Shown here piece by piece: positions 1 to 64,000 of a DNA stretch of 64,000 nucleotides (its first letter is position 1; every line of letters begins with the position of its first letter). The notes below the pieces were generated by a model. It was given only the letters and a program-made list of their open reading frames with translations, was not told the DNA's origin and ran no database searches. The position numbers and the translations under genes are program-made. Origin of the DNA: Opitutales bacterium (GTDB lineage: Bacteria; Verrucomicrobiota; Verrucomicrobiia; Opitutales; PNEW01); NCBI GenBank assembly GCA_965197745.1, contig CBDANS010000006.1, positions 1,056,001 to 1,120,000 of the forward strand, given 5' to 3'.

Positions 1-187
1 CAGTTTGGGCTAAAATAAAAGTCGTTGCTATCGCCGCCTTCACTTTTCCTGTTCCGCTTACGACAAGACAGGTATCACCGATGCGATAGAGAGGAACACG
101 ATGAGACTGCGGATCTTTTTTTAATCCAAAATATTGAATCAGCGGTCTTGCTTCCTCATGGAGCGCGGTAATGATGGCCTTGATCAT
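1..187 (-). CDS. Nucleoside phosphorylase/MTA-SAH nucleosidase-like protein, N-terminal part (runs off window)
   Basis: Manual translation from ATG at 187: [24 protein letters not shown]...[15 protein letters not shown], resembling PNP_UDP_1 family N-termini (A..EA..L; SG.GKV.AA). Confidence 0.55.
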
Positions 188-222
188 GGGTCCTGTTAGA
201 ATTATTCTGCTTAAAAGATCCT

Positions 223-744
223 ATGGTTGGCGATAAAATAGATATAATTGAAGGGGACATCACCCGGCTGAAGGTAGGGGCTATTGTCAATGCCGCAAAT
301 AACCGGTTGCTTGGCGGGGGTGGTGTAGACGGGGCTATCCATCGGGCCGCGGGGCCGGAATTACTGGAAGAATGTCGTGCCCTCGAGGGCTGCGCGACGG
401 GAGAGGCGAAAATAACACGCGGCTACCAGTTGCCCGCTGAACATGTCATTCATGCCGTGGGACCTGTATGGCATGGCGGCAATCGTGGGGAAGCGGAATT
501 GCTTGCCGGTTGTTACCGGAACAGTTTGCGTCTCGCCGTGGAAAAAGGACTGCGGTCTATCGCCTTCCCCTCAATCAGTACCGGCATCTATGGCTATCCA
601 CTGGAAGCGGCAACACGTGTCGCTCTCACTGAAACAGGAAATTTTTTGGAAAATGATTCCCCGATAGAAAAAGTTATCTTTGCCTGTTACCCGCCCGAAA
701 ACGCGACTGTTTACCGTAAAATATGCGAAGAACTATTCGGTTGA
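223..744 (+). CDS. ymdB: Macro-domain O-acetyl-ADP-ribose deacetylase
   Basis: [40 protein letters not shown] motifs. Confidence 0.93.
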
Positions 745-745
745 G

Positions 746-1015
746 ATGAAGCGCCTGAAAATAACGGTTAAGGGACGTGTGCAGGGAGTGTTTTTTCGCG
801 ATTCGACAAGGAATAAAGCTTCTGAACTCGGGATCTGCGGGTTCGTTCGCAATCAACCTGATGGCGCCGTCTATATTGAAGCGGAAGGGGATGATGAACC
901 CTTAGAGCAATTCACACAGTGGTGTCGAGAGGGACCCCCTTGGGCGCGTGTGGAAGAAGTAGCTGTCAACGAATGCGAAGCTGAGGGGGCCTCGAAATTT
1001 ATTATAGAAAACTAA
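746..1015 (+). CDS. acyP: Acylphosphatase
   Basis: GRVQGVFFR and GFVRN.PDG.V motifs; ATG at 746 directly after the upstream stop (track ORF starts at 680). Confidence 0.92.
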   Translation: MKRLKITVKGRVQGVFFRDSTRNKASELGICGFVRNQPDGAVYIEAEGDDEPLEQFTQWCREGPPWARVEEVAVNECEAEGASKFIIEN

Positions 1016-1096
1016 AATGAGGGTCGTTCCGAAGCAAAGCCAACAGCCAGATGCCGCGGGAGTAACAGCTTGCCTTGACTTCCATAATAAGAATAG

Positions 1097-1861
1097 ATGA
1101 TTGAAGCCATGTTGCTTAAGGATAAAGTTGCCTTGATAACGGGTGCCAGCACCGGAATCGGCCGTGCGACGGCCAGCTTATTCTCGGAGCATGGGGCCCG
1201 CGTAATTGTCGCGGATATCAATGATGCGGATGGTATACAGACGGTCGAGGGGATTGAGAATAAAGGGGGAGAGGCCCTCTATATTCATGCCGATGTTGGT
1301 GTCATGGACCAGGTGCAATCGATGATCAAAGAGGCTATAAGCCACTATGGGCGCATTGATATTGTCCACAGTAACGCGTATGCGTCGGTCTCCGGGATTG
1401 CCCATGAGATCAGTGAAGCTGACTGGGATCGGACCCTGGAAGTCAGCTTAAAAGCAACCTGGATGATAGCGCGCAGTATCTTACCGACAATGCAGGATTC
1501 GCAGCATGGGGGGGCCTTTATTATTACCGGGTCTGTTCATTCAATTCGTGGCTATGCTCATAGCACTCCCTATCAGGCGGCCAAAGGCGGCCTCTTAGCG
1601 CTCACCCGCGCGTTAGCTGCCGACTATGCTCCGAACGTTCGAGTCAATGCCATCTTACCCGGGGCCATAGAAACGCGCCCTGCTACGGACGAGGAAAGAA
1701 AGAGGACAGCCGATATGTGTCCCTTGAAACGCAACGGCCGGCCGGAAGATATTGCCCAGGCGGCTCTCTTTTTGGCTTCTAATATGTCATCCTATATAAC
1801 GGGAACTTCCCTCATAGTGGACGGGGGCCTGGTCTCAACGATTACAATGCCACGGGAATAA
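1097..1861 (+). CDS. SDR family NAD(P)-dependent oxidoreductase
   Basis: TGASTGIG, YQAAK catalytic YxxxK, VRVNAILPG, VDGG. Confidence 0.92.
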   Translation: MIEAMLLKDKVALITGASTGIGRATASLFSEHGARVIVADINDADGIQTVEGIENKGGEALYIHADVGVMDQVQSMIKEAISHYGRIDIVHSNAYASVSGIAHEISEADWDRTLEVSLKATWMIARSILPTMQDSQHGGAFIITGSVHSIRGYAHSTPYQAAKGGLLALTRALAADYAPNVRVNAILPGAIETRPATDEERKRTADMCPLKRNGRPEDIAQAALFLASNMSSYITGTSLIVDGGLVSTITMPRE

Positions 1862-1927
1862 TTTGCACCCTGACACGTGAAAAGAGCTAAGTAAAATCTG
1901 AATGTTAACCGGTATGAACTTAAAATT

Positions 1928-2884
1928 ATGACCACTGCTAAAACAAAAGTTAAATATCCCCTGTCCTGCACGATGGAAGCGGGGGTCGAAACCTTGAAGC
2001 GGTTCAATTTAAACACGGAAGGAGGGTTGCAGATGGATCTCTTAACCGGGAAATCCCCGGGGGGGCCTAATGTCGATAATATTAAAGAATTTTATGATAT
2101 AATGACCAGTGGTCATGCCCCTATGGGCAAGAGCTCTGGGACCGTTAAAGGGTGGAGTATTGAAAATATATATACGGTCGATGATCAGGCCTTACGCCTG
2201 CGATTGAATTTCGCGGCGACCGAGAAGGATTTTCGTCAGGTGTGTATCGACCGCTATATAAAATATGTCGACCAGGCAAGCCACCTGCCCTACCTTAAAA
2301 AAGTAAATATGCACGGTGCGCCCAAACGCTGGGTAACGGAGACACAAATTTACGGGCAGGAAGGTGATTACGAACTTCAAATAGAGGCAATCAAACAAAT
2401 TGCCTCTTTTGCTGGAGAACACGGGATAGAGATTACCTTGGAAAACACGAACCTTAACTGGGACGGCATTCCCGATGACATACCGGGTGAAGCGGTGAAC
2501 TGGAACAGGAGGAATCGCTATTTCGGCGAATCGCCGGAAGAGTGGATCAAGATGGGTGAAGACGTCAACATGCCGAACGTTTCCCTGTGCCTTGATTCTG
2601 GCCACGCGGCAACCTATGCGCAGATATTCTCCGACCATGATACGCGTAAGGAAACGATGATGAATTTTCTTTCTCGACCGGATTTAATCGGGCATGTCCA
2701 TTGGAACGATCAATTATTATATGATGTGCGTGGACGCCCGGATTATCACGGACTGATTGGTACCGCGTCGCTCCCGATAGAGTTTCATCGGAAAATAAAA
2801 TCCCTGGATGCGACCATCCTTCTGGAACATTTTTATTCCATCGAGGAACTCGAAGAAGAATTAGAGTTCATTGATAAATTGTAA
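1928..2884 (+). CDS. Xylose isomerase-like TIM-barrel protein (sugar phosphate isomerase/epimerase family)
   Basis: LEN, LCLDSGHA, HVHWND, H..., ILLE metal-ligand pattern of AP_endonuc_2 family. Confidence 0.7.
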   Translation: MTTAKTKVKYPLSCTMEAGVETLKRFNLNTEGGLQMDLLTGKSPGGPNVDNIKEFYDIMTSGHAPMGKSSGTVKGWSIENIYTVDDQALRLRLNFAATEKDFRQVCIDRYIKYVDQASHLPYLKKVNMHGAPKRWVTETQIYGQEGDYELQIEAIKQIASFAGEHGIEITLENTNLNWDGIPDDIPGEAVNWNRRNRYFGESPEEWIKMGEDVNMPNVSLCLDSGHAATYAQIFSDHDTRKETMMNFLSRPDLIGHVHWNDQLLYDVRGRPDYHGLIGTASLPIEFHRKIKSLDATILLEHFYSIEELEEELEFIDKL

Positions 2885-2940
2885 GTTTTCAAGTTAGGGG
2901 TTTCAACGATAAGCGGGAGCTTTTTTAGGAATAGCGAAAT

Positions 2941-4782
2941 ATGGCTGATGGATTAGCATTTAAATGGCGGGTGATCCAGAGTGGCGGCAGCGGGGCATCG
3001 ATTTTTCTCGCGAGCAAAGAGGAACTGGAAAACTACGAGGTTGAAATGCAATCTGTCTCTGCGCCTTCCCGTGCCGGGCGTTTATTTACCTGGGAAGATG
3101 CGCAAAACCCACAACCCTCGTCTCCCGTCGGTCGCTTCATCGCACAATTGCTGGAATGGGGATTCAATGGATTGGCGCTGGAGGATGATCTTGAAAAGCA
3201 TCCGAACGAGATGCGTGGCTTTGCTCGCTACCTTAAAGAAAATGGTATGGGGATGATCCTCCGTCGCGAGTGGTGCGAGACTGAGATCGGCTACTCTATA
3301 CCGATTACAGAAAGTGAAGCACTTCCGCGCACTTCACGCAAGTTATGCCCATACAATGATGAAGTACGCGACTATTGGGTAAAGAGGATCGCGCGTGACT
3401 ACGAATTGGCGCCGGATTTGGAAGGTTATCGAATGAATGGGACGGAGTTTTACTTTATTAACGGTGCTCCATGGATGTGCGATTGTGCTGAATGCCGGAA
3501 ACGGTCCGGACGTGAACGAACGCGGGATGCAATTTGTCTCGTGGCAAATCTTTTTGCGCCTCATGGGGGGACATTGTTTTGGGAGACCTGTTCGGATGAT
3601 CCCTGGGGTCAACGCCATGAGACCGTTTACTTCAAGGACATGACTGGCGAGTTGCCCGATAACGCGTTTATTTTTATCAAACGGCTCTACTTTGACTACC
3701 ATCCGCATTGGCCACGCCACCCCCTCTTCGAATTTATCACCAAGGATGCAGAGGGGAATTCGCCTTATATGACAAGTATTCCCCTACCCAATGAATGGAT
3801 GGGCGTGCACAGCTACCCCTATTCACATGTCGATGAGTGGAGCGCGGCATTTCGCGATATGAAAGCGACCGGTCAACAGGGAGTGTGGCTATATGACATA
3901 GTGGAACCGGGGGGATATGATCCTCCATTAAACAAGGTGAACTGGTATGCCGTCGCTCGCTATATGCGAGATCCCAACGCCGATCCGGGCGAGGTCAAAT
4001 TATCCTGGGCCCAAGCACAGTACGGCGAGAAGGCAGCGCCGACCGTGCTTGAGGTTCTTTATAAAATGACAGAAGCGTTAGTGGGGATGTTTTATTTTGA
4101 TGGACTTATGACTGCCAATCACTGTCACTTTTCGAATATCGAATATCTGGACTCACACACGAGTGGCCCATACCATCAATCGACGCGCATGACGGGGATG
4201 ATGGGGATGGCCTGGCCCTTAGACATGTACACCCCGCAGCGTATGGCCGAGATTCGCACTAATCCCCGAACACGGTTGGTCTTTACCCAGGCGCCAATAA
4301 CACACGCTTTAAAGGATGAAGCGATGGCGCAGAAGGAGAAGGCAGTCCGATTGATTGAAGAGTCCATTATCCTATGGCGCGGGCTTAAAGGAAAGATGGG
4401 TGAGGAAGATTATAATACGACCCTGGTTGGACTGGAGGGGCATAAGCAAGTCGCCATGATTTTTTGTAAGTGTATGGATCTTTATATGGATTGGAAACTT
4501 GGCGTGTTGACGGAGGAACGTATAGATAAAGTGCTCGGGGAGGCACGTGGGCTAAATGGAATTATTGTGCCGGACCCTTTGTCAGAAGAACCGGAAGCCA
4601 GACCCATGGACGTGAATCGACCTGCTTCGCTTAAAACATTCGCGGAGCAACTGCGTCGAGACTTGCATGAACCTTGGATTGAGCAATATTGGTTAAAAAA
4701 AACTAAGGGTGTAGGGGCGGCATATGATGAAGATAATGCTGACGATCCTTGGCTGCGCATTATCAAACCCTCGGACGTATAG
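2941..4782 (+). CDS. Hypothetical protein, possibly a distant glycoside hydrolase (GH67-like TIM barrel)
   Basis: 613-aa ORF; GFNGLAL...PDLEGYRMNGTE loosely resembles alpha-glucuronidase middle domain; CDCAEC motif; sits in a sugar-catabolic cluster. Confidence 0.45.
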   Translation: MADGLAFKWRVIQSGGSGASIFLASKEELENYEVEMQSVSAPSRAGRLFTWEDAQNPQPSSPVGRFIAQLLEWGFNGLALEDDLEKHPNEMRGFARYLKENGMGMILRREWCETEIGYSIPITESEALPRTSRKLCPYNDEVRDYWVKRIARDYELAPDLEGYRMNGTEFYFINGAPWMCDCAECRKRSGRERTRDAICLVANLFAPHGGTLFWETCSDDPWGQRHETVYFKDMTGELPDNAFIFIKRLYFDYHPHWPRHPLFEFITKDAEGNSPYMTSIPLPNEWMGVHSYPYSHVDEWSAAFRDMKATGQQGVWLYDIVEPGGYDPPLNKVNWYAVARYMRDPNADPGEVKLSWAQAQYGEKAAPTVLEVLYKMTEALVGMFYFDGLMTANHCHFSNIEYLDSHTSGPYHQSTRMTGMMGMAWPLDMYTPQRMAEIRTNPRTRLVFTQAPITHALKDEAMAQKEKAVRLIEESIILWRGLKGKMGEEDYNTTLVGLEGHKQVAMIFCKCMDLYMDWKLGVLTEERIDKVLGEARGLNGIIVPDPLSEEPEARPMDVNRPASLKTFAEQLRRDLHEPWIEQYWLKKTKGVGAAYDEDNADDPWLRIIKPSDV

Positions 4783-4807
4783 GTAAATAAAGACAAGAAG
4801 AAATCTC

Positions 4808-5587
4808 ATGATAAATGACAGGCTGAATGAACTGCTGAACGAGCATGATCACCTCTTCGGTTTGATCTGTCGTGATGTCACAATGACCGATATCGAATTG
4901 ATAGCGCAGGCAGGTTACCAAATTGTCTGGATCGATCTCGAACACAGCCCTATTACTACCGCGGAAGCGGTTCGACTGGGACGAACTATCCACCACCTGG
5001 GGATGGTTTCCATGGTGCGCATCCCGGAACTGCGACGCACTCATGTTCAGGTATTGCTCGATGGAGGCATCGATATAATAAATTTACCGGATGTGCGAAA
5101 CGCGGCAACCGCGAAAGAATTTGTCCGCTTGGGAAAGTACCCTCCTTTGGGTGAGCGCGGGGCGGCCTCAACCACGGCGAGTACCGGATTTACGATTGGC
5201 GATGACCCGAAGAGGACCTTTGAAGAGGCGAACAACGCGACCCATCTCATGGCCATGATCGAATGTGACGAGGGCTTTGAAGCCCTCGAAGGAATACTCG
5301 CCGTTGAAGGAATCGATATCATAAATGTAGGACCCACAGACTGGTCGGTGAGTCTTGGCATCTTTGGCGAGGAGGCAGAAGCGCACCTCGCGCCAAAAAT
5401 TGAGCATGTGATCAGTGAATCGGTGAAGGCCGGTAAGCTTCTGGCGATGGGCGCATTTCAACCCGATCTGGCCGTCAAGCACCGCGACCAGGGGGTTCGC
5501 ATTACCTTGGTCGGCACCGATGTCGGCATGAAACGGAAGGTCTTCCATGATACCTTTGCTACCTATCGTAACCTCTTAAAAGGCTAA
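4808..5587 (+). CDS. HpcH/HpaI class II aldolase family protein
   Basis: WIDLEH, MVRIP, LDGG, KYPPLGERG, MIE, VGPTD motifs. Confidence 0.9.
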   Translation: MINDRLNELLNEHDHLFGLICRDVTMTDIELIAQAGYQIVWIDLEHSPITTAEAVRLGRTIHHLGMVSMVRIPELRRTHVQVLLDGGIDIINLPDVRNAATAKEFVRLGKYPPLGERGAASTTASTGFTIGDDPKRTFEEANNATHLMAMIECDEGFEALEGILAVEGIDIINVGPTDWSVSLGIFGEEAEAHLAPKIEHVISESVKAGKLLAMGAFQPDLAVKHRDQGVRITLVGTDVGMKRKVFHDTFATYRNLLKG

Positions 5588-5593
5588 TTGATT

Positions 5594-6604
5594 ATGAAAC
5601 TTGGCATCAATACCGGGTTCATTATGAAATTCGATTTCGATGAGGGATTGCGCTACGCGTCAAACCTGGGCCTTCATCTCGCTGAAGTGGGAGCGTGTGG
5701 GATCGCGTCGAAGAAATACTGCGATGTCGAAAAATTGCTGGCTGATAATGGAGAGCGACAGAGCTGGCTCGATAGCTACGCCAAATATAATATTGAAATT
5801 GTTTCATTATCCGCGCATGGAGCACCGCTCACGCCGGATAAAAAGATGGCCGATGAATACAGCCGCCAGTTTCGTCTCTGCTGTGAACTGGCAGAGAGAA
5901 TTGGGGTGAAGAAAGTAACCCTTGTTGCCGGATTGCCAGAAGGGGTTGAAGGAGGTATTTTCCCTGTCTGGATTACGCAGCAGGTGGATGTGCCGTTTTA
6001 CCGCAACGCCCTGCAGTGGCAGTGGGAGAATCGGTTGATCCCATATTGGAAGAAACATGGAAAAATCGCAGAGGATTACGGCGTCACCCTCTGCTTTGAA
6101 ATGCAAGTCGGTGACATGATAAACAACCCGGTTAAACTCAAACAGCTTCGCGATGAGGTTGGTCCCGTTGTCGCCTGCAACTTCGATATCTCTCACATGT
6201 GGGCACAAGGTATCGATCCTATCGAGGCGATTCGTTATCTCGGCGATCTGGTGCAGCATGTTCATATCAAGGATACCTGTATCCATGAACATAATCTTCG
6301 TCTTAAGGGGTTTAATGATTCCACCTCCTCTACCCTGCCTGAAAAGCGTGCCTGGACTTTTACTTTACCCGGGTGGGGTCATGACGAGAAGACCTGGCGT
6401 GAGGTAATCGCAACCTTAAGGCTCATTGGTTATGCGGATATCCTTTCCGTCGAAATGGAATGTGAGTACATTGACATCGAGGAGGGGATTGAAAAATCGG
6501 TCGCTTTTCTCAAACCCCTGATCCTCGAGAAACCAACGGGTCAGCGTTGGTGGGAAGCGGCGGCGTTTGGCCAACTGTGGAAAGTAGAAAAGGAGGATAA
6601 GTAA
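5594..6604 (+). CDS. Sugar phosphate isomerase/epimerase (IolE/IolI-like TIM barrel)
   Basis: SLSAHG.PL.P, WQWE, NFDISH..WQGIDP, HVHIKD, W.F...G.GH, LSVEME. Confidence 0.85.
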   Translation: MKLGINTGFIMKFDFDEGLRYASNLGLHLAEVGACGIASKKYCDVEKLLADNGERQSWLDSYAKYNIEIVSLSAHGAPLTPDKKMADEYSRQFRLCCELAERIGVKKVTLVAGLPEGVEGGIFPVWITQQVDVPFYRNALQWQWENRLIPYWKKHGKIAEDYGVTLCFEMQVGDMINNPVKLKQLRDEVGPVVACNFDISHMWAQGIDPIEAIRYLGDLVQHVHIKDTCIHEHNLRLKGFNDSTSSTLPEKRAWTFTLPGWGHDEKTWREVIATLRLIGYADILSVEMECEYIDIEEGIEKSVAFLKPLILEKPTGQRWWEAAAFGQLWKVEKEDK

Positions 6605-7362
6605 TGTCTGTTCAACTGGAATTCGTGGGTCATGCCTGTTTTCGTCTCTGGGAAAATGGCAAACCTGAGATTGTTATGGACCCGTTTTCTCACGAGAAAA
6701 CGGAACTGCCCGATGACGGGTTTCGCCTCGATGCAGATACGGTGATTGTCAGTTCTCTCACCGATCCAGCTCACGATAATGTAAAGCTCGTTAACGGTGA
6801 CCCGAGGGTCATAAATGCGTTGGACGTTGCCACCGGAAAGACGGTAGCCGAGATCAACGGTGAACCGCTGGTGACTATAGCAGCGGCAGAGATACCGGAT
6901 CACCCTGAGGGGACGGACGACAATGCTCTGTATGCCTTTAAGGCCGGGGGTCTCTGGTTCGCCCACATGGGAGACCTGGGGTTTGAGTTATGCCGTGAGG
7001 ATTTGGCTCCTTTTGTCGGGAAGTGTGATGTCTTAATGACCATCACCGGAGAAAAGTTCACCCCAAAATTCGACGAATTGGATCCGATGATTGAGTTTTT
7101 AAAACCTACATGGATATTCCCGATGCATTACGGATTACCGCCACTTGCGGGAACCGAGATCCCAGGCGGAGGAATGACTTTTATCGATAAGTTTCTCAAC
7201 CGGCGTCGAGGTGACCCCGTATTCCTCGCACGGCATCACACCGTTACCTTTCCACTGCCTCAATCAAATGAAGGGCGCCCGACGATCGTGGTCCTCGAAC
7301 CCTCTGCCTATCAGGCGACCGGGGGGATCCCCGCATTTTCCTGCCTCCAGGAGGGAAAATAA
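6604..7362 (+). CDS. MBL-fold metallo-hydrolase
   Basis: GHACF, MDPF, HMGDLG, PMHY motifs (degenerate HxHxDH: SLTDPAH). Confidence 0.75.
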   Translation: MSVQLEFVGHACFRLWENGKPEIVMDPFSHEKTELPDDGFRLDADTVIVSSLTDPAHDNVKLVNGDPRVINALDVATGKTVAEINGEPLVTIAAAEIPDHPEGTDDNALYAFKAGGLWFAHMGDLGFELCREDLAPFVGKCDVLMTITGEKFTPKFDELDPMIEFLKPTWIFPMHYGLPPLAGTEIPGGGMTFIDKFLNRRRGDPVFLARHHTVTFPLPQSNEGRPTIVVLEPSAYQATGGIPAFSCLQEGK

Positions 7363-7541
7363 TTGAATATTCATCTTTCGAAAAACAATAAATGTCCCGT
7401 CGGGTGAATGATCGCGCGGTGGCGAAAGGAATGGGGAATGATTTATGAAAAAGTATAAGCCAATAAATAGACCAACAATATTATTTAAATGGGACTTATG
7501 TAGATAACTTGACAAAAATCACATATATTTAAATACGAAAC

Positions 7542-7570
7542 TTGACAATATCATAATATTGCTTTATGGT
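7542..7570 (+). promoter_or_regulatory. sigma70-type promoter of the transposase
   Basis: TTGACA-N17-TATGGT, 6 nt upstream of ATG 7577. Confidence 0.55.
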
Positions 7571-7576
7571 ATTACT

Positions 7577-8509
7577 ATGAAAGCAAAAAAGAAACCCACT
7601 GGATTAAGTCTATACCAAATCATGGAAAAATATAAAACCAAGGAAGATGCTCTTAGGTATTTTGAGAAAATTCGTTGGGGTAATAAACCCACATGCACAA
7701 AATGTGGCTGTGATAGTAAGATCACGCCTCAAAAGGAAAAAGGTAAATATTGGTGTGGATCGTGCCGTGGTTATTTCAATGCTTTAACTGGAACACCTAT
7801 GGAACGGAATAAAGTTGATCTACGCAAATGGATTTATGTTACTTATACCTTAATGACTTCACGCAAGGGAATTTCAAGTATTCAACTTGCTCAGGAACTA
7901 GGAGTTCAACAAAGAACAGCTTGGTATATGCTCCATCGTTTGCGTTTGGCATGTGATACTAGCTTACAGATGTTGCATGGATCGGTCGAAATAGATGAAA
8001 CTTATATCGGGGGGAAAGAGGCTAATAAACATAGCAATAAAAGATTGAAATTAGGTCGAGGTGCTGTAGGTAAACAAGCTATAATCGGTATGAGAGAACG
8101 TAAGGGAAGGGTTAAGACTATGCCGATTGAGAACTCAGACCAACGCACTCTTCATAGTGTGATTAGTAAAAATATAGATACTGAATCTACCCTTTACACG
8201 GATGATCACAGGGGGTATATCGGATTAAAGGGATTTTACCATAATCATAAAAGCGTGAAACACTCCGCCAAGGAATTTGTAAACGGTATGGCACATACTA
8301 ATGGCATTGAATCTGTATGGGCGATTTTAAAGAGGGGTTATTATGGCGTTTATCATAACTGGAGTAGGAAGCATTGTCAGAAATATGTCAATGAGTTTAC
8401 TTTTCGCCTGAATGAGGGTAACTCTTCTAGGGATACACAGGATCGTATAAACGATTTGTTCAGGGCTATGTCAGGAAAAACTATTACCTATAAGGAGTTA
8501 ATCGGATAA
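7577..8509 (+). CDS. IS1595-family DDE transposase
   Basis: Zn ribbon CTKC..CGSC, KGISSIQLA HTH, EIDETYIGG, YTDD, HTNGIESVW..LKRG, YVNEFTFR; ATG 7577 (track start 7559). Confidence 0.95.
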   Translation: MKAKKKPTGLSLYQIMEKYKTKEDALRYFEKIRWGNKPTCTKCGCDSKITPQKEKGKYWCGSCRGYFNALTGTPMERNKVDLRKWIYVTYTLMTSRKGISSIQLAQELGVQQRTAWYMLHRLRLACDTSLQMLHGSVEIDETYIGGKEANKHSNKRLKLGRGAVGKQAIIGMRERKGRVKTMPIENSDQRTLHSVISKNIDTESTLYTDDHRGYIGLKGFYHNHKSVKHSAKEFVNGMAHTNGIESVWAILKRGYYGVYHNWSRKHCQKYVNEFTFRLNEGNSSRDTQDRINDLFRAMSGKTITYKELIG

Positions 8510-8592
8510 TTCCCAATTAATTGAGGCGTAGATGATAAATAAATTATTCTACAGCGATTGACACGAAGTTAATTAATGCGCATGAGGCATGT

Positions 8593-9393
8593 ATGAAACC
8601 ATTACAAGTCAGATTAGATACAAGCAACACAGATGACAGTTTAATCTTGGATAAGTTTGTAGAACGAATTTCTGCGATTTGTGATGTGCTAGTGCAGACG
8701 GATCTTATTATGTCTGAAAACAATGAGAAGAACACCGAATTTAAGATTACTAATCTTTCTCATTCTAGCCCATTCACGATAGAAATTTCGGGGTATCCTC
8801 TTACATCCACATTAGATGATTACAGTGATAACGTATTTAATGAATTTTTTTCTATTCTCAACGATTTTAGCAAACGTGTTCCTACTAAGGAATATCCTAC
8901 AAAATTAGTTGAATCTTTGCGTAGAATAGGAAAAGACATAGACCAAAAAGAATCCAGAATCTCATTTTCAATGAATGGTAAAGAAACTCAAGTGACCAAT
9001 GAATTTATAACTAACACAAAAGCATATGTCATAGAAAATAGAACATACAAGGGATCGGTTAAAGGTATGTTAGAGCAAATCAATGTTCATGGAGGGGCCA
9101 ATAATATTAGGATTTATCCGATCATAGGAGCAAAATTTGTCAAATGTAGCTTCCCGACAAAGATCAAAGATGAAGTCACTGCTAGTATAGATAAATATGT
9201 AGAGGTGTTTGGGATACTTACATATAAGCCAAACGAAAAGTTTGCTAGCGAAGTTGCAGTTGATAGCATTAAAGTTTTCCCTAATGAAGATGAACTACCA
9301 AAACTAGGCGACCTAAGAGGAATTAATCCAGATATAACAGGATCCCTAAAATCCGAGGATTTTATTAGAAAGCAAAGAAATAGTGGGTGGTAA
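8593..9393 (+). CDS. IS passenger protein of unknown function, putative large antitoxin
   Basis: 266-aa ORF overlapping the PIN gene; beta-rich C-half and C-terminal ...DLRGINPDITGSLKSEDFIRKQRNSGW tail reminiscent of VapB-type antitoxin tails. Confidence 0.6.
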   Translation: MKPLQVRLDTSNTDDSLILDKFVERISAICDVLVQTDLIMSENNEKNTEFKITNLSHSSPFTIEISGYPLTSTLDDYSDNVFNEFFSILNDFSKRVPTKEYPTKLVESLRRIGKDIDQKESRISFSMNGKETQVTNEFITNTKAYVIENRTYKGSVKGMLEQINVHGGANNIRIYPIIGAKFVKCSFPTKIKDEVTASIDKYVEVFGILTYKPNEKFASEVAVDSIKVFPNEDELPKLGDLRGINPDITGSLKSEDFIRKQRNSGW

Positions 9394-9928
9394 AATTTAC
9401 TATTGGGATAGCTGTTGTTTTCTAGCTTTAATAAAGAATGAACTACGGGAACCCGGTCAAATGAACGGTCTTATACAAGTTCAAGAACAGTTTGACAGAA
9501 ACGAGTGTACCATCATGTCTTCAGTAATTTTAAGAATGGAAGTTCTCAAAGGAAAGTGGGATGACAAACATACTGAAATTTTTAATGGCATGCTCAAGCG
9601 AAGAAACATGCAGGAAATAGAAATCAATAGCGAAATTACTCAATTTGCTACGGAAATACGTGAGTTTTCATTCAATCAGTCAAGTGAGTCAAAAAAGCCG
9701 AAATTAAGCGTTCCAGACGTGTTACATTTAGCAACTGCAATTATTTTAGAAGCCAACGAATTTCACACATTTGACGGTTGTGGCAACAATAAGGGAATAA
9801 TTGATTATAACCATAATGTTGCGGGTCATGATCTTTTGATTAAAATGCCGTTCTTAGATCAACAGAGTCTAGATTTTGATGAAAAAACAAATAATCACGC
9901 CAAACAAGGAACTTTGGATGATGAATGA
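9383..9928 (+). CDS. PIN-domain (VapC-like) ribonuclease
   Basis: YWDSCCF, LRMEV, VPDVLHLATA, FHTFD acidic tetrad; GTG start overlaps upstream stop. Confidence 0.85.
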   Translation: MGGKIYYWDSCCFLALIKNELREPGQMNGLIQVQEQFDRNECTIMSSVILRMEVLKGKWDDKHTEIFNGMLKRRNMQEIEINSEITQFATEIREFSFNQSSESKKPKLSVPDVLHLATAIILEANEFHTFDGCGNNKGIIDYNHNVAGHDLLIKMPFLDQQSLDFDEKTNNHAKQGTLDDE

Positions 9929-9954
9929 TTCCATTAAAAATTCTATAAACTGAT

Positions 9955-10119
9955 ATGAGCAACACACAAAAGAAAATCGATAAAGCAGCTAAGGCACTAA
10001 TGAATATGCCTGGCCCTAAAGAACATGTAAGGCCAATCCCGACTAAGAAGGATTTTGAAAAGAAATTCGTTATGCGAGTAGATCGTAAGGGCAAGCCGTC
10101 TATGCGTGAAGTCAAATAA
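9955..10119 (+). CDS. Small basic ORF at the right end of the IS1595 element
   Basis: 54 aa MSNTQKKIDKAAKALMNMPGPKEHVRPIPTKKDFEKKFVMRVDRKGKPSMREVK, below track threshold. Confidence 0.45.
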   Translation: MSNTQKKIDKAAKALMNMPGPKEHVRPIPTKKDFEKKFVMRVDRKGKPSMREVK

Positions 10120-11224
10120 TGTGTAATGTGGGATTAGTTTGGGTTATCCGTTTGTCAAGTTAACTACATAAATCCCATTTAAATTCATGGGGAGTGTCGT
10201 CATTGCCCTCTTACCGTTCATCGGCGTAATGGCTGACGGCCTGTCCAGTTATCCGGAGATCGGTGAAGTGGTTCGTCTCGAGCCCGGGATTGATAAGCTC
10301 ATTACTCCCGGAGCGAAAATCGAAGTAATCGCCTCCGGGTTCGAGTGGTCCGAAGGGACCGTTTGGGTGCGTGAAAATAATGACAGTTATCTCCTCTTTT
10401 CTGATATCCCGCGCAACACCGTTTATAAATGGGTCGAAGGCGATGGGGTCAGCCTCTATCTAAAACCATCGGGCTACACCGGGGTGTCGGACTATGGCGG
10501 GGAGCCCGTATCGAATGGGCTTCTCATTGATGAGCAAGGGATGGTGGTTTTTTTTGAGCATGGGGATCGACGCGTTTCACGCATGGAGAAAGACGGAGGG
10601 AAAAAAACACTCGCCGACAATTATGAGGGTAAACGGTTTAATAGTCCTAACGATGAGGTCTTCATGTCAAACGGGGATCTCTACTTTACCGACCCCCCTT
10701 ATGGTTTACCCAAAAGATTTGAGGATCCACGACGCGAACTCGAATTTTGTGGCGTCTACCGTTTGTCAACAAAAGGAACCCTCACCCTCCTCACTGGCGC
10801 GATGACACGCCCTAACGGTATCGGCCTTTCCCCCGATGAGAAGACCCTCTATGTCGCTCAGTCAGATTCGGACGCAGCGCTCTGGATGAAATTCCCGGTT
10901 AAAAAAAATGGAACGCTGGGGAAGGGTGAAGTTTTCTTTGATGCCACCGCATCAGTAGGCATATTGCCGGGTCACCCCGATGGTATGGTTATCGATCGCG
11001 ACGGTAATATTTTCGCCACCGGTCCGGGTGGGGTTTATATTTTTACCCCTAAAGGCACGCTGCTCGGGCGTCTCTCTACCGGTGAAAGAACGGCCAACTG
11101 TACCTTTGGCAATGATGGCTCGGTTCTTTATATCGCTTCCGATATGTATGTATGCCGCATTCAGACGATGACCAAAGGTCTGGGATGGTAGGTGGGAGGT
11201 AACAGGTTTATATCTATGGGACCC

Positions 11225-11611
11225 TCAGGACCCTGATTCGAAACGACGGTTCCAGTCATATTCACGTGCGGTAATAATCGTTTCCATCCGACGGGTGCGT
11301 TTTTCGAGGGAATCAAATTTCCTTTTCAACCGCGACACCCCCATATTGCGCGAGGTGATATAGGAATTATAAAATTCCGTTTCTTCATCTGATTCAAAAT
11401 TAAGCATCGGTTCGGGAGGTATAAAGATTGCGGCAATGAGGTAAATGAGAACGATAGGGAAAAACCCGCTGAAAATAAAAAAAGTTATAAAGATTATACG
11501 AATCCATGTGACTGAAATTGCCGTAAAGTCGGCTAACCCCCGGCAGATGCCGAATATCCAGCCGTGGCGTGAGCGATAAAGGGAACGATCTCTAAATAAT
11601 AATTTATTCAT
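11225..11611 (-). CDS. pspC: Phage shock protein C
   Basis: LYRSR.G.IFGICRGLA PspC domain, TM helix, coiled-coil C-terminus; psp context. Confidence 0.9.
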   Translation of the reverse strand: MNKLLFRDRSLYRSRHGWIFGICRGLADFTAISVTWIRIIFITFFIFSGFFPIVLIYLIAAIFIPPEPMLNFESDEETEFYNSYITSRNMGVSRLKRKFDSLEKRTRRMETIITAREYDWNRRFESGS

Positions 11612-11861
11612 TTTGTGAATTGGCCGGGTTTTGTTTTTCTTCTTGTTCTAATAAAATGGTTTCCAGTGCATCGATTCTCTTTTCCATTTTATTTAACCCC
11701 TGATATATTTCCTGGATAGTTCTTGTTTCTTCCGCATCCATTTTTTTGTTTCTCCGCGGCGACCCTTCAAGGCGCATTTTTATCAACCAGGTGAAGCAGA
11801 TTACAGGAAGGCCAACGACGATTAAGAGTATCAGTAAAACAAATATATAAGCAGGTTCCAT
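11604..11861 (-). CDS. pspB: Phage shock protein B
   Basis: N-terminal TM, MEKRIDALETIL motif; between pspA and pspC. Confidence 0.82.
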   Translation of the reverse strand: MEPAYIFVLLILLIVVGLPVICFTWLIKMRLEGSPRRNKKMDAEETRTIQEIYQGLNKMEKRIDALETILLEQEEKQNPANSQNE

Positions 11862-11940
11862 AAATTGGAGTATGATTAGTTATAATGACCGGTGCGTAGT
11901 TTTAATTATACAGGAGCGCACGCGCTTTTTAAAGAAGGCA

Positions 11941-12615
11941 TTACTTTTTCCCGGGTTTATGAGCGATTTCACTTTTCAGTGTTTCCAGCGCTTCCTCTAT
12001 CTTGTCCCTGTTTTCCAGACTTTCCCAGGCGTCTTCTTCACTGGGCTTACGGCCGTAATTGATCAGCTCCGCTTCCACTTCCATTCTCTCTATGCGATTT
12101 TCAAACTGCTCAAAGCGAACAAAGGCATCAGTGCTTTCGGCATCACGAATTTTGGTTTGCGCCGTTTTACGCTTCACCGCCTGAACATGCCGTTGTATGA
12201 GAAGACGATGTTTCTTGCGGGCCGCATCCAGTTTTTCCTCTAACTGGTGAATGTCTTTTTGATACTGGGTAATAATATTTGTAAATTGATCGATCTCGTT
12301 CTCCAGGCACCCGGCTTCCTCTTCGAGGTGCATTTTTTCTGCTAACGCTTCGCGCGCCATGTCTTCCCTCCCTTTTTCAACAGCAAGCCTGGCTTTTGCT
12401 CCCCAGTTTTCTGTCCGGCGTTTTGCTTCCTCGTGCGCACGAGTTATCCGTTTTTGACTGGCCATCGCACCCGCACAGGAGGCTTTGATTTCTACCAGCG
12501 TGTCTTCCATCTCCTGGATCATCAGCTTGATCAGCTTCTCCGGATCTTCAGCCTTCTCCAACATCGAATTTATGTTGGAACTGATTATGTCTCTAAATCG
12601 TGAAAATATTCCCAT
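11941..12615 (-). CDS. pspA: Phage shock protein A
   Basis: MGIFSRFRDIISSNINSMLEKAEDPEKLIKLMIQEMEDTLVE hallmark N-terminus. Confidence 0.96.
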   Translation of the reverse strand: MGIFSRFRDIISSNINSMLEKAEDPEKLIKLMIQEMEDTLVEIKASCAGAMASQKRITRAHEEAKRRTENWGAKARLAVEKGREDMAREALAEKMHLEEEAGCLENEIDQFTNIITQYQKDIHQLEEKLDAARKKHRLLIQRHVQAVKRKTAQTKIRDAESTDAFVRFEQFENRIERMEVEAELINYGRKPSEEDAWESLENRDKIEEALETLKSEIAHKPGKK

Positions 12616-12653
12616 TTTTTCTCCTTTGGTAAGTTAATGCTGCAGCCCTTTAT

Positions 12654-12669
12654 TGCAGTCCCTGTGCCA
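12654..12669 (-). promoter_or_regulatory. sigma54 -24/-12 promoter of pspABC
   Basis: TGGCACAGGGACTGCA on the minus strand ~40 nt upstream of pspA, divergent from pspF. Confidence 0.85.
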
Positions 12670-12799
12670 ATTTCCACGTCTGTCTGTAAGTGGCTAATCT
12701 CTATTAAGTTATAAATTAGGCTTGAATTTTGTTACAGGTTAAATTTACTAATAATATGTTAATATAACTAAAATTTATAATAATTAACCAATAATCGAT

Positions 12800-13819
12800 T
12801 TGTCAGAGCGCAGTAACATCACGGATGCCTTAGGGGAATCAGAGGCATTCATTCATTTTCAGGAGAGGCTGTCACGGGCTGCAGGTGTTGAAAGACCCTT
12901 GCTGATCGTCGGGGAGCGGGGCACGGGTAAGGAATTAGCAGCGTCGCGCCTGCACTTTTTATCTCCTCGCTGGGAGGGGCCGATGGGCTCGCTTAATTGT
13001 GCGGCCCTGGCGCCATCGGTGCTCGAGTCGGAGTTATTTGGCCATGAAGCGGGCGCTTTTACGGGGGCTATTCAGAAACGGATAGGGCGTTTTGAAGCGG
13101 CGGCAGGTGGGACCTTGTTTCTCGATGAGATTGGTCTCCTCCCCATGGAGGTTCAGGAAAAAATTTTACGGGTAGTTGAGTACAAATCATTTGAGCGGGT
13201 GGGAGGATCCTCTCCTGTAGAGGTTGACGTCCGTATCATAGGGGCGACGAATGTGGATCTGCCTGCGCTGGTTAAGGGGGAAAGATTCAAAAGAGACCTG
13301 CTCGATCGATTGTCATTTGAAGTGCTGTTTCTCCCTCCCCTTCGTGAGCGTCATGGTGATATCGCGCTTCTTGCTTATCATTTTTCAGCGCGCATGGCAC
13401 AGGAATTAGGACGCGAGGGGATTCCTGAATTCAGTGAAAAAGCCTTGTCAGATTTGGAGAACTACACATGGCCGGGCAATATCAGGGAATTGAAAAATGT
13501 CGTCGAGCGAGCGGTCTATCAGGCCGAAGGCGACAGCATTACGAACATAAATTTTGATCCTTTTGTCTCCCCATTTTCTTCTCTTCGCGGACAGGTGGAA
13601 GAGGACCCGCAAAGCGGAGTAACTAAGGGAGCTGATATGATAAACATACCCCTGGAAGAAGCGGTTAGAGCGGTTGAAATGAAAGCGCTTCAGCAGGCGC
13701 TCGAGCGCTCACACTATCACCAGGGCAGGGCGGCACAATATTTAGGGATGACCTATCATCAATTCCGCGGTCTTTATCGTAAATATAGACAGAAAATAGA
13801 GCTGCCATTAAATCCCTGA
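12800..13819 (+). CDS. pspF: Phage shock operon sigma54 activator
   Basis: GERGTGKEL Walker A, ELFGHEAGAFTGA, LFLDE, WPGNIRELKN, LGMTYHQFRGL HTH; no N-terminal sensor; divergent from pspA. Confidence 0.94.
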   Translation: MSERSNITDALGESEAFIHFQERLSRAAGVERPLLIVGERGTGKELAASRLHFLSPRWEGPMGSLNCAALAPSVLESELFGHEAGAFTGAIQKRIGRFEAAAGGTLFLDEIGLLPMEVQEKILRVVEYKSFERVGGSSPVEVDVRIIGATNVDLPALVKGERFKRDLLDRLSFEVLFLPPLRERHGDIALLAYHFSARMAQELGREGIPEFSEKALSDLENYTWPGNIRELKNVVERAVYQAEGDSITNINFDPFVSPFSSLRGQVEEDPQSGVTKGADMINIPLEEAVRAVEMKALQQALERSHYHQGRAAQYLGMTYHQFRGLYRKYRQKIELPLNP

Positions 13820-13881
13820 CCCCGCTGAAAAAATCTTCCCCCTTGTTACATAAACAGGGGCCCGCCCGCTTAGAGAAAGAA

Positions 13882-14526
13882 CTAAAAATCGATAGCCCCG
13901 AGTGATTCGAATACGGGTACGCCGCAGGCCTCAAGTTTCAGGTGGTGTTGGTGACCGTGGCTGTCAAGGGCACAGTCTATGCCGCATGCTGTAGCCACTT
14001 CAAAATCATGGTCCGTGTCCCCTATAAGTAATATCTCGTGGCGATCATAATCGAGCGAATGGATACATTGAAGACCAAGTTCAACTTTACCCTCGGCGTG
14101 AATGTTGGTCAGGCCCATGAGGTTTTGGAAATAGGGAGTCAGTCCATAGTGTTCTATTATTTCCACGAGGCGCTCCTGCAGCGAGGCAGAGAGAATAGAT
14201 TGGGACCGACCTGCTTGAACATTAGACCCAAGGATTTCACATACGTCGCTATGCAGATTACATTCCTCGCGGCGACGATCATATACCTCATTGAATTCGA
14301 CACTTAAGGTATCGAAGGATTCGACATCGAGATCAAATCCTAACCGCTCATAATACTCGATGATCGGAAAATCGAACTGCGCGCGGTATGACTCCCTCGA
14401 TACCGCGGGCATCTGACGGTTTTGAAGAATACTGTTAAGCACTTCAACACATAGCCAGGTATCATCAAACAATGTACCGTTCCAGTCCCAGATTATGTGT
14501 TTGTAATTCGTATTGGCCACGACCAT
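13882..14526 (-). CDS. HAD family hydrolase
   Basis: IIWDWNGTL motif I, ILSAS, IGDTDHD. Confidence 0.9.
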   Translation of the reverse strand: MVVANTNYKHIIWDWNGTLFDDTWLCVEVLNSILQNRQMPAVSRESYRAQFDFPIIEYYERLGFDLDVESFDTLSVEFNEVYDRRREECNLHSDVCEILGSNVQAGRSQSILSASLQERLVEIIEHYGLTPYFQNLMGLTNIHAEGKVELGLQCIHSLDYDRHEILLIGDTDHDFEVATACGIDCALDSHGHQHHLKLEACGVPVFESLGAIDF

Positions 14527-14648
14527 TTATTATTGAAAATAAGAGGATCGCTATTGCCTTTCAACCAAAGAGTCTCAACTTGATTACTTATTTCTTTGCC
14601 GTTACTGTATTTTGTTATTAATATTACCGCCGTTTTTAATTTGATAAA

Positions 14649-15437
14649 ATGATCACTGAAGGACAAGTAGCGCATTTCAATACCTTTGGATTTCTCCTTC
14701 TCAAGCAGGTTTATTCACCGGCGGAGATGGAGGCGATTACCCGTGAATTTGAAGGGTTGATCGAGAAAGGGGAAGCGAATCCCAAACAAGCCGAAAGAGG
14801 AGTGACAAACGTTACGTCTATTATCGAAATGAGTCCCCGCCTGACTGAACTTGCGATAGACGATCGTATTTATGGGACAATTGAGCAATTACTTGAACCG
14901 GGATTTATCTGGTCGGGGTCGGAGGGCCAGCGAGGTCGTGTCTTTGCCTCCTGGCACGCGGATCGACCGGGGATGGAAGAATTATTTTATACGCGTATCA
15001 AGGTTCATCTCTACCTTGACGCCACGACGAAAGACACCTGTGCATTGCGCGTCATTCCCGGGTCGCAGCGTTCACCTTATCACGATCTACTGCAACCGCT
15101 CATCCATTATCACTTTAATCTTAATGAGGAGAATGATAATACATCCCCCCACCCTTTCGGAATAAAGGGACCGGACATGCCCTGCCATGTCGTCGAATCT
15201 AATCCCGGGGATATCGTTTTTTTTAATCAAAGTGTCATGCATGCCGTCTATGGCGAATTGGTTAATAAACGGCGTTATATAGCTTTGAAATTCGCGGATA
15301 AACCAACCACTGAGAGGCATGTAGCATCCTTGAAGAAATGGTCTGAGTATACTTTGCACCCCGAGGAAGTATTTCTCAAAAGTGATCATCCCCGAATCCG
15401 CAATATGGTCGAAGGTTTAGTAGAGCTCGCTTCATAA
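14649..15437 (+). CDS. PhyH-family Fe(II)/2OG dioxygenase
   Basis: F.TFGFL, WHAD, LRVIPGS, PGDIVFF...MHA. Confidence 0.88.
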   Translation: MITEGQVAHFNTFGFLLLKQVYSPAEMEAITREFEGLIEKGEANPKQAERGVTNVTSIIEMSPRLTELAIDDRIYGTIEQLLEPGFIWSGSEGQRGRVFASWHADRPGMEELFYTRIKVHLYLDATTKDTCALRVIPGSQRSPYHDLLQPLIHYHFNLNEENDNTSPHPFGIKGPDMPCHVVESNPGDIVFFNQSVMHAVYGELVNKRRYIALKFADKPTTERHVASLKKWSEYTLHPEEVFLKSDHPRIRNMVEGLVELAS

Positions 15438-15473
15438 CCTCACAACCCCATTCATGGACTAATCTTTTAGCTA

Positions 15474-16268
15474 ATGATCAGTGAGGGACAGTGTGCGCAT
15501 TTTAAAACTTTTGGATTTTTAATTCTCAAGCAGGCATTTTCATCGGAAGAGATGGAGGTTATCACCCGCGATTTCGATCTGATAATGGAGAAGGAAGAGG
15601 AGCAGCCATCCGATAATGAAAAAAAAGTTAAGAATGTCGTGCCATTTGTCGAAAAACTCCCTCAACTGGCGCGACTTGCCGAAGACGATCGTATTTACGG
15701 AACGATGGAAAAATTACTCGGGCCCGGATTCATCTGGGCGGGATCCGAAGGTCAAAATGGGCGCGCCAGCGCAGATTGGCACACGGACCGGCCGGGGGAG
15801 GCCGAACTTTTTTTCACGCGAATTAAAACGCACATTTACCTGGATGTCACAACTGAAGATGCCGGTGCGCTGCGTGTCATCCCCGGTTCGCATCGCATGC
15901 CACTACACGAAGTTCTTGTCACGCAACTTTTAAAATATTATTTTAAACAGAGTGCGACCGAAGATGTGCCCATTGCCTCTAATGCCCTGGGGGTCACCGG
16001 TCCCGGGATGCCGTCTTTCTCCCTTGAATCCACGCCCGGAGATATTGTATTTTTTAATCAGAGTTTGTTTCATGCGGTCTATGGGGGGAAGGGAAGGCAG
16101 CGTCGTTATATTGCCCTTAAGTTCGCGGAATATCCCGCGACCGATAAGCACATCGCGTCATTGCGGAAATGGACCGAGTACGTATTTCATCCGGATGAGG
16201 TGTTTCTCAATAGCGACCGTCCCCGCATTCGCGGCATGATCGATGGTCTCTTAGGGCTCACCTCTTAA
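15474..16268 (+). CDS. PhyH-family Fe(II)/2OG dioxygenase (tandem paralog)
   Basis: WHTD, LRVIPGSH, LFHA; clearly similar to 14649-15437. Confidence 0.88.
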   Translation: MISEGQCAHFKTFGFLILKQAFSSEEMEVITRDFDLIMEKEEEQPSDNEKKVKNVVPFVEKLPQLARLAEDDRIYGTMEKLLGPGFIWAGSEGQNGRASADWHTDRPGEAELFFTRIKTHIYLDVTTEDAGALRVIPGSHRMPLHEVLVTQLLKYYFKQSATEDVPIASNALGVTGPGMPSFSLESTPGDIVFFNQSLFHAVYGGKGRQRRYIALKFAEYPATDKHIASLRKWTEYVFHPDEVFLNSDRPRIRGMIDGLLGLTS

Positions 16269-17177
16269 TAGCGCGAATATTTTTTTATACCCGGCTCCGG
16301 GTCGCGATGCAAAGATGACAACGATGGCGCCCATGACAAGCAGTGTGCTGGCGAGATAAAAAGCGACGCTTGGAAATTCATTGAGAATATAGACACCCAT
16401 AAAACCGGCGAAAATGAATTGACTGAGAGCAATGATGGATACGCTTTGACCGCGTAGATGTTTAAGAGAATAATTAAAAATGCTGTGCCCTATGACCGTG
16501 GGAATAAGGGCCAGTGCGAAGATTAATCCCAAATCGCGCGCGTCATAATCGTGAACACTAGCGGCGGCCGTGAATCCACTTTGCTGCGCCATAAAATAAA
16601 TGAGCAGTGTAAATAAACCGGCAATCAGGTAAAGTGGAACGACATAAAGCCAGAGTGAAGGAATGTCCCGATTCTTGCGTCCCCACACGATGTAAAACGC
16701 GTAAAACAGCATCGAGACAAAACAGATGATATCGCCAAGGGCATATTTTATATTGAGTCGGTAGTCGGCGAATCCCAAAACGGCCACGCCCGCCAGGGAG
16801 AGGAAAGTGCCATAACACTCGGCCCGATTGATAACTTCACGTATCATGAAATAGAGGAGGAAAGGGGTAATGACCGGAAGCATATTTACAATAAGCGTCG
16901 AATTTGAGACGGGGGTTAGACGCGCGCCGATGGTCCACGTGATAAAATGAATTCCCAAAAACATACCGGGCATCAGGGTTCGCCGTAATGACGATACCCT
17001 GTATTGACCCGCATGGCTTTTCAGCGCCCTGAAGAATAAGGGAAGGAGCACCACTCCTGCGATGAGGGACCGATAACTGGCAAGCAGGACAGGATCGGTG
17101 TGACTTAACTTAACGAAGAGAGCGGAAGTCGAGGCGGCAAATACGCCGATGAATAATATAAGGTAGTAAAAAAACAT
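16251..17177 (-). CDS. DMT/EamA family transporter
   Basis: ~10 hydrophobic segments, LGIHF..W, LGD, GHS.FNY. Confidence 0.88.
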   Translation of the reverse strand: MFFYYLILFIGVFAASTSALFVKLSHTDPVLLASYRSLIAGVVLLPLFFRALKSHAGQYRVSSLRRTLMPGMFLGIHFITWTIGARLTPVSNSTLIVNMLPVITPFLLYFMIREVINRAECYGTFLSLAGVAVLGFADYRLNIKYALGDIICFVSMLFYAFYIVWGRKNRDIPSLWLYVVPLYLIAGLFTLLIYFMAQQSGFTAAASVHDYDARDLGLIFALALIPTVIGHSIFNYSLKHLRGQSVSIIALSQFIFAGFMGVYILNEFPSVAFYLASTLLVMGAIVVIFASRPGAGYKKIFALLRGEP

Positions 17178-17400
17178 GCCTTTGTGGTTATCCTATCATT
17201 GACTCATCGGAAGCGAGCTTTCGATTTATTATTCATCTTTCACCAGGGACTTCAGCCATTGATTTTAAAGCCGTAATATTAAGAGATAAGGAGAAAATTA
17301 GTTAACTGAACATTTTTTCACGTTTAGGCTTGAACCCTTTTAAAAACTTGCGAAATTGGTAATATCATTAACCGAATTATAACTTTCACACTACAGAATT

Positions 17401-18462
17401 ATGGCAAGGGGATCAGGGAGTAAAACTCAGTCTAACGGCAGCGACAACAACAGCCTTAACCTCGCGCTGTCCGCAATTAATAAGCAATTTGGTGAGGGTG
17501 CGATTATGCGCATGGGTGATGCCACCCGCATGAATGTGTCCGTTCTTTCCACGGGATCAGTAGCTATAGATCTTGCCCTCGGGGTGGGCGGACTCCCCCG
17601 GGGTCGAATCTGCGAAATATATGGGCCCGAGAGCGGGGGTAAGACGACCATGTGCCTGAGCCTCATTGCCTACGCTCAGAGAAATGGCGGCAACGCGGTT
17701 TTTATCGATGTCGAACATGCGCTCGACCCCAAGTATGCCCGCACCGTCGGTGTCGATCTTGACAATTTGATGATTTCTCAACCGGAAAGCGGTGAAGATG
17801 CCCTCAATATCACCGAGACACTTATCCGTTCAGGGGCCATCGACGTGATCGTTGTCGATTCCGTGGCCGCGCTTGTTTCCAAGCATGAACTCGATGGGCA
17901 GATGGGTGATGCCACCGTGGGCCTGCAGGCAAGATTGATGAGCCAGGCGATGCGGCGACTAACCGCGGCGATCAGCAGGTCGCAGTGCGTCTGTCTCTTT
18001 ACCAATCAGATTCGTGAGAAAATTGGAGTCATGTTCGGTAACCCGGAAACCCAGCCCGGGGGGCGCGCCCTGAAATTTTCCGCAACCGTCCGCATGGATA
18101 TCCGGCGTATCGGCGCGATCAAAGATACTTCAGGAAAAGTTATTGGTAACCGGACGCGCTTGAAAGTGGTGAAAAATAAAGTGGCTCCACCCTTTACTGA
18201 ATGTGAATTTGACATCATGTACGATGAAGGCATTTCTCAAACCGGCTCCGTTCTCGACCTCGGAATTGAACATAAAATGCTCGAGAAAAAAGGGTCTTGG
18301 ATTTCTTATAATGGGGAGATGATCGGACAGGGCCGCGAGGCTGCGAAGCAGTATCTATCAGAGAATAAAGAGCTGATGGATAATCTGCTTCAAGAGATTT
18401 TAGGTAAAGTAACGGTCGCCGGGGGCAGCGTTTTAGCGGAAGCTAAATCTGAGGATAGCTGA
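17401..18462 (+). CDS. recA: Recombinase A
   Basis: [50 protein letters not shown]. Confidence 0.99.
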
Positions 18463-18502
18463 CTTCCTCCCTGCGGGGGTCCTTTTCGCAAGACCGTAGG
18501 CC

Positions 18503-19858
18503 ATGGCTTTAAATGATACTATTGTCGCGCTGTCCACTCCTGCCGGGGAATCGGCGCTCGCCCTTATTCGCCTCTCGGGTCCGCTCTGCGGCACATTGGT
18601 AACCGCGGTTTTTAATCACCCTACCCCGCTTTCGCGACAAGCCTGCTTAGCCGAATATCGCGACCTGGAGGAGCGGTCCCTCGATACCGTGATCTACGTT
18701 TTTTATGAAGAGGGAGCGTCTTTCACCGGTGACGCGACACTGGAAATATCCTGCCACGGCAATCCACTCATCATTCAGAAAATAACCGAGGATTTAATTC
18801 AACGGGAATGTCGCATGGCCGAACCCGGGGAATTTACGCGTACCGCCTTTCTCAACGGACGCATGGATTTAAGCCAGGCCGAAGCGGTTATTGATCTTAT
18901 TCGTGCCCGTAGTGACAAGGCCCTTGAGGTGGCAAAAAATCAGCTCGATGGATCGGTGCGCAATAAGATTATCAGTTTAACCGATTCATTATTGCAGGTC
19001 ATCGCGCACTTTGAAGCTTATATCGATTTTCCCGAAGAAGACCTGCCCCCTGAAGATGAAGAAGGCCCATTGCGTGAACTCAATTTGCTGCGGAATGAAA
19101 TGGAGCGGATGATAGCCACAGGTCAGTACAGCACCCTGCTCCACGATGGAGTAAAAACCGTTATCGTTGGTCAGCCTAATGTCGGGAAAAGCAGCTTGCT
19201 CAACGCTTTGATCGGTAGAGAACGCGCTATTGTCAGCGTGGAACCGGGTACGACACGCGACTATATCGAGGAGCGGGTTATCATCGATTCCCACTTTCTT
19301 CGTGTCATCGACACGGCCGGATTCCATGAATCCAGCTCTGCCGTCGAACACCTGGGAATGAAAAAAACGAGAGAACAACTCGAGAGCGCCGATTTTAAAC
19401 TGCTCGTCATAGACAGTACCGTCCCCTCACCTCAATTGCCCGACGATGTCCTCCCGCAGATTGTTAATGGAGCCACTCTCGTCATCGAAAATAAGATAGA
19501 TCTACCTGATAGTCAAAGGCATACAGATTTTATCCCCGACTTGCCCCACTGTCGCGTCTCCGCCCTCACCGGAGAGGGCATAAAAGAAGCAGAAACTGTT
19601 ATAATTCAATTACTTAAGAAAGATGTAGAAGCCCCGACCGAAGATACGGTAATCGTCAGTGTAAGGCATGCCCATGCCTTGAGGGAGGCGAAAACGCACC
19701 TCCATGCCGCGCTCCAGAAAATTGAGAAGGGTGATGCCCCTGAATTGATCGTCAGTGATCTGAGATCATCCATGGGAGAACTCAGCGAGATTACGGGCAA
19801 AATTGATAATGAAGCGATGCTCGACAAGTTGTTTCAATCCTTTTGCATTGGCAAATGA
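18503..19858 (+). CDS. mnmE: tRNA modification GTPase MnmE
   Basis: DTIVALSTP, GEFTRTAFLNG, GQPNVGKSS, GTTRD, DTAG, C-terminal FCIGK. Confidence 0.97.
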   Translation: MALNDTIVALSTPAGESALALIRLSGPLCGTLVTAVFNHPTPLSRQACLAEYRDLEERSLDTVIYVFYEEGASFTGDATLEISCHGNPLIIQKITEDLIQRECRMAEPGEFTRTAFLNGRMDLSQAEAVIDLIRARSDKALEVAKNQLDGSVRNKIISLTDSLLQVIAHFEAYIDFPEEDLPPEDEEGPLRELNLLRNEMERMIATGQYSTLLHDGVKTVIVGQPNVGKSSLLNALIGRERAIVSVEPGTTRDYIEERVIIDSHFLRVIDTAGFHESSSAVEHLGMKKTREQLESADFKLLVIDSTVPSPQLPDDVLPQIVNGATLVIENKIDLPDSQRHTDFIPDLPHCRVSALTGEGIKEAETVIIQLLKKDVEAPTEDTVIVSVRHAHALREAKTHLHAALQKIEKGDAPELIVSDLRSSMGELSEITGKIDNEAMLDKLFQSFCIGK

Positions 19859-21720
19859 GAGTAGGATCCCAGCAACCTTATGAGGTTATAATCTGTGGGG
19901 CCGGCCATGCCGGTTGTGAAGCGGCGCTGGCTTCCGCCCGCATGGGCGCGGAGTCTCTTATCCTCACCGGTAATTGTGATACCATTGCGCAGATGAGCTG
20001 CAACCCGGCGATTGGGGGTCAGGCCAAGGGACATATGGTGAGAGAAATCGACGCCCTCGGCGGAGAGATGGCCATTAATACCGATACTACAGGAATACAA
20101 TTTCGGCTCCTTAACCGGTCTCGGGGACCCGCGGTGCAGGCGCCACGTGCGCAGTGTGATAAAAAGGCCTACCAGTTTCGCATGAAACACAGCCTGGAAT
20201 TGCAAAAAAATCTGACCCTGTTTCAGGTGCTGGTCACCGGCCTCATCGCTAAAGAAGGGCGTGTCGTCGGTGTACGCACGAATCTGGGGGTCGATTTCTA
20301 TGGGAAAAATGTCGTCGTCACCACCGGCACCTTTCTCCGCGGCTTAATGCATGTTGGCGCCAATAAGAATGAAGGGGGAAGGATGGGGGACTTCAGCGCG
20401 AAAGGGCTTTCGGCCAGTTTTCTTGAAGCGGGAATCGAACTCGAGCGACTGAAAACCGGGACGCCGCCGAGAATTCTCGGGCAGAGCATCAATTTTACCG
20501 ATCTCGAGGAACAGAAAGGGGACGAGGACATCGCGCTCTTTGCCTTCTATGATCAGCGGGATAAAGATGAATTGTTCCACGTGGAACATTCCGGGCAAAA
20601 GCGGGAGGGATGGACCCCCGGAGAAGATCAGGTCTCCTGCTGGATCACCTATACCACTGAGGAGACGGAACGGATCGTCCGGGACAATCTTTCCCAGTCG
20701 GCGATGTATAGCGGTGAGGTAACCGGAGTGGGGCCACGTTATTGCCCCAGCATCGAGGACAAAATAGTGCGCTTCGCGGACAAGCCCCGGCACCGCTTAT
20801 TTTTGGAGCCCGAGGGGCGTCACACCGATGAATGGTACATCAACGGCCTCTCCACCAGTCTCCCGCTGGAGGTGCAGATTCCCATGATACAATCGATTAC
20901 CGGCCTGGAGCAGGCTGTGATTATGCGGCCCGCCTATGCCGTAGAATACGATTTTGCGCCCCCCACCCAGCTACACCCCTCCCTGGAATCAAAAAAAGTG
21001 GAGAATCTGTTTTTTGCCGGTCAGATAAATGGGACTTCCGGCTATGAGGAAGCGGCTGCCCAGGGGCTGGTCGCCGGGATCAATGCCGTTTTAAAATTAC
21101 GAAATGAAGACCCCTTGATCGTAGGACGCCACGAGGGTTATCTCGGGGTGCTCATCGATGATCTCGTGACAAAAGGAACGAGCGAACCCTACCGGATGTT
21201 CACCAGTCGGGCCGAATACCGGCTACTATTTAACCACGGCAGTGCCGATATACGTCTTATTCATCACGCCGAAAAGTACAACCTTATTAATGACAAAAGA
21301 AAAACTAAGGTAAATCTTAAGAAAATAGCCGTTCTGTCCTGGCTGGACCGCCTGGAGAGTGAAAGCGGTGAAGGGGGTAAGTTCGGCGACTGGATTCGAC
21401 GGGGAGGTGATGAAGGGGTCTTGCCCGATGAATATAAGGTTTTGAATCAACCGATCCGCGAAGAAATTCTATACCGCATCCGCTACCAGGGCTACCTCCA
21501 GAGAGAACTCAAGCTGATCGAAAGGATGAGGAATTTGGAACGGATTAAAATTCCAAAAGGTTTTGATTATCAAGAAATTAAAGGATTAAGGAAGGAGGGA
21601 GCCCAGAAACTGGAAAGGGTGCGCCCCTTCAGCCTGGGTCAAGCCAGTCGTATAAGTGGCGTGAACCCTGCCGACATCAGTATTCTTATGGTGGCAATCG
21701 GGGCCTATCGTCCTGAATAA
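19855..21720 (+). CDS. mnmG: tRNA uridine 5-carboxymethylaminomethyl modification enzyme MnmG
   Basis: GAGHAGCEAA, MSCNPAIGG, KTGTPPR, GPRYCPSIEDK, AGQINGTSGYEEAA; ATGA overlap with mnmE. Confidence 0.98.
   Translation: MRVGSQQPYEVIICGAGHAGCEAALASARMGAESLILTGNCDTIAQMSCNPAIGGQAKGHMVREIDALGGEMAINTDTTGIQFRLLNRSRGPAVQAPRAQCDKKAYQFRMKHSLELQKNLTLFQVLVTGLIAKEGRVVGVRTNLGVDFYGKNVVVTTGTFLRGLMHVGANKNEGGRMGDFSAKGLSASFLEAGIELERLKTGTPPRILGQSINFTDLEEQKGDEDIALFAFYDQRDKDELFHVEHSGQKREGWTPGEDQVSCWITYTTEETERIVRDNLSQSAMYSGEVTGVGPRYCPSIEDKIVRFADKPRHRLFLEPEGRHTDEWYINGLSTSLPLEVQIPMIQSITGLEQAVIMRPAYAVEYDFAPPTQLHPSLESKKVENLFFAGQINGTSGYEEAAAQGLVAGINAVLKLRNEDPLIVGRHEGYLGVLIDDLVTKGTSEPYRMFTSRAEYRLLFNHGSADIRLIHHAEKYNLINDKRKTKVNLKKIAVLSWLDRLESESGEGGKFGDWIRRGGDEGVLPDEYKVLNQPIREEILYRIRYQGYLQRELKLIERMRNLERIKIPKGFDYQEIKGLRKEGAQKLERVRPFSLGQASRISGVNPADISILMVAIGAYRPE
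20573..20588. promoter_or_regulatory. parS-like ParB binding site inside mnmG
   Basis: Perfect 16-bp palindrome TGTTCCACGTGGAACA matching the TGTTNCACGTGNAACA parS consensus. Confidence 0.75.
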
Positions 21721-21872
21721 TCTATAAAGCGTCAGTCTGTCACAGAAAGTGAGTGTATGTAATCAGCGGGTTTAGATTGGGTAAAAATGGCACTATTATT
21801 TTATAAATCGTTGAATACTATATGTTTATTAAAAAATAGCGGGAAACCCGTTTACGTGATGGGTAAGGGGAG

Positions 21873-22463
21873 ATGAAAGCGTCTTACCAGAGTGTCCTCG
21901 AACGGGAGAAAGCGAGACGGGTACGGCTGGCTGAACAATGTGGGGAGCTGATTCCGGAGAGCTCCTCGATTGTTCTCGAAATCGGATGTGGGCACGGCCA
22001 TTTTTTAGCGGCCTACGCGGAGTCACATCCCCGGGATTACTGCGTTGGGATAGACTTGATAAACAAGCGCTTGGAGAAATCAAACCGGAAACGCGAAAAG
22101 GGGAGGCTGGAAAATTTGCATTTTCTCAAAGCGGAGGGAAACGAATTTCTCGATGCCCTCCCGCCGGGGGTGCAGCTCGAGAGAATATTTATTATCTTTC
22201 CTGATCCCTGGCCAAAAAAACGCCATCACAAGCGGCGCCTGATACAAACTGAATTTTTAAATACTCTGGCTTCACACACCCCTCAAGGTGGGGAACTCTA
22301 CTTTCGCACCGATCATCAACCCTATTATGAATGGACGGTATTCATGATTGAGACCCATCCCCTTTGGTCACTAGAGACGGCAACGGCATGGCCATTTGAG
22401 AGAGATACTTTTTTTTCGGAAATTCTCGGACCGCACGCCTCTCTCATAGCCCGGCGGAGATAA
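21873..22463 (+). CDS. trmB: tRNA (guanine-N7)-methyltransferase
   Basis: LEIGCGHG, FPDPWPKKRHHKRRL, FRTD. Confidence 0.93.
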   Translation: MKASYQSVLEREKARRVRLAEQCGELIPESSSIVLEIGCGHGHFLAAYAESHPRDYCVGIDLINKRLEKSNRKREKGRLENLHFLKAEGNEFLDALPPGVQLERIFIIFPDPWPKKRHHKRRLIQTEFLNTLASHTPQGGELYFRTDHQPYYEWTVFMIETHPLWSLETATAWPFERDTFFSEILGPHASLIARRR

Positions 22464-22692
22464 GCCGGTTATTGCCGACTTTCGAATGGCTATCATGCCT
22501 TAATGATAAATTCAAAATTCACCGCAGAGACGCAAAGCACGCAAAGTTTATGTTTCGAATTTTGGTTTAGTAATGTTCAATAGCTAAATTTCAGAGACAA
22601 TTACGCTTTGAGCTCAGCGCCTCAGCAGTTACTATTTATTTTCTAATTCCTTGAGGACTTAAATCAGTACAGGGATTGGAATTGAAAAGTGT

Positions 22693-22908
22693 TCAAACCC
22701 ATTCAATAAATAGGATAAGAGCCAACTGGCCCAGTATCGCCAGTCCCAGCACACTATAAATAATTAGGGTGAAACGATCCTTGGCAAAGGAGCGTAGGTG
22801 GGAATCCACCTCGGGACCCGCGTTTTTACCCTCCTCGTTTCGCGCGCTGCCCTGGCGGTCGCTTTTCAGTGCATAGAGGCGACTCGTTACATCTTCCGTT
22901 TTTGCCAT
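22693..22908 (-). CDS. Small membrane protein of unknown function
   Basis: 71 aa with one C-terminal hydrophobic helix, divergent from the atp operon. Confidence 0.5.
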   Translation of the reverse strand: MAKTEDVTSRLYALKSDRQGSARNEEGKNAGPEVDSHLRSFAKDRFTLIIYSVLGLAILGQLALILFIEWV

Positions 22909-23099
22909 AGATAGTCCTGGAATAAATTCACGGCATTACCATGGGGAGTCAGCGGGGGTTTTAGTATTAGAAATATTAATTTAAAAAATGTGTTGTATAA
23001 TTAATAAGAATATGCTTAAAAATCGGAGATTGACGCTTATCACCTATTATACATTGGTTTTTAAGATTTTAAAATAAAACTTTCACCCTTGAAGAATAG

Positions 23100-23954
23100 A
23101 TGCCAAGAATTGCTGTTTTCTTTTTTATTCTAGCGAGCGCAATGGTTTCGCTGGAGGGAGCTGAGGGGGGGCAGAGTGTATCGCCTTCAGCTTATAAATT
23201 GACAGAAATTATTGGGTTTCCGATCACTAATGCGATACTGACGAGTTGGGTATTTTCCCTGATCATCATTTTAGTTTTTCGCAAATTTGCGGGAAAACCG
23301 AAGCTCATTCCCTCGGCCGGTCAGGCGGTCATAGAAAGCCTGGTTTTGGGAATCAGGGAAATTGTTGTCCCGATTATAGGTAAGCACATGGTTAAACCGG
23401 CATTTCCCCTGCTCATCGGTTTCTTTACCTTTATCCTGATTCAGAACTGGAGCGGATTAATTCCCGGGGTAGGGACCTTTGGATTTTATGATGAGCATGG
23501 CCACCTCAACTACTGGTTTCGTCCCGGCAATGCGGATCTTAATATGACCATAGCCCTAGCCATCGTGGCATTCACCGCATGGGTGTATTTAATATTAAAA
23601 TACGCGGGCCCCAAAGCAATCGCCTACGATCTCTTCGGGAACAAGGCGGAAAAGGGTGAAGTGCCGGCAGCGATCTATTATTTTTTATTTGTCATTTTTT
23701 TCGGCGTCGGATTAATCGAAATTATTTCCATTCTTTTACGACCCGTCTCGTTGTCATTCCGACTTTTTGGAAACATGTTCGGCGGGGAAAATCTTCTCAC
23801 GAGTATGACCGGCCTGGTGGGTTACCTTGTCCCCATACCGTTCTATTTTCTGGAGCTCCTCATCGGGGTGGTGCAGGCCCTTGTCTTCACTCTCCTCGTG
23901 GCCGTATACATTGGGCTCATCTGCAATCATGAAGGAGAGGAACATGCGCACTAA
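23100..23954 (+). CDS. atpB: F0 ATP synthase subunit a
   Basis: [27 protein letters not shown]. Confidence 0.96.
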
Positions 23955-24055
23955 GAAAAAAGAAATAGATTTCTCAATCGGGACCATGCCAGCAAAGGCA
24001 GAGCAACGCGCGTGGGCGATTGGGAATTAGTTAAGAATACAAAAAAGGAAAAAAA

Positions 24056-24262
24056 ATGATAATAGATCTAATTGCACAGATAGATGGAAATATACAGGGC
24101 GGTCTCGGCTGTCTTGCCGCTGCTATTGGCGTTGGCCTCGTCGGCGCTAAAGGAGCTGAAGCTGTGGGGCGCAATCCCGGCGCTTCGGGAAAGATTCTCG
24201 TCCAGTCAATTATTGGCATGGCCTTGGCGGAGGCAATTGCCTTTTACGCCCTGTTTCTATAA
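24056..24262 (+). CDS. atpE: F0 ATP synthase subunit c
   Basis: AAIGVGLVG...GRNP...LAEA; lacks the Q/ES(T) Na+ signature, so probably H+-coupled. Confidence 0.95.
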   Translation: MIIDLIAQIDGNIQGGLGCLAAAIGVGLVGAKGAEAVGRNPGASGKILVQSIIGMALAEAIAFYALFL

Positions 24263-24324
24263 ACCAGGATTTGACGCGCGGTCGCGTTAAGGCGCGACCG
24301 CGCCTTACCTAAACCTACATTGCT

Positions 24325-24900
24325 ATGATTGAAATGATACCAGTGATTGCCGCACAAGTGGCCGTGGAACATGCAGAGGAGGCCGGTGCCATCAGCGAAC
24401 TCGCCGGTCAATTCGGCGTCGATTGGAAGTTTCTCATCGCGCAGGTGGTTAACTTTTGTTTCGTTGCTTTTCTTCTTTATAAATTTGCCTTCAAACCTGT
24501 TCTCTTATCCATCGACGAACGTCAGAAGAAGATTGCCGACGGGCTGCAGTACGCCGAAGAGATGAAGCGAAAACTGGTCGAGTCGGAACAACAGCAAAAA
24601 GAAACCTTGAAACAAGCGCAGCAGGACGCGCAGAAGATCATCGAAGAAGCGCGTGAGAGCAGTAAAGAGGTAATGGAGAGACAGACCCAGGAGGCTGTCG
24701 CTAAAGCGGAAGATATTCTGGTTAAAGCGCAGGAGTCTATTGAATTGGAGCACACCAAAATGCTCACTGAAGTGCGCCGTGAAATTTCCCGTCTCGTCGT
24801 TCAGACCACGGCGAAAGTGCTTGGCAAGGAATTGTCGGATGAAGAGCGTACAAATTACAGCGAATCGGCGGCTAAAGAACTGACGGCCACCGATTCCTGA
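24325..24900 (+). CDS. atpF: F0 ATP synthase subunit b
   Basis: QVVNF...KFAFKP...ER..KI TM plus coiled coil. Confidence 0.94.
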   Translation: MIEMIPVIAAQVAVEHAEEAGAISELAGQFGVDWKFLIAQVVNFCFVAFLLYKFAFKPVLLSIDERQKKIADGLQYAEEMKRKLVESEQQQKETLKQAQQDAQKIIEEARESSKEVMERQTQEAVAKAEDILVKAQESIELEHTKMLTEVRREISRLVVQTTAKVLGKELSDEERTNYSESAAKELTATDS

Positions 24901-24912
24901 TCCTTAAATCCC

Positions 24913-25311
24913 ATGCTGAGCTCGAATAAACAACTCGTTCAATACGCTAAAAAGCTGGTGCAGATCAGCCTCGAAAACGGTCAGGTCTCCGAAGAGAAAG
25001 TGAACGCCGTATTACAAAACGTGGTTGGCAGGTCGCCCCGAATGCTGAAAACGGTTCTCAAACTCTATCTTTATTTTCTTAAAAGAGAGCTGCGCAAAAG
25101 CCAGGCCGTTATCGAGTACTCCGGTGAGATTTCTCCTGACAGCGTCGCCGCCATTGAAAAAAATTTATCCGAACGTTATGGTCGAACGGTTACCGCGACC
25201 TTATCTGAAAATCCAGAGTTAATCGCCGGCCTGCGCGTCAGTGTCGCCGATGATGTTTACGACGCTACAGTTGCAGGCAACCTCAATAATCTTTCCCAAT
25301 CAGTAAATTGA
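24913..25311 (+). CDS. atpH: F1 ATP synthase subunit delta (short form)
   Basis: NPELIAGLRV.V.DDVYDATV; position in operon. Confidence 0.9.
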   Translation: MLSSNKQLVQYAKKLVQISLENGQVSEEKVNAVLQNVVGRSPRMLKTVLKLYLYFLKRELRKSQAVIEYSGEISPDSVAAIEKNLSERYGRTVTATLSENPELIAGLRVSVADDVYDATVAGNLNNLSQSVN

Positions 25312-25345
25312 TGTCTAATAGAAAGCTTTAATAAAAAAATAAGAT

Positions 25346-26878
25346 ATGAGCACAATCATTGAACAGATCGAAGAGGAAATCGCGAAGTTGGAAACAACGA
25401 CGGTAAAAGAGAATACCGGTAACATAATCTCGGTGGCCGATGGAGTGGCTAAAATAGATGGGCTCTCCGAGGTCATGTATAACGAGATGATCGAATTTCC
25501 CGGTAATATCTACGGCATTGCCTTAAACCTTGAAGAGGATGAAGTAGGCACCGTCATCCTCGGTGACCCCAGTCACCTTAAAGAGGGCGATGAAGTCAAA
25601 ACTACCGGACGACTCCTCTCTGTTCCTGTGGGCAAGGCGTTGCTCGGACGCGTCGTCGATGCCACCGGTGAACCCTTAGATGGAAAGGGTCCGATTGCCA
25701 CCGATGAGACCTATCCGGTTGAGAAAATAGCGCCCGGAATTTTACCCCGAGAGTCTGTCAATCAACCGGTACAAACGGGGATCATGCCCATTGATGTCAT
25801 GACCCCGGTGGGTCGGGGCCAACGTGAACTTATCATTGGCGACCGTTCAACGGGCAAAACCACGATCGCTATCGACACCATTATCAACCAGGCTAAGATC
25901 AACAAGCAAGGTGAAGCAAGTGGGGATGCCGACTTCAGACCGCTTTACTCCATATACGTCGCCATCGGTCAGAAAAACGCGAACATTGCGCGGACCCTTG
26001 GTGTGCTCGAAAATCATGGCGCCTTGGAATACACTATCATTGTCACCGCCCCCGCGTCAGATAATCCCGCGAACCAGTATATCGCTCCTTATTCCGGGTG
26101 TGCCATGGGCGAGTGGTTCCTCGAAAATGGTATGGATGCCCTGATAGTTTACGATGATCTTTCGAAGCACGCAGTCGCTTATCGCCATATATCACTGATT
26201 CTTAAAAGACCGTCCGGGCGCGAAGCTTTTCCCGGCGATGTGTTCTACCTCCACTCACGCCTCCTGGAGCGTTCTGCGCGTCTCAATGAAGATAATGGCA
26301 ACGGGTCGCTTACCGCCCTGCCCATTATTGAAACGCAGGCGAGCGATGTTTCGGCTTATATTCCGACAAATGTCATATCGATCACCGACGGTCAGATTTA
26401 TCTCGAGCCCGATCTCTTTAACCAGGGAATACGTCCGGCTATCTCGGTCGGGCTTTCTGTCTCCCGTGTGGGATCTGCCGCGCAGATTAAAGCGATCAAA
26501 CAGGTAGCGGGAAAAGTAAAACTCGAGCTGGCGCAATTCGGTGAGCTTCAAGCCTTCGCCCAGTTCGGATCCGATCTCGATGCCAGGACCAAGGCTCAAC
26601 TCGACCGGGGATCACGGATTGTTGAACTCTTTAAGCAACCGGCATTTTCATCGATACCCGTTGAAATACAACTGGGCTTACTCTGGACCATGCAGAACGG
26701 TTATTTCGATGATATCGAAGTGAGTAAAATCGTTGCCGCGAGTGAGAACCTGCAGGAGTTTTTCAGCTCACGTAAGGGCGATTTGATGAGCAAGGTCCTG
26801 GCTGAAAAAGAGCTGACCGATGAAATAGAAGAGGGCCTTAAAACAGCGATTGAAGAATGGAAGTTAACATTCAGCTGA
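25346..26878 (+). CDS. atpA: F1 ATP synthase subunit alpha
   Basis: [36 protein letters not shown]. Confidence 0.99.
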
Positions 26879-26920
26879 TTCAATTCCTAATTCATCATTC
26901 CTAATTTTTAATTCTTAATC
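26879..26920. repeat. Degenerate 7-bp tandem repeat (AATTCCT/AATTCAT type) between atpA and atpG
   Basis: caattcctaattcatcattcctaatttttaattcttaatc. Confidence 0.6.
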
Positions 26921-26927
26921 TAACCCA

Positions 26928-27806
26928 ATGGCCAATACCCGCGATATCAGGCGACGTATCAAGTCGGTAAAAAACACCGCTCAGATTACACGAGCGATGC
27001 AGCTTGTCGCGGCTTCTAAAATGAAACGCGCCCAGGAAAGTGCCTTAGCCGGACGACCCTATGCTGTGTTGCTGGCGGAAATATTGAGCAAGTTGGGAGG
27101 AAGGGTGAGTGATATAAAACATCCTTTTCTTGAAGAGCGTGAGGTTACCACGCGCGGTATTCTTGTCGTCAGCACCGACAAAGGACTTTGCGGCGCCCTC
27201 AACTCCAATGTTTTTCGTCGCATCACGGAAATAGAAGGTGAGGCCCGGTTTGTCGCCATTGGCCGTAAAGCTTCACAATTCCTCAGCCGGACGCGTCGGG
27301 AACTGCTCGCTGAATTTACCATTTCTGATCGTGTCCCCTTTTCTGAGGTGCGATTGCCCGTCGAGTTTTTGATTAATGCTTACCTTGAAGGTAGTGTGGA
27401 TACGGTAGAATTACTCTATCCGCGATACGTTAATCCTCTTGTTCAGGACCCGATACTTTATCCCCTTATACCGATCGAGAACTTGACCAGTGTCATAGAT
27501 AAACTGGGTCATCAATTGGGTGAAGCCCCGCTTGCTGACGATGAGCGTGAAATTCATTTCGAACCCGAAGCCGGGACCATCCTGGGAGAGCTCCTTCCCC
27601 TGTTTATCAAACAGCAGGTTTACCAGACCGTCCTCGAAGCAAAAGCTTCCGAACACAGTGCGCGAATGGTTGCCATGAAATCCGCGACAGACAATGCCAA
27701 CAGCCTCGTCGATGATCTTTCGCTGCAATATAACAAAGCACGCCAGGCTGCGATCACTCAGGAAATTCTCGAAATCTCAGCGGCGACGAGCGCCGCAGCA
27801 AATTAG
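26928..27806 (+). CDS. atpG: F1 ATP synthase subunit gamma
   Basis: RIKSVKNT.QITRAM, DKGLCG, SEHSARMVAM, NKARQAAITQE. Confidence 0.98.
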   Translation: MANTRDIRRRIKSVKNTAQITRAMQLVAASKMKRAQESALAGRPYAVLLAEILSKLGGRVSDIKHPFLEEREVTTRGILVVSTDKGLCGALNSNVFRRITEIEGEARFVAIGRKASQFLSRTRRELLAEFTISDRVPFSEVRLPVEFLINAYLEGSVDTVELLYPRYVNPLVQDPILYPLIPIENLTSVIDKLGHQLGEAPLADDEREIHFEPEAGTILGELLPLFIKQQVYQTVLEAKASEHSARMVAMKSATDNANSLVDDLSLQYNKARQAAITQEILEISAATSAAAN

Positions 27807-27926
27807 GAATTATGAAGTAAGAATTATGAATGAAGAATTTAACTCGAAATAATTAAATTAGCTCCATCTAAGTAACCAAAAAAAAATCAAAAAAATACTT
27901 AATTCAACATTCATAATTCCTAATTA
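27801..27926. repeat. Inverted pair of 7-bp repeat arrays upstream of the four-helix-bundle gene
   Basis: AATTAGGAATTATGAA (27801) is the reverse complement of TTCATAATTCCTAATT (27911); a same-type array follows the gene at ~28282-28314. Confidence 0.7.
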
Positions 27927-27933
27927 ACTATTA

Positions 27934-28290
27934 GTGAGTGACGATCTTGATTTAAAAGAGAGAACCTTAAATTTTGCGCGACAGATTATAAAATACTATA
28001 CGACACTACCAAAGACAGCAGATGCACAAGTTATTGGAAAACAAATGCTCAGTTCGGGAACTTCGATTGGAGCCAATTATCGCGAAGCCTATCGCGCACG
28101 TTCGAAGGCCGAGTTTATTGCGAAAATGGGAGACTGCCTGAAAGAACTCGATGAAACCGACTATTGGCTGGAACTAATAGAAAAACAAAACCACATCACA
28201 TCAAAAAAACCAGAATCCATTCGCGACGAAACAAATCAGTTAATAGCTATTTTCGTAACCATAATAAAAAAAACAAAATCCAATTCATAA
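27934..28290 (+). CDS. Four helix bundle protein (23S rRNA IVP-like/TIGR02436 type)
   Basis: LKERT..FA, KQML.SGTSIGANYREA.RARSKAEFIAK, E.DETDYWLEL. Confidence 0.92.
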   Translation: MSDDLDLKERTLNFARQIIKYYTTLPKTADAQVIGKQMLSSGTSIGANYREAYRARSKAEFIAKMGDCLKELDETDYWLELIEKQNHITSKKPESIRDETNQLIAIFVTIIKKTKSNS

Positions 28291-28304
28291 TTCTAAATTC
28301 ATAA

Positions 28305-29744
<1,440 letters not shown>

Positions 29745-29774
29745 AGGGTTTTATGCTTAAGGATACTTTGATCT

Positions 29775-30188
29775 ATGTCACTGCTGATTGAAATAGTTAC
29801 ACCTGAAAAAGTCGTTTTCAGTGATAAGGCCGACTCGGTTGTCTTACCGACAACCGAAGGGGAACTGGGGGTCCTCGCCGGACATATTCCCCTCCTCACT
29901 GCACTGGCTCCTGGAGAGTTGCAGGTTCTTACCGAGGGGAAAACCGAATACCTCACTGTGGACAAGGGTTTCGCGCAGGTCTTGGGGGATAAGGTGTCGG
30001 TCCTTACCGAAGGTGCGATAGATGTCGAAGCGATTGATCTATCCGCGGTGGAAGATGCGCAATTACGAGCGGAGAAAGCGCTCGCCGAAGCGGCGGATCA
30101 GAAATTGGATCCTGCGGAGGTTGAACAATTGGAAACGATAGTCCGGTTCTCCCTCGCGCAAAAGCTGGCCAAAGAAAGAAGGCCTTAG
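29775..30188 (+). CDS. atpC: F1 ATP synthase subunit epsilon
   Basis: EIVTPE, GELGVLAGH.PL. Confidence 0.95.
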   Translation: MSLLIEIVTPEKVVFSDKADSVVLPTTEGELGVLAGHIPLLTALAPGELQVLTEGKTEYLTVDKGFAQVLGDKVSVLTEGAIDVEAIDLSAVEDAQLRAEKALAEAADQKLDPAEVEQLETIVRFSLAQKLAKERRP

Positions 30189-30231
30189 GTCTTTAATCCT
30201 TAAAGATTATTCTGAAACAAAAAATAATTGT

Positions 30232-30966
30232 ATGAAAAATCCTGTTCGTGAAAAACTAAGCCGGGGTAAAGTCTCGATCGGCTCATGGCTCAATCTCGGC
30301 TCGCCCCTGGCGGGCGAAGTGATGGCTGATGCTGGATTTGAATGGCTGACCGTCGATGCCGAACACACGGCTTATGACCTCTCGCTCATTGCCGATACTT
30401 TTCGCGGTATTGATGCCCGCGGTGCGGTCTCCTTTGTTCGCGCCTGGGACCACGATCCGGTAACCATGGCCCGGCTTCTCGACGCCGGAGCCTACGGTAT
30501 TGTCATTCCCCATGTCAGCACTCCCGAGCAAGCGGCAGGTATCGCGAGTGCCATGCGCTACCCACCGGTGGGTATACGCTCCAGTGGAACCGGACGGATG
30601 GCGACTTTTGGCAGTGATTATAAGGCGACGGCCAACGATGAAATCATGTGCATGCCGCAAATCGAAGACATGGAAGGGATCAATAACGCCGAGGCAATCA
30701 TGTCCCTGGAAGGGGTAGATGTCGGCTTTCTCGGACCCGGTGACCTGTCCATGTCCATGGGGCTGGAACCGGGCCATCCCGACCATGAAGCCGCCATCCA
30801 GAAATTTTTGGCCGCCTGTAAAAAAATGGGAAAGCCCGCTGGAATTCCCACCTCTTTTGAAGCAGCCCAGCAGCGGATTGATGAAGGTTTTCTCATGATT
30901 GATGTTTCCAACGAGCTCGCAATTCTCTCGGGAGCGGCCCGTAAGATGGTGGAAGCATTGCGTTAA
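30232..30966 (+). CDS. HpcH/HpaI aldolase family protein
   Basis: VDAEH, LDAGA, RYPPVG.R, QIE, GPGDL. Confidence 0.92.
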   Translation: MKNPVREKLSRGKVSIGSWLNLGSPLAGEVMADAGFEWLTVDAEHTAYDLSLIADTFRGIDARGAVSFVRAWDHDPVTMARLLDAGAYGIVIPHVSTPEQAAGIASAMRYPPVGIRSSGTGRMATFGSDYKATANDEIMCMPQIEDMEGINNAEAIMSLEGVDVGFLGPGDLSMSMGLEPGHPDHEAAIQKFLAACKKMGKPAGIPTSFEAAQQRIDEGFLMIDVSNELAILSGAARKMVEALR

Positions 30967-31050
30967 TCCTGTCCTGGGGGACAGGACAAAGACTGTTATT
31001 AATCTTGCCTCGATATTCGAGGGGCGTTGTTTATTATCACCTGTCTTTAA

Positions 31051-31126
31051 GGGCCCTTAGCTCAGTGGTTAGAGCAGAGGACTCATAATCCTTTGGTCGC
31101 AGGTTCGAATCCTGCAGGGCCCACCA
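31051..31126 (+). tRNA. tRNA-Ile2 (CAT anticodon, lysidine type)
   Basis: Cloverleaf GGGCCCT..AGGGCCC-A-CCA, anticodon loop CTCATAA; resembles Ile2 rather than Met or fMet. Confidence 0.9.
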
Positions 31127-31548
31127 CTGGTAATCAATAGGTTATATAATTATAGAAAATCTATAAAATTTTGTCTGGTGCATATTCAGTTATCTGAAGG
31201 CTTACTTTAAGGGCATTGATTACGTTTTTCAAAGTATCCATTTCACAGTTGCCCACCCTAATATCCGACAAAATACTTAAAAAATATTGTAGTCATAAGG
31301 AGGGGGCGGGGATTCAGCAAAACCACATCCTCCAATATACCTTATTCATAAACCCGTATGCAGAATATCCCCCTTCCTACCCCAAGAGTCTAACACCACC
31401 CCAGCCCCAGCTCAGTGCTGACGGGTGCTGTGAAGGCGTGAGAGCATTTTGATGTGCTGGGTATACCTGGCCCCCTTGGGTTATATATTCGTTTGTTAAT
31501 TGCTACTCTAACGGTTGCCTAAAATTGGAAACTGATAAAGTTATTAGA

Positions 31549-34500
31549 ATGAAGCGTGGGGGATCTTTTGTCTTTTTCATATTTTTGGCCAGCTTTGTAT
31601 TCGCAGTAGAGAATGGCCAATTATCAGATATTATAGCGCGAGCTGAGAAAGGTGATGCTGAAGCTCAATACGAACTTGGAGAAATGTATGAAAAAGGACA
31701 AGGCATTGAACAGAATTATGCCAAGGCACTTGAGTGGTATCGAAAAGCAGCTGAACAAGGTGTAAAAGCACAAGAATTCCGTGACATGAAGTTGGAGGCT
31801 CTCGCTCAGCATCGTGCCTTTCAGAAGGAGCTTTTGAGAATGCGAGAACACAAGGCTCGTATTGATAAGGAACGACAAATGGAAATAGAAATCCGAGAAG
31901 AGGGAGTTGATGATAAAATTGAGCTTAGTCTAATTCGTTTTGAAACATTTCTCGAAGACGCTGAAAATAAAGCGAGGCAAGGAGAATTTCAGGAAGCGAT
32001 TAATAGTTTTAATGCGGCCATGGCTCTCAAATCTGATAACTTATGGTCGTGACCACGAAAACTGGTACACTTGAAAAGTTAGTCTGGGTAACCTAGAAAG
32101 GACTCAGACAATGAAAGGCAAAAGATACACAACTGAAGAGAAAATACGGATGCTGCGGCAGGCGGACAAAGGGAAAACGATCCTGGAAGCATGCCGCGAG
32201 AACAACATTAGCGAACAGACTTTCCACCGCTGGAAGCGTGAGTTTGGGATGATTGATGTCGACCAGGCCAAGCGGATGAAGGAACTCTTTGAAGGAGAAC
32301 GCGCGGTTAAAACGGATGCTGGCGGACAAGATGCTGGGGATAGAGATCCTGCAGGAGACCCTCGAAAAAAAACTGTAAGCCCTGGGCACAAGCGGCAAGT
32401 GGCAGAGAGACTTGTGGCTCGGGGCCAGTGTTCGATGCGAGCGGGGTGCCGGTACTTTCGGCTGCACCGTTCCACCTATGCGTATAAGGCGAAGCATCCG
32501 GATGCTTGGTTAATGAAACTGAAGGCGGCAGTAAGGCGGTTATCACGGCAATATGCCAGGTGGGGCTATCCGAAGATCACGAAGCTGTTGAAAGACGAAG
32601 GCTGGGAGGTGGGTAAACGTCTCGTGCAAGGTCTACGACGCGAACTGGGCTTGGCGATCCCCCAACGCAAGCCAAGACGTCGGGGCAGGGGTGTTTCCAC
32701 CGGGCTGCCGACCAAGGCCGAACATCCCGGCCATGTTTGGACCTGGGATTTTATCCACGATAAGACGGTCCGCGGTGGCAGTTTAAAAATGTTGACCGTG
32801 CTCGATGAGTACACCCGCGAGTGTCGAGTGATCCATGTTGATCGCCATATCAATGCGGAAACGGTGCGCGGTATCATGCAAAAACTGCTTGCCCGTCATG
32901 GGCCGCCACAATATATTCGCAGTGACAACGGTTCCGTTCCGAGGAGCGAAGCGACGACATGCGAAGCCATTCATTGAAAAGGAATTGAGAGCCTGGCTAA
33001 CTGCGATGAAAATCAAAACCCTCTATATCGAACCAGGAAGCCCTTGGCAGAACGGATACATCGAATCGTTGCATGCCCGTTTTCGCGAGGAGTGTTTAAA
33101 CCGTGAACAGCTATGGACTTTGACCGAAGCCCGCGTGGTGATCGAGGACTGGCGCTGGCTTTACAATAATGTCCGACCCCACCGCAGCCTCGGCAATATC
33201 ACCCCACGGTGCTTCGCTGAAGACATTAATACCGAAGGCTTGGGCTCCATTCGGGCTACGCCCTCATTGCGCCCAAGCCTTGACTTCCTCTACCAACTTA
33301 ACTTCAACATTAACCTCTCCAGACTAACTCTCTCGGTGGACCAGTTTACGTAACCCGATCACTTACAACTTGATGATAGAACCCTAGAACTTCAAAAGCT
33401 TTTGAAAGAACAAAGCCAGCCGGTAGAGGTAATCTTTTCTTCCGACGGCCGAACTTGGGTGAGTGTGTCTGGCTACAAGATGTTCGGTAAATTTAAAGGA
33501 GAAAAATCAGAGAGTTTTCTGCCTGGAAATTATATGGTAGTAGGAAGGCGCAATGGCTATCAGGAAGTGATATACGAAGTTAGAATACGGTCAGGTCGAC
33601 AACTGCCAGTTATTAGTGTTGTCTGTAGTGATAGATTAGAAGCAGAGACTGTTCAATTTACAGATATAACAGAACTTGCAGAACAAGGAGATACCAAAGC
33701 GCAATTCAACCTTGGAATGATGTATTTCTTTGGCCAAGAGGTGGAACAGAATTATTCCGAGGCCTTGAAATGGGTTCACATGGCAGCTGAACAGGGAGAC
33801 GCCAGAGCGCAAACCCACATTGGGTCGATGTATTTTAAAGGCCAAGGGGTAGAGCAGGATACTACCGAAGCAATCAAGTGGTATCACAAGGCGGCTAAAC
33901 AGGGATACGCCACAGCACAATATCACCTAGGAGATGCATACCGCACTGGTAAAGGGGTAACGCAAGACTATGCCAAGGCACTTGAGTGGTATCACGAGGC
34001 AGCTGAACAAGAAGACACCACTGCGCAAACCCACATTGGATGGATGTATGAAGAGGGTCATACGGTAGAGCAGGATTATGCCAAGGCATATGAATGGTAC
34101 CGCAAAGCAGCTGAACAAGGAGACGCTTATGCTCAAAACAAAATTGGGTGGATGTATTCTACTGGCTTAGGGGTAGAACAAGATAATAACAGAGCAGTCG
34201 AATGGTATCGCAAAGCTGCTGAGCAGGGAGTTGCACAAGCCCAATGGAATCTTGGCTGGAGGTATGAATTCGGAAATGGGAAATTATTTCCAAATAAATC
34301 CGAGGCTCTCAAGTGGTATCACAGGGCAGCCAAACAGGGGAATCCGTATTCACTCAAGTGGATTAAAAACGAGGCCGAGAAGGGTAACAAAGTAATTCAA
34401 CTAATGCTTGGGCTAATGTATGAAAAGGGCCAAGGGGTAGAGGTGGATAATGCTAAAGCTGCCAAATGGTATCGCAAGTCAGCTGAACAGGGTTATGCTA

Positions 34501-34829
34501 AAGCCCAATACAATCTCGGGAAAATGTATTATGGAGGTCAGGGTATAGAGAAAGATATTTCTAAGGCCTTTAAGTGGTATCGTAAGGCTGCAAAACAAGG
34601 TTTAGCGCAAGCCCAATTCAACATTGGAGTGATGTATGCTAACGGTAAGGGTGTAGCAAAGAATAATGTCGAATCTTATATGTGGCTTAGCATCGCTGCA
34701 GCGGAAGACAATTTTAGCAATAAACAATTAGACAGTCTTAAAGGTAACATGACTGCAGAACAAATCGAAGGGGCTGAAAGTAAAGCTGAGACTTGGTTGG
34801 CTAAGCATCAGAAGAAGCAACCGCATTAG
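31549..34829 (+). pseudogene. Secreted Sel1-repeat protein (with PEGA-like middle domain) split by IS3 (parts 31549-32043 and 33366-34829)
   Basis: Signal-peptide-like MKRGGSFVFFIFLASFVFA; many AQ.NLG.MY..G.GVEQD...A..WY.KAAEQG repeats; halves join in frame (...KSDNL|QLDDRT...). Confidence 0.9.
32044..33361 (+). mobile_element. IS3-family insertion sequence (1318 bp), transposase disrupted
   Basis: TG...CA ends with imperfect IRs sharing AAACTGGT and AGTTAGTCTGG; 4-bp TSD CTTA (32040-43, 33362-65); OrfA HTH, A8 frameshift run at 32365, W.WDF/DEYTREC/RSDNG/PGSPWQNG.IES integrase motifs. Confidence 0.93.
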
Positions 34830-34855
34830 TGAGACGGTTCTTATTAAAACTCAAT

Positions 34856-34915
34856 TCACTCAATCGTCACTTCATCCACAATGACAGTGATCGCATCGCC
34901 ATCTTCATTGGCGAA
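34856..34915 (-). pseudogene. Orphan 3' stub of the constant-C-terminus secreted protein family
   Basis: Translates FANEDGDAITVIVDEVTIE*, matching the C-termini of 36912, 47884, 51893 and 56582. Confidence 0.8.
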
Positions 34916-35091
34916 GCCTGACCCCTTCAGATTCCATTGATGGGTTAGGGTATACATATATTTATACCTTTGGGGTAATAACGCCGTGGTTACACGCTGT
35001 CGCTATTCAAGGGTAAAATTGATTCTGTATCCTTAACCCCTTCCAATATGATACTCCCAGGAATTCAAGCCGCTAAATTTTATTTATTTGT

Positions 35092-36282
35092 TCACATGAG
35101 AGGCATGCGAATTTCTCCTGGTTTCCATAGTCTCAGAAAGTAGTGTCCTAAGCCAGATGCTCCATACATGTAGTCAGCTGAGTACAACCCCGGTTCATCT
35201 GTAGGCCAGGCGTCTCCTTCGGGTAACTCTTCTCGGTATCCAAGGGCCATCTCTGCGAAGACATTGGCATTCTGCAGCCAGGATTTGTCCTTAGTGACGC
35301 GGTAGAGTTCGACGAACAATTCCCCGCACCCTGAAAGACCAATGCATTGGGTTATGTTGTTACGGAAGTCGCCATAGGCGAAGGTGGTGGTACCACAGTG
35401 CAGCGCAATTTCATAGTAAGAAGTATCCTTAAATATCTCATAGGCGAGTAGAAATACTAGGCCAATCCCTGGAGAACCGTGGCTCCACTGGCAGCGATCG
35501 AGCCCCATCTCTCCAATTACAGGGCACCAGTTAAGGCCACCTTTATCTGGAAGCGCGTGCTGAACCAATGTTGCCAGGATTTCCCGTGCAGTACTTGACC
35601 ACGTTTTATCCCCTGTTGCCTTGTAGAGTAGAAGGAAGAAATAAGCTATACCCGCAATACCGTGTGCGACACCGGTGAACGGAACTCGGCCAAATTCTCC
35701 ATCGGGACGTGCCAGGTAGTGGCATCCCTGTTCATCACGGTTCAAGTTTTGATCAATCCAATCAGCGCAACGGATCGCCCCATTTAAATACTTTCGTTGG
35801 TTCGTGGCTTCACATAACCGTATGAGGAAAAACCCGTTCGATGCTGCGCCACCCATTAAGTCCGTAAACGGTCCAGGGTTTTCTGTCATGATTATCCGAG
35901 CGCATTCATCGCAATAATCGAGATATTCATCATCTTGAATCAAACGCCATAGGTCGAGTGCAGCCATGGCAATACCGGTTTTTCCTATTAGAAGTCCCCG
36001 GGAGAAGCTCTTCTCGTGATCTGTGTACATACACCATCGACAGCAACCAATAGCGAGGTCGAGAGCAGTAGCTGTTTCGGTCTGACGGTGGTACTCTGTT
36101 AAAAACAGACTGATGCCCCCTGAGCCATTAAATAGGTTGTAGCTGTAGTGAGGGTTATTCTCGTAGTCGATGGTTCGCCAACGAATGCCAGTGGGAACTT
36201 TTTCTGCAGTACGCTGGATGAAGCTAAAGACTGAATTGGCGCCTGTTACCGGTGCTGACATTAGACATTTATTCCCATGCAA
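35092..36282 (-). CDS. Stand-alone LanC-like (lanthionine synthetase C family) protein
   Basis: Repeated GxxG motifs: LFNGSGGI, DLMGGAA, GVAHGIAG, WSHGSPG, QCIGLSG, YMYGASG. Confidence 0.8.
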   Translation of the reverse strand: MHGNKCLMSAPVTGANSVFSFIQRTAEKVPTGIRWRTIDYENNPHYSYNLFNGSGGISLFLTEYHRQTETATALDLAIGCCRWCMYTDHEKSFSRGLLIGKTGIAMAALDLWRLIQDDEYLDYCDECARIIMTENPGPFTDLMGGAASNGFFLIRLCEATNQRKYLNGAIRCADWIDQNLNRDEQGCHYLARPDGEFGRVPFTGVAHGIAGIAYFFLLLYKATGDKTWSSTAREILATLVQHALPDKGGLNWCPVIGEMGLDRCQWSHGSPGIGLVFLLAYEIFKDTSYYEIALHCGTTTFAYGDFRNNITQCIGLSGCGELFVELYRVTKDKSWLQNANVFAEMALGYREELPEGDAWPTDEPGLYSADYMYGASGLGHYFLRLWKPGEIRMPLM

Positions 36283-36457
36283 ATTTGATCTACTTCACAC
36301 TGTCCGTTCAGCAATTGATTGAATAGAAACGTTGTTTACACAGAGTGTTCGCTTCAGCATCAGCAAGGTCAAGGTGTAATAACCGCTTTTACTCGGACTC
36401 TCCTACAGCATACCATTCTTAAGCGTCAGACAGCAGAAAAAAGGTCTAAAGGAGTCA

Positions 36458-36767
36458 CCCAGGCCGAACGCAAAGCCGAGAAATGGCAGGTGAAGCAAGA
36501 GAAGAAGAAGTAAACAGTGAACAGTCGCTGTCGTCCTCTTTCATGTCATTGCGAGGAGTAACACGACGCGGCTACCGAGTCCTGTACTTGCAGGACGACA
36601 TCTTACATTCCAGGGGGTGACCGTTGTGTATTGCAGGTCCCTGGATGTTAAGATTTACTCTAAACTGGACAAAAGCCTTAATTGAAAAAACGAACCCTCA
36701 TTGGAAAGATCTGAGCGGAAATTGATATTGGTAGGCACAATGACAATTTGCCTGGATTGCTTCGTCT
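36458..36767 (+). repeat. ~310-bp direct repeat copy 1 (contains MITE with GIY-YIG remnant)
   Basis: Near-identical to 39589-39892. Confidence 0.88.
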
Positions 36768-36801
36768 TCGCTTGCTTCTGCTAGTTAATATTTAAATTAA
36801 C

Positions 36802-36880
36802 AAGGTGGAACGCGGTGTCCCTACCGTGTTTGAGAGCGTCGCAATAGAAGAAGCGTGCTAGGGACAGCCCGCTCCACCTT
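36802..36880. repeat. REP-like imperfect inverted repeat
   Basis: AAGGTGGAACGCGGTGTCCCTA...TAGGGACAGCCCGCTCCACCTT; half copy at 46710-46737. Confidence 0.65.
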
Positions 36881-36911
36881 AAAACCTAACACCTAAAACT
36901 TCTCGAAGAGA

Positions 36912-39158
36912 TCACTCAATAGTGATCTCCTCGGGAACAACCTCGATCGCATCGCCATCTTCATTGGCGAAGGTCGCATTGACACTCTGTGTCGGCTGTG
37001 GAGTATTGTCGGACTTAAAATTGTTCTGCGTTATCAAGGTATCAAATCCCGTCGTTGTCGATCCGCTCTCTGCGACTACGACCGCGGCACCGTTTGTCTG
37101 CAATAAGTCTCCACCCGTGATCCGCAAGCCGGGGTTACCGGCTGCTGCGGTGAACGATCCTTCTCCAAACAAAAGATGCGGCACCGCATCGCCATTGGCA
37201 TCGATGTCACCTACCGTTAAGCGTACCGCGATTGGTACCCCGCGCGCGTCGACACCGATCTTGCCCGTGCTTGCGCTGAACGTGGCGTTCGACAACTGCA
37301 TGCCGCCCATGCCCGTGGAATTTACAACCTCCACCAGGGTCACGTCCGCTTGTGCGTCGTAGACTTGACCCTCGGGGAAGAGGGCTTGGTTCACCGCGTT
37401 TATTCTTCCCACCGTAAAGATACTGAAGAAGGTATTAGCATCGGCACCATCGATAACCACGCTCGGTTTGCCCGTCACGTACTCTACCGTCTGGTTATAG
37501 CGCGGAGGTATGGCCGGGGGCAGGAAAGTGGCCGGGTCCAGGGTTACGGTAAAGGTTCCTGCACCTGAGAACTCTACCTGTACAATGTCCTCGGTTTCGT
37601 CCATGAAGGAAACGCGGGTGATTTGGTTGGGTCGGGCTTGAAGCTGGATGGATTCTCCGGTTAGCAGGACCTGGTCAAAGACATTGCCATTCGGATGCTG
37701 AATATTCTCACCGGCGATATCGCCCGAGCCGTCGAGGATGAGGGGGACAGAAGGAGCTGCTATGGTGATGGCCGCAGTATCGCTGTCAGCGCTTCCTCCG
37801 GCGTTAGTTACCTGCACCCAGAAGTTTGTGCTCGTAGTGAGAGTGCCGGTGGTCAAGCTGCCGATAGTAGCGCCGACGACGGGACTCGATGTGTCACCGC
37901 TGTTGCCTGTAAACCATTGGTAAGTTAGATCGTCGCCGCTTGCGGTAACGGACAAACTCGCCGTTGCACCGGATGTGACTTCCTGGCTTGCCGGTTGGGT
38001 AGTGATAGCGGGAGCGGTGGCGGGCGGGGGTCCCTCAGAACCAGTTCCTGGTGCTCCTATCGGTGTATACCCAAAATCGTCGATCGCTGTATGACCTTCT
38101 GTATTGTTAGTAGGATGATCTCTCAATACAATCTTACCAATGCCTCCGGGGGCTCCTAATTCATCCGCATTAATATTTACTGAACCGGGCTTAGTAGTGG
38201 AAGTAACATCCGATTCTAAATTATCAATCGTAACGAGTAAGTTGTCGTTTGTATCATAGACGTCAATAAAGCCATCGGGTAAAATTCCCTCTTTGGGTGG
38301 TGTACTCTGTGATGCGAATGCGTCTATTTTATAAGCTGGAGTTTCAAAAGTGATGGTTGCTTCTTCACCATTTATCACTGCATAAGAAGTGGACATCGAG
38401 CGCACATGATTGGGACCATCAGTCCATGCAACGATAATAGCGCCTCCATCAAAAGTAGCAGTATTCGGCGAAATCCCAATGACCAAGGGTTCCAACAGTC
38501 CATCACCAGCGCCAAAAAATGTGAAATCCTCGTAAACAGTGTTGTTTGAGGGGAAGTCGGTCAGTGTGAATCCCAAGTCGTCGATCACGAGTTTTCCCAT
38601 AACATTAAAAAACTTCACTTCAATTATACCACTAAGGAAATCAAAATCTTCTGCATCAAAAAAATCACCGCTGTCTCCGACAAAACTGTATAAAGGGGGA
38701 TTAACTCCAGGGCTTATATTTGCTGGCAGCCCTTCGATGATGCCGCCATCTCCACCGCGAGAGCCCCCTATGACGATGTTAACTCTAATGTCAGTGGAGA
38801 AAACATCCCCTGTATTGATTTCTCCTCTTATCTCAAATTTGCCTGCGCCTGTCGTTTCACCCGCATAAAATTCTAGAAATTGCATCCCTCTTTGGGAGAA
38901 AATTTTTCCCTCCTGTCCAGGTCCAAGAGTTATTGCTTTGCAACCCGAATGTAAGAGCGAGGGATCCTCTAAAGTCTCCACCGTGAATCCGATCAAGGTA
39001 ACTACGTTTGGCTCCTGGCCAATGAAGATAGTCCCTTCCCCGCTGACGTTCTCGAAATTGATGAACACCTCCAGATCTTGAGGAAGGGCATAGAGACGGG
39101 ATGGTAAATAGAGCAAAAGAATCAGAATCTGAATTATTTTTATAGGGCTTCTTTTCAT
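36912..39158 (-). CDS. Secreted surface protein, family member 1 (variable N-domains + Ig-like + constant C-domain)
   Basis: Signal peptide ending LYA-LPQD; PAITTQPAS...LTYQW...FWVQVTN..G.ADS Ig-like domain; C-domain NIQHPNGNVFDQVLLTG...EEITIE. Confidence 0.85.
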   Translation of the reverse strand: MKRSPIKIIQILILLLYLPSRLYALPQDLEVFINFENVSGEGTIFIGQEPNVVTLIGFTVETLEDPSLLHSGCKAITLGPGQEGKIFSQRGMQFLEFYAGETTGAGKFEIRGEINTGDVFSTDIRVNIVIGGSRGGDGGIIEGLPANISPGVNPPLYSFVGDSGDFFDAEDFDFLSGIIEVKFFNVMGKLVIDDLGFTLTDFPSNNTVYEDFTFFGAGDGLLEPLVIGISPNTATFDGGAIIVAWTDGPNHVRSMSTSYAVINGEEATITFETPAYKIDAFASQSTPPKEGILPDGFIDVYDTNDNLLVTIDNLESDVTSTTKPGSVNINADELGAPGGIGKIVLRDHPTNNTEGHTAIDDFGYTPIGAPGTGSEGPPPATAPAITTQPASQEVTSGATASLSVTASGDDLTYQWFTGNSGDTSSPVVGATIGSLTTGTLTTSTNFWVQVTNAGGSADSDTAAITIAAPSVPLILDGSGDIAGENIQHPNGNVFDQVLLTGESIQLQARPNQITRVSFMDETEDIVQVEFSGAGTFTVTLDPATFLPPAIPPRYNQTVEYVTGKPSVVIDGADANTFFSIFTVGRINAVNQALFPEGQVYDAQADVTLVEVVNSTGMGGMQLSNATFSASTGKIGVDARGVPIAVRLTVGDIDANGDAVPHLLFGEGSFTAAAGNPGLRITGGDLLQTNGAAVVVAESGSTTTGFDTLITQNNFKSDNTPQPTQSVNATFANEDGDAIEVVPEEITIE

Positions 39159-39588
39159 GCTGTTATAACGATTAAATCGATGCCAGAGATGTGGCGGGGA
39201 ATTCCTTTGCCGGATTGGTTAGTTATCCAACCTAACCATTATTTGATTATATGCGAGGGCTATAGGAGATAATCGATCGGGGTGGCAACCTTGGATTACT
39301 TAATACACAATAGAAGGTCAAAAGGGGTCAGGCTTCGCATTTAACCATTTTAGAGATTAAAGTTTTAATAGACCGACGGGAAGAACGCTGACGCGATGCG
39401 TCTTCACTCGTGTTAAGTGTTAAGCAGAGAGTATAAATACAAATTAATTTAAGATTATTTTTCACCTAAAACCCATGGCACGCCATAGTGAAACGACGGC
39501 GGCTAATACTTAAAACCTAACACCACTACTGCATACTTAACACCACATCAAAAAATCGCTCCTGCAAATTCGTAGCGAGGGAAGCGAG

Positions 39589-39921
39589 CCCAGGCCGAAC
39601 GCAAAGCCGAGAAATGGCAGGCGAAGCACGGGAAGAAGAAGTGAACAGTCGCTGTCGTCCTCTTTCATGTCATTGCGAAGAGTAACACGACGCGGCTACC
39701 GAGTCCTGTAGCTGCAGGACGACATCTTACATTTCAGGGGGATGTCTGTTGTGTATTGCAGGTCCCTGGATGTTAAGATTTACTTTAAACTGGACGAAAG
39801 CCTTAATTGAAAAAACGAACCCTCATTGGAAAGATCTGAGCGGAAATTGATATTCGTAGGTACAATGACAATTTGCCTGGATTGCTTCGTCTCCCGCGAT
39901 TGCGGGTTTCTCGCAATGACA
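39589..39921 (+). repeat. Direct repeat copy 2, including complete MITE 39668-39921
   Basis: 11-bp TIR TGTCATTGCGA/TCGCAATGACA; internal KALIEKTNPHWKDLS remnant. Confidence 0.85.
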
Positions 39922-39993
39922 AAAAGGGAAGAGCGCTTATGCGCGTGTTTTGTGTTAAGTAAATTAACCTAAAACCTAACTCTGATATATAGA

Positions 39994-40017
39994 TCATTCA
40001 ATCGTTACCTCATCAAC
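39994..40017 (-). pseudogene. Second orphan 3' stub of the secreted protein family
   Basis: Translates VDEVTIE*; downstream flank (ctaaaacctaac...atagatca) resembles that of 56582. Confidence 0.6.
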
Positions 40018-40063
40018 CCCTTCAGATTCTACTGCCCACAGCTAACCATTCTCAATTGTGCCA

Positions 40064-41105
40064 TTACACGAAGCGAGGCATGACCTCTCTGGCGAATAGC
40101 CCCATCGAACGCATCACCTTCTCGTGCTCCATTCCTCCAAAGGCGAAGTTGCAGCCAAAGTATTCGATACCCTGATCGCGGAGTTCCTGGATTTTGGCGA
40201 TACAGGAATCGGGGTCGCCCAGGAACGCGCGGTTGTCATGGAGATAAGTCGTAGCTCACGGGTAACTCCGACCGCGCTTTGCGCCAGTCTTCGATGTTGT
40301 AGGGCACCTCGCTACTCTCGCTGAATGTGCCGCGATACTGCAAGATGTCCAGCACCCAATTCAGACGCTCCTCGGCGTCTTTCCGTACCTGTTCTGCTGT
40401 CTCGGCGACATAGAAATATCGGAAGAAGGGTATGTCGGACATGGGGATGTTCGATCCAGACTCCTCCGACATTTTCACAAATCGCCGGCACAGGTCCAGA
40501 GCAGCGGCCGTGTCCTGCACTACGGCGGCGCAAAGGGTGTAGCCCCGCGAGATGATATACTCCAGCGTCGCCCGGGTGCTGGTGGCTCCGACATAGATCG
40601 GCGGATGCGGCTTTTGCACCGGCGGGGGAACCAGGTTCAGCTTGTTGACACTGTAATAATTGCCCGAAAAAGAGAACTCCGTTGTCGTCCACAGGCCCTC
40701 GATTACTCTGATGCACTCCTGGAAACGCTCCTGGCTGTCCTCCGCGGCGATATTGAACCCGCCGTACTCGTAGCCCGTAAACCCGCGTCCGAAACCGACG
40801 TCGAGACGCCCTCCGCTGATGTGGTCGACAGTGGCGGTGTCCTCGGCCAGACGTATGGGGTTGTGCAGTGTGGGTACCAGGACGCCCGTGGCCAGACGTA
40901 TCGTTTTCGTTTTGGCCGCAGCAGCACTTGCCACGACCAGTGACGAAGATCCCATGCTGTAACGGGAGAAGTGGTGCTCGGCGAACCACGCGCTGTAGAA
41001 CCCGAGTTCCTCAGCGTACTGCACCTGCTCAAGTGTCTCGGCAAATATTCGCGAGGGGTCCGACTCTTCGGGCCAGGGCATATGAAAAAAGACGGCGAAT
41101 TTCAT
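40064..41105 (-). pseudogene. LLM-class flavin-dependent oxidoreductase, frameshifted
   Basis: AEELGF..AWFAEHHF, PIRLAED.AT.D.ISGGRL.VG.GRG; extra base near 40246, after which another frame continues YLHDNRAFLGDPD...LFAREVMPRFV*. Confidence 0.85.
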
Positions 41106-41113
41106 GTATTTAT

Positions 41114-41248
41114 TTATAGTCGAATTAAACCGATTATCCAGCTAACTGTGTTCTGGATTGGTGATGGCAGGGAGTTCCTCTTTCCTTCCATGAGGCGACT
41201 GAAACCCTCGACATCAGCGCTGAGTATGGCCGTTAGCTTGCGTTCCAT
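41114..41248 (-). pseudogene. N-terminal remnant of a class III adenylate/guanylate cyclase
   Basis: MERKLTAILSADVEGFSRLM with GGAG RBS, then unrelated sequence and stop after 44 aa. Confidence 0.7.
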
Positions 41249-41428
41249 GACTGATCGCTCCCTCTTAATGTTCCCTCTACACATTTAGAACAGATCAAAC
41301 TATTACTGACGTCCTCTTTGTGTCAATCAGACTGAGATAAGTCATAATTTCAATCGCTATATTTTTCGCTCCGCCATAAATTAAGCTTTTATAGGTACAT
41401 TTTAAGCAAATTCACCTACTTTTATAGA

Positions 41429-41505
41429 GCGCCGCTAGCTCAATTGGATAGAGCACCTGACTTCGGATCAGGATGTTGGGGGTTCGAGTCCCTCGCGGCG
41501 TGCCA
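41429..41505 (+). tRNA. tRNA-Arg (TCG)
   Basis: GCGCCGC acceptor, stem CCTGA/TCAGG with loop CTTCGGA, GGTTCGAGTCC, G-CCA end. Confidence 0.92.
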
Positions 41506-41621
41506 TTGATGAGACAATTGTCTTCCCTGGGCGGTGTGTGTTTTAGCTTCGCCGCGCCGTTACCTGAAATTTATTAAAAATTTGACTGAGAAAAATGATT
41601 AAGAGTGAACTATCCTCGGTC

Positions 41622-42707
41622 TTATGAGTCACGTCCAAGCCATTCACCTATTTCTTTCTCAAAACAATGGGATTCAGCATAGGTAACACTGATGTTTTTA
41701 ATAAACTCAGTGGCTTCATCGGTAAAAAGGCCTATATCAATCAGCCACTGCACAGACTCTTGCACAGCTTGCAATGAGCTGTAACGCGGTTGATAATCGA
41801 TCAATCGTTGAGCTTTCGCAATGCTGCAATTAGGGCTGTGTGCAATAAGATCGCGGCTTGTTCGTGCCTCATTATAAGAAACCGTTTTTTTCCACTCTTC
41901 CCACGGGAGGAAACTGAGTTTAGCGGGTTGCCCAAACCAAGAGGCCATCGACTCAGCATACCCGCGATATGTCAGCGCGGATGGCGATACAACGTGGAAA
42001 CTTTCACCTACCGCATTGCTCCAATTTGCCAATGCCTTCATGAATGCCTGTGCTACATCGTCAGCATGGACATGATGGCAGGTTTCCAAGCCAAAATTCG
42101 GAAGCGTCACATTTTCTCCTCGGGCCAGCTTGTCAAAAACCTGCGCGTTGAAGTTTCCGAGTGGATTTACAGGGGCATACCCAGGCCCTACAATGTGACC
42201 GGGATGCAACACGGTTGCGGGAAAACCGAACTGTCTGGCTTCCGCGAGGAGGTAAGACTCGATCGCCGCTTTATTGATGCCATAACCTGATTTTTCACGT
42301 TCTTCGATGGTGCCATCCCTGATATTGCCAAAAGGATTACGTGGTTGCGTTTCCTCGGTCGGCACGCTGACACTGTGTCCATGCACCCAGATCGAGCCAC
42401 AATGTAGAAAATGTTGAACATGGCCTCGTAACGCTTCTACCAGGTGACGGGCGCTTTCTGGAGTGAAACAAATCATGTCAATGACCGCGTCACCATTAAG
42501 TTCACGAATCTGCTGCCCAAAGGTCCCTTGCTCTTCAGCATGGAAGCGATCAATCTGGACCTGCTGAACTGCGTCCCACATAGCGTTTGACTGGTAGGGC
42601 GAACGTTCCTGACGACTGACTGAAACCACTTCATGACCCGCTTCGATCAGACGTGGCACGAGATAGGTTCCCGCATGGCCTGTTCCGCCAATTATTACTA
42701 CTTTCAT
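41622..42707 (-). CDS. NAD-dependent epimerase/dehydratase family protein
   Basis: MKVVIIGGTGHAG, YGINK (YxxxK), HVHADDVA; start placed at ATG 42707. Confidence 0.88.
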   Translation of the reverse strand: MKVVIIGGTGHAGTYLVPRLIEAGHEVVSVSRQERSPYQSNAMWDAVQQVQIDRFHAEEQGTFGQQIRELNGDAVIDMICFTPESARHLVEALRGHVQHFLHCGSIWVHGHSVSVPTEETQPRNPFGNIRDGTIEEREKSGYGINKAAIESYLLAEARQFGFPATVLHPGHIVGPGYAPVNPLGNFNAQVFDKLARGENVTLPNFGLETCHHVHADDVAQAFMKALANWSNAVGESFHVVSPSALTYRGYAESMASWFGQPAKLSFLPWEEWKKTVSYNEARTSRDLIAHSPNCSIAKAQRLIDYQPRYSSLQAVQESVQWLIDIGLFTDEATEFIKNISVTYAESHCFEKEIGEWLGRDS

Positions 42708-42876
42708 AGAGATAATGAAATATGTTGCTCTACATCTTTCCAAGTAAAAACAGAAGTAAGCAGCCAACGAAACGAAAATTGACTCATAGTATTCTACTAC
42801 CCTATGGTGAAGAATACTTTGAATTTGATCTCTTTTTCTAATCAAACAACACCAAGTCCGAGGAAGTTATATAAAA

Positions 42877-43317
42877 ATGGCGAAAAATGTTCCTCTCATC
42901 AGTTCTGGAGCATCGGGCCCTCTCGGGGTCCTACATCTTCCGCGTTTATGGTTAAAAACTTCGCTCGATGCCACAGGTCAGTTGCCAGACGATTATCGGG
43001 CGGGTGTTGGCGGCTTCGATACTATGGTCCTGGTCGGGCTTGGTCTAGATAAGGACGAGTTCCTAGCGTATATTAAAGATAGCAAACCAACATACTGCCA
43101 ATTGGAAAAATGGATCCTCGAAAAAAAAGGAGGCTCTCTTGATGCTGCTGCAGTCAAAGAATTAAATAACGTGATCAGCGGCTATGTCTTTCCTGACGAA
43201 ACGCGCGCATCCATCTGCAGTGATTCAGGTATTCCTGATGACGGAAGTATTAAGGATATCATCAGTTTAAATAATCTCGATGACTGGTATTCCTTTCACA
43301 AGGCTATGCTAAGCTAA
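42877..43317 (+). CDS. DUF5069-like protein
   Basis: PLISSG..GPLGVLHLPRLWLK, FD.MVL.GLGL, LNNLDDW..FH. Confidence 0.7.
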   Translation: MAKNVPLISSGASGPLGVLHLPRLWLKTSLDATGQLPDDYRAGVGGFDTMVLVGLGLDKDEFLAYIKDSKPTYCQLEKWILEKKGGSLDAAAVKELNNVISGYVFPDETRASICSDSGIPDDGSIKDIISLNNLDDWYSFHKAMLS

Positions 43318-43565
43318 AAAGAGCAAAGAGAAGAGCGTGCATCTGAGAAACCTCAGGCAAATATTTAGACCCTAGACGGGGGGTGTAAAGCTTCGGCGCA
43401 ACCGTTGCCATATATATTCATTAGCGTGTGAACGGGTGGTAGAAAACCTAAAAATATCGGGCCATCTATGAAATTTACTTACCCTTCAATGCTGAAGCCC
43501 AAACTTTTCTCTTGGCTAAGGAGAGAACTTATCGATGCTCTTTTTATTATTTTAGTAACTGAATT

Positions 43566-44567
43566 ATGGCCGCAGCTAAAAAAAAGATTCTCGTCGTTGG
43601 CACGGGTACAATAGGTGAATGTCATACGCGTTGCATACTAGCGACAAATCGCGCAGAAGTTTCAATTTGTGAAACCAATGATAATCAGCGAAAAAAAATA
43701 GCAAATAATTATAAAATCAAAAATAGCTATGCCGATTTTACATTGGCCCTCGAAGCAGGACATGACGCTGTTGTGATCGCAACACCTGCGCACCTGCATA
43801 TTCCCATGGCGCAACAAGCAGCAGAGTCTGGTCACCATCTATTGATCGAAAAACCATTATCTGTAAGTTTAGAGGGGATTGATCATCTCGATAGAACTAT
43901 CAGGGAGCGAAAGCTCATTGCTGGAGTCGCTTATGTCTTACGCCACATCCCTATACTTTCAGCAATGAAGAAAGCCCTCGACAGTGGACGCTTTGGACGC
44001 CCCTTGCATATTTCTGTAGTCAGGGGCTGGCACTTCCCCACCTCCCGACCCAATTACAAAGATATTTATTACGCCAGTCATGCTATGGGAGGAGGCGCTA
44101 TTCAGGATGGTTTAACACATCTTATCAATACCGTAAGCTGGCTCGCTGGACCGGTCGAACGCCTGGTTGCCGACTGCGCGCATCAAGTTTTGGAAGGAGT
44201 TGAAGTCGAAGACACAGTCAACGTCTTAACCCGGCATGGCGACACGCTCGCTTCCATCAGCATGAATCAATATCAAGCCCCTGATGAAGGAGTGATCACC
44301 GTGGTCTGTGAATGCGGCACGTTGCGAGCTGAAATTCATTGTAATCGCATGCGCTGGATGATGGAACCTGAAACTGAGTGGGAGGAAGAGACCTGGCCAG
44401 ATTTTGAGCGCGAACATGCGTTTATATCCCAGGCGAACATTTTTTTTGACGCTATCGACGGCAAGAGTGAAATGCCCTGTAACTTATCCGAAGCGCGCCA
44501 TACCCTGGAGTGTAATCTTGCTATCCTGGAGGCAGCTCGCAATCCTTCCAATTGGGAAATATTATGA
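43566..44567 (+). CDS. Gfo/Idh/MocA family oxidoreductase
   Basis: VVGTGTIG, IATPAHLH, IEKPL, GGGAI.D..TH. Confidence 0.92.
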   Translation: MAAAKKKILVVGTGTIGECHTRCILATNRAEVSICETNDNQRKKIANNYKIKNSYADFTLALEAGHDAVVIATPAHLHIPMAQQAAESGHHLLIEKPLSVSLEGIDHLDRTIRERKLIAGVAYVLRHIPILSAMKKALDSGRFGRPLHISVVRGWHFPTSRPNYKDIYYASHAMGGGAIQDGLTHLINTVSWLAGPVERLVADCAHQVLEGVEVEDTVNVLTRHGDTLASISMNQYQAPDEGVITVVCECGTLRAEIHCNRMRWMMEPETEWEEETWPDFEREHAFISQANIFFDAIDGKSEMPCNLSEARHTLECNLAILEAARNPSNWEIL

Positions 44568-44890
44568 CCGACCCTTTTCTTATTCCCACTGAGATCGCAG
44601 AGTATTCGAATTAAAGAAGAATAAACCACGAATAATCACGAATATAAAATACGAAAAGTATAGGAATTAAAAACATAAGAAAAATAGCAAACATTACAGT
44701 GTTTCACCTGATCTCTATCTTATTTCCTATTCTATTTTCTGCGGACACTGCGTCTCTGCGGTGAAACATTCTTTTTCTGAGTTCATGAGTTCTAAATTGT
44801 CATTTTGTGTCTCTTGCTTGCCGGCCATGAAATGCCGAGAAGGGTCAGGCTGTGCTACGGTGTATTGTTGGGCGGGAACGACAACATCGT

Positions 44891-45745
44891 CTATGCGCCA
44901 AGCTCGGACGGCTTTCTCGCCAGGAAGAGGATAGAATCGTTTTCCGCAGTGGTCTCTACTTTTTCGTCGTTATGAATGGCCTCTATCTGAAACCCAGCTG
45001 CTTCGAGCATCTGTCTCAACTCGTTGCGGAAGTAGTAGTTCTCGGTGAGTGTGTATTCTTCTTCCTCTATCACCTTCCCATTGCGCCATAGGACCGTGCG
45101 CATTTGGCGGGTAACACACTGTTCAAGGGGATTGAACGCCACAACTCTAAGGTAAAGCTCGTAATCTGTTCCCACAAAATGGCCGTTGCCGACCCACTGG
45201 TTCCGGCGAGCCGATCCTGCCGGTGCCTTTCCCATTGTATCTGGCCATGGTTCCGGTAAATGATTCCGGTTCTTCTTCGGCCACAGCTGCCACTCCCTGG
45301 CATTTGCATAAGGCATTTCTCTATCCAGGAGAAGCACGCCGCCCGGATCCAGGTGCTGGTAGAAGCGTTGCAGCGCAAGAAAATCCTGCTCTCGGCTCAC
45401 ACCTATCCCAAACGCGCCGCTGACAAAAATAGTCAGGTAGGTGCGTGGTAAGTCAAGTTCGTGCAGCGCTTGCTCATAGAGATTAGGACTGAGACCTTCA
45501 TTTTCACAGGCAAGCCGACAAAGCGAGACCATATCTCCCGACACATCACATCCATCAATATCAAGGCCTGCCTTTAAGAGTGGGATCAGCAAGCGGCCAG
45601 TCCCGCATCCGGCATCGAGAACAGGTTGCCCGTAGTGCTCGATCCTCCGCTGGAGGTTTTCGATCTCCGCGCCGTCTGCCGTATTGTGTTCGGCCCAGTA
45701 GCGTGCGCATAAGCCATAGTGCCATGTCTGCGGTTGCTCGTTCAT
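44891..45745 (-). CDS. Class I SAM-dependent methyltransferase
   Basis: VLDAGCGTGR, GCDVS, HLDPGG. Confidence 0.88.
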   Translation of the reverse strand: MNEQPQTWHYGLCARYWAEHNTADGAEIENLQRRIEHYGQPVLDAGCGTGRLLIPLLKAGLDIDGCDVSGDMVSLCRLACENEGLSPNLYEQALHELDLPRTYLTIFVSGAFGIGVSREQDFLALQRFYQHLDPGGVLLLDREMPYANAREWQLWPKKNRNHLPEPWPDTMGKAPAGSARRNQWVGNGHFVGTDYELYLRVVAFNPLEQCVTRQMRTVLWRNGKVIEEEEYTLTENYYFRNELRQMLEAAGFQIEAIHNDEKVETTAENDSILFLARKPSELGA

Positions 45746-45805
45746 AGGACTTCACACATCAAATTCTGCGATTGTTTTAACCCTGAACCCATAGCCGTGA
45801 ACCTC

Positions 45806-46615
45806 CTAACCCGTAATTCTCTTTAAACGCATTACTTGTCGCGCATGATCGGAGAGACTGTCCCAGAGTTCGCGGGGTATCGTATCTTCCATAGGCGCAA
45901 TCGGTTTCCCGCTATAAAACCAGGGACGGCTGAAATGCATGATGAGATCATCGCGCGGTTGATCGGAGACGTTGGGCGTTCCGCGGTGGAAAAGACGGAG
46001 ATCGAAGACCCAAATGGATCCGCGTTTCACGTTGAGTCGGAGAGGGTAGTAGTTGCCTGTTCGATTCGGGCCCTCGCCAAGAACGTGATCGAACCACTTC
46101 CCTCTTTTTCCATCAATCGATGAATAACAAACCTCCTTATCCGCGATATAATGACTGCCAGGGAGCACTTCAATACTGCCATTCTCTTCCGTAGAACTGA
46201 CAAGGGGAATACGGAGCGCCACCCTGATCGTCGGGGTCATCATTCCTGGGAAGAGAGGTTCCAGATCGCGATGCCACCGCTGATAGACGGCGCCGGGAAA
46301 CGGCGTAAGCGAACTGTAATCCTGGAAGATATAATCTTCCCCGAGAACACTTTCAAAAAGTTTAACGAGGGCGGGATGATCAAAAATCTCCGGGTCGACA
46401 AAGGGGAGCACAAGGGGTATGTCGATAGCGTAACGGTCCGGGCCACGGTTGGGATTGTCCCCCTGCCTTTCAATTTCCCGGTCCCGGATCGGCAACCATG
46501 CCTCGTAGATCCGACCGAGAATGTCAGTGGGTATAAAGTCTTCAATGACGATAAACCCGTTAATCTTAAATTCTTCAATCAGTTGGTCGGTATCTATCTC
46601 TGTCGCTAAGCTCAT
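45806..46615 (-). CDS. PhyH-family dioxygenase
   Basis: QRWHRD, ENGSIEVLPGSH, FDLRLFHRGTPN.S..PR. Confidence 0.88.
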   Translation of the reverse strand: MSLATEIDTDQLIEEFKINGFIVIEDFIPTDILGRIYEAWLPIRDREIERQGDNPNRGPDRYAIDIPLVLPFVDPEIFDHPALVKLFESVLGEDYIFQDYSSLTPFPGAVYQRWHRDLEPLFPGMMTPTIRVALRIPLVSSTEENGSIEVLPGSHYIADKEVCYSSIDGKRGKWFDHVLGEGPNRTGNYYPLRLNVKRGSIWVFDLRLFHRGTPNVSDQPRDDLIMHFSRPWFYSGKPIAPMEDTIPRELWDSLSDHARQVMRLKRITG

Positions 46616-46744
46616 GACAGGTAAGACAAGAGGTCAAAAAGTCAGAAAGTCAAAAGGTCAAAATGTGGAAGACGCGATCGCGGAATATAAGAATTACTAT
46701 TTAATAAATGGTGGAACGCGCTGTCCCTAGCGCGTTGTGAACTG

Positions 46745-47539
46745 TTAAATTTTCGCACCCAGTGCGGCAAGATTTTCAACCATACCTCGAATACGCGGTC
46801 GTTTACTATTGAGAAAATTCTCATGGGGTTGAAAAACTTTACTCCTGGCGTAGAAAATTGATGATGTATTATAAAGGGCATTGAGGTCACGATCGTTTGT
46901 TGGGTGTGCCGCAAACTTCAAGGCAATGATGCGGCGACCTTCCCAGCCACCGAAGACACTATGAAAGAGGCATTGATTAAATAAAACAACGTCACCCGGA
47001 TCTGACTCCAGAGGATAACAGGGTAGATCTTCTCCCGGTGCACCAAATGGCATCGATTGAGGATCCATTTCCTGGGCTCCCAGTTCCTGATGAAAAGGCA
47101 TCTGATGTGAACCCGGAATAATGCGCAGGCATCCGGTATTTTTCGTGACCGGGTCGAGATAGAGCATAATTTTCAGGCGGCAATAACTTACATCTTCTTC
47201 TTCCTCTTTTCGCCAGCATTTACGGTCCGAATGCCATTTATGGACTGCTCTTTTCGTAACATTCCCTTCAGACCCAAACCAGATAAATTCTGGTCCCAGC
47301 AATTGTTCAGCGAGTTGAAATATTCGGTCATCATCCACCAGTTCGGTTAATACGGGACTCGTCTCAACGAAATAATTCATGTGTATACCATCATCACCTA
47401 CAGCCTCATTGCGACGATACTTCTCCCATAGTTTTTCTGCTTCGCGTGTGATCTTTTCCATTTCCTGTGAGGAGAAAACCTGCCGCATAAAAAGAAAACC
47501 AAAGGTTTCAAAGTGTGCTATCTGTTCTGGAGTCAACAT
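46745..47539 (-). CDS. PhyH-family dioxygenase
   Basis: WHSD, LRIIPGSH, LFHS; close paralog of 62385-63173. Confidence 0.88.
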   Translation of the reverse strand: MLTPEQIAHFETFGFLFMRQVFSSQEMEKITREAEKLWEKYRRNEAVGDDGIHMNYFVETSPVLTELVDDDRIFQLAEQLLGPEFIWFGSEGNVTKRAVHKWHSDRKCWRKEEEEDVSYCRLKIMLYLDPVTKNTGCLRIIPGSHQMPFHQELGAQEMDPQSMPFGAPGEDLPCYPLESDPGDVVLFNQCLFHSVFGGWEGRRIIALKFAAHPTNDRDLNALYNTSSIFYARSKVFQPHENFLNSKRPRIRGMVENLAALGAKI

Positions 47540-47883
47540 GATGAAAAATTTATGAATTTTTCAGTGTCAGGTGTTAAGTTTTAAGGACGCACAAAATCAG
47601 GGTCAAACGTAGAATATAAATATACTCGGTAAGCAGGGCCCGGCAGTCGATTGATTCATGATGCATGCTGCAGGATACCGGATGCGCGATGCAGTATTCA
47701 GGATGTCATGGGGTAGGGGGTCGGATTGCAGAATGTGAATTTATTTTTATTGTCATTGCGAGGAGCAACGCGACGTGGCAATCCAGGCGAATGAATGTAC
47801 GCAACCGACATTCCCCTGGATCGCCACGGCTGACAAGCAGCCTCGCGATGACAAGGTATTTCAATCGAAAATCGGCAATCGTA
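47474..47883. repeat. Duplicated segment copy A (phyH 5' end, heptamer array, MITE 47751-47853)
   Basis: Similar to 51421-51892; MITE TIR TGTCATTGCGAGG/CCTCGCGATGACA. Confidence 0.85.
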
Positions 47884-50091
47884 TCATTCTATCGTTAACT
47901 CTTCAACGGCAACCTCGATCGCATCTCCGTCCTCGTTGGCGAAGGTTGCATCGATACTCAGCGTCGGCTGAGGCGTTTCGTCGGACTTGAAGTTGTTCTG
48001 AGTGATCAGGGTCTCAAACCCCGGTGTCGTCGATCCACTCTCTGCCACGACGATCGAAGCGTCATTTGTCTGCACCAGGTCTCCTCCCGTGATGCGCAAC
48101 CCGGGGTTGCCCGCCGGTACCGTGAAGGAACCTTCTCCGAACAGGAGATGGGGCACCGCGTCACCATCGGCGTCGATGTCACCCACCGTTAAACGTACCG
48201 CGATCGGCACACCGCGCGCATGGAAGCCCACCTTGCCCGTGCTTCCACTGAACACGGCATTCGATAACTGTACCCCTCCCAGTCCCGTGGAGTTGACTAC
48301 TTCCACGAGGGCTACGTCTGCCTGGGCATCATAGACCTGTCCTTCGGGGAAAAGGGCCTGATTAAAGGCGTTGATCCTGCCCACGGTAAAGATACTGAAG
48401 AAGGTATTGGCGTCCGCTCCATCGATGACCACGCTCGGTTTGCCCGTCACGTACTCCACGGCCTGGTTGTAGCGTGGAGGGATGGCCGGGGGGAGAAAGG
48501 TGGCTGGATCGAGGGTTACGGTAAAGGTGCCATTACCTGAAAATTCTACCTGCACGATGTCCTCGTTTTCATCCATGAAGGAGACGCGTGTAATCTGTCC
48601 CGGCTTAGCCTGGAGTTGGACGGACTCCCCGGTGAGTAAAATCTGATCGAAGACATTGCCGTTGGCATGCTGGATGTTTTCACCGGCGATATCTCCCGAG
48701 CCGTCGAGGACGAGGGGCACTGAGGGCGCTGCCACAGTGATGACCGCGGTATCGCTGTCAGCACTACCTCCGGCGTTTGTAACCTGTGCCCAGTAGTTTG
48801 TGCTCGTGGTGAGCGCCCCGGTAGTTAGCGTGCCGCCTGTGGCTCCGACAACGGGGTTGGCGGTGTCACCACTGTTGCCGGTATACCACTGGTTAGTGAG
48901 ATCATCGCCGCTGGCGGCAACCGATAGAACGACAGCTGTACCGGACTGCACTTCCTGGCTCGCGGGTTGGGTGGTAATGGAGGGACCTGTTGCGGGGGGC
49001 GGTTCACCGCCGCCGTCGAAACCGGGGGTTCCAATAGGGGTAAAACCGAAGTCGGCGATACCCGTTAGGCTGAACGATGGATTTACATTTTCTTTATCGC
49101 TTAAAGTAATTTTGGCAATGCCGCCCACGGCTCCCAATTCACTGGCAACCAATTTATAATTAAGAGGAAGGGATTCTTCTCGAATGTCCGCCGGGAAATC
49201 TTCGAGCGTAGTGAGTAAGTTATCTACCGTGTCAAATACCTCAATAGTACCGTCACTTTGGCCTAGTGTTGCTGTGTTCTGTGTTGCGGTGGCATAAAAT
49301 TGAACCCGCGCTGCCGGGGTTTCGAAAGTGATCGTTGAGGTTTCACCATTTAACACTCTCCAGAGGTTGCATGTTCGGCGTTGATTTCCCAATTCACCTG
49401 CTCTTACAAAGCCATCAGTAAACGTGGCGGCAAAAGGAGATGATCCAACCGTAATTTCTTGTTCTGCTTCGTTGAATTCACAAAATGTGGTATACACGGT
49501 ATTATTCCTTGGCTCATCTGAAAGGGTAAAACCAAGATCATCGACGACTAATTTTCCCGTGACATTAAAGAACTTAATTTCAGCTATACCATCATAATAG
49601 GCGAAGAAACCTAATTCCCGAAAATCATCTCTCACCGCGACGAATCGTTGCACAGAAGGATTGCTATCAGGGTTGATACTGGTCGGTAAGCCAGTTACTA
49701 CATACTGCGGTAATAAGGATATTAAATTAACATCTTCATTTTGGATTAATTGGAAACCTCGGGCTTCGAACTTACCCGCGCCCGTGTTTTCGGCCACGTA
49801 GAATTCGATTTCATCAATCCCCCTTTCATAGACGATCTTCCCTTCCTGACCAGGCCCGAGGGTTATCGCTTTTGTTCCGGAGTGTAAGAGCGCCGGATCT
49901 TCCAGCGTTTCCACCGTGAATCCGACTATCTTGATTCTGTTGGGTTCTTCCCCAATGAAAAATTCACCTTCCCCGCTGATGTCCTCAAAATCGGTGAACA
50001 CCTCCAGATCTTGAGGCAGGGCCGACAGGCGCACCGGTATATAGAGAAAAAGAATCAGAAGCGGAATTATTTTTATAGGTTGTCTTTCCAT
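47884..50091 (-). CDS. Secreted surface protein, family member 2
   Basis: Same architecture as 36912-39158 with diverged N-terminal loops. Confidence 0.85.
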   Translation of the reverse strand: MERQPIKIIPLLILFLYIPVRLSALPQDLEVFTDFEDISGEGEFFIGEEPNRIKIVGFTVETLEDPALLHSGTKAITLGPGQEGKIVYERGIDEIEFYVAENTGAGKFEARGFQLIQNEDVNLISLLPQYVVTGLPTSINPDSNPSVQRFVAVRDDFRELGFFAYYDGIAEIKFFNVTGKLVVDDLGFTLSDEPRNNTVYTTFCEFNEAEQEITVGSSPFAATFTDGFVRAGELGNQRRTCNLWRVLNGETSTITFETPAARVQFYATATQNTATLGQSDGTIEVFDTVDNLLTTLEDFPADIREESLPLNYKLVASELGAVGGIAKITLSDKENVNPSFSLTGIADFGFTPIGTPGFDGGGEPPPATGPSITTQPASQEVQSGTAVVLSVAASGDDLTNQWYTGNSGDTANPVVGATGGTLTTGALTTSTNYWAQVTNAGGSADSDTAVITVAAPSVPLVLDGSGDIAGENIQHANGNVFDQILLTGESVQLQAKPGQITRVSFMDENEDIVQVEFSGNGTFTVTLDPATFLPPAIPPRYNQAVEYVTGKPSVVIDGADANTFFSIFTVGRINAFNQALFPEGQVYDAQADVALVEVVNSTGLGGVQLSNAVFSGSTGKVGFHARGVPIAVRLTVGDIDADGDAVPHLLFGEGSFTVPAGNPGLRITGGDLVQTNDASIVVAESGSTTPGFETLITQNNFKSDETPQPTLSIDATFANEDGDAIEVAVEELTIE

Positions 50092-50239
50092 CCTGTTATG
50101 TTGATAGAGTGATGCCAGAAATGTGACAAGGAAATTACTTTTTTTCGGGTACGGTAGCCTCTAGTTTAATTATAAATTGGTAACAGGCGAGGGCTATAGG
50201 CGGATTTATAAAATGCCGTATAAATTAATTAAGGGCAAT

Positions 50240-51403
50240 TTATACGTTAACGGCTGCGGATACATCCACCACATAAACCTGCCGCGTCCCCTCGTGAATC
50301 GAATCAAAGCAAACCTGCGTTTCATTCCGACTCCAGCGGGGATGCAGATCACAGCGGATTTCGCCCCTAAATGGCGGAGGAGCTGGAAAACGCCCCAGAA
50401 CGACCCGGCGCTCTTCGAGCATGTGCCACAGCAATAAGGTTTGGCGATTCTCTTTGTCCGGGGATTCATCCGTCAGAAGCCAGGTACCATCTCGGGTGAA
50501 GCTACAGTGGCCATTTTTGGTCAGGATATCAGGTCGAACCATCTGATATTCGCCACTGCTGTCGTTGATCAAGTAATAGTGGTATCCCTCCGGCATCATG
50601 ACCCAGCCAAAAAGAATCTCTGAGGTCTGCCAGTCGAAGTGGGAGGCACACAAGTCTGTCACCACGCGCAGATCGCCGCCCTCCAGGCTGGCTGACATGA
50701 GGATGGTGTGCTTGATCTCAATCCCTGGCTCATTCCAGCGCACGACAAAGGCAACCCGAGTGTCGTCTCGATTGATAACGGTGTGATTGAACCATAATTT
50801 ATGGCTCTGGACTTCAGGATTGTCACTGAAGAAGGCCCGCACCTCTTCATATGAGACCAGGACTTTGGTCTGGCCGGTTTCTGTATCCATCAGATAAATC
50901 CCATCGTCGGTGGGGTGGTTCTGATCGGCAAAGGGGTCAGGCAATCCGGCGTAACCGACCACCGGGCGCAGCGACTTGAGTCGGGCATAGTTGAGGCCCA
51001 GTGCCCGGTGGCCATCACGGCTCAGCGCACTGATGGGATAGGGAAGAATGCGTTTCTCCCCCGAATGAATGTCAAGTACCACGCTGACAAACCGATCATC
51101 CTGCAGGGCATTATAGGTGATCAGGCGGTCCGGTGCGGTGGGCAGCCAATGTAACATACAGCCTTGTTGCAAATTCCAGGCCTGGGTTTCCGCCAGCGGT
51201 TCGAATTTGCCCGAAGCCAGTTCTACCAAACCAACCACAACCGTGTCCCCTGCGCCCGGTGGCCGGTCGTGGAAATCCGACTCCAAACAGAGGACGTACT
51301 GGCCTGTGGCATCCCAAGGACAGATACCATAGTAGCCAAAGAAGTGGTGTTTTGGACCTTGGGTGATTGCTTTGGCGACGAAGTGCTGTTCTGTTGTGTT
51401 CAT
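50240..51403 (-). CDS. TolB-like/oligogalacturonate-lyase-like beta-propeller protein
   Basis: HHFFGYY...PWD, AWN.QQG.ML.W, GHCSF..DG, RCDLHPRWS, FDSIHEG.RQ.Y. Confidence 0.7.
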   Translation of the reverse strand: MNTTEQHFVAKAITQGPKHHFFGYYGICPWDATGQYVLCLESDFHDRPPGAGDTVVVGLVELASGKFEPLAETQAWNLQQGCMLHWLPTAPDRLITYNALQDDRFVSVVLDIHSGEKRILPYPISALSRDGHRALGLNYARLKSLRPVVGYAGLPDPFADQNHPTDDGIYLMDTETGQTKVLVSYEEVRAFFSDNPEVQSHKLWFNHTVINRDDTRVAFVVRWNEPGIEIKHTILMSASLEGGDLRVVTDLCASHFDWQTSEILFGWVMMPEGYHYYLINDSSGEYQMVRPDILTKNGHCSFTRDGTWLLTDESPDKENRQTLLLWHMLEERRVVLGRFPAPPPFRGEIRCDLHPRWSRNETQVCFDSIHEGTRQVYVVDVSAAVNV

Positions 51404-51420
51404 GTTGCCCCTTGAGTATG

Positions 51421-51486
51421 GAAAATCTGCCGTAATTAAAGAAAACCAAAGGTTTCAAAGTGTGCTATTTGTTCTGGAGTCAACAT
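51421..51486 (-). pseudogene. 5' remnant of a phyH paralog
   Basis: MLTPEQIAHFETFGFL* nearly identical in DNA to the start of 46745-47539. Confidence 0.8.
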
Positions 51487-51892
51487 GATGAAATATTTAT
51501 GAGTTTTTCAGTGTCAGGTGTTAGGTTTAAAGGACGCACAAAATCAGGGTCAAACGTAGAATTTAAATATACTTGGTAGCGGGGCCCGGCAGTCGATTGA
51601 TTCATGATGCATGCTGCAGGATACCGGATGCGCGATGCAGTATTCAGAATGTAAGGTGTCGGGGTTTGAAGAATTTAGTATGCCAGATTGCAGAATGTGG
51701 ATTTATTTTATTGTAATTGCGAGGGAGGCGAAGCCGACTGCGGCAATCCAGGGGAATGCCGGTAACGTATTGACATTCCCCTGGATCGCCACGGCTGACA
51801 AGCAACCTCCAGCCGTCGCCGAGGCTATGGCCGACAGGCGCGATGACAAGGTATTTCAATCGTCAATCTAAATTCGGAAATCCGCAATCGCA
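51421..51892. repeat. Duplicated segment copy B (MITE 51712-51848 with nested short palindrome)
   Basis: Similar to 47474-47883; extra CAGCCGTCGCCGAGGCTATGGCCGACAG at ~51809-51837. Confidence 0.85.
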
Positions 51893-54118
51893 TCACTCTA
51901 TCGTAATCTCTTCGGTCGTCACCGCAATGTCATCACCATCTTCATTGGCGAAAGTGGCGTCGATACTCAGGGTCGGCTGAGGTGTTTCGTCGGACTTGAA
52001 GTTGTTCTGGGTGATCAGGGTCTCAAACCCGGTCGTGGTTGAACCACTCTCCGCGACCACGACCGCGGCGCCATTCGTTTGCAAGAGGTCGCCTCCGGTG
52101 ATCCGCATCCCGGGGTTGCCGGCCGGTACTGTGAAGGATCCTTCTCCGAACAGGAGGTGCGGCACCGCGTCACCATCGGCGTCGATGTCGCCTACTGTCA
52201 AGCGTACCGCGATCGGCACGCCCCGTGCATCGAAGCCCACCTTGCCCGTGCTTCCACTGAACACGGCATTCGATAATTGCACCCCTCCAAGGCCTGTGGA
52301 GTTAACAACTTCCACGAGGGCTACGTCGGCCTGGGCGTCATAGACCTGTCCTTCGGGGAACAGGGCTTTGTTAAAGGCGTTGATCCTTCCCACGGTGAAG
52401 ATGCTGAAGAAGGTATTGGCATCCGCTCCGTCGATGACTACGCTCGGCTTGCCCGTCACGTACTCAACGGCCTGGTTGTAGCGTGGAGGGATGGCTGGGG
52501 CTAGGAAGGTAGCCGGGTCCAGGGTTACGGTAAAGGTGCCATTACCTGAAAATTCTACCTGCACAATGTCTTCGTTTTCGTCCATGAAGGAAACGCGGGT
52601 GATCTGTCCCGGCTTGGCCTGGAGTTGGACAGACTCCCCGGTGAGTAAAATCTGGTCGAAGACATTACCGTTGGCATGCTGGATGTTTTCCCCGGCGATA
52701 TCTCCCGAGCCGTCAAGGACGAGGGGAACCGAAGGTGCTGCTACCGTGACGACAGCGGTTTCGCTGTCAGCTGTACCTCCCGCGTTTGTAATCTGCACCC
52801 AGTAGCTCGTGCTCGCAGTTAGAGCACTCGTTGTTAAAGTACTGCCGGTAGCCCCGGCGACGGGGTTGGCGGTATCACCGCTGTTGCCAGTGTACCACTG
52901 GTAAGTAAGATCGTCACCACTGGCGGCAACGGACAAACTAGCCGATGCGCCGGACGCGACTTCCTGGCTTGCCGGCTGGGTAGAAATAGAAGGAGCGGTA
53001 GCGGGGGGCGGACCCTCGGAGCCGGTGCCCGGGGCGCCGATCGGGGTAAACCCAAAATCGTCGACTGTGGTACGACTGAAAGCAGGATTGAGATTGGGAT
53101 CATCCATCATCACCAGCCTGCTGATGCCACCCGGGGCTCCTAATTCATCCGCATTAATAGTTATAAAATTGGGTTTGAACTCAGGTCTAACATTTCCTTC
53201 TAAATCTCTAAAGGTTGCCAGTAAGTTATCGTTCGTATCATAGACTTCAATTGAGCCGTCGGGATCGGTGGTTCCAGCAGACACTGTGGTAGCTCCGAAA
53301 AAATCTATTTCATAGGCTGGAGTTTCAAAGGTGATGCTTGCCTCCCCTCCATTAAATAATCCATAAGCATTAAAAAACGAGCGTACATAAACGAGATTAC
53401 CTGCAACCCTGTTTATAATCATTCCTCCCTCAAAGGTAACAGTATTGGGCGAAGTACCCAGGACCAAGGGTTCTGATCCTCCTTCACCAGTACTAAATTC
53501 TTCAAAAGTGCTGAAAAAAGTGTTGTTTGACGGTAATTCGGTCAGGGTAAATCCCAGGTCATCGAGGACGAGTTTTCCCGTAACATTAAGAAACTTTACT
53601 TCGAGGATACCGCTGAGGAAATCAAAATCATCTGTATCTTGAAAAAACCCGCTGTCTCCGACAAAACTGTATAAAGGGGGATTGGCTCCAGGGCTGATAT
53701 TTGCTGGCAATCCTTCGATAAGACCTCCATCGCCAATGACGAAATTACTTTTAGTGTCAACTGAGAGGTCTGGTATGACTTCTCCTCTTACCTCCATTCT
53801 ACCTGCGCCCGTGTTCTCGCCCGCATAAAATTCCAGAAATTGTATACCTCTTGAGGAGATGATCTTTCCCTCCTGACCAGGTCCGAGGGTTAAAGCCTTA
53901 GTTCCCGAGTGTAAGAGCGCAGGATCCTCTAATGTTTCCACCGTGAAACCGACCAGGGTAACAACGTTTGGCTCCTGACCAATGAAGATAGTCCCTTCCC
54001 CGTTGATGTCCTCGAAATCAGTGAACACCTCCAGATCTTGTGGAAGGGCATAGAGACGTGCCGGTAAATAGAGAAAGAGAACCAGAAGCGGAATTGTTTT
54101 TATGAGCGGTTTTTTCAT
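51893..54118 (-). CDS. Secreted surface protein, family member 3
   Basis: Same architecture; N-domains closest to member 1, much of the C-domain closest to member 2. Confidence 0.85.
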   Translation of the reverse strand: MKKPLIKTIPLLVLFLYLPARLYALPQDLEVFTDFEDINGEGTIFIGQEPNVVTLVGFTVETLEDPALLHSGTKALTLGPGQEGKIISSRGIQFLEFYAGENTGAGRMEVRGEVIPDLSVDTKSNFVIGDGGLIEGLPANISPGANPPLYSFVGDSGFFQDTDDFDFLSGILEVKFLNVTGKLVLDDLGFTLTELPSNNTFFSTFEEFSTGEGGSEPLVLGTSPNTVTFEGGMIINRVAGNLVYVRSFFNAYGLFNGGEASITFETPAYEIDFFGATTVSAGTTDPDGSIEVYDTNDNLLATFRDLEGNVRPEFKPNFITINADELGAPGGISRLVMMDDPNLNPAFSRTTVDDFGFTPIGAPGTGSEGPPPATAPSISTQPASQEVASGASASLSVAASGDDLTYQWYTGNSGDTANPVAGATGSTLTTSALTASTSYWVQITNAGGTADSETAVVTVAAPSVPLVLDGSGDIAGENIQHANGNVFDQILLTGESVQLQAKPGQITRVSFMDENEDIVQVEFSGNGTFTVTLDPATFLAPAIPPRYNQAVEYVTGKPSVVIDGADANTFFSIFTVGRINAFNKALFPEGQVYDAQADVALVEVVNSTGLGGVQLSNAVFSGSTGKVGFDARGVPIAVRLTVGDIDADGDAVPHLLFGEGSFTVPAGNPGMRITGGDLLQTNGAAVVVAESGSTTTGFETLITQNNFKSDETPQPTLSIDATFANEDGDDIAVTTEEITIE

Positions 54119-54294
54119 GCTGTTATAACGGTTAAAGTGATGTCAGGGATGCGTAAAAGAATTTGTGCTATTGGCCATAATGCTAAGGGTGCCAGGTTTC
54201 GAATTTCAACAAAAATTTAAAAATGTCAGTACCGAGTCGCGTAATAGAGGGACGACATCTCCCATTGCAGAGCCAGACCCCTTTTGACCCACTT

Positions 54295-55323
54295 TCACGC
54301 CGGATCAATCCGACCTGCATCCGCGGCTTCGTCGCATCTTACGACGAACGATTTCTTCTCTTCGGAGGATCTCACAATAGCTTCAGCGACGGCGGCGTAC
54401 CTGCGGCTTTGCTCGGGTTTGACAATGAGGGGCTCTTCTCCCCGGATGGCGGCGAATACGTTCTGATAAAACGGCCGGCTCTGTATAGGGAAGGAGGGAG
54501 ACTCCGGAACCTTCTCTTTTTGTGCCTTTTCTCCGTCCCCTCTCAGGTGCCACCAGAAAGTCTCCGAATCAGCCGCTGTCACGAGGAGGTCGCCCTTTTC
54601 AAAGGATATGTGAAACCGTTCGGCGCCTTTCAATCGCGTCGCCTTGCTCAACTCTATAAGCGCTGTCGATCCATCCGAAAAGGTAAGGAAGGCATTGAAA
54701 AAGTCGTCCTCGGCCAAGATCGATTTCACCACGCCGGACACGAGGATAGGACCCTGAGGAGCTAGAGTCAGTATTTGGTCCAGCAGATGGGGCCCAAACG
54801 ACATGAACGGGCCTTTTCCGGTGAATTTGCTGCTCCCCGCCCATGTCTTCCTCCAAGGACCGCTGAGGGCTCTGGACTGGAAGAAAACGGGGTTCCCGAA
54901 CCTCCCTCCGTCAATAAATTCCCGAATCATAAGATAATAGGGATCCCATCGGCGGTTCTGATGGGTTGTTACGATCAGCTCGTTCTTTCTCGCTGTTCGC
55001 AGTATATTCTCTGCTTCCGCGAGCCCGAACGCCATCGGTTTTTCACTGATGGCGTGCTTCCCGGCTTCCAAGGCGCGGAGAGTTATCGGTCCGTGCAGGA
55101 AATTGGGCAACGCAACCAGCACCAAATGAATATCCGGATCCTCGAGAAAAGCGTCGATGTCCGTATATCCCTTGCATCCGTAGACGTCTTTCGCATGCGA
55201 CAAACGCTCTTCTCGCTCGTCACAAACGGCGACAAAATTGCATTCTTCCATCCCCACCAGACACGGGCCATGCAGAATTTCCGAGATCGCGCCCCAGCCA
55301 ATTATTCCTACGCCAATTCCCAT
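54295..55323 (-). CDS. Gfo/Idh/MocA family oxidoreductase
   Basis: GIIGWGAIS, ALPNFLH, SEKPMA, HQNRRWD, GPHLLDQ. Confidence 0.9.
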   Translation of the reverse strand: MGIGVGIIGWGAISEILHGPCLVGMEECNFVAVCDEREERLSHAKDVYGCKGYTDIDAFLEDPDIHLVLVALPNFLHGPITLRALEAGKHAISEKPMAFGLAEAENILRTARKNELIVTTHQNRRWDPYYLMIREFIDGGRFGNPVFFQSRALSGPWRKTWAGSSKFTGKGPFMSFGPHLLDQILTLAPQGPILVSGVVKSILAEDDFFNAFLTFSDGSTALIELSKATRLKGAERFHISFEKGDLLVTAADSETFWWHLRGDGEKAQKEKVPESPSFPIQSRPFYQNVFAAIRGEEPLIVKPEQSRRYAAVAEAIVRSSEEKKSFVVRCDEAADAGRIDPA

Positions 55324-55536
55324 TGTTTTTCCTCGAGATTCAGGTTCTACCTATGCATTGCAATATCATATAGGCAATTGCTCTTAGACAAGCCAAAGAA
55401 TATCGTTAGTCCGACAATTCGACATTCATAGCGGAAAGCAGGAGCTTTTCGATGGCTTTTTGACAGACGCTGATTTATAAAGAGATAAATATTACGGAAG
55501 AACTATGCTACAATCGTAACCCTCTCTCACGCCAAT

Positions 55537-56352
55537 ATGTTGTCAGAATTTGAAGTTGGACAGTTCCACGCCTTTGGCTTTGTGGTGATAAAAAATTGCT
55601 TGAGTGTGGATGAGTTTGAACAGGTAGAAAAGGCTTATACGCGTTTAATCACATCTGCTCCGCGATACACCCGCTTTTCTGAAATCGGCACACATAAAAC
55701 AGAGACTTTCGTTTTTGAGGACGAGATCCTGGCTAATTTGATCGAACACCCTAAAGTGATGGATGCGATGTGCGAGATCTGGGGGACGGAATGTCTCTAT
55801 ATTGGGGGGTCAAGCATGTTGGAGAACAGAGATTTTACGCCTTGGCATTGTGATGGCAAACCCGCTCAAGATACCGTAACGCTTAAAATGGCACTCTACC
55901 TGGATGAACAGGATAAAGATAGGGGATCTTTAAATGTTATTCCCGGCAGCCATCACCCGGAATTTTCAGCTTCCCTTTTCCAGACCTGTGGTTACTGGCA
56001 AAATGGAAACCGCCCGCGCCTGCGACTCGATCCTGATAAAATTCCCGGGGCAATTTCCGTGCATACAAAACCACGAGACATTATTTTGTGGAACAACCAC
56101 CTCTGGCACTCTGCCTTTAAACGAAAAGACGGTCTCCCGCGAAGGACGCTCTTTAACACATACATGCCGGATCCCGTAAATGACCTGCTCAAGACATTGG
56201 AATTGAGAAATACGGTAAAACAACATAGGCAACATTTAAGCGAGGCTGAGCCTTACTTGTACAGTGAACAGATGATACGAAATGCCAGTCCCGCGCGAAA
56301 TAAAATGATAGCGCGACTTGAGGAACTGGGCGTAGAAAATGTCCGCAAATAA
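55537..56352 (+). CDS. PhyH-family dioxygenase
   Basis: F.AFGF, PWHCD, LNVIPGSH, LWHS. Confidence 0.85.
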   Translation: MLSEFEVGQFHAFGFVVIKNCLSVDEFEQVEKAYTRLITSAPRYTRFSEIGTHKTETFVFEDEILANLIEHPKVMDAMCEIWGTECLYIGGSSMLENRDFTPWHCDGKPAQDTVTLKMALYLDEQDKDRGSLNVIPGSHHPEFSASLFQTCGYWQNGNRPRLRLDPDKIPGAISVHTKPRDIILWNNHLWHSAFKRKDGLPRRTLFNTYMPDPVNDLLKTLELRNTVKQHRQHLSEAEPYLYSEQMIRNASPARNKMIARLEELGVENVRK

Positions 56353-56581
56353 TTTTAAAAAAATAAGCGTTATTTGCTGACCTCAATGCCAACACCCTTA
56401 TCTTGTGATTTCTACATATTTTAATTATTGGCGAGAGCTATAGGGGAATTCTATATGCCGTTTGAAAATTAAAGAAAAGGGCAGGTAAAAGGTGTAAATT
56501 AACTTAACCTAAAACCTAACACCCATGGCACGCCATAGTCGCGCACCCGCGGGACGACGGCGGCTAAAACTGATCGATAGA

Positions 56582-59557
56582 TCATTCAATCGTCACCTCT
56601 TTCACAATGACAGAGATACTCTGGCCATCTTCATTTGAGAATGTGGCATTGATACTCTGGGTTGGTTGGGGTGTAATATCGGACTTGAAGTTGTTTTGCG
56701 CTATGAGATTATTAAACCCGGGCGTCGTCGAACCGCTCTCCGCGACAACAATCGAGGCTCCGTTTGACTGCGTCAAGTCTCCACCGGTGATTCGCAATCC
56801 GGGGTTTCCAGCCGGGACCGTGAACGAACCTTCTCCGAACAGCAAATGGGGTATTGCATCGCCACTGGCATCGATGTCTCCTACGGTTAAACGTACAGCT
56901 ATGGGAACTCCTCGTGCATAGACGCCGACCTTACCTGTGCTTCCACTGAACACGGTATTTGATAGCTGTATCCCTCCAAACCCTGTGGAGTTGATCACTT
57001 CCACCAATGTGACATCGGCTTCGGCATCATAGACCTGCCCCTCGGGGAAGAGTGCCTGGTTCACAGCGTTAATCCTTCCTACCGTGAAGATACACTGAAG
57101 AAGGTGCTCGAATCAGCTTCATTGATGACGACGCTGGGTTTGCCGGAGACGTATTCAACCAGTTGGTTATAGCGTAGAGGCAGTGCAGCGGGTAGATACG
57201 TTGACGCATCCAGGGTTACGGTAAAGTTTCCGCTTCCCGAAAATTCTACCTGAACAATGTCCTCATTTTCATCCATGAAAGATACCCGTGTGATCTGTCC
57301 CGGCTTGGCCCGAAGCTGGATGAACTCTCCGGTTAGCAGGACCTGGTCAAAGGTGTTGCCGTTGGAATGCTGGATGTCCTGTCCGACGATAACCCCAGAT
57401 CCATCGAGGATAATATTCACGTCAGCAGCAGACTCAAATAAGGCAATATTGTGCCGGCCCCCGGCAGCGATATCGAAGACCCCGGAAAGGGCCTCAGGTA
57501 TCGTTGCCTGGCTGAAAGTATTGTCTCCCCAAGCAATGACATTTCCTTCAGAATCCAGAGCCAGGTTGTGATTAAAACCCGCAGCAATGGAAGTGACGCT
57601 GGAGGCATTAAACTGCACAGTAAAACCTTGCTTTGAGGCACTATTAATATTTTCGGGTAAATCAAGCTGGCCATTGTTATTTCGCCCCCAGGTAACTATG
57701 GTGCTGTCAGCTGTCAATGTCACGCTGTGTGAATTACCTGCAGCGACAACCTTTACATCAGATAATCCTTCCGGCACTGTCGCCTGACCGTAGACATTAT
57801 TTCCCCAAGCCACGACGGTGCCGTCCTTCTTCAAGGCGAGCGCATGCTCCCCACCCGCGGCTACGGCGATAACTCCAGTGAGACCATCAGGAATGGCTTG
57901 CTGGTCAAGGCTGCTATCCCCAAAGACTTCGATCTGTGCCGTTCGACCGTAAAGCTATACTGTGGATGGATCCGGCATCAACCTGGATTACTTCCGTGAG
58001 TCCCTCGGGTATGGTGGACTGACCCTCATCATCAGCGCCCCATGCTCCAATGCCGACAGCCGCTTGCTCACGATAGCCACCATCTATATTGGATAAACTG
58101 AAAGTTTCCCCGTTGATCATTATCTCTAAAAAGTAGAAGTAAGGGAATCCTGATTGAACTGAGGTATCATCGTAAACCGTTACGCTCAGATTGGACTGTA
58201 ATAAAACAGCCCCTTCAGTGTCAGGTTCAGTATTGCGAAAAAGATTATAAGTAGCCCCTTCAATGCTTTGCCAGGTAATCTGAATTTTATCAGTGAAAGT
58301 TCCTTTACTGGCTCGTAAAAATAGTTCTTCCGTTTTTTGCGATTCAGAGAAAACGACTGTATCAAAATTATTAACGAGATTGTTAATTACTACTTTAGCT
58401 TCTGAATTCTCACTTAAGTCTAAAGAATTTTCGTTGAGATAAAGGTAAGAGAGACTGCTCAATTCGGCCAGGGGATTGATATCGCTGATCTGGTTATCTA
58501 TTAGATATAAATCATTTAACTGGGTTATCTCAGCCATCGGGCTGATATCGCTGATCTGGTTACCGTCGAGAGATAGAATCGTCAGCTGCGTTAATCCGGC
58601 TAAGGGGTTAAGATTACCGATATTGTTATTGTCAAGATTCAGAAAAATCAGTTGGGATAAACCAGCCAGTGGATTGAGGTTATCGATGAGGTTCTGGTCA
58701 AGGAAGAGATCAGTGAGCTGGCTCATTTCACTCAATGGACTTAGATCGTTGATCTGGTTCGCTCCCAGATCAATGTATGTGAGCCGAGTTAAACCAGCCA
58801 AGGGACTGATATCGCTGATCTGATTATCGTAGAGGAACAATTCAGACAGTTGACTAAGTTCCGCCAAGGCACTGATGCTGCCAATCTGGTTGCTTTCCAG
58901 TACAAGGATATTCAATTCAGTCAAGCCAGCCAGGGCGCTGATATCACTTATCTGGTTATTGTCTAGACTAAGGGATAGAAGCTGGGTCAACCCAGACAGA
59001 GCGCTGATATCGCTTATCTGGTTGCCGAGAAGGAACAGTCCAGTCAGTTGACTCAGTCCAGCCAGGGCGCTGATGCTATCAACTTGGTTGCTGTTTAGAA
59101 CAAGGATTTGAAGTTCAGTCATGCCAGCCAGGGCGCTGATATCGATGATAAAATTATTGTCCAGGCGAAGGTCAATCAGTTGGGTTAAACCGATCAGTGG
59201 GCTGAGGTCACCGATTATATTATCAGGAAGATAAAGGTAAGACAGTTGATCCAGTCCAGCCAGGGCGCCGATATCGAAAATCAGGTTGTTATCCAGATCA
59301 AGTCTGGACAGGTTAACGGCATACTCTAACCCTGTTAAACTTATAATCCCTCTATCAATTCCATTAAGAGTATCTAATGAAGCCATATCCGTGTCGGTAA
59401 TGGCTCCTTCCGGTTTCTCCAGCGCTTCGCGAATAACTTTTTCCAGGGTTGAATCAGGAAAGATGATATCCACGGCATGCAATTCCGCGCACGCTAATGC
59501 TGAAAAAATCAATAATACGTTAATAGATTTAATCAGCAGCTTATAAAATTTTTTCAT
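56582..59557 (-). pseudogene. Internalin-like LRR + RCC1/BLIP-II repeat protein with the family constant C-domain, two frameshifts
   Basis: FPD..LE..IREAL cap, ~13 LxxLxLxxNQISDISxL repeats, AWG...GQ..PEGL..V..VAAG..HS.AL repeats; +1 base near 57935 and GT duplication near 57092 split it into 57914-59572, 57079-57834 and 56582-57064. Confidence 0.85.
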
Positions 59558-59809
59558 GTATAGGGTTATCAATGTGGCTAGACCTTTTCGCCCTGATAGA
59601 ATTATCTGAAAGTAGTAGAATTGTCTATCAATTTGGAGAAGATAGTATAGTTCATATTAATCCTATCAGGATCCTGAACATACATCCTTATGGTTTCTAA
59701 TGAAGCGATGGAGGTGAAATAAAGGGAATTATAAATACCTGTCCGCTAGATTATCATTTCTTCTTTTAATTTATTGCGGAAAATCGAGCGCTTCTCTAGT
59801 GTGCAGTTG

Positions 59810-60646
59810 ATGAATGAATTAAATAAAATCAGACCTATTTTTCGAATTGATGCGCCTACAGCCGATGATCTCACCACCTTTCACCGGGATGGATATGTCA
59901 CTTTCCCCGGGGTCTTCAGCGTTGATGGTCTTAAAGGTTTAACCGATGAGATCCTCAGTCTTGAACAGTCCGTCGAATTTTTTGATAAAAATAAAGAGAC
60001 ACTCATTGATCCGCATTTGCGGGTATGCCCCTGGAACAATAAAGGACCCTGGGGGAATCAATTGTTTGATTCGCCGTTGGTGACGGCATTATTGCAATCG
60101 ATAATTGGTAATACCTATCACTTTTGTCATTCAACGATGCATATAAAAATGCGCGGTTGTGAAGGGGCCAGTCCTCATCGGGATCATCTCCATTGGTTCA
60201 ATGATAACCCGGTTAATCTTGCTGAAAGGGATAAGTGGTATGTACAGATGCTCTACTACGTAAATGGTTTTGAAAAAGGAGATGCCAGTCTTTCAGTGGT
60301 TCCGGGAAGTCATCTTTGTATACCAACCGAACGGTTAGCCGATGAGGAAGAATTGCTGAAAGGAAAGTTTGACGAGCAGGCAGGTCGTGAATTGAAATTG
60401 AAAGACCTTGAGCTACCGCCTGGCAGCATGGTTTGCCTGAGTGGCAGAACGATTCACGCGGCTGCCCCAAAACCGGTAGACTCTCCACAGGAATACCGCC
60501 TCAATGTTCACTACCTCTTTAAAGAGGCTGGAGCCCCGCATAAACTCACCCAGCCTATCCCTTCTGATTGGTTACTCAATGCGAGTCCTGAGCGTAACAA
60601 GCTTTTTCAACGCGAGCCTTATACCGAAGGGTGCTGGATGTCGTGA
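59810..60646 (+). CDS. PhyH-family dioxygenase
   Basis: FHRDGY, PHRD, LSVVPGSH, PPGSMV...TIHA; start uncertain (track 59774). Confidence 0.82.
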   Translation: MNELNKIRPIFRIDAPTADDLTTFHRDGYVTFPGVFSVDGLKGLTDEILSLEQSVEFFDKNKETLIDPHLRVCPWNNKGPWGNQLFDSPLVTALLQSIIGNTYHFCHSTMHIKMRGCEGASPHRDHLHWFNDNPVNLAERDKWYVQMLYYVNGFEKGDASLSVVPGSHLCIPTERLADEEELLKGKFDEQAGRELKLKDLELPPGSMVCLSGRTIHAAAPKPVDSPQEYRLNVHYLFKEAGAPHKLTQPIPSDWLLNASPERNKLFQREPYTEGCWMS

Positions 60647-60677
60647 GACCCAATGATTCCTGATGCACCCTTTTGAC

Positions 60678-62240
60678 TTATACGCTTTCGTTCAACTGTG
60701 CTGAACTTCGACGCGTGGATAATACGTCCCAAAAAGTAAGACCCTTGGTATTCGGCTGGGGACCACCTGTAAGTTTACTCATCAACAGCCCAACGACAAC
60801 TAAAACAAAATGACTGAAGGGTCCAACCAGGTACGGACTCAGGGTGTAATTGAAACGCCCCAGATCAAGCAGGGGTGTTTCCATCCCGGGAAGATTAACC
60901 CGCGTAAATGTTGCCCACGCCGTAAAGAAAATACAAACCACAATTCCAATATAAGCCCCCCGTGCCGTCGTCCATCGAAACAGAAATCCCAAGGCAAACA
61001 GACCAAGGATTCCCCCTGTTACGATTACAGCTACGGTAACGGATAATTCTACGACCGATCTTATCCCGATCCATTGCTGTGCAATGTAAATGGAGATTGC
61101 TCCAAAAACAGCGACTGCAATCTTTCCCAAAAGTAATCGAAGTTTATCAGCAGCCTTCGGCCGTAGTCGCACATAGAAATCATTGACCACCACCGTTGCC
61201 AGAGCGTTCAATTCCGAGTCTATTGACGACATCGCAGCTGCCATCAACGCCGCTAATATAAGTCCAATCAGACCTGCGGGCAACTGGGTTTTAATAAAGT
61301 AGGGAACGATAAAGTCTTTTTCTCGAAGGACCTCAACCGGTAATTGCTCCGTCGATAATTCATAGAATGCCCACATTAATGCTCCTATTATCATAAAGAG
61401 AATCCAGATCGGAAGACACGCAGCGGCTCCCATATAAGCCCCTTGCGCCGCTTCTTTGTCAGTCCGAGCCAGGAGATAACGTTGTACATTGTTCTGGTCA
61501 CAAGCTAAATATTGTAGCGCGACCAATGTCCCGCCGATGATGTAAAACCACTGATTATTTTCAAACCAGCTGAAATCCCAGTTGCCCAATGCAAACTTTC
61601 CCCCGTCCCAGGCTTTGGTCATAATTACTGTGGGTCCATCAGGGGAAGAGAAAAGTAAAACACATATGCAAACCAGGCCGCCGAGGATAAGTAATGTGCC
61701 TTGTATGACGTCCGTCCAAACGACAGCTTCTATTCCTCCAACCATAGTGTAAATTACTGTCGCCAGACCCAAGACCAGGATGACCCACCACACATCCCAT
61801 CCACTCATGTAGCCAACGGCGACTGCCAGAAAATAGAAGGTAACACTTAAGTGTAAAACGCGACCGACAATAAATGCTCCTGCACCATAGGCTCGCGCGG
61901 GGTAGCCAAAACGCATTTCCAAATACCGGTAAGCAGTCATTCGGACCGTCCTGCGGTAAAAGGTCACCAGGTAACAGGAAATGAAAATCATTACGAACGG
62001 CCAAACCATGTGCATAGGCAATGCCCACATATTATTCTTAAATACTTCACCGGGATGTCCGATGAAGGTCGCACTGCCGACAGCCGTTCCCATGATTGAA
62101 AAGCCGACCACCCATCCAGGTAAGTTGCGACCCGCAAAAAAGTAATCTTCTGTTGTCTTCTGCCGGCGGGAAAAATATATCCCCAGAGTCCCTAAGAAAC
62201 CTAAATATATTACGATGACGGTTATTTCTATAATCCCCAA
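60678..62240 (-). CDS. Sodium:solute symporter (SSS family)
   Basis: DYFFAGR.LP, YLE.RFG, GGIEAVVWTDVIQ, DQNNVQRYL, AAAMSSIDS. Confidence 0.93.
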   Translation of the reverse strand: MGIIEITVIVIYLGFLGTLGIYFSRRQKTTEDYFFAGRNLPGWVVGFSIMGTAVGSATFIGHPGEVFKNNMWALPMHMVWPFVMIFISCYLVTFYRRTVRMTAYRYLEMRFGYPARAYGAGAFIVGRVLHLSVTFYFLAVAVGYMSGWDVWWVILVLGLATVIYTMVGGIEAVVWTDVIQGTLLILGGLVCICVLLFSSPDGPTVIMTKAWDGGKFALGNWDFSWFENNQWFYIIGGTLVALQYLACDQNNVQRYLLARTDKEAAQGAYMGAAACLPIWILFMIIGALMWAFYELSTEQLPVEVLREKDFIVPYFIKTQLPAGLIGLILAALMAAAMSSIDSELNALATVVVNDFYVRLRPKAADKLRLLLGKIAVAVFGAISIYIAQQWIGIRSVVELSVTVAVIVTGGILGLFALGFLFRWTTARGAYIGIVVCIFFTAWATFTRVNLPGMETPLLDLGRFNYTLSPYLVGPFSHFVLVVVGLLMSKLTGGPQPNTKGLTFWDVLSTRRSSAQLNESV

Positions 62241-62384
62241 GGGCTGACCTTTCCTTCATTATGGCATGATCAAATCAGTGAAGTTAGCCTCTTACCACGA
62301 GATATCGTCACTCCCCACAAATCCACCACGCCATTACTTCATGTAGTATGCAGAGGTAAGCGTAATATGACACGGAGCCGTGAG

Positions 62385-63173
62385 TTAAAATTTCGCCCCA
62401 AGCTCGACGAGATTTTCCACCATACCACGAATACGCGGCCGATCACTGTTGAGAAATGCCTGGTGGGGTTGGAAGGCAATGCGGGTGTAATTATTAAGCA
62501 CGTCGAGGTGACGGTCGGTAGTTGGTTTAGCGGCAAACTTTAAAGCGATGATGCGGCGGCCTTCCCAACCACCGTAGATACTATGAAAGAGGCAGTGATT
62601 AAAAAAAACGACGTCACCGGATTCTGATTCCAAGGGGAAACCAGGAAGGTCTTCTCCAGATAAACCAAATGGCCTCACGTCAGGATCGATGTCTCTACCC
62701 ATGGTCTGAGCGCCAAGTTCTTTATGGAGAGGCATACGGTGGGATCCGGGGATAATCCGCAGGCATCCGGTATTTTTCGTAACCGGGTCTAGATAAAGCA
62801 TAATTTTTATGCGGCAATAACTGATATCTTTTTCTTCTTCTTTTCGCCAGCATTTACGGTCCGAATGCCAATTGTGGTATGCTCGATTCGTCACATTCCC
62901 TTCCGATCCAACCCAGATAAAATCGGGTCCCAGCAATTGTTCAACGGATTGAATTATTCGGTCATCATCCACCAATTCGGTCAATACAGGACTGATCTCC
63001 ATGAAATAATCCATGCTTATTCCGTCCTCACCGACAACTTCACGGTGCCGATGGTCCGCCCACAATTTTTCAGCTTCGAGCGTAATCTTTTCCATCTCCT
63101 GTGATGAGAAAGCCTGCCGTAAAAAGAGAAAACCAAAGGTCTCGAAGTGTGCTATTTGTCCTGGAGTCAACAT
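62385..63173 (-). CDS. PhyH-family dioxygenase
   Basis: WHSD, LRIIPGSH, LFHS. Confidence 0.88.
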   Translation of the reverse strand: MLTPGQIAHFETFGFLFLRQAFSSQEMEKITLEAEKLWADHRHREVVGEDGISMDYFMEISPVLTELVDDDRIIQSVEQLLGPDFIWVGSEGNVTNRAYHNWHSDRKCWRKEEEKDISYCRIKIMLYLDPVTKNTGCLRIIPGSHRMPLHKELGAQTMGRDIDPDVRPFGLSGEDLPGFPLESESGDVVFFNHCLFHSIYGGWEGRRIIALKFAAKPTTDRHLDVLNNYTRIAFQPHQAFLNSDRPRIRGMVENLVELGAKF

Positions 63174-63471
63174 CGTATCTTTAAGCAGCTTTTAAGCTTA
63201 GTAGAAAATAATAAACTACTCAACAGTTATCTCATCACGGGGAAACTGACTCCCTCACCATCTGGCGTCAGCGAATGTCATATCAATGCTTTGGGTCGGT
63301 TGTCCCGTTCGGCTTGAGCTTGTTCCGGAAAATCAGAGTCAGAAGACACCCTTCATTTTACAGTCTCGCAAGTGTGCGCATACAGAATAGAAAGGAATGC
63401 AAAAGTTTTACTTGCAGATTTTCGAGTTGCAGTAACGGTGTCGAAAATAATATCAGAACATGGAAAGAGCC

Positions 63472-64000
63472 ATGATTATCCTCACCCAAGACGAGATTGA
63501 TCAATTCAACGAAGAAGGGTATCTCGTCTACGAAGGTCTGTTTGACGACGACCACAATCAACGTATCAAAAACGATGTTAAACAGCTCATGGAAGATCGG
63601 CAGAATGCAAAAGACGATCCGATTATCATGAGCTATCCGGAATTGGGCCTCTTGACCTCTGAGCCCTCCATTGTAGACCGTGTAACCGACCTAATGAGCG
63701 GTGATAAATTCGTTCACCATCACATTCACGCCACCTGGCATCTGGCCGGTGATAAAGGCGTGCTCTGGCATCACGATTATGAGCAAGTGCCTCAAACCAA
63801 TCGTTCGCACCTAATGGTTCATGTCTTTATGTATATGGATGGATTAAATGGCGAAGTCGGGGACCTGCTCGTGCTGCCTGGAACCCATAAAAAAGTTATG
63901 AATAAAGATGCATTCGCCCCGTTTAAAAATGCAGATCTGCCCGGCTCACGCACGATCGACGACCTTGCGCCCGCGTCCATCGTCATTGTTCATTCAGCGA
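63472..64000 (+). CDS. PhyH-family dioxygenase, partial (runs off window)
   Basis: Manual translation MIILTQDEIDQFNEEGYLV...WHHDYEQ...LLVLPGTH. Confidence 0.82.
   Translation, partial: MIILTQDEIDQFNEEGYLVYEGLFDDDHNQRIKNDVKQLMEDRQNAKDDPIIMSYPELGLLTSEPSIVDRVTDLMSGDKFVHHHIHATWHLAGDKGVLWHHDYEQVPQTNRSHLMVHVFMYMDGLNGEVGDLLVLPGTHKKVMNKDAFAPFKNADLPGSRTIDDLAPASIVIVHSA

Follow-up and report, generated by a model that had tools for sequence, protein, structure and literature searches.

Three members of an exported modular protein family with variable head loops and a shared constant tail in marine Opitutales

Results

Three paralogous genes and their domain architecture

The window, a stretch of 64,000 nucleotides of an Opitutales genome (GCA_965197745.1, contig CBDANS010000006.1, positions 1,056,001 to 1,120,000), carries three co-oriented paralogous genes that belong to an exported family of about 50 proteins of marine Opitutales. 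The open reading frames and the three-way alignment bear out the architecture proposed in the original prediction, for which member 3 serves as the reference.

36912..39158, minus strand: member 1 (P0001), 748 aa, signal peptide-N1-N2-hinge-Ig_7-tail
47884..50091, minus strand: member 2 (P0002), 735 aa, same architecture
51893..54118, minus strand: member 3 (P0003, reference), 741 aa, same architecture
54044..54118, minus strand: signal peptide of member 3
53519..54043, minus strand: head domain N1 of member 3
53015..53518, minus strand: head domain N2 of member 3
52994..53014, minus strand: Pro-rich hinge of member 3
52721..52993, minus strand: Ig_7 of member 3
51896..52720, minus strand: constant tail of member 3

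The alignment of the three members spans 751 columns, in which identity to member 1 is 68% for member 2 and 76% for member 3. The leaders read from it are K/R-rich, then hydrophobic, and end in ...A|LPQDLE. The motifs DDLGFT and (D/A)DFG(F/Y)T lie at around residues 195 and 362, a GPPPATxP hinge is present in all three proteins, and the predicted framework blocks visibly alternate with variable stretches. Ig_7 (PF19081) is the sole Pfam domain (around residues 371-466, E 1e-8 to 1e-11), with all three members scoring 33.2-45.1 bits against a gathering cut-off of 27.3, and no catalytic domain is found among their Pfam matches. The final ~275 residues are almost wholly identical across the three members, and the C-terminus reads ...E-E-[IL]-T-I-E. 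As predicted, the variable part is richer in AT than the constant part, with a GC of 0.45-0.47 in the heads versus 0.56-0.61 in the tails. The break sits at synonymous sites (GC3 of 0.39-0.44 in the head versus 0.64-0.66 in Ig plus tail, genome 0.465), and the raised tail GC3 tracks the similarity of the tail to other copies, for which GC-biased gene conversion may be the cause.

Repeats and orphan tails, which had been proposed as traces of recombination, are indeed found around the three genes.

34859..34951, minus strand: orphan tail remnant, last ~19-42 residues of the constant tail
36458..36767: copy 1 of a 311-nt direct repeat, 93.6% identical to copy 2
36880..36900, minus strand: heptamer array ([AG]GTKTTA, three units), just past the member 1 stop codon
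39589..39892: copy 2 of the 311-nt direct repeat
47474..47844: downstream flank of member 2, 85.7% identical to the member 3 downstream flank (51421-51809)
56582..59572, minus strand: frameshifted LRR and RCC1-repeat gene with constant tail

The two copies of the direct repeat bracket member 1. The broken LRR-RCC1-tail gene is split into three open reading frames (57914-59572, 57079-57834, and 56582-57064), with one frameshift at ~57090, within the tail. Members 2 and 3 share a downstream flank of ~390 nt, and a PhyH gene-start remnant (51418-51486), which matches 63104-63173, closes the flank of member 3; flank and remnant together are the trace of a segmental duplication of a family gene plus a PhyH gene. 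A long hairpin comes after the heptamer array of member 1, and heptamer/CTATCGAT words are located within 200 nt past the stop codon in 20 of 41 family genes. The upstream regions of the family genes are mostly unrelated. As a plain listing rather than an enrichment, neighboring genes include sulfatases, BNR, GH31, and NanM-SSF transporters, and Sel1-repeat genes lie in the vicinity.

A large repertoire with a shared tail

The paralog census suggested originally revealed a large repertoire. A tblastn search of the 4.45-Mb genome gave 124 matches; by domain, 43 open reading frames have the order N1-N2-Ig-C (41 reach 700 aa or more), 7 lack the Ig domain (N1-N2-C), and ~10 are broken copies resembling ordinary pseudogenes. 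The 41 copies are complete open reading frames, each with its own start codon and leader, and are spread over four contigs. A search of 61 Opitutales genomes with the head profile matched 4, which belong to a single family, and more than 40 intact copies are kept in each of three genomes, which argues for distinct, selected functions. One family-carrying record is described in its source (PMC6003095) as a free-living Sargasso Sea plankton cell with a genome encoding carbohydrate catabolism.

The tail is carried by 93 open reading frames of the genome, including some with unrelated passenger domains, so that ~50 other exoproteins also bear this 275-aa beta-helix-like module. Among 35 proteins scanned, the passengers recognized were FG-GAP_2, Trypsin_2/PPC/CARDB, RCC1, LRR, CAP, Polysacc_lyase, PQQ propeller, cyclophilin, and CBM96. 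The tails are 60-98% identical to that of P0003 (47 tails, alignment A3), with an entropy of 0.06-0.5 per ten-residue block except for the last full block (0.98), where the final residues vary. Ig_7, with an entropy of 0.3-1.0, is part of the constant region. The tail model (pLDDT 95.7) reaches a best Z of 6.7, its matches being mostly beta-helix proteins, and no recognizable relative was found among solved structures; nor is there a Pfam match at E <= 1, except a chance-level row of 0.13 in one member.

Two known C-terminal arrangements were considered and rejected for members 1-3. A PEP-CTERM C-terminus (PEP motif, TM helix, and basic cluster) is ruled out by the soluble 275-aa beta domain, and a regular-expression search found 5 PEP-CTERM tails in the genome and 0 in the family. 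A type V autotransporter, which has a C-terminal outer-membrane beta-barrel of ~250-300 aa with an aromatic last residue, is ruled out by 0 barrels among the 50 tail-model matches listed, no autotransporter Pfam match, and a last residue of Glu. Since two exosortases and at least 5 PEP-CTERM proteins persist in the genome, the tail is not the replacement for a lost system. Most likely, it is a common sorting or tethering module.

Fold and relatives of the head domains

The head model (pLDDT 89.7) indicates a beta-jelly-roll domain duplicated in tandem, with a fold resembling carbohydrate-binding modules (CBMs). Foldseek matched the head to a tandem CBM22 (4xup, E 3e-9), CBM51, and reelin. With VIA-align, N2 best matches a pectate-lyase CBM (8x8h, Z 10.6, rmsd 2.8, 129 aligned), followed by a porphyran CBM (8xmz, Z 9.7), and N1 matches CBM61 (2xom, Z 9.5); these CBM matches (Z 9-10.6) are modestly above the stated background of 7-8. 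DUF4465 B12-binding proteins (Z 9.3-9.4) also rank among the best structural matches, the fold further matches MAM and gingipain adhesin domains, and in the language-model atlas DUF4465 is the closest of the named clusters (0.83). The same fold serves toxin receptor-binding domains and protein-protein contacts too. By sequence, members 1-3 have no Pfam or NCBIfam match to a CBM family at E <= 1. The original prediction would have been refuted by N-domains matching a known enzyme family; none does, and the folds are CBM- or lectin-like.

Profile comparison supports the duplication, with a probability of 98.7% (E 3e-16) between N1 and N2 by hhalign, and 99.5% and 99.9% for N1 and N2, respectively, against a set of 35 single-domain proteins. 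PEP-CTERM-like tails end all 8 single-domain sequences printed; 8 of 30 scanned are above the TIGR02595 cut-off and 1 is above that of VPLPA-CTERM.

Distribution of the variation

The variation of the head is concentrated in a few loops, five of them in N2 (odd-numbered, member 3 span 53075..53509, entropy 2.25-2.81 bits).

53468..53509, minus strand: hypervariable N2 loop L1-2
53372..53410, minus strand: hypervariable N2 loop L3-4
53258..53287, minus strand: hypervariable N2 loop L5-6
53165..53209, minus strand: hypervariable N2 loop L7-8
53075..53101, minus strand: hypervariable N2 loop L9-10
53747..53776, minus strand: N1 loop L6-7 (residues 115-124), the sole hypervariable hairpin loop of N1, entropy 2.83, length 1-14

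The odd N2 loops also differ in length among the 41 paralogs, with ranges such as 7-32, while the even loops L2-3, L6-7, and L8-9 have an entropy of 0.31-0.76 and a fixed length. The exception to this alternation is the even loop L4-5, which is variable too (entropy 2.04, length 3-12). Judging from the DSSP strand order of the predicted model, the variable N2 loops should all share the same end of the sandwich. Alignment, Pfam, and entropy thus agree with the predicted modular secreted proteins, in which a conserved framework carries loops hypervariable in length and sequence, followed by Ig as a spacer and then by the constant tail.

Selection and recombination

Purifying selection on the framework, Ig, and tail is strong, with a dN/dS of 0.05-0.27 in the framework and 0.04-0.11 in Ig plus tail. 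The loops, with columns set on the same paralog alignment as used for within-genome dN/dS, behave differently according to age. In six young within-genome pairs the loop dN/dS is 0.63-1.01, and the pooled value peaks at 1.01-1.18 in 3 of 32 within-genome nearest-neighbor pairs; never clearly exceeding 1, it does not support the positive selection that had been expected. The cross-genome comparison spans a genus-level split (atpD 89% nt identity), and 6 of 16 reciprocal-best pairs, the older ones, hold their loops at 0.04-0.15. This speaks against continuous diversification and for a repertoire that is inherited and largely stable.

The predicted shuffling by recombination is evident: genes are mosaic, trees disagree, and breakpoints fall sharply where modules meet. 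In 40-codon windows, the head of member 3 is nearer to member 1 (0.59-0.84, versus 0.43-0.73 to member 2), and its tail is nearer to member 2 (0.85-0.92, versus 0.77-0.84 to member 1), as the original prediction had noted. Tail dS reaches 0.4-1.3 in pairs with near-identical heads. The trees of the head and of Ig plus tail are discordant by delta lnL of 6324 and 965, and those of the two tail halves by 781 and 312, against 55-136 in interleaved-codon controls. The best single breakpoints in 26 close pairs fall at residues 23-27 (9 pairs), 333-400 (6), and 577-628 (9).

A diversity-generating retroelement (DGR) target is contradicted by the lack of RVT_1 in the 92%-complete assembly and by variation in six separate loops with indels; DGRs pair a nearby reverse transcriptase and template repeat with adenine-directed, indel-free substitutions in one C-terminal variable region. 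An antigenic-variation cassette system is likewise contradicted by the 41 complete genes on four contigs, and no expression-site/silent-cassette layout was found among the family copies of the genome. No indel or joint variants of the head were seen in the contigs of four runs, a weak test, as contigs can hide rare variants.

Discussion

We lean towards the reading that these genes form a lineage-specific family of Sec-exported modular proteins, in which a putative binding head is mounted on a constant stalk and tail common to the family. It is probably a hard-wired, germline set of surface binding proteins rather than an antibody-like system; the likeliest ligands of the heads would be glycans or other surface polymers. 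The jelly-roll domain that occurs once in PEP-CTERM proteins of ~190 aa outside the family is duplicated in tandem in the head, with the loop end of the N2 sandwich as the predicted ligand-binding site. The Pro-rich hinge and the invariant Ig_7 would act as a spacer, and the tail occupies the place held by the PEP-CTERM tail in the single-domain relatives. This germline-encoded repertoire would grow through duplication, followed by quick loop divergence through substitutions and indels and later by purifying selection, and homologous recombination reshuffles the modules, breaking at the hinge, within the tail, and where the signal peptide meets the head.

A less likely alternative is that the proteins are adhesins or recognition proteins for a host or partner cell with protein ligands, in which case the variable loops would match proteins on the surface of a host or of prey. 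Symbiont genomes commonly encode such eukaryote-like surface proteins (LRR, Sel1, RCC1, Ig); LRR, RCC1, FG-GAP, and CAP-domain proteins bear the identical tail type, Sel1-repeat genes are close by, the adhesin-type folds named above also match, and contigs with the gene come from three studies, in runs whose labels give three coded organisms. However, at least 16 head matches occur in a genome whose public relative is the free-living planktonic single cell, and the best structural matches are CBMs.

It is improbable that the heads form a variable coat, namely exposed epitopes or phage receptors whose expressed copy is switched (antigenic or phase variation) to evade phages, grazers, or host immunity. 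The restriction of the variation to loops, the indels, the frequent recombination, the pseudogenes, and the exchange of signal-peptide and 5' regions between copies would fit such a coat, whereas the dispersed complete genes with mostly unrelated upstream regions, the lack of one expression site supplied from silent cassettes, the purifying selection on loops in 6 of 16 pairs across the genus-level split, the failure to find a reverse transcriptase, and the lack of head variants in the contigs of the four runs (where rare ones may hide) argue against it. Equally doubtful is a non-binding or other role, as envelope/S-layer-like subunits or in small-molecule or cofactor capture (DUF4465/BtuJ) with relaxed loops, which the DUF4465 matches and the loop dN/dS near 1 of young pairs (fitting relaxation as well as adaptation) would allow, but with which the low loop dN/dS of older pairs and the many intact copies are at odds.

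Comparison with known systems

For an exported family of putative binding heads, the closest relatives are PEP-CTERM proteins of ~180-210 aa with one domain, found in Acidobacteriota and other phyla (P0169, P0177, P0178, P0182, P0184, P0191, P0193, and P0196 were compared), which are likewise secreted and contain a homologous, unnamed beta-sandwich. Both have A-x-P-[QE]-D-x-[DE]-V-F-x-D-F-E at the mature N-terminus and I-D-D-F-G-[FY]-T as closing motif. The relatives own one domain instead of two, without a Pfam or NCBIfam model (only sub-threshold matches to floc_PepA and NF038129), and PEP-CTERM/VPLPA-CTERM follows directly after DDFGFT, in contrast to the hinge, Ig_7, and 275-aa tail here. 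We know of no 40-60-copy expansion or loop hypervariability among them. CBMs (4xup of Xyn10C, 8x8h, 8xmz, and 2xom) resemble the head in domain fold and tandem arrangement, but the identity in structural alignments is 9-15%, and no catalytic domain is attached here, whereas CBMs are usually joined to carbohydrate-active enzymes. In type C CBMs, the binding site is formed by loops at one end of the sandwich.

T9SS cargo of Bacteroidota has a like order of variable passenger, Ig_7 (PF19081, 'CHU_C associated'), and conserved C-terminal module, the last again common to many secreted proteins of one genome. T9SS C-terminal domains are roughly 80-100 aa, whereas the tail here has 275 aa and is beta-helix-like, and the organism is a verrucomicrobium; to our knowledge, T9SS is restricted to Bacteroidota. 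No T9SS C-terminal domain family appears among the Pfam hits at E <= 1. The bacterial antigenic-variation families vls, pilE/pilS, and msp2 are likewise multigene families with inter-copy recombination and variation confined to exposed segments. In those families, promoterless partial cassettes feed one expression locus, unlike the 41 complete genes here, with loops that are stable in 6 of 16 cross-genome pairs.

The antibody-like receptor repertoire of the original prediction stands in its framework, loops, constant part, recombination, and many copies, but two hallmarks of antibodies do not apply. An Ig V-type variable region is ruled out, as it is N1 and N2 that vary and fold as jelly rolls matching CBMs, and programmed or somatic diversification is not supported, with no RVT_1 in the 92%-complete assembly, no cassette layout, and complete inherited genes. 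Antibodies and this family share a conserved beta-sandwich framework, several hypervariable loops probably at one end, a hinge to constant domains, and many variants per genome. They differ in that the variable domain is an Ig V domain there and a jelly roll here, where the Ig domain belongs to the constant part and the variants are inherited genes, some conserved between genera. The family may thus be called antibody-like by analogy only.

Anatomy and census of the family

The window, which corresponds to C6:1056001-1120000 of a 7-contig, 4.45-Mb assembly (92% complete), contains three ORFs of 748, 735 and 741 residues that are alignable end to end and lie where the original prediction had placed an antibody-like family of secreted proteins.

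36912-39158 (-): member 1
47884-50091 (-): member 2
51893-54118 (-): member 3, used as the reference

Members 2 and 3 show 68% and 76% identity to member 1, respectively, and nearly all differences fall within the first ~370 residues. Based on the alignment, each member has a leader that is basic and then hydrophobic and ends at ...A before LPQDLE, followed by two beta-rich stretches (N1 and N2, together named the head) with the closing motifs DDLGFT and (D/A)DFG(F/Y)T. The head is connected by a GPPPATxP hinge to an Ig_7 domain (PF19081, called by Pfam in the three members with 33-45 bits against a cut-off of 27.3) and a tail (named C) of ~275 residues ending in E-E-[IL]-T-I-E. No Pfam or NCBIfam model matched the head or tail of the three members, for which NCBIfam gave nothing meaningful. 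The PDB sequence search returned just Ig-like phage decoration proteins (E 0.005) and the protein language-model atlas only unnamed clusters; full-text literature searches found no paper describing the family, which is not proof of absence. The AT-rich variable part and GC-rich constant part noticed earlier were recovered as a head/tail contrast in 500-nt windows, and the mosaic nature proposed for member 3 was borne out in 40-codon windows. A 387-aa ORF without a Pfam match at E <= 1e-5 lies between members 2 and 3 (window 50240-51403).

The paralog repertoire anticipated by the original prediction proved to be large. A tblastn search with member 3 against its own genome (named G000) gave 124 matches, and the 6,523 ORFs (>= 90 aa) called in this genome were searched with the four parts of member 3.

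Architectures among the ORFs of the source genome
N1-N2-Ig-C: 43 ORFs, of which 41 reach 700 aa; the truncated 2 were left out of later alignments
N1-N2-C without Ig: 7 ORFs
Head fragments (genes that are split or truncated, with in-frame stops in some): 16 ORFs
Tail on any ORF: 93 ORFs
Tail with an unrelated N-terminal part: 30 ORFs
Ig-C: 7 ORFs

Another head-bearing ORF was found within 10 kb of 36 of the 66 head-bearing ORFs, and the family together with the shared tail makes up an estimated ~4% of the genome (~100 loci of ~2 kb each). The Pfam passengers identified in 35 tail-bearing and related proteins are diverse, including FG-GAP_2, a trypsin-like peptidase with PPC and CARDB, RCC1 repeats, LRR, CAP, polysaccharide lyase, a PQQ-type propeller, cyclophilin and CBM96. 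Sixty-three ORFs of the genome end in TIE. The window itself holds two further tail-related features.

56582-59572: LRR + RCC1 + tail gene, broken into three ORFs, frameshift near 57090
34859-34951: orphan tail end of 19-42 residues

Five paralogs of ~625-635 aa carry a related Ig_7 at residues ~145-225 and have neither head nor tail; the remainder of each is without a Pfam match.

G000 C4:142052-143923: Ig_7 paralog
G000 C6:104109-106004: Ig_7 paralog
G000 C6:750427-752331: Ig_7 paralog
G000 C6:761803-763689: Ig_7 paralog
G000 C7:2082617-2084515: Ig_7 paralog

Folds and origin of the head and the tail

The AlphaFold2 model of the head (69-row alignment; pLDDT 89.7, pTM 0.85) consists of two all-beta domains with ten strands each, and its best Foldseek matches are tandem CBM22, CBM51, reelin repeats and similar folds. 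An independent search with VIA-align matched N2 to a pectate-lyase CBM (Z 10.6, rmsd 2.8, 129 residues aligned), a porphyran CBM (9.7) and DUF4465/BtuJ (9.4), and N1 to CBM61 (9.5) and CBM22 (8.7). These scores lie modestly above the stated background of Z 7-8, and on the predicted model they indicate the fold class of the head and not its function. No enzyme fold stands out, which speaks against the membership of a known enzyme family that had been raised as the alternative to a receptor repertoire.

A profile search of 1.84 billion representatives gave 222 clusters, among which the 27 at E <= 1e-30 are mostly family fragments. Beyond them are proteins matching N2 only, many of 180-210 aa. 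All eight single-domain proteins inspected have a leader, a mature start xPQDxxVFxDFE, a single beta domain that closes in IDDFGFT, and a PEP-CTERM-like end. Among the N2-matching proteins scanned, 5 of 45 passed Pfam PEP-CTERM at E <= 0.001, 8 of 30 passed the TIGR02595 cut-off and one passed VPLPA-CTERM; others are fusions to GSDH propellers, RCC1, PKD or Ig. Profile-profile comparison gave probabilities of 98.7% for N1-N2, 99.5% for N1 and 99.9% for N2 against the single-domain proteins. These matches, together with the single-domain PEP-CTERM relatives, show that the head arose when a PEP-CTERM-type cargo domain was duplicated in tandem; the PEP-CTERM tail has given way here to the hinge, Ig_7 and the 275-aa tail. 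The own genome retains two exosortases and, by regex, five PEP-CTERM tails.

The tail was modeled with a pLDDT of 95.7 (51-row alignment, divergent copies included). Foldseek gave no match for it at E <= 0.001, and the VIA matches (Z <= 6.7) are mostly right-handed beta-helix proteins (lyases, tailspikes, pertactin); an autotransporter barrel was thus rejected. The tail probably acts as a sorting or tethering module, mainly because it stands in the place of the PEP-CTERM tail and is carried by many unrelated passengers.

Variation and selection in the loops

We examined variation in the 41 own full-length copies, naming the loops between successive strands L1-2 to L9-10. All five odd loops of N2 are hypervariable.

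Variation of the odd N2 loops (entropy; length)
L1-2: 2.32 bits; 11-24
L3-4: 2.81 bits; 7-32
L5-6: 2.34 bits; 5-13
L7-8: 2.25 bits; 15-23
L9-10: 2.51 bits; 8-13

The even loops L2-3, L6-7 and L8-9 of N2 show entropies of 0.31-0.76 and fixed lengths, a pattern broken by L4-5 (entropy 2.04, length 3-12). N1 is hypervariable only in the L6-7 hairpin (2.83), and the Ig and tail blocks range from 0.06 to 1.0. Since strands spanning a sandwich put successive loops at alternate ends, the odd N2 loops should share one end according to the DSSP strand order of the predicted model, in which residues 202-213 of N2 were counted as a single strand, given that the N1 homolog of this strand is unbroken.

Selection was estimated from Nei-Gojobori counts with our own script. 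Synonymous sites of the head are saturated across all pairs (median pS 0.74-0.76). For the tail, dS is ~1.0 with a dN/dS of 0.064 across all pairs, so its protein identity is attributable to purifying selection, and recent homogenising gene conversion was rejected as the cause of this identity. With 29 full-length genes added from the Opitutales chromosome OY829953.1 (70 sequences in total; between the two genomes atpD differs by 11% and syntenic flanks by 4-19%), the head was divided into loop and framework columns. Framework dN/dS is 0.05-0.27. Loop dN/dS is 0.63-1.01 in six within-genome nearest pairs with head pS of 0.19-0.30, values inflated by the choice of loop columns on the paralog alignment; among 16 reciprocal-best cross-genome pairs, which are less affected, it is 0.04-0.15 in six, 0.29-0.85 in nine and undefined in one. 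Indel codons fall mostly in loops (e.g. 7 vs 0, 15 vs 0, 12 vs 4). The paralogs C7_1497412 and C7_1469702, for instance, are distinguished chiefly by their loops. The pooled loop dN/dS is nowhere clearly above 1 (maximum 1.18) and does not demonstrate positive selection.

Recombination among modules

The recombination proposed for the family is evident from discordance between module trees. In maximum-likelihood trees, mutual rejection amounts to delta lnL of 6324 and 965 between the head and Ig plus tail, 781 and 312 between the two tail halves, and 151 and 241 between N1 and N2. "Rejection" was seen in the interleaved-codon controls as well (delta lnL 55-136), for which reason AU p-values were not taken at face value and the discordance was read solely as a 2- to 100-fold excess over these controls. 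Near-identical heads are joined to very different tails (head dS 0.004 vs tail 0.40; 0.037 vs 0.82), and at the member 3 locus syntenic in OY829953 the gene is 83% identical and the flanks 93-96%. The best single breakpoints of the 26 closest pairs, which are non-independent, fall at residues 23-27 in nine, 333-400 in six and 577-628 in nine; in one pair the nucleotide difference jumps from 0.2% to 22% at residue 581. Within the member 3 tail, almost every 40-codon window brings a change of best-matching copy. Our own implementation of the PHI test (500 permutations) was weak for each part (N1 222/500, N2 88/500, Ig 18/500, first tail half 3/500, second tail half 31/500), which we attribute to saturated synonymous sites and which led us to rely on tree discordance with its controls.

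A stretch of 5,255 nt, covering a family gene and its downstream flank, is 99.35% identical between OY829953.1 (locus L048) and G000 C4:24558-29812, the other syntenic DNA being 81-96% identical; it could reflect recent exchange between lineages, or mis-binned or chimeric DNA.

A DGR was rejected, as no reverse transcriptase was found in the 92%-complete assembly of the own genome, and its family copies are not arranged as an expression site plus silent cassettes. The family genes have no common upstream motif, ~60 nt being shared only by six of them, the three members in the window included. Of the 22 runs listed as carrying the sequence, none is an RNA run. Contigs of four runs from three studies, which hide rare variants, contain no indel or joint variants in the head; among the differences listed, the only clustered ones in the head are at 53270-53281, inside loop L5-6. 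The summed contig depth over the tail in the four runs is ~30-40x that of the flanks, a figure that is not a copy number.

GC3 of the tail

GC3 values are 0.435 (N1), 0.392 (N2), 0.638 (Ig) and 0.656 (tail), compared with 0.465 in other long ORFs. The tail exceeds its passenger in 18 of 21 other tail-bearing proteins, and OY829953 shows the same jump (0.42 vs 0.64); no jump was seen in a low-GC single-cell relative (0.317 vs 0.316, only n = 2 and 5). Across 82 tails, GC3 climbs with mean identity to other copies, from 0.41 in the most divergent copies to 0.67 in the core (Spearman 0.83, with a p-value overstated by kinship). The high GC3 might mark a subclade kept by codon selection; we prefer GC-biased gene conversion within the recombining tail pool. 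Read as GC-biased gene conversion, the pattern offers a clean within-genome case of this process in bacteria.

Repeats, elements and neighbors

A 311-nt direct repeat, 93.6% identical, flanks member 1 and its surroundings, as if this gene lay in a repeat-bounded cassette or beside a deleted neighbor. Words of the heptamer or CTATCGAT occur within 200 nt past the stop codon in 20 of 41 family genes. The intergenic element has the order TATCGATC, 3-5 heptamers [AG]GTKTTA and a long GC-rich hairpin (GGTGGAGCGGGCTGTCCCTAGC...). A strict regex found 42 heptamer arrays in the genome, 24 of them within 60 nt past the stop of a same-strand ORF, which is tail-bearing in 12 of the 24.

36458-36767 and 39589-39892: copies of the direct repeat
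36880-36900 (-): heptamer array
39504-39524 (-): heptamer array
47563-47583 (+): heptamer array

Neighbors in the window include PhyH dioxygenases, GFO/IDH/MocA oxidoreductases, a methyltransferase, a LanC-like protein, a luciferase-like oxygenase, an epimerase, Sel1 proteins and an IS3 element. Among the 127 ORFs flanking the 41 genes we counted PhyH 12, transposase/integrase 8, SSF 6, FG-GAP_3 6, SBP_bac_5 5, GFO_IDH_MocA 5, AP_endonuc_2 4, sulfatase 3 and BNR 3. GH31, arabinofuranosidase and DUF2961 were also present; all of these are raw counts and make no claim of enrichment.

An 18-kb part of the window holds no fewer than five genes for PhyH-type dioxygenases, and a sixth, candidate ORF (63460-63999) runs past the window end. 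One copy (46865-47539) is 80.6% identical to another (62486-63173), and a start remnant lies at 51418-51486. PhyH is a second expanded family interleaved with the head/tail family.

45806-46615: PhyH-type ORF
46745-47539: PhyH-type ORF
55537-56352: PhyH-type ORF
59774-60646: PhyH-type ORF
62385-63173: PhyH-type ORF

Three of the six flanking SSF transporters are proteins of ~880-900 aa with an N-terminal NanM/Kelch beta-propeller fused to the sodium:solute symporter, adjoining family genes on G000 C4 and C7. FG-GAP_3 proteins of ~940-970 aa adjoin family genes at five loci and could be a partner or a separate expanded family. An IS3-family transposase occupies window 32111-33353 in two overlapping frames (HTH + rve, rve_3), and transposase ORFs of equal length and Pfam profile adjoin family genes at loci L135, L138 and L142.

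L134:8563-11259: NanM/Kelch-symporter fusion
L152:14665-17298: NanM/Kelch-symporter fusion
L162:4-2670: NanM/Kelch-symporter fusion
L136:9745-12567: FG-GAP_3 protein
L150:1032-3947: FG-GAP_3 protein
L156:5088-7961: FG-GAP_3 protein
L158:5704-8559: FG-GAP_3 protein
L139:14764-17577: FG-GAP_3 protein

Distribution among relatives

Among public relatives, the whole architecture was found only in the chromosome OY829953.1 (MAG: Opitutales bacterium), at 30 loci or more, and in "Verrucomicrobia bacterium Opi.OSU.00C"; matches in other taxa are confined to the Ig domain. Opi.OSU.00C is described in PMC6003095 as a free-living sub-micron Sargasso Sea cell with a genome geared to carbohydrates of eukaryotic phytoplankton. 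A word-index search gave 513 unnamed proteins carrying PF19081 alone. Of 61 genomes in the order, four were matched by the head profile, all from one family; the tail profile matched the same four and two genomes of a second family (1-5 matches each). All sampled members of one marine Opitutales family thus far carry the head/tail family. In G028, a genome of a second Opitutales family, the tail domain occurs in low copy inside open frames of 958-1774 aa, which suggests that it is older than the expansion.

G028 C2:661103-661915: tail domain
G028 C2:1878386-1879195: tail domain
G028 C2:1670502-1671188: tail domain

Discussion

Collectively, the family is an inherited, recombining and largely stable repertoire built on a CBM-like scaffold from PEP-CTERM cargo. 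The link to this cargo provides a concrete comparison in the choice of anchor, and the tail apparently marks a route for sorting or tethering proteins, in a diderm phylum, that has not been described before. If the heads bind glycans or surfaces, they would form a ready-made natural library of related scaffolds with differing loop sets, which would aid in mapping substrate or host recognition by uncultured polysaccharide-degrading Verrucomicrobia and possibly serve as a protein-engineering scaffold.

More tentatively, and with odds that we place well below even, the family may be a germline "binding-protein library" of ~50 receptors that share a jelly-roll scaffold and carry five CDR-like loops at the same end of it, mounted on the cell by a constant tail common to ~50 other exoproteins. 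Heads, leaders and tails would then be swapped by homologous recombination, often enough to leave a GC-biased gene-conversion signature limited to the recombining tail pool. The tail of such a library would define a previously undescribed surface-display system. The term "antibody-like" holds for the anatomy, with a framework carrying variable loops, a hinge and constant domains, and fails for the biology, as the repertoire is inherited and largely stable; a library of this kind would be the bacterial counterpart of a fixed innate receptor repertoire.
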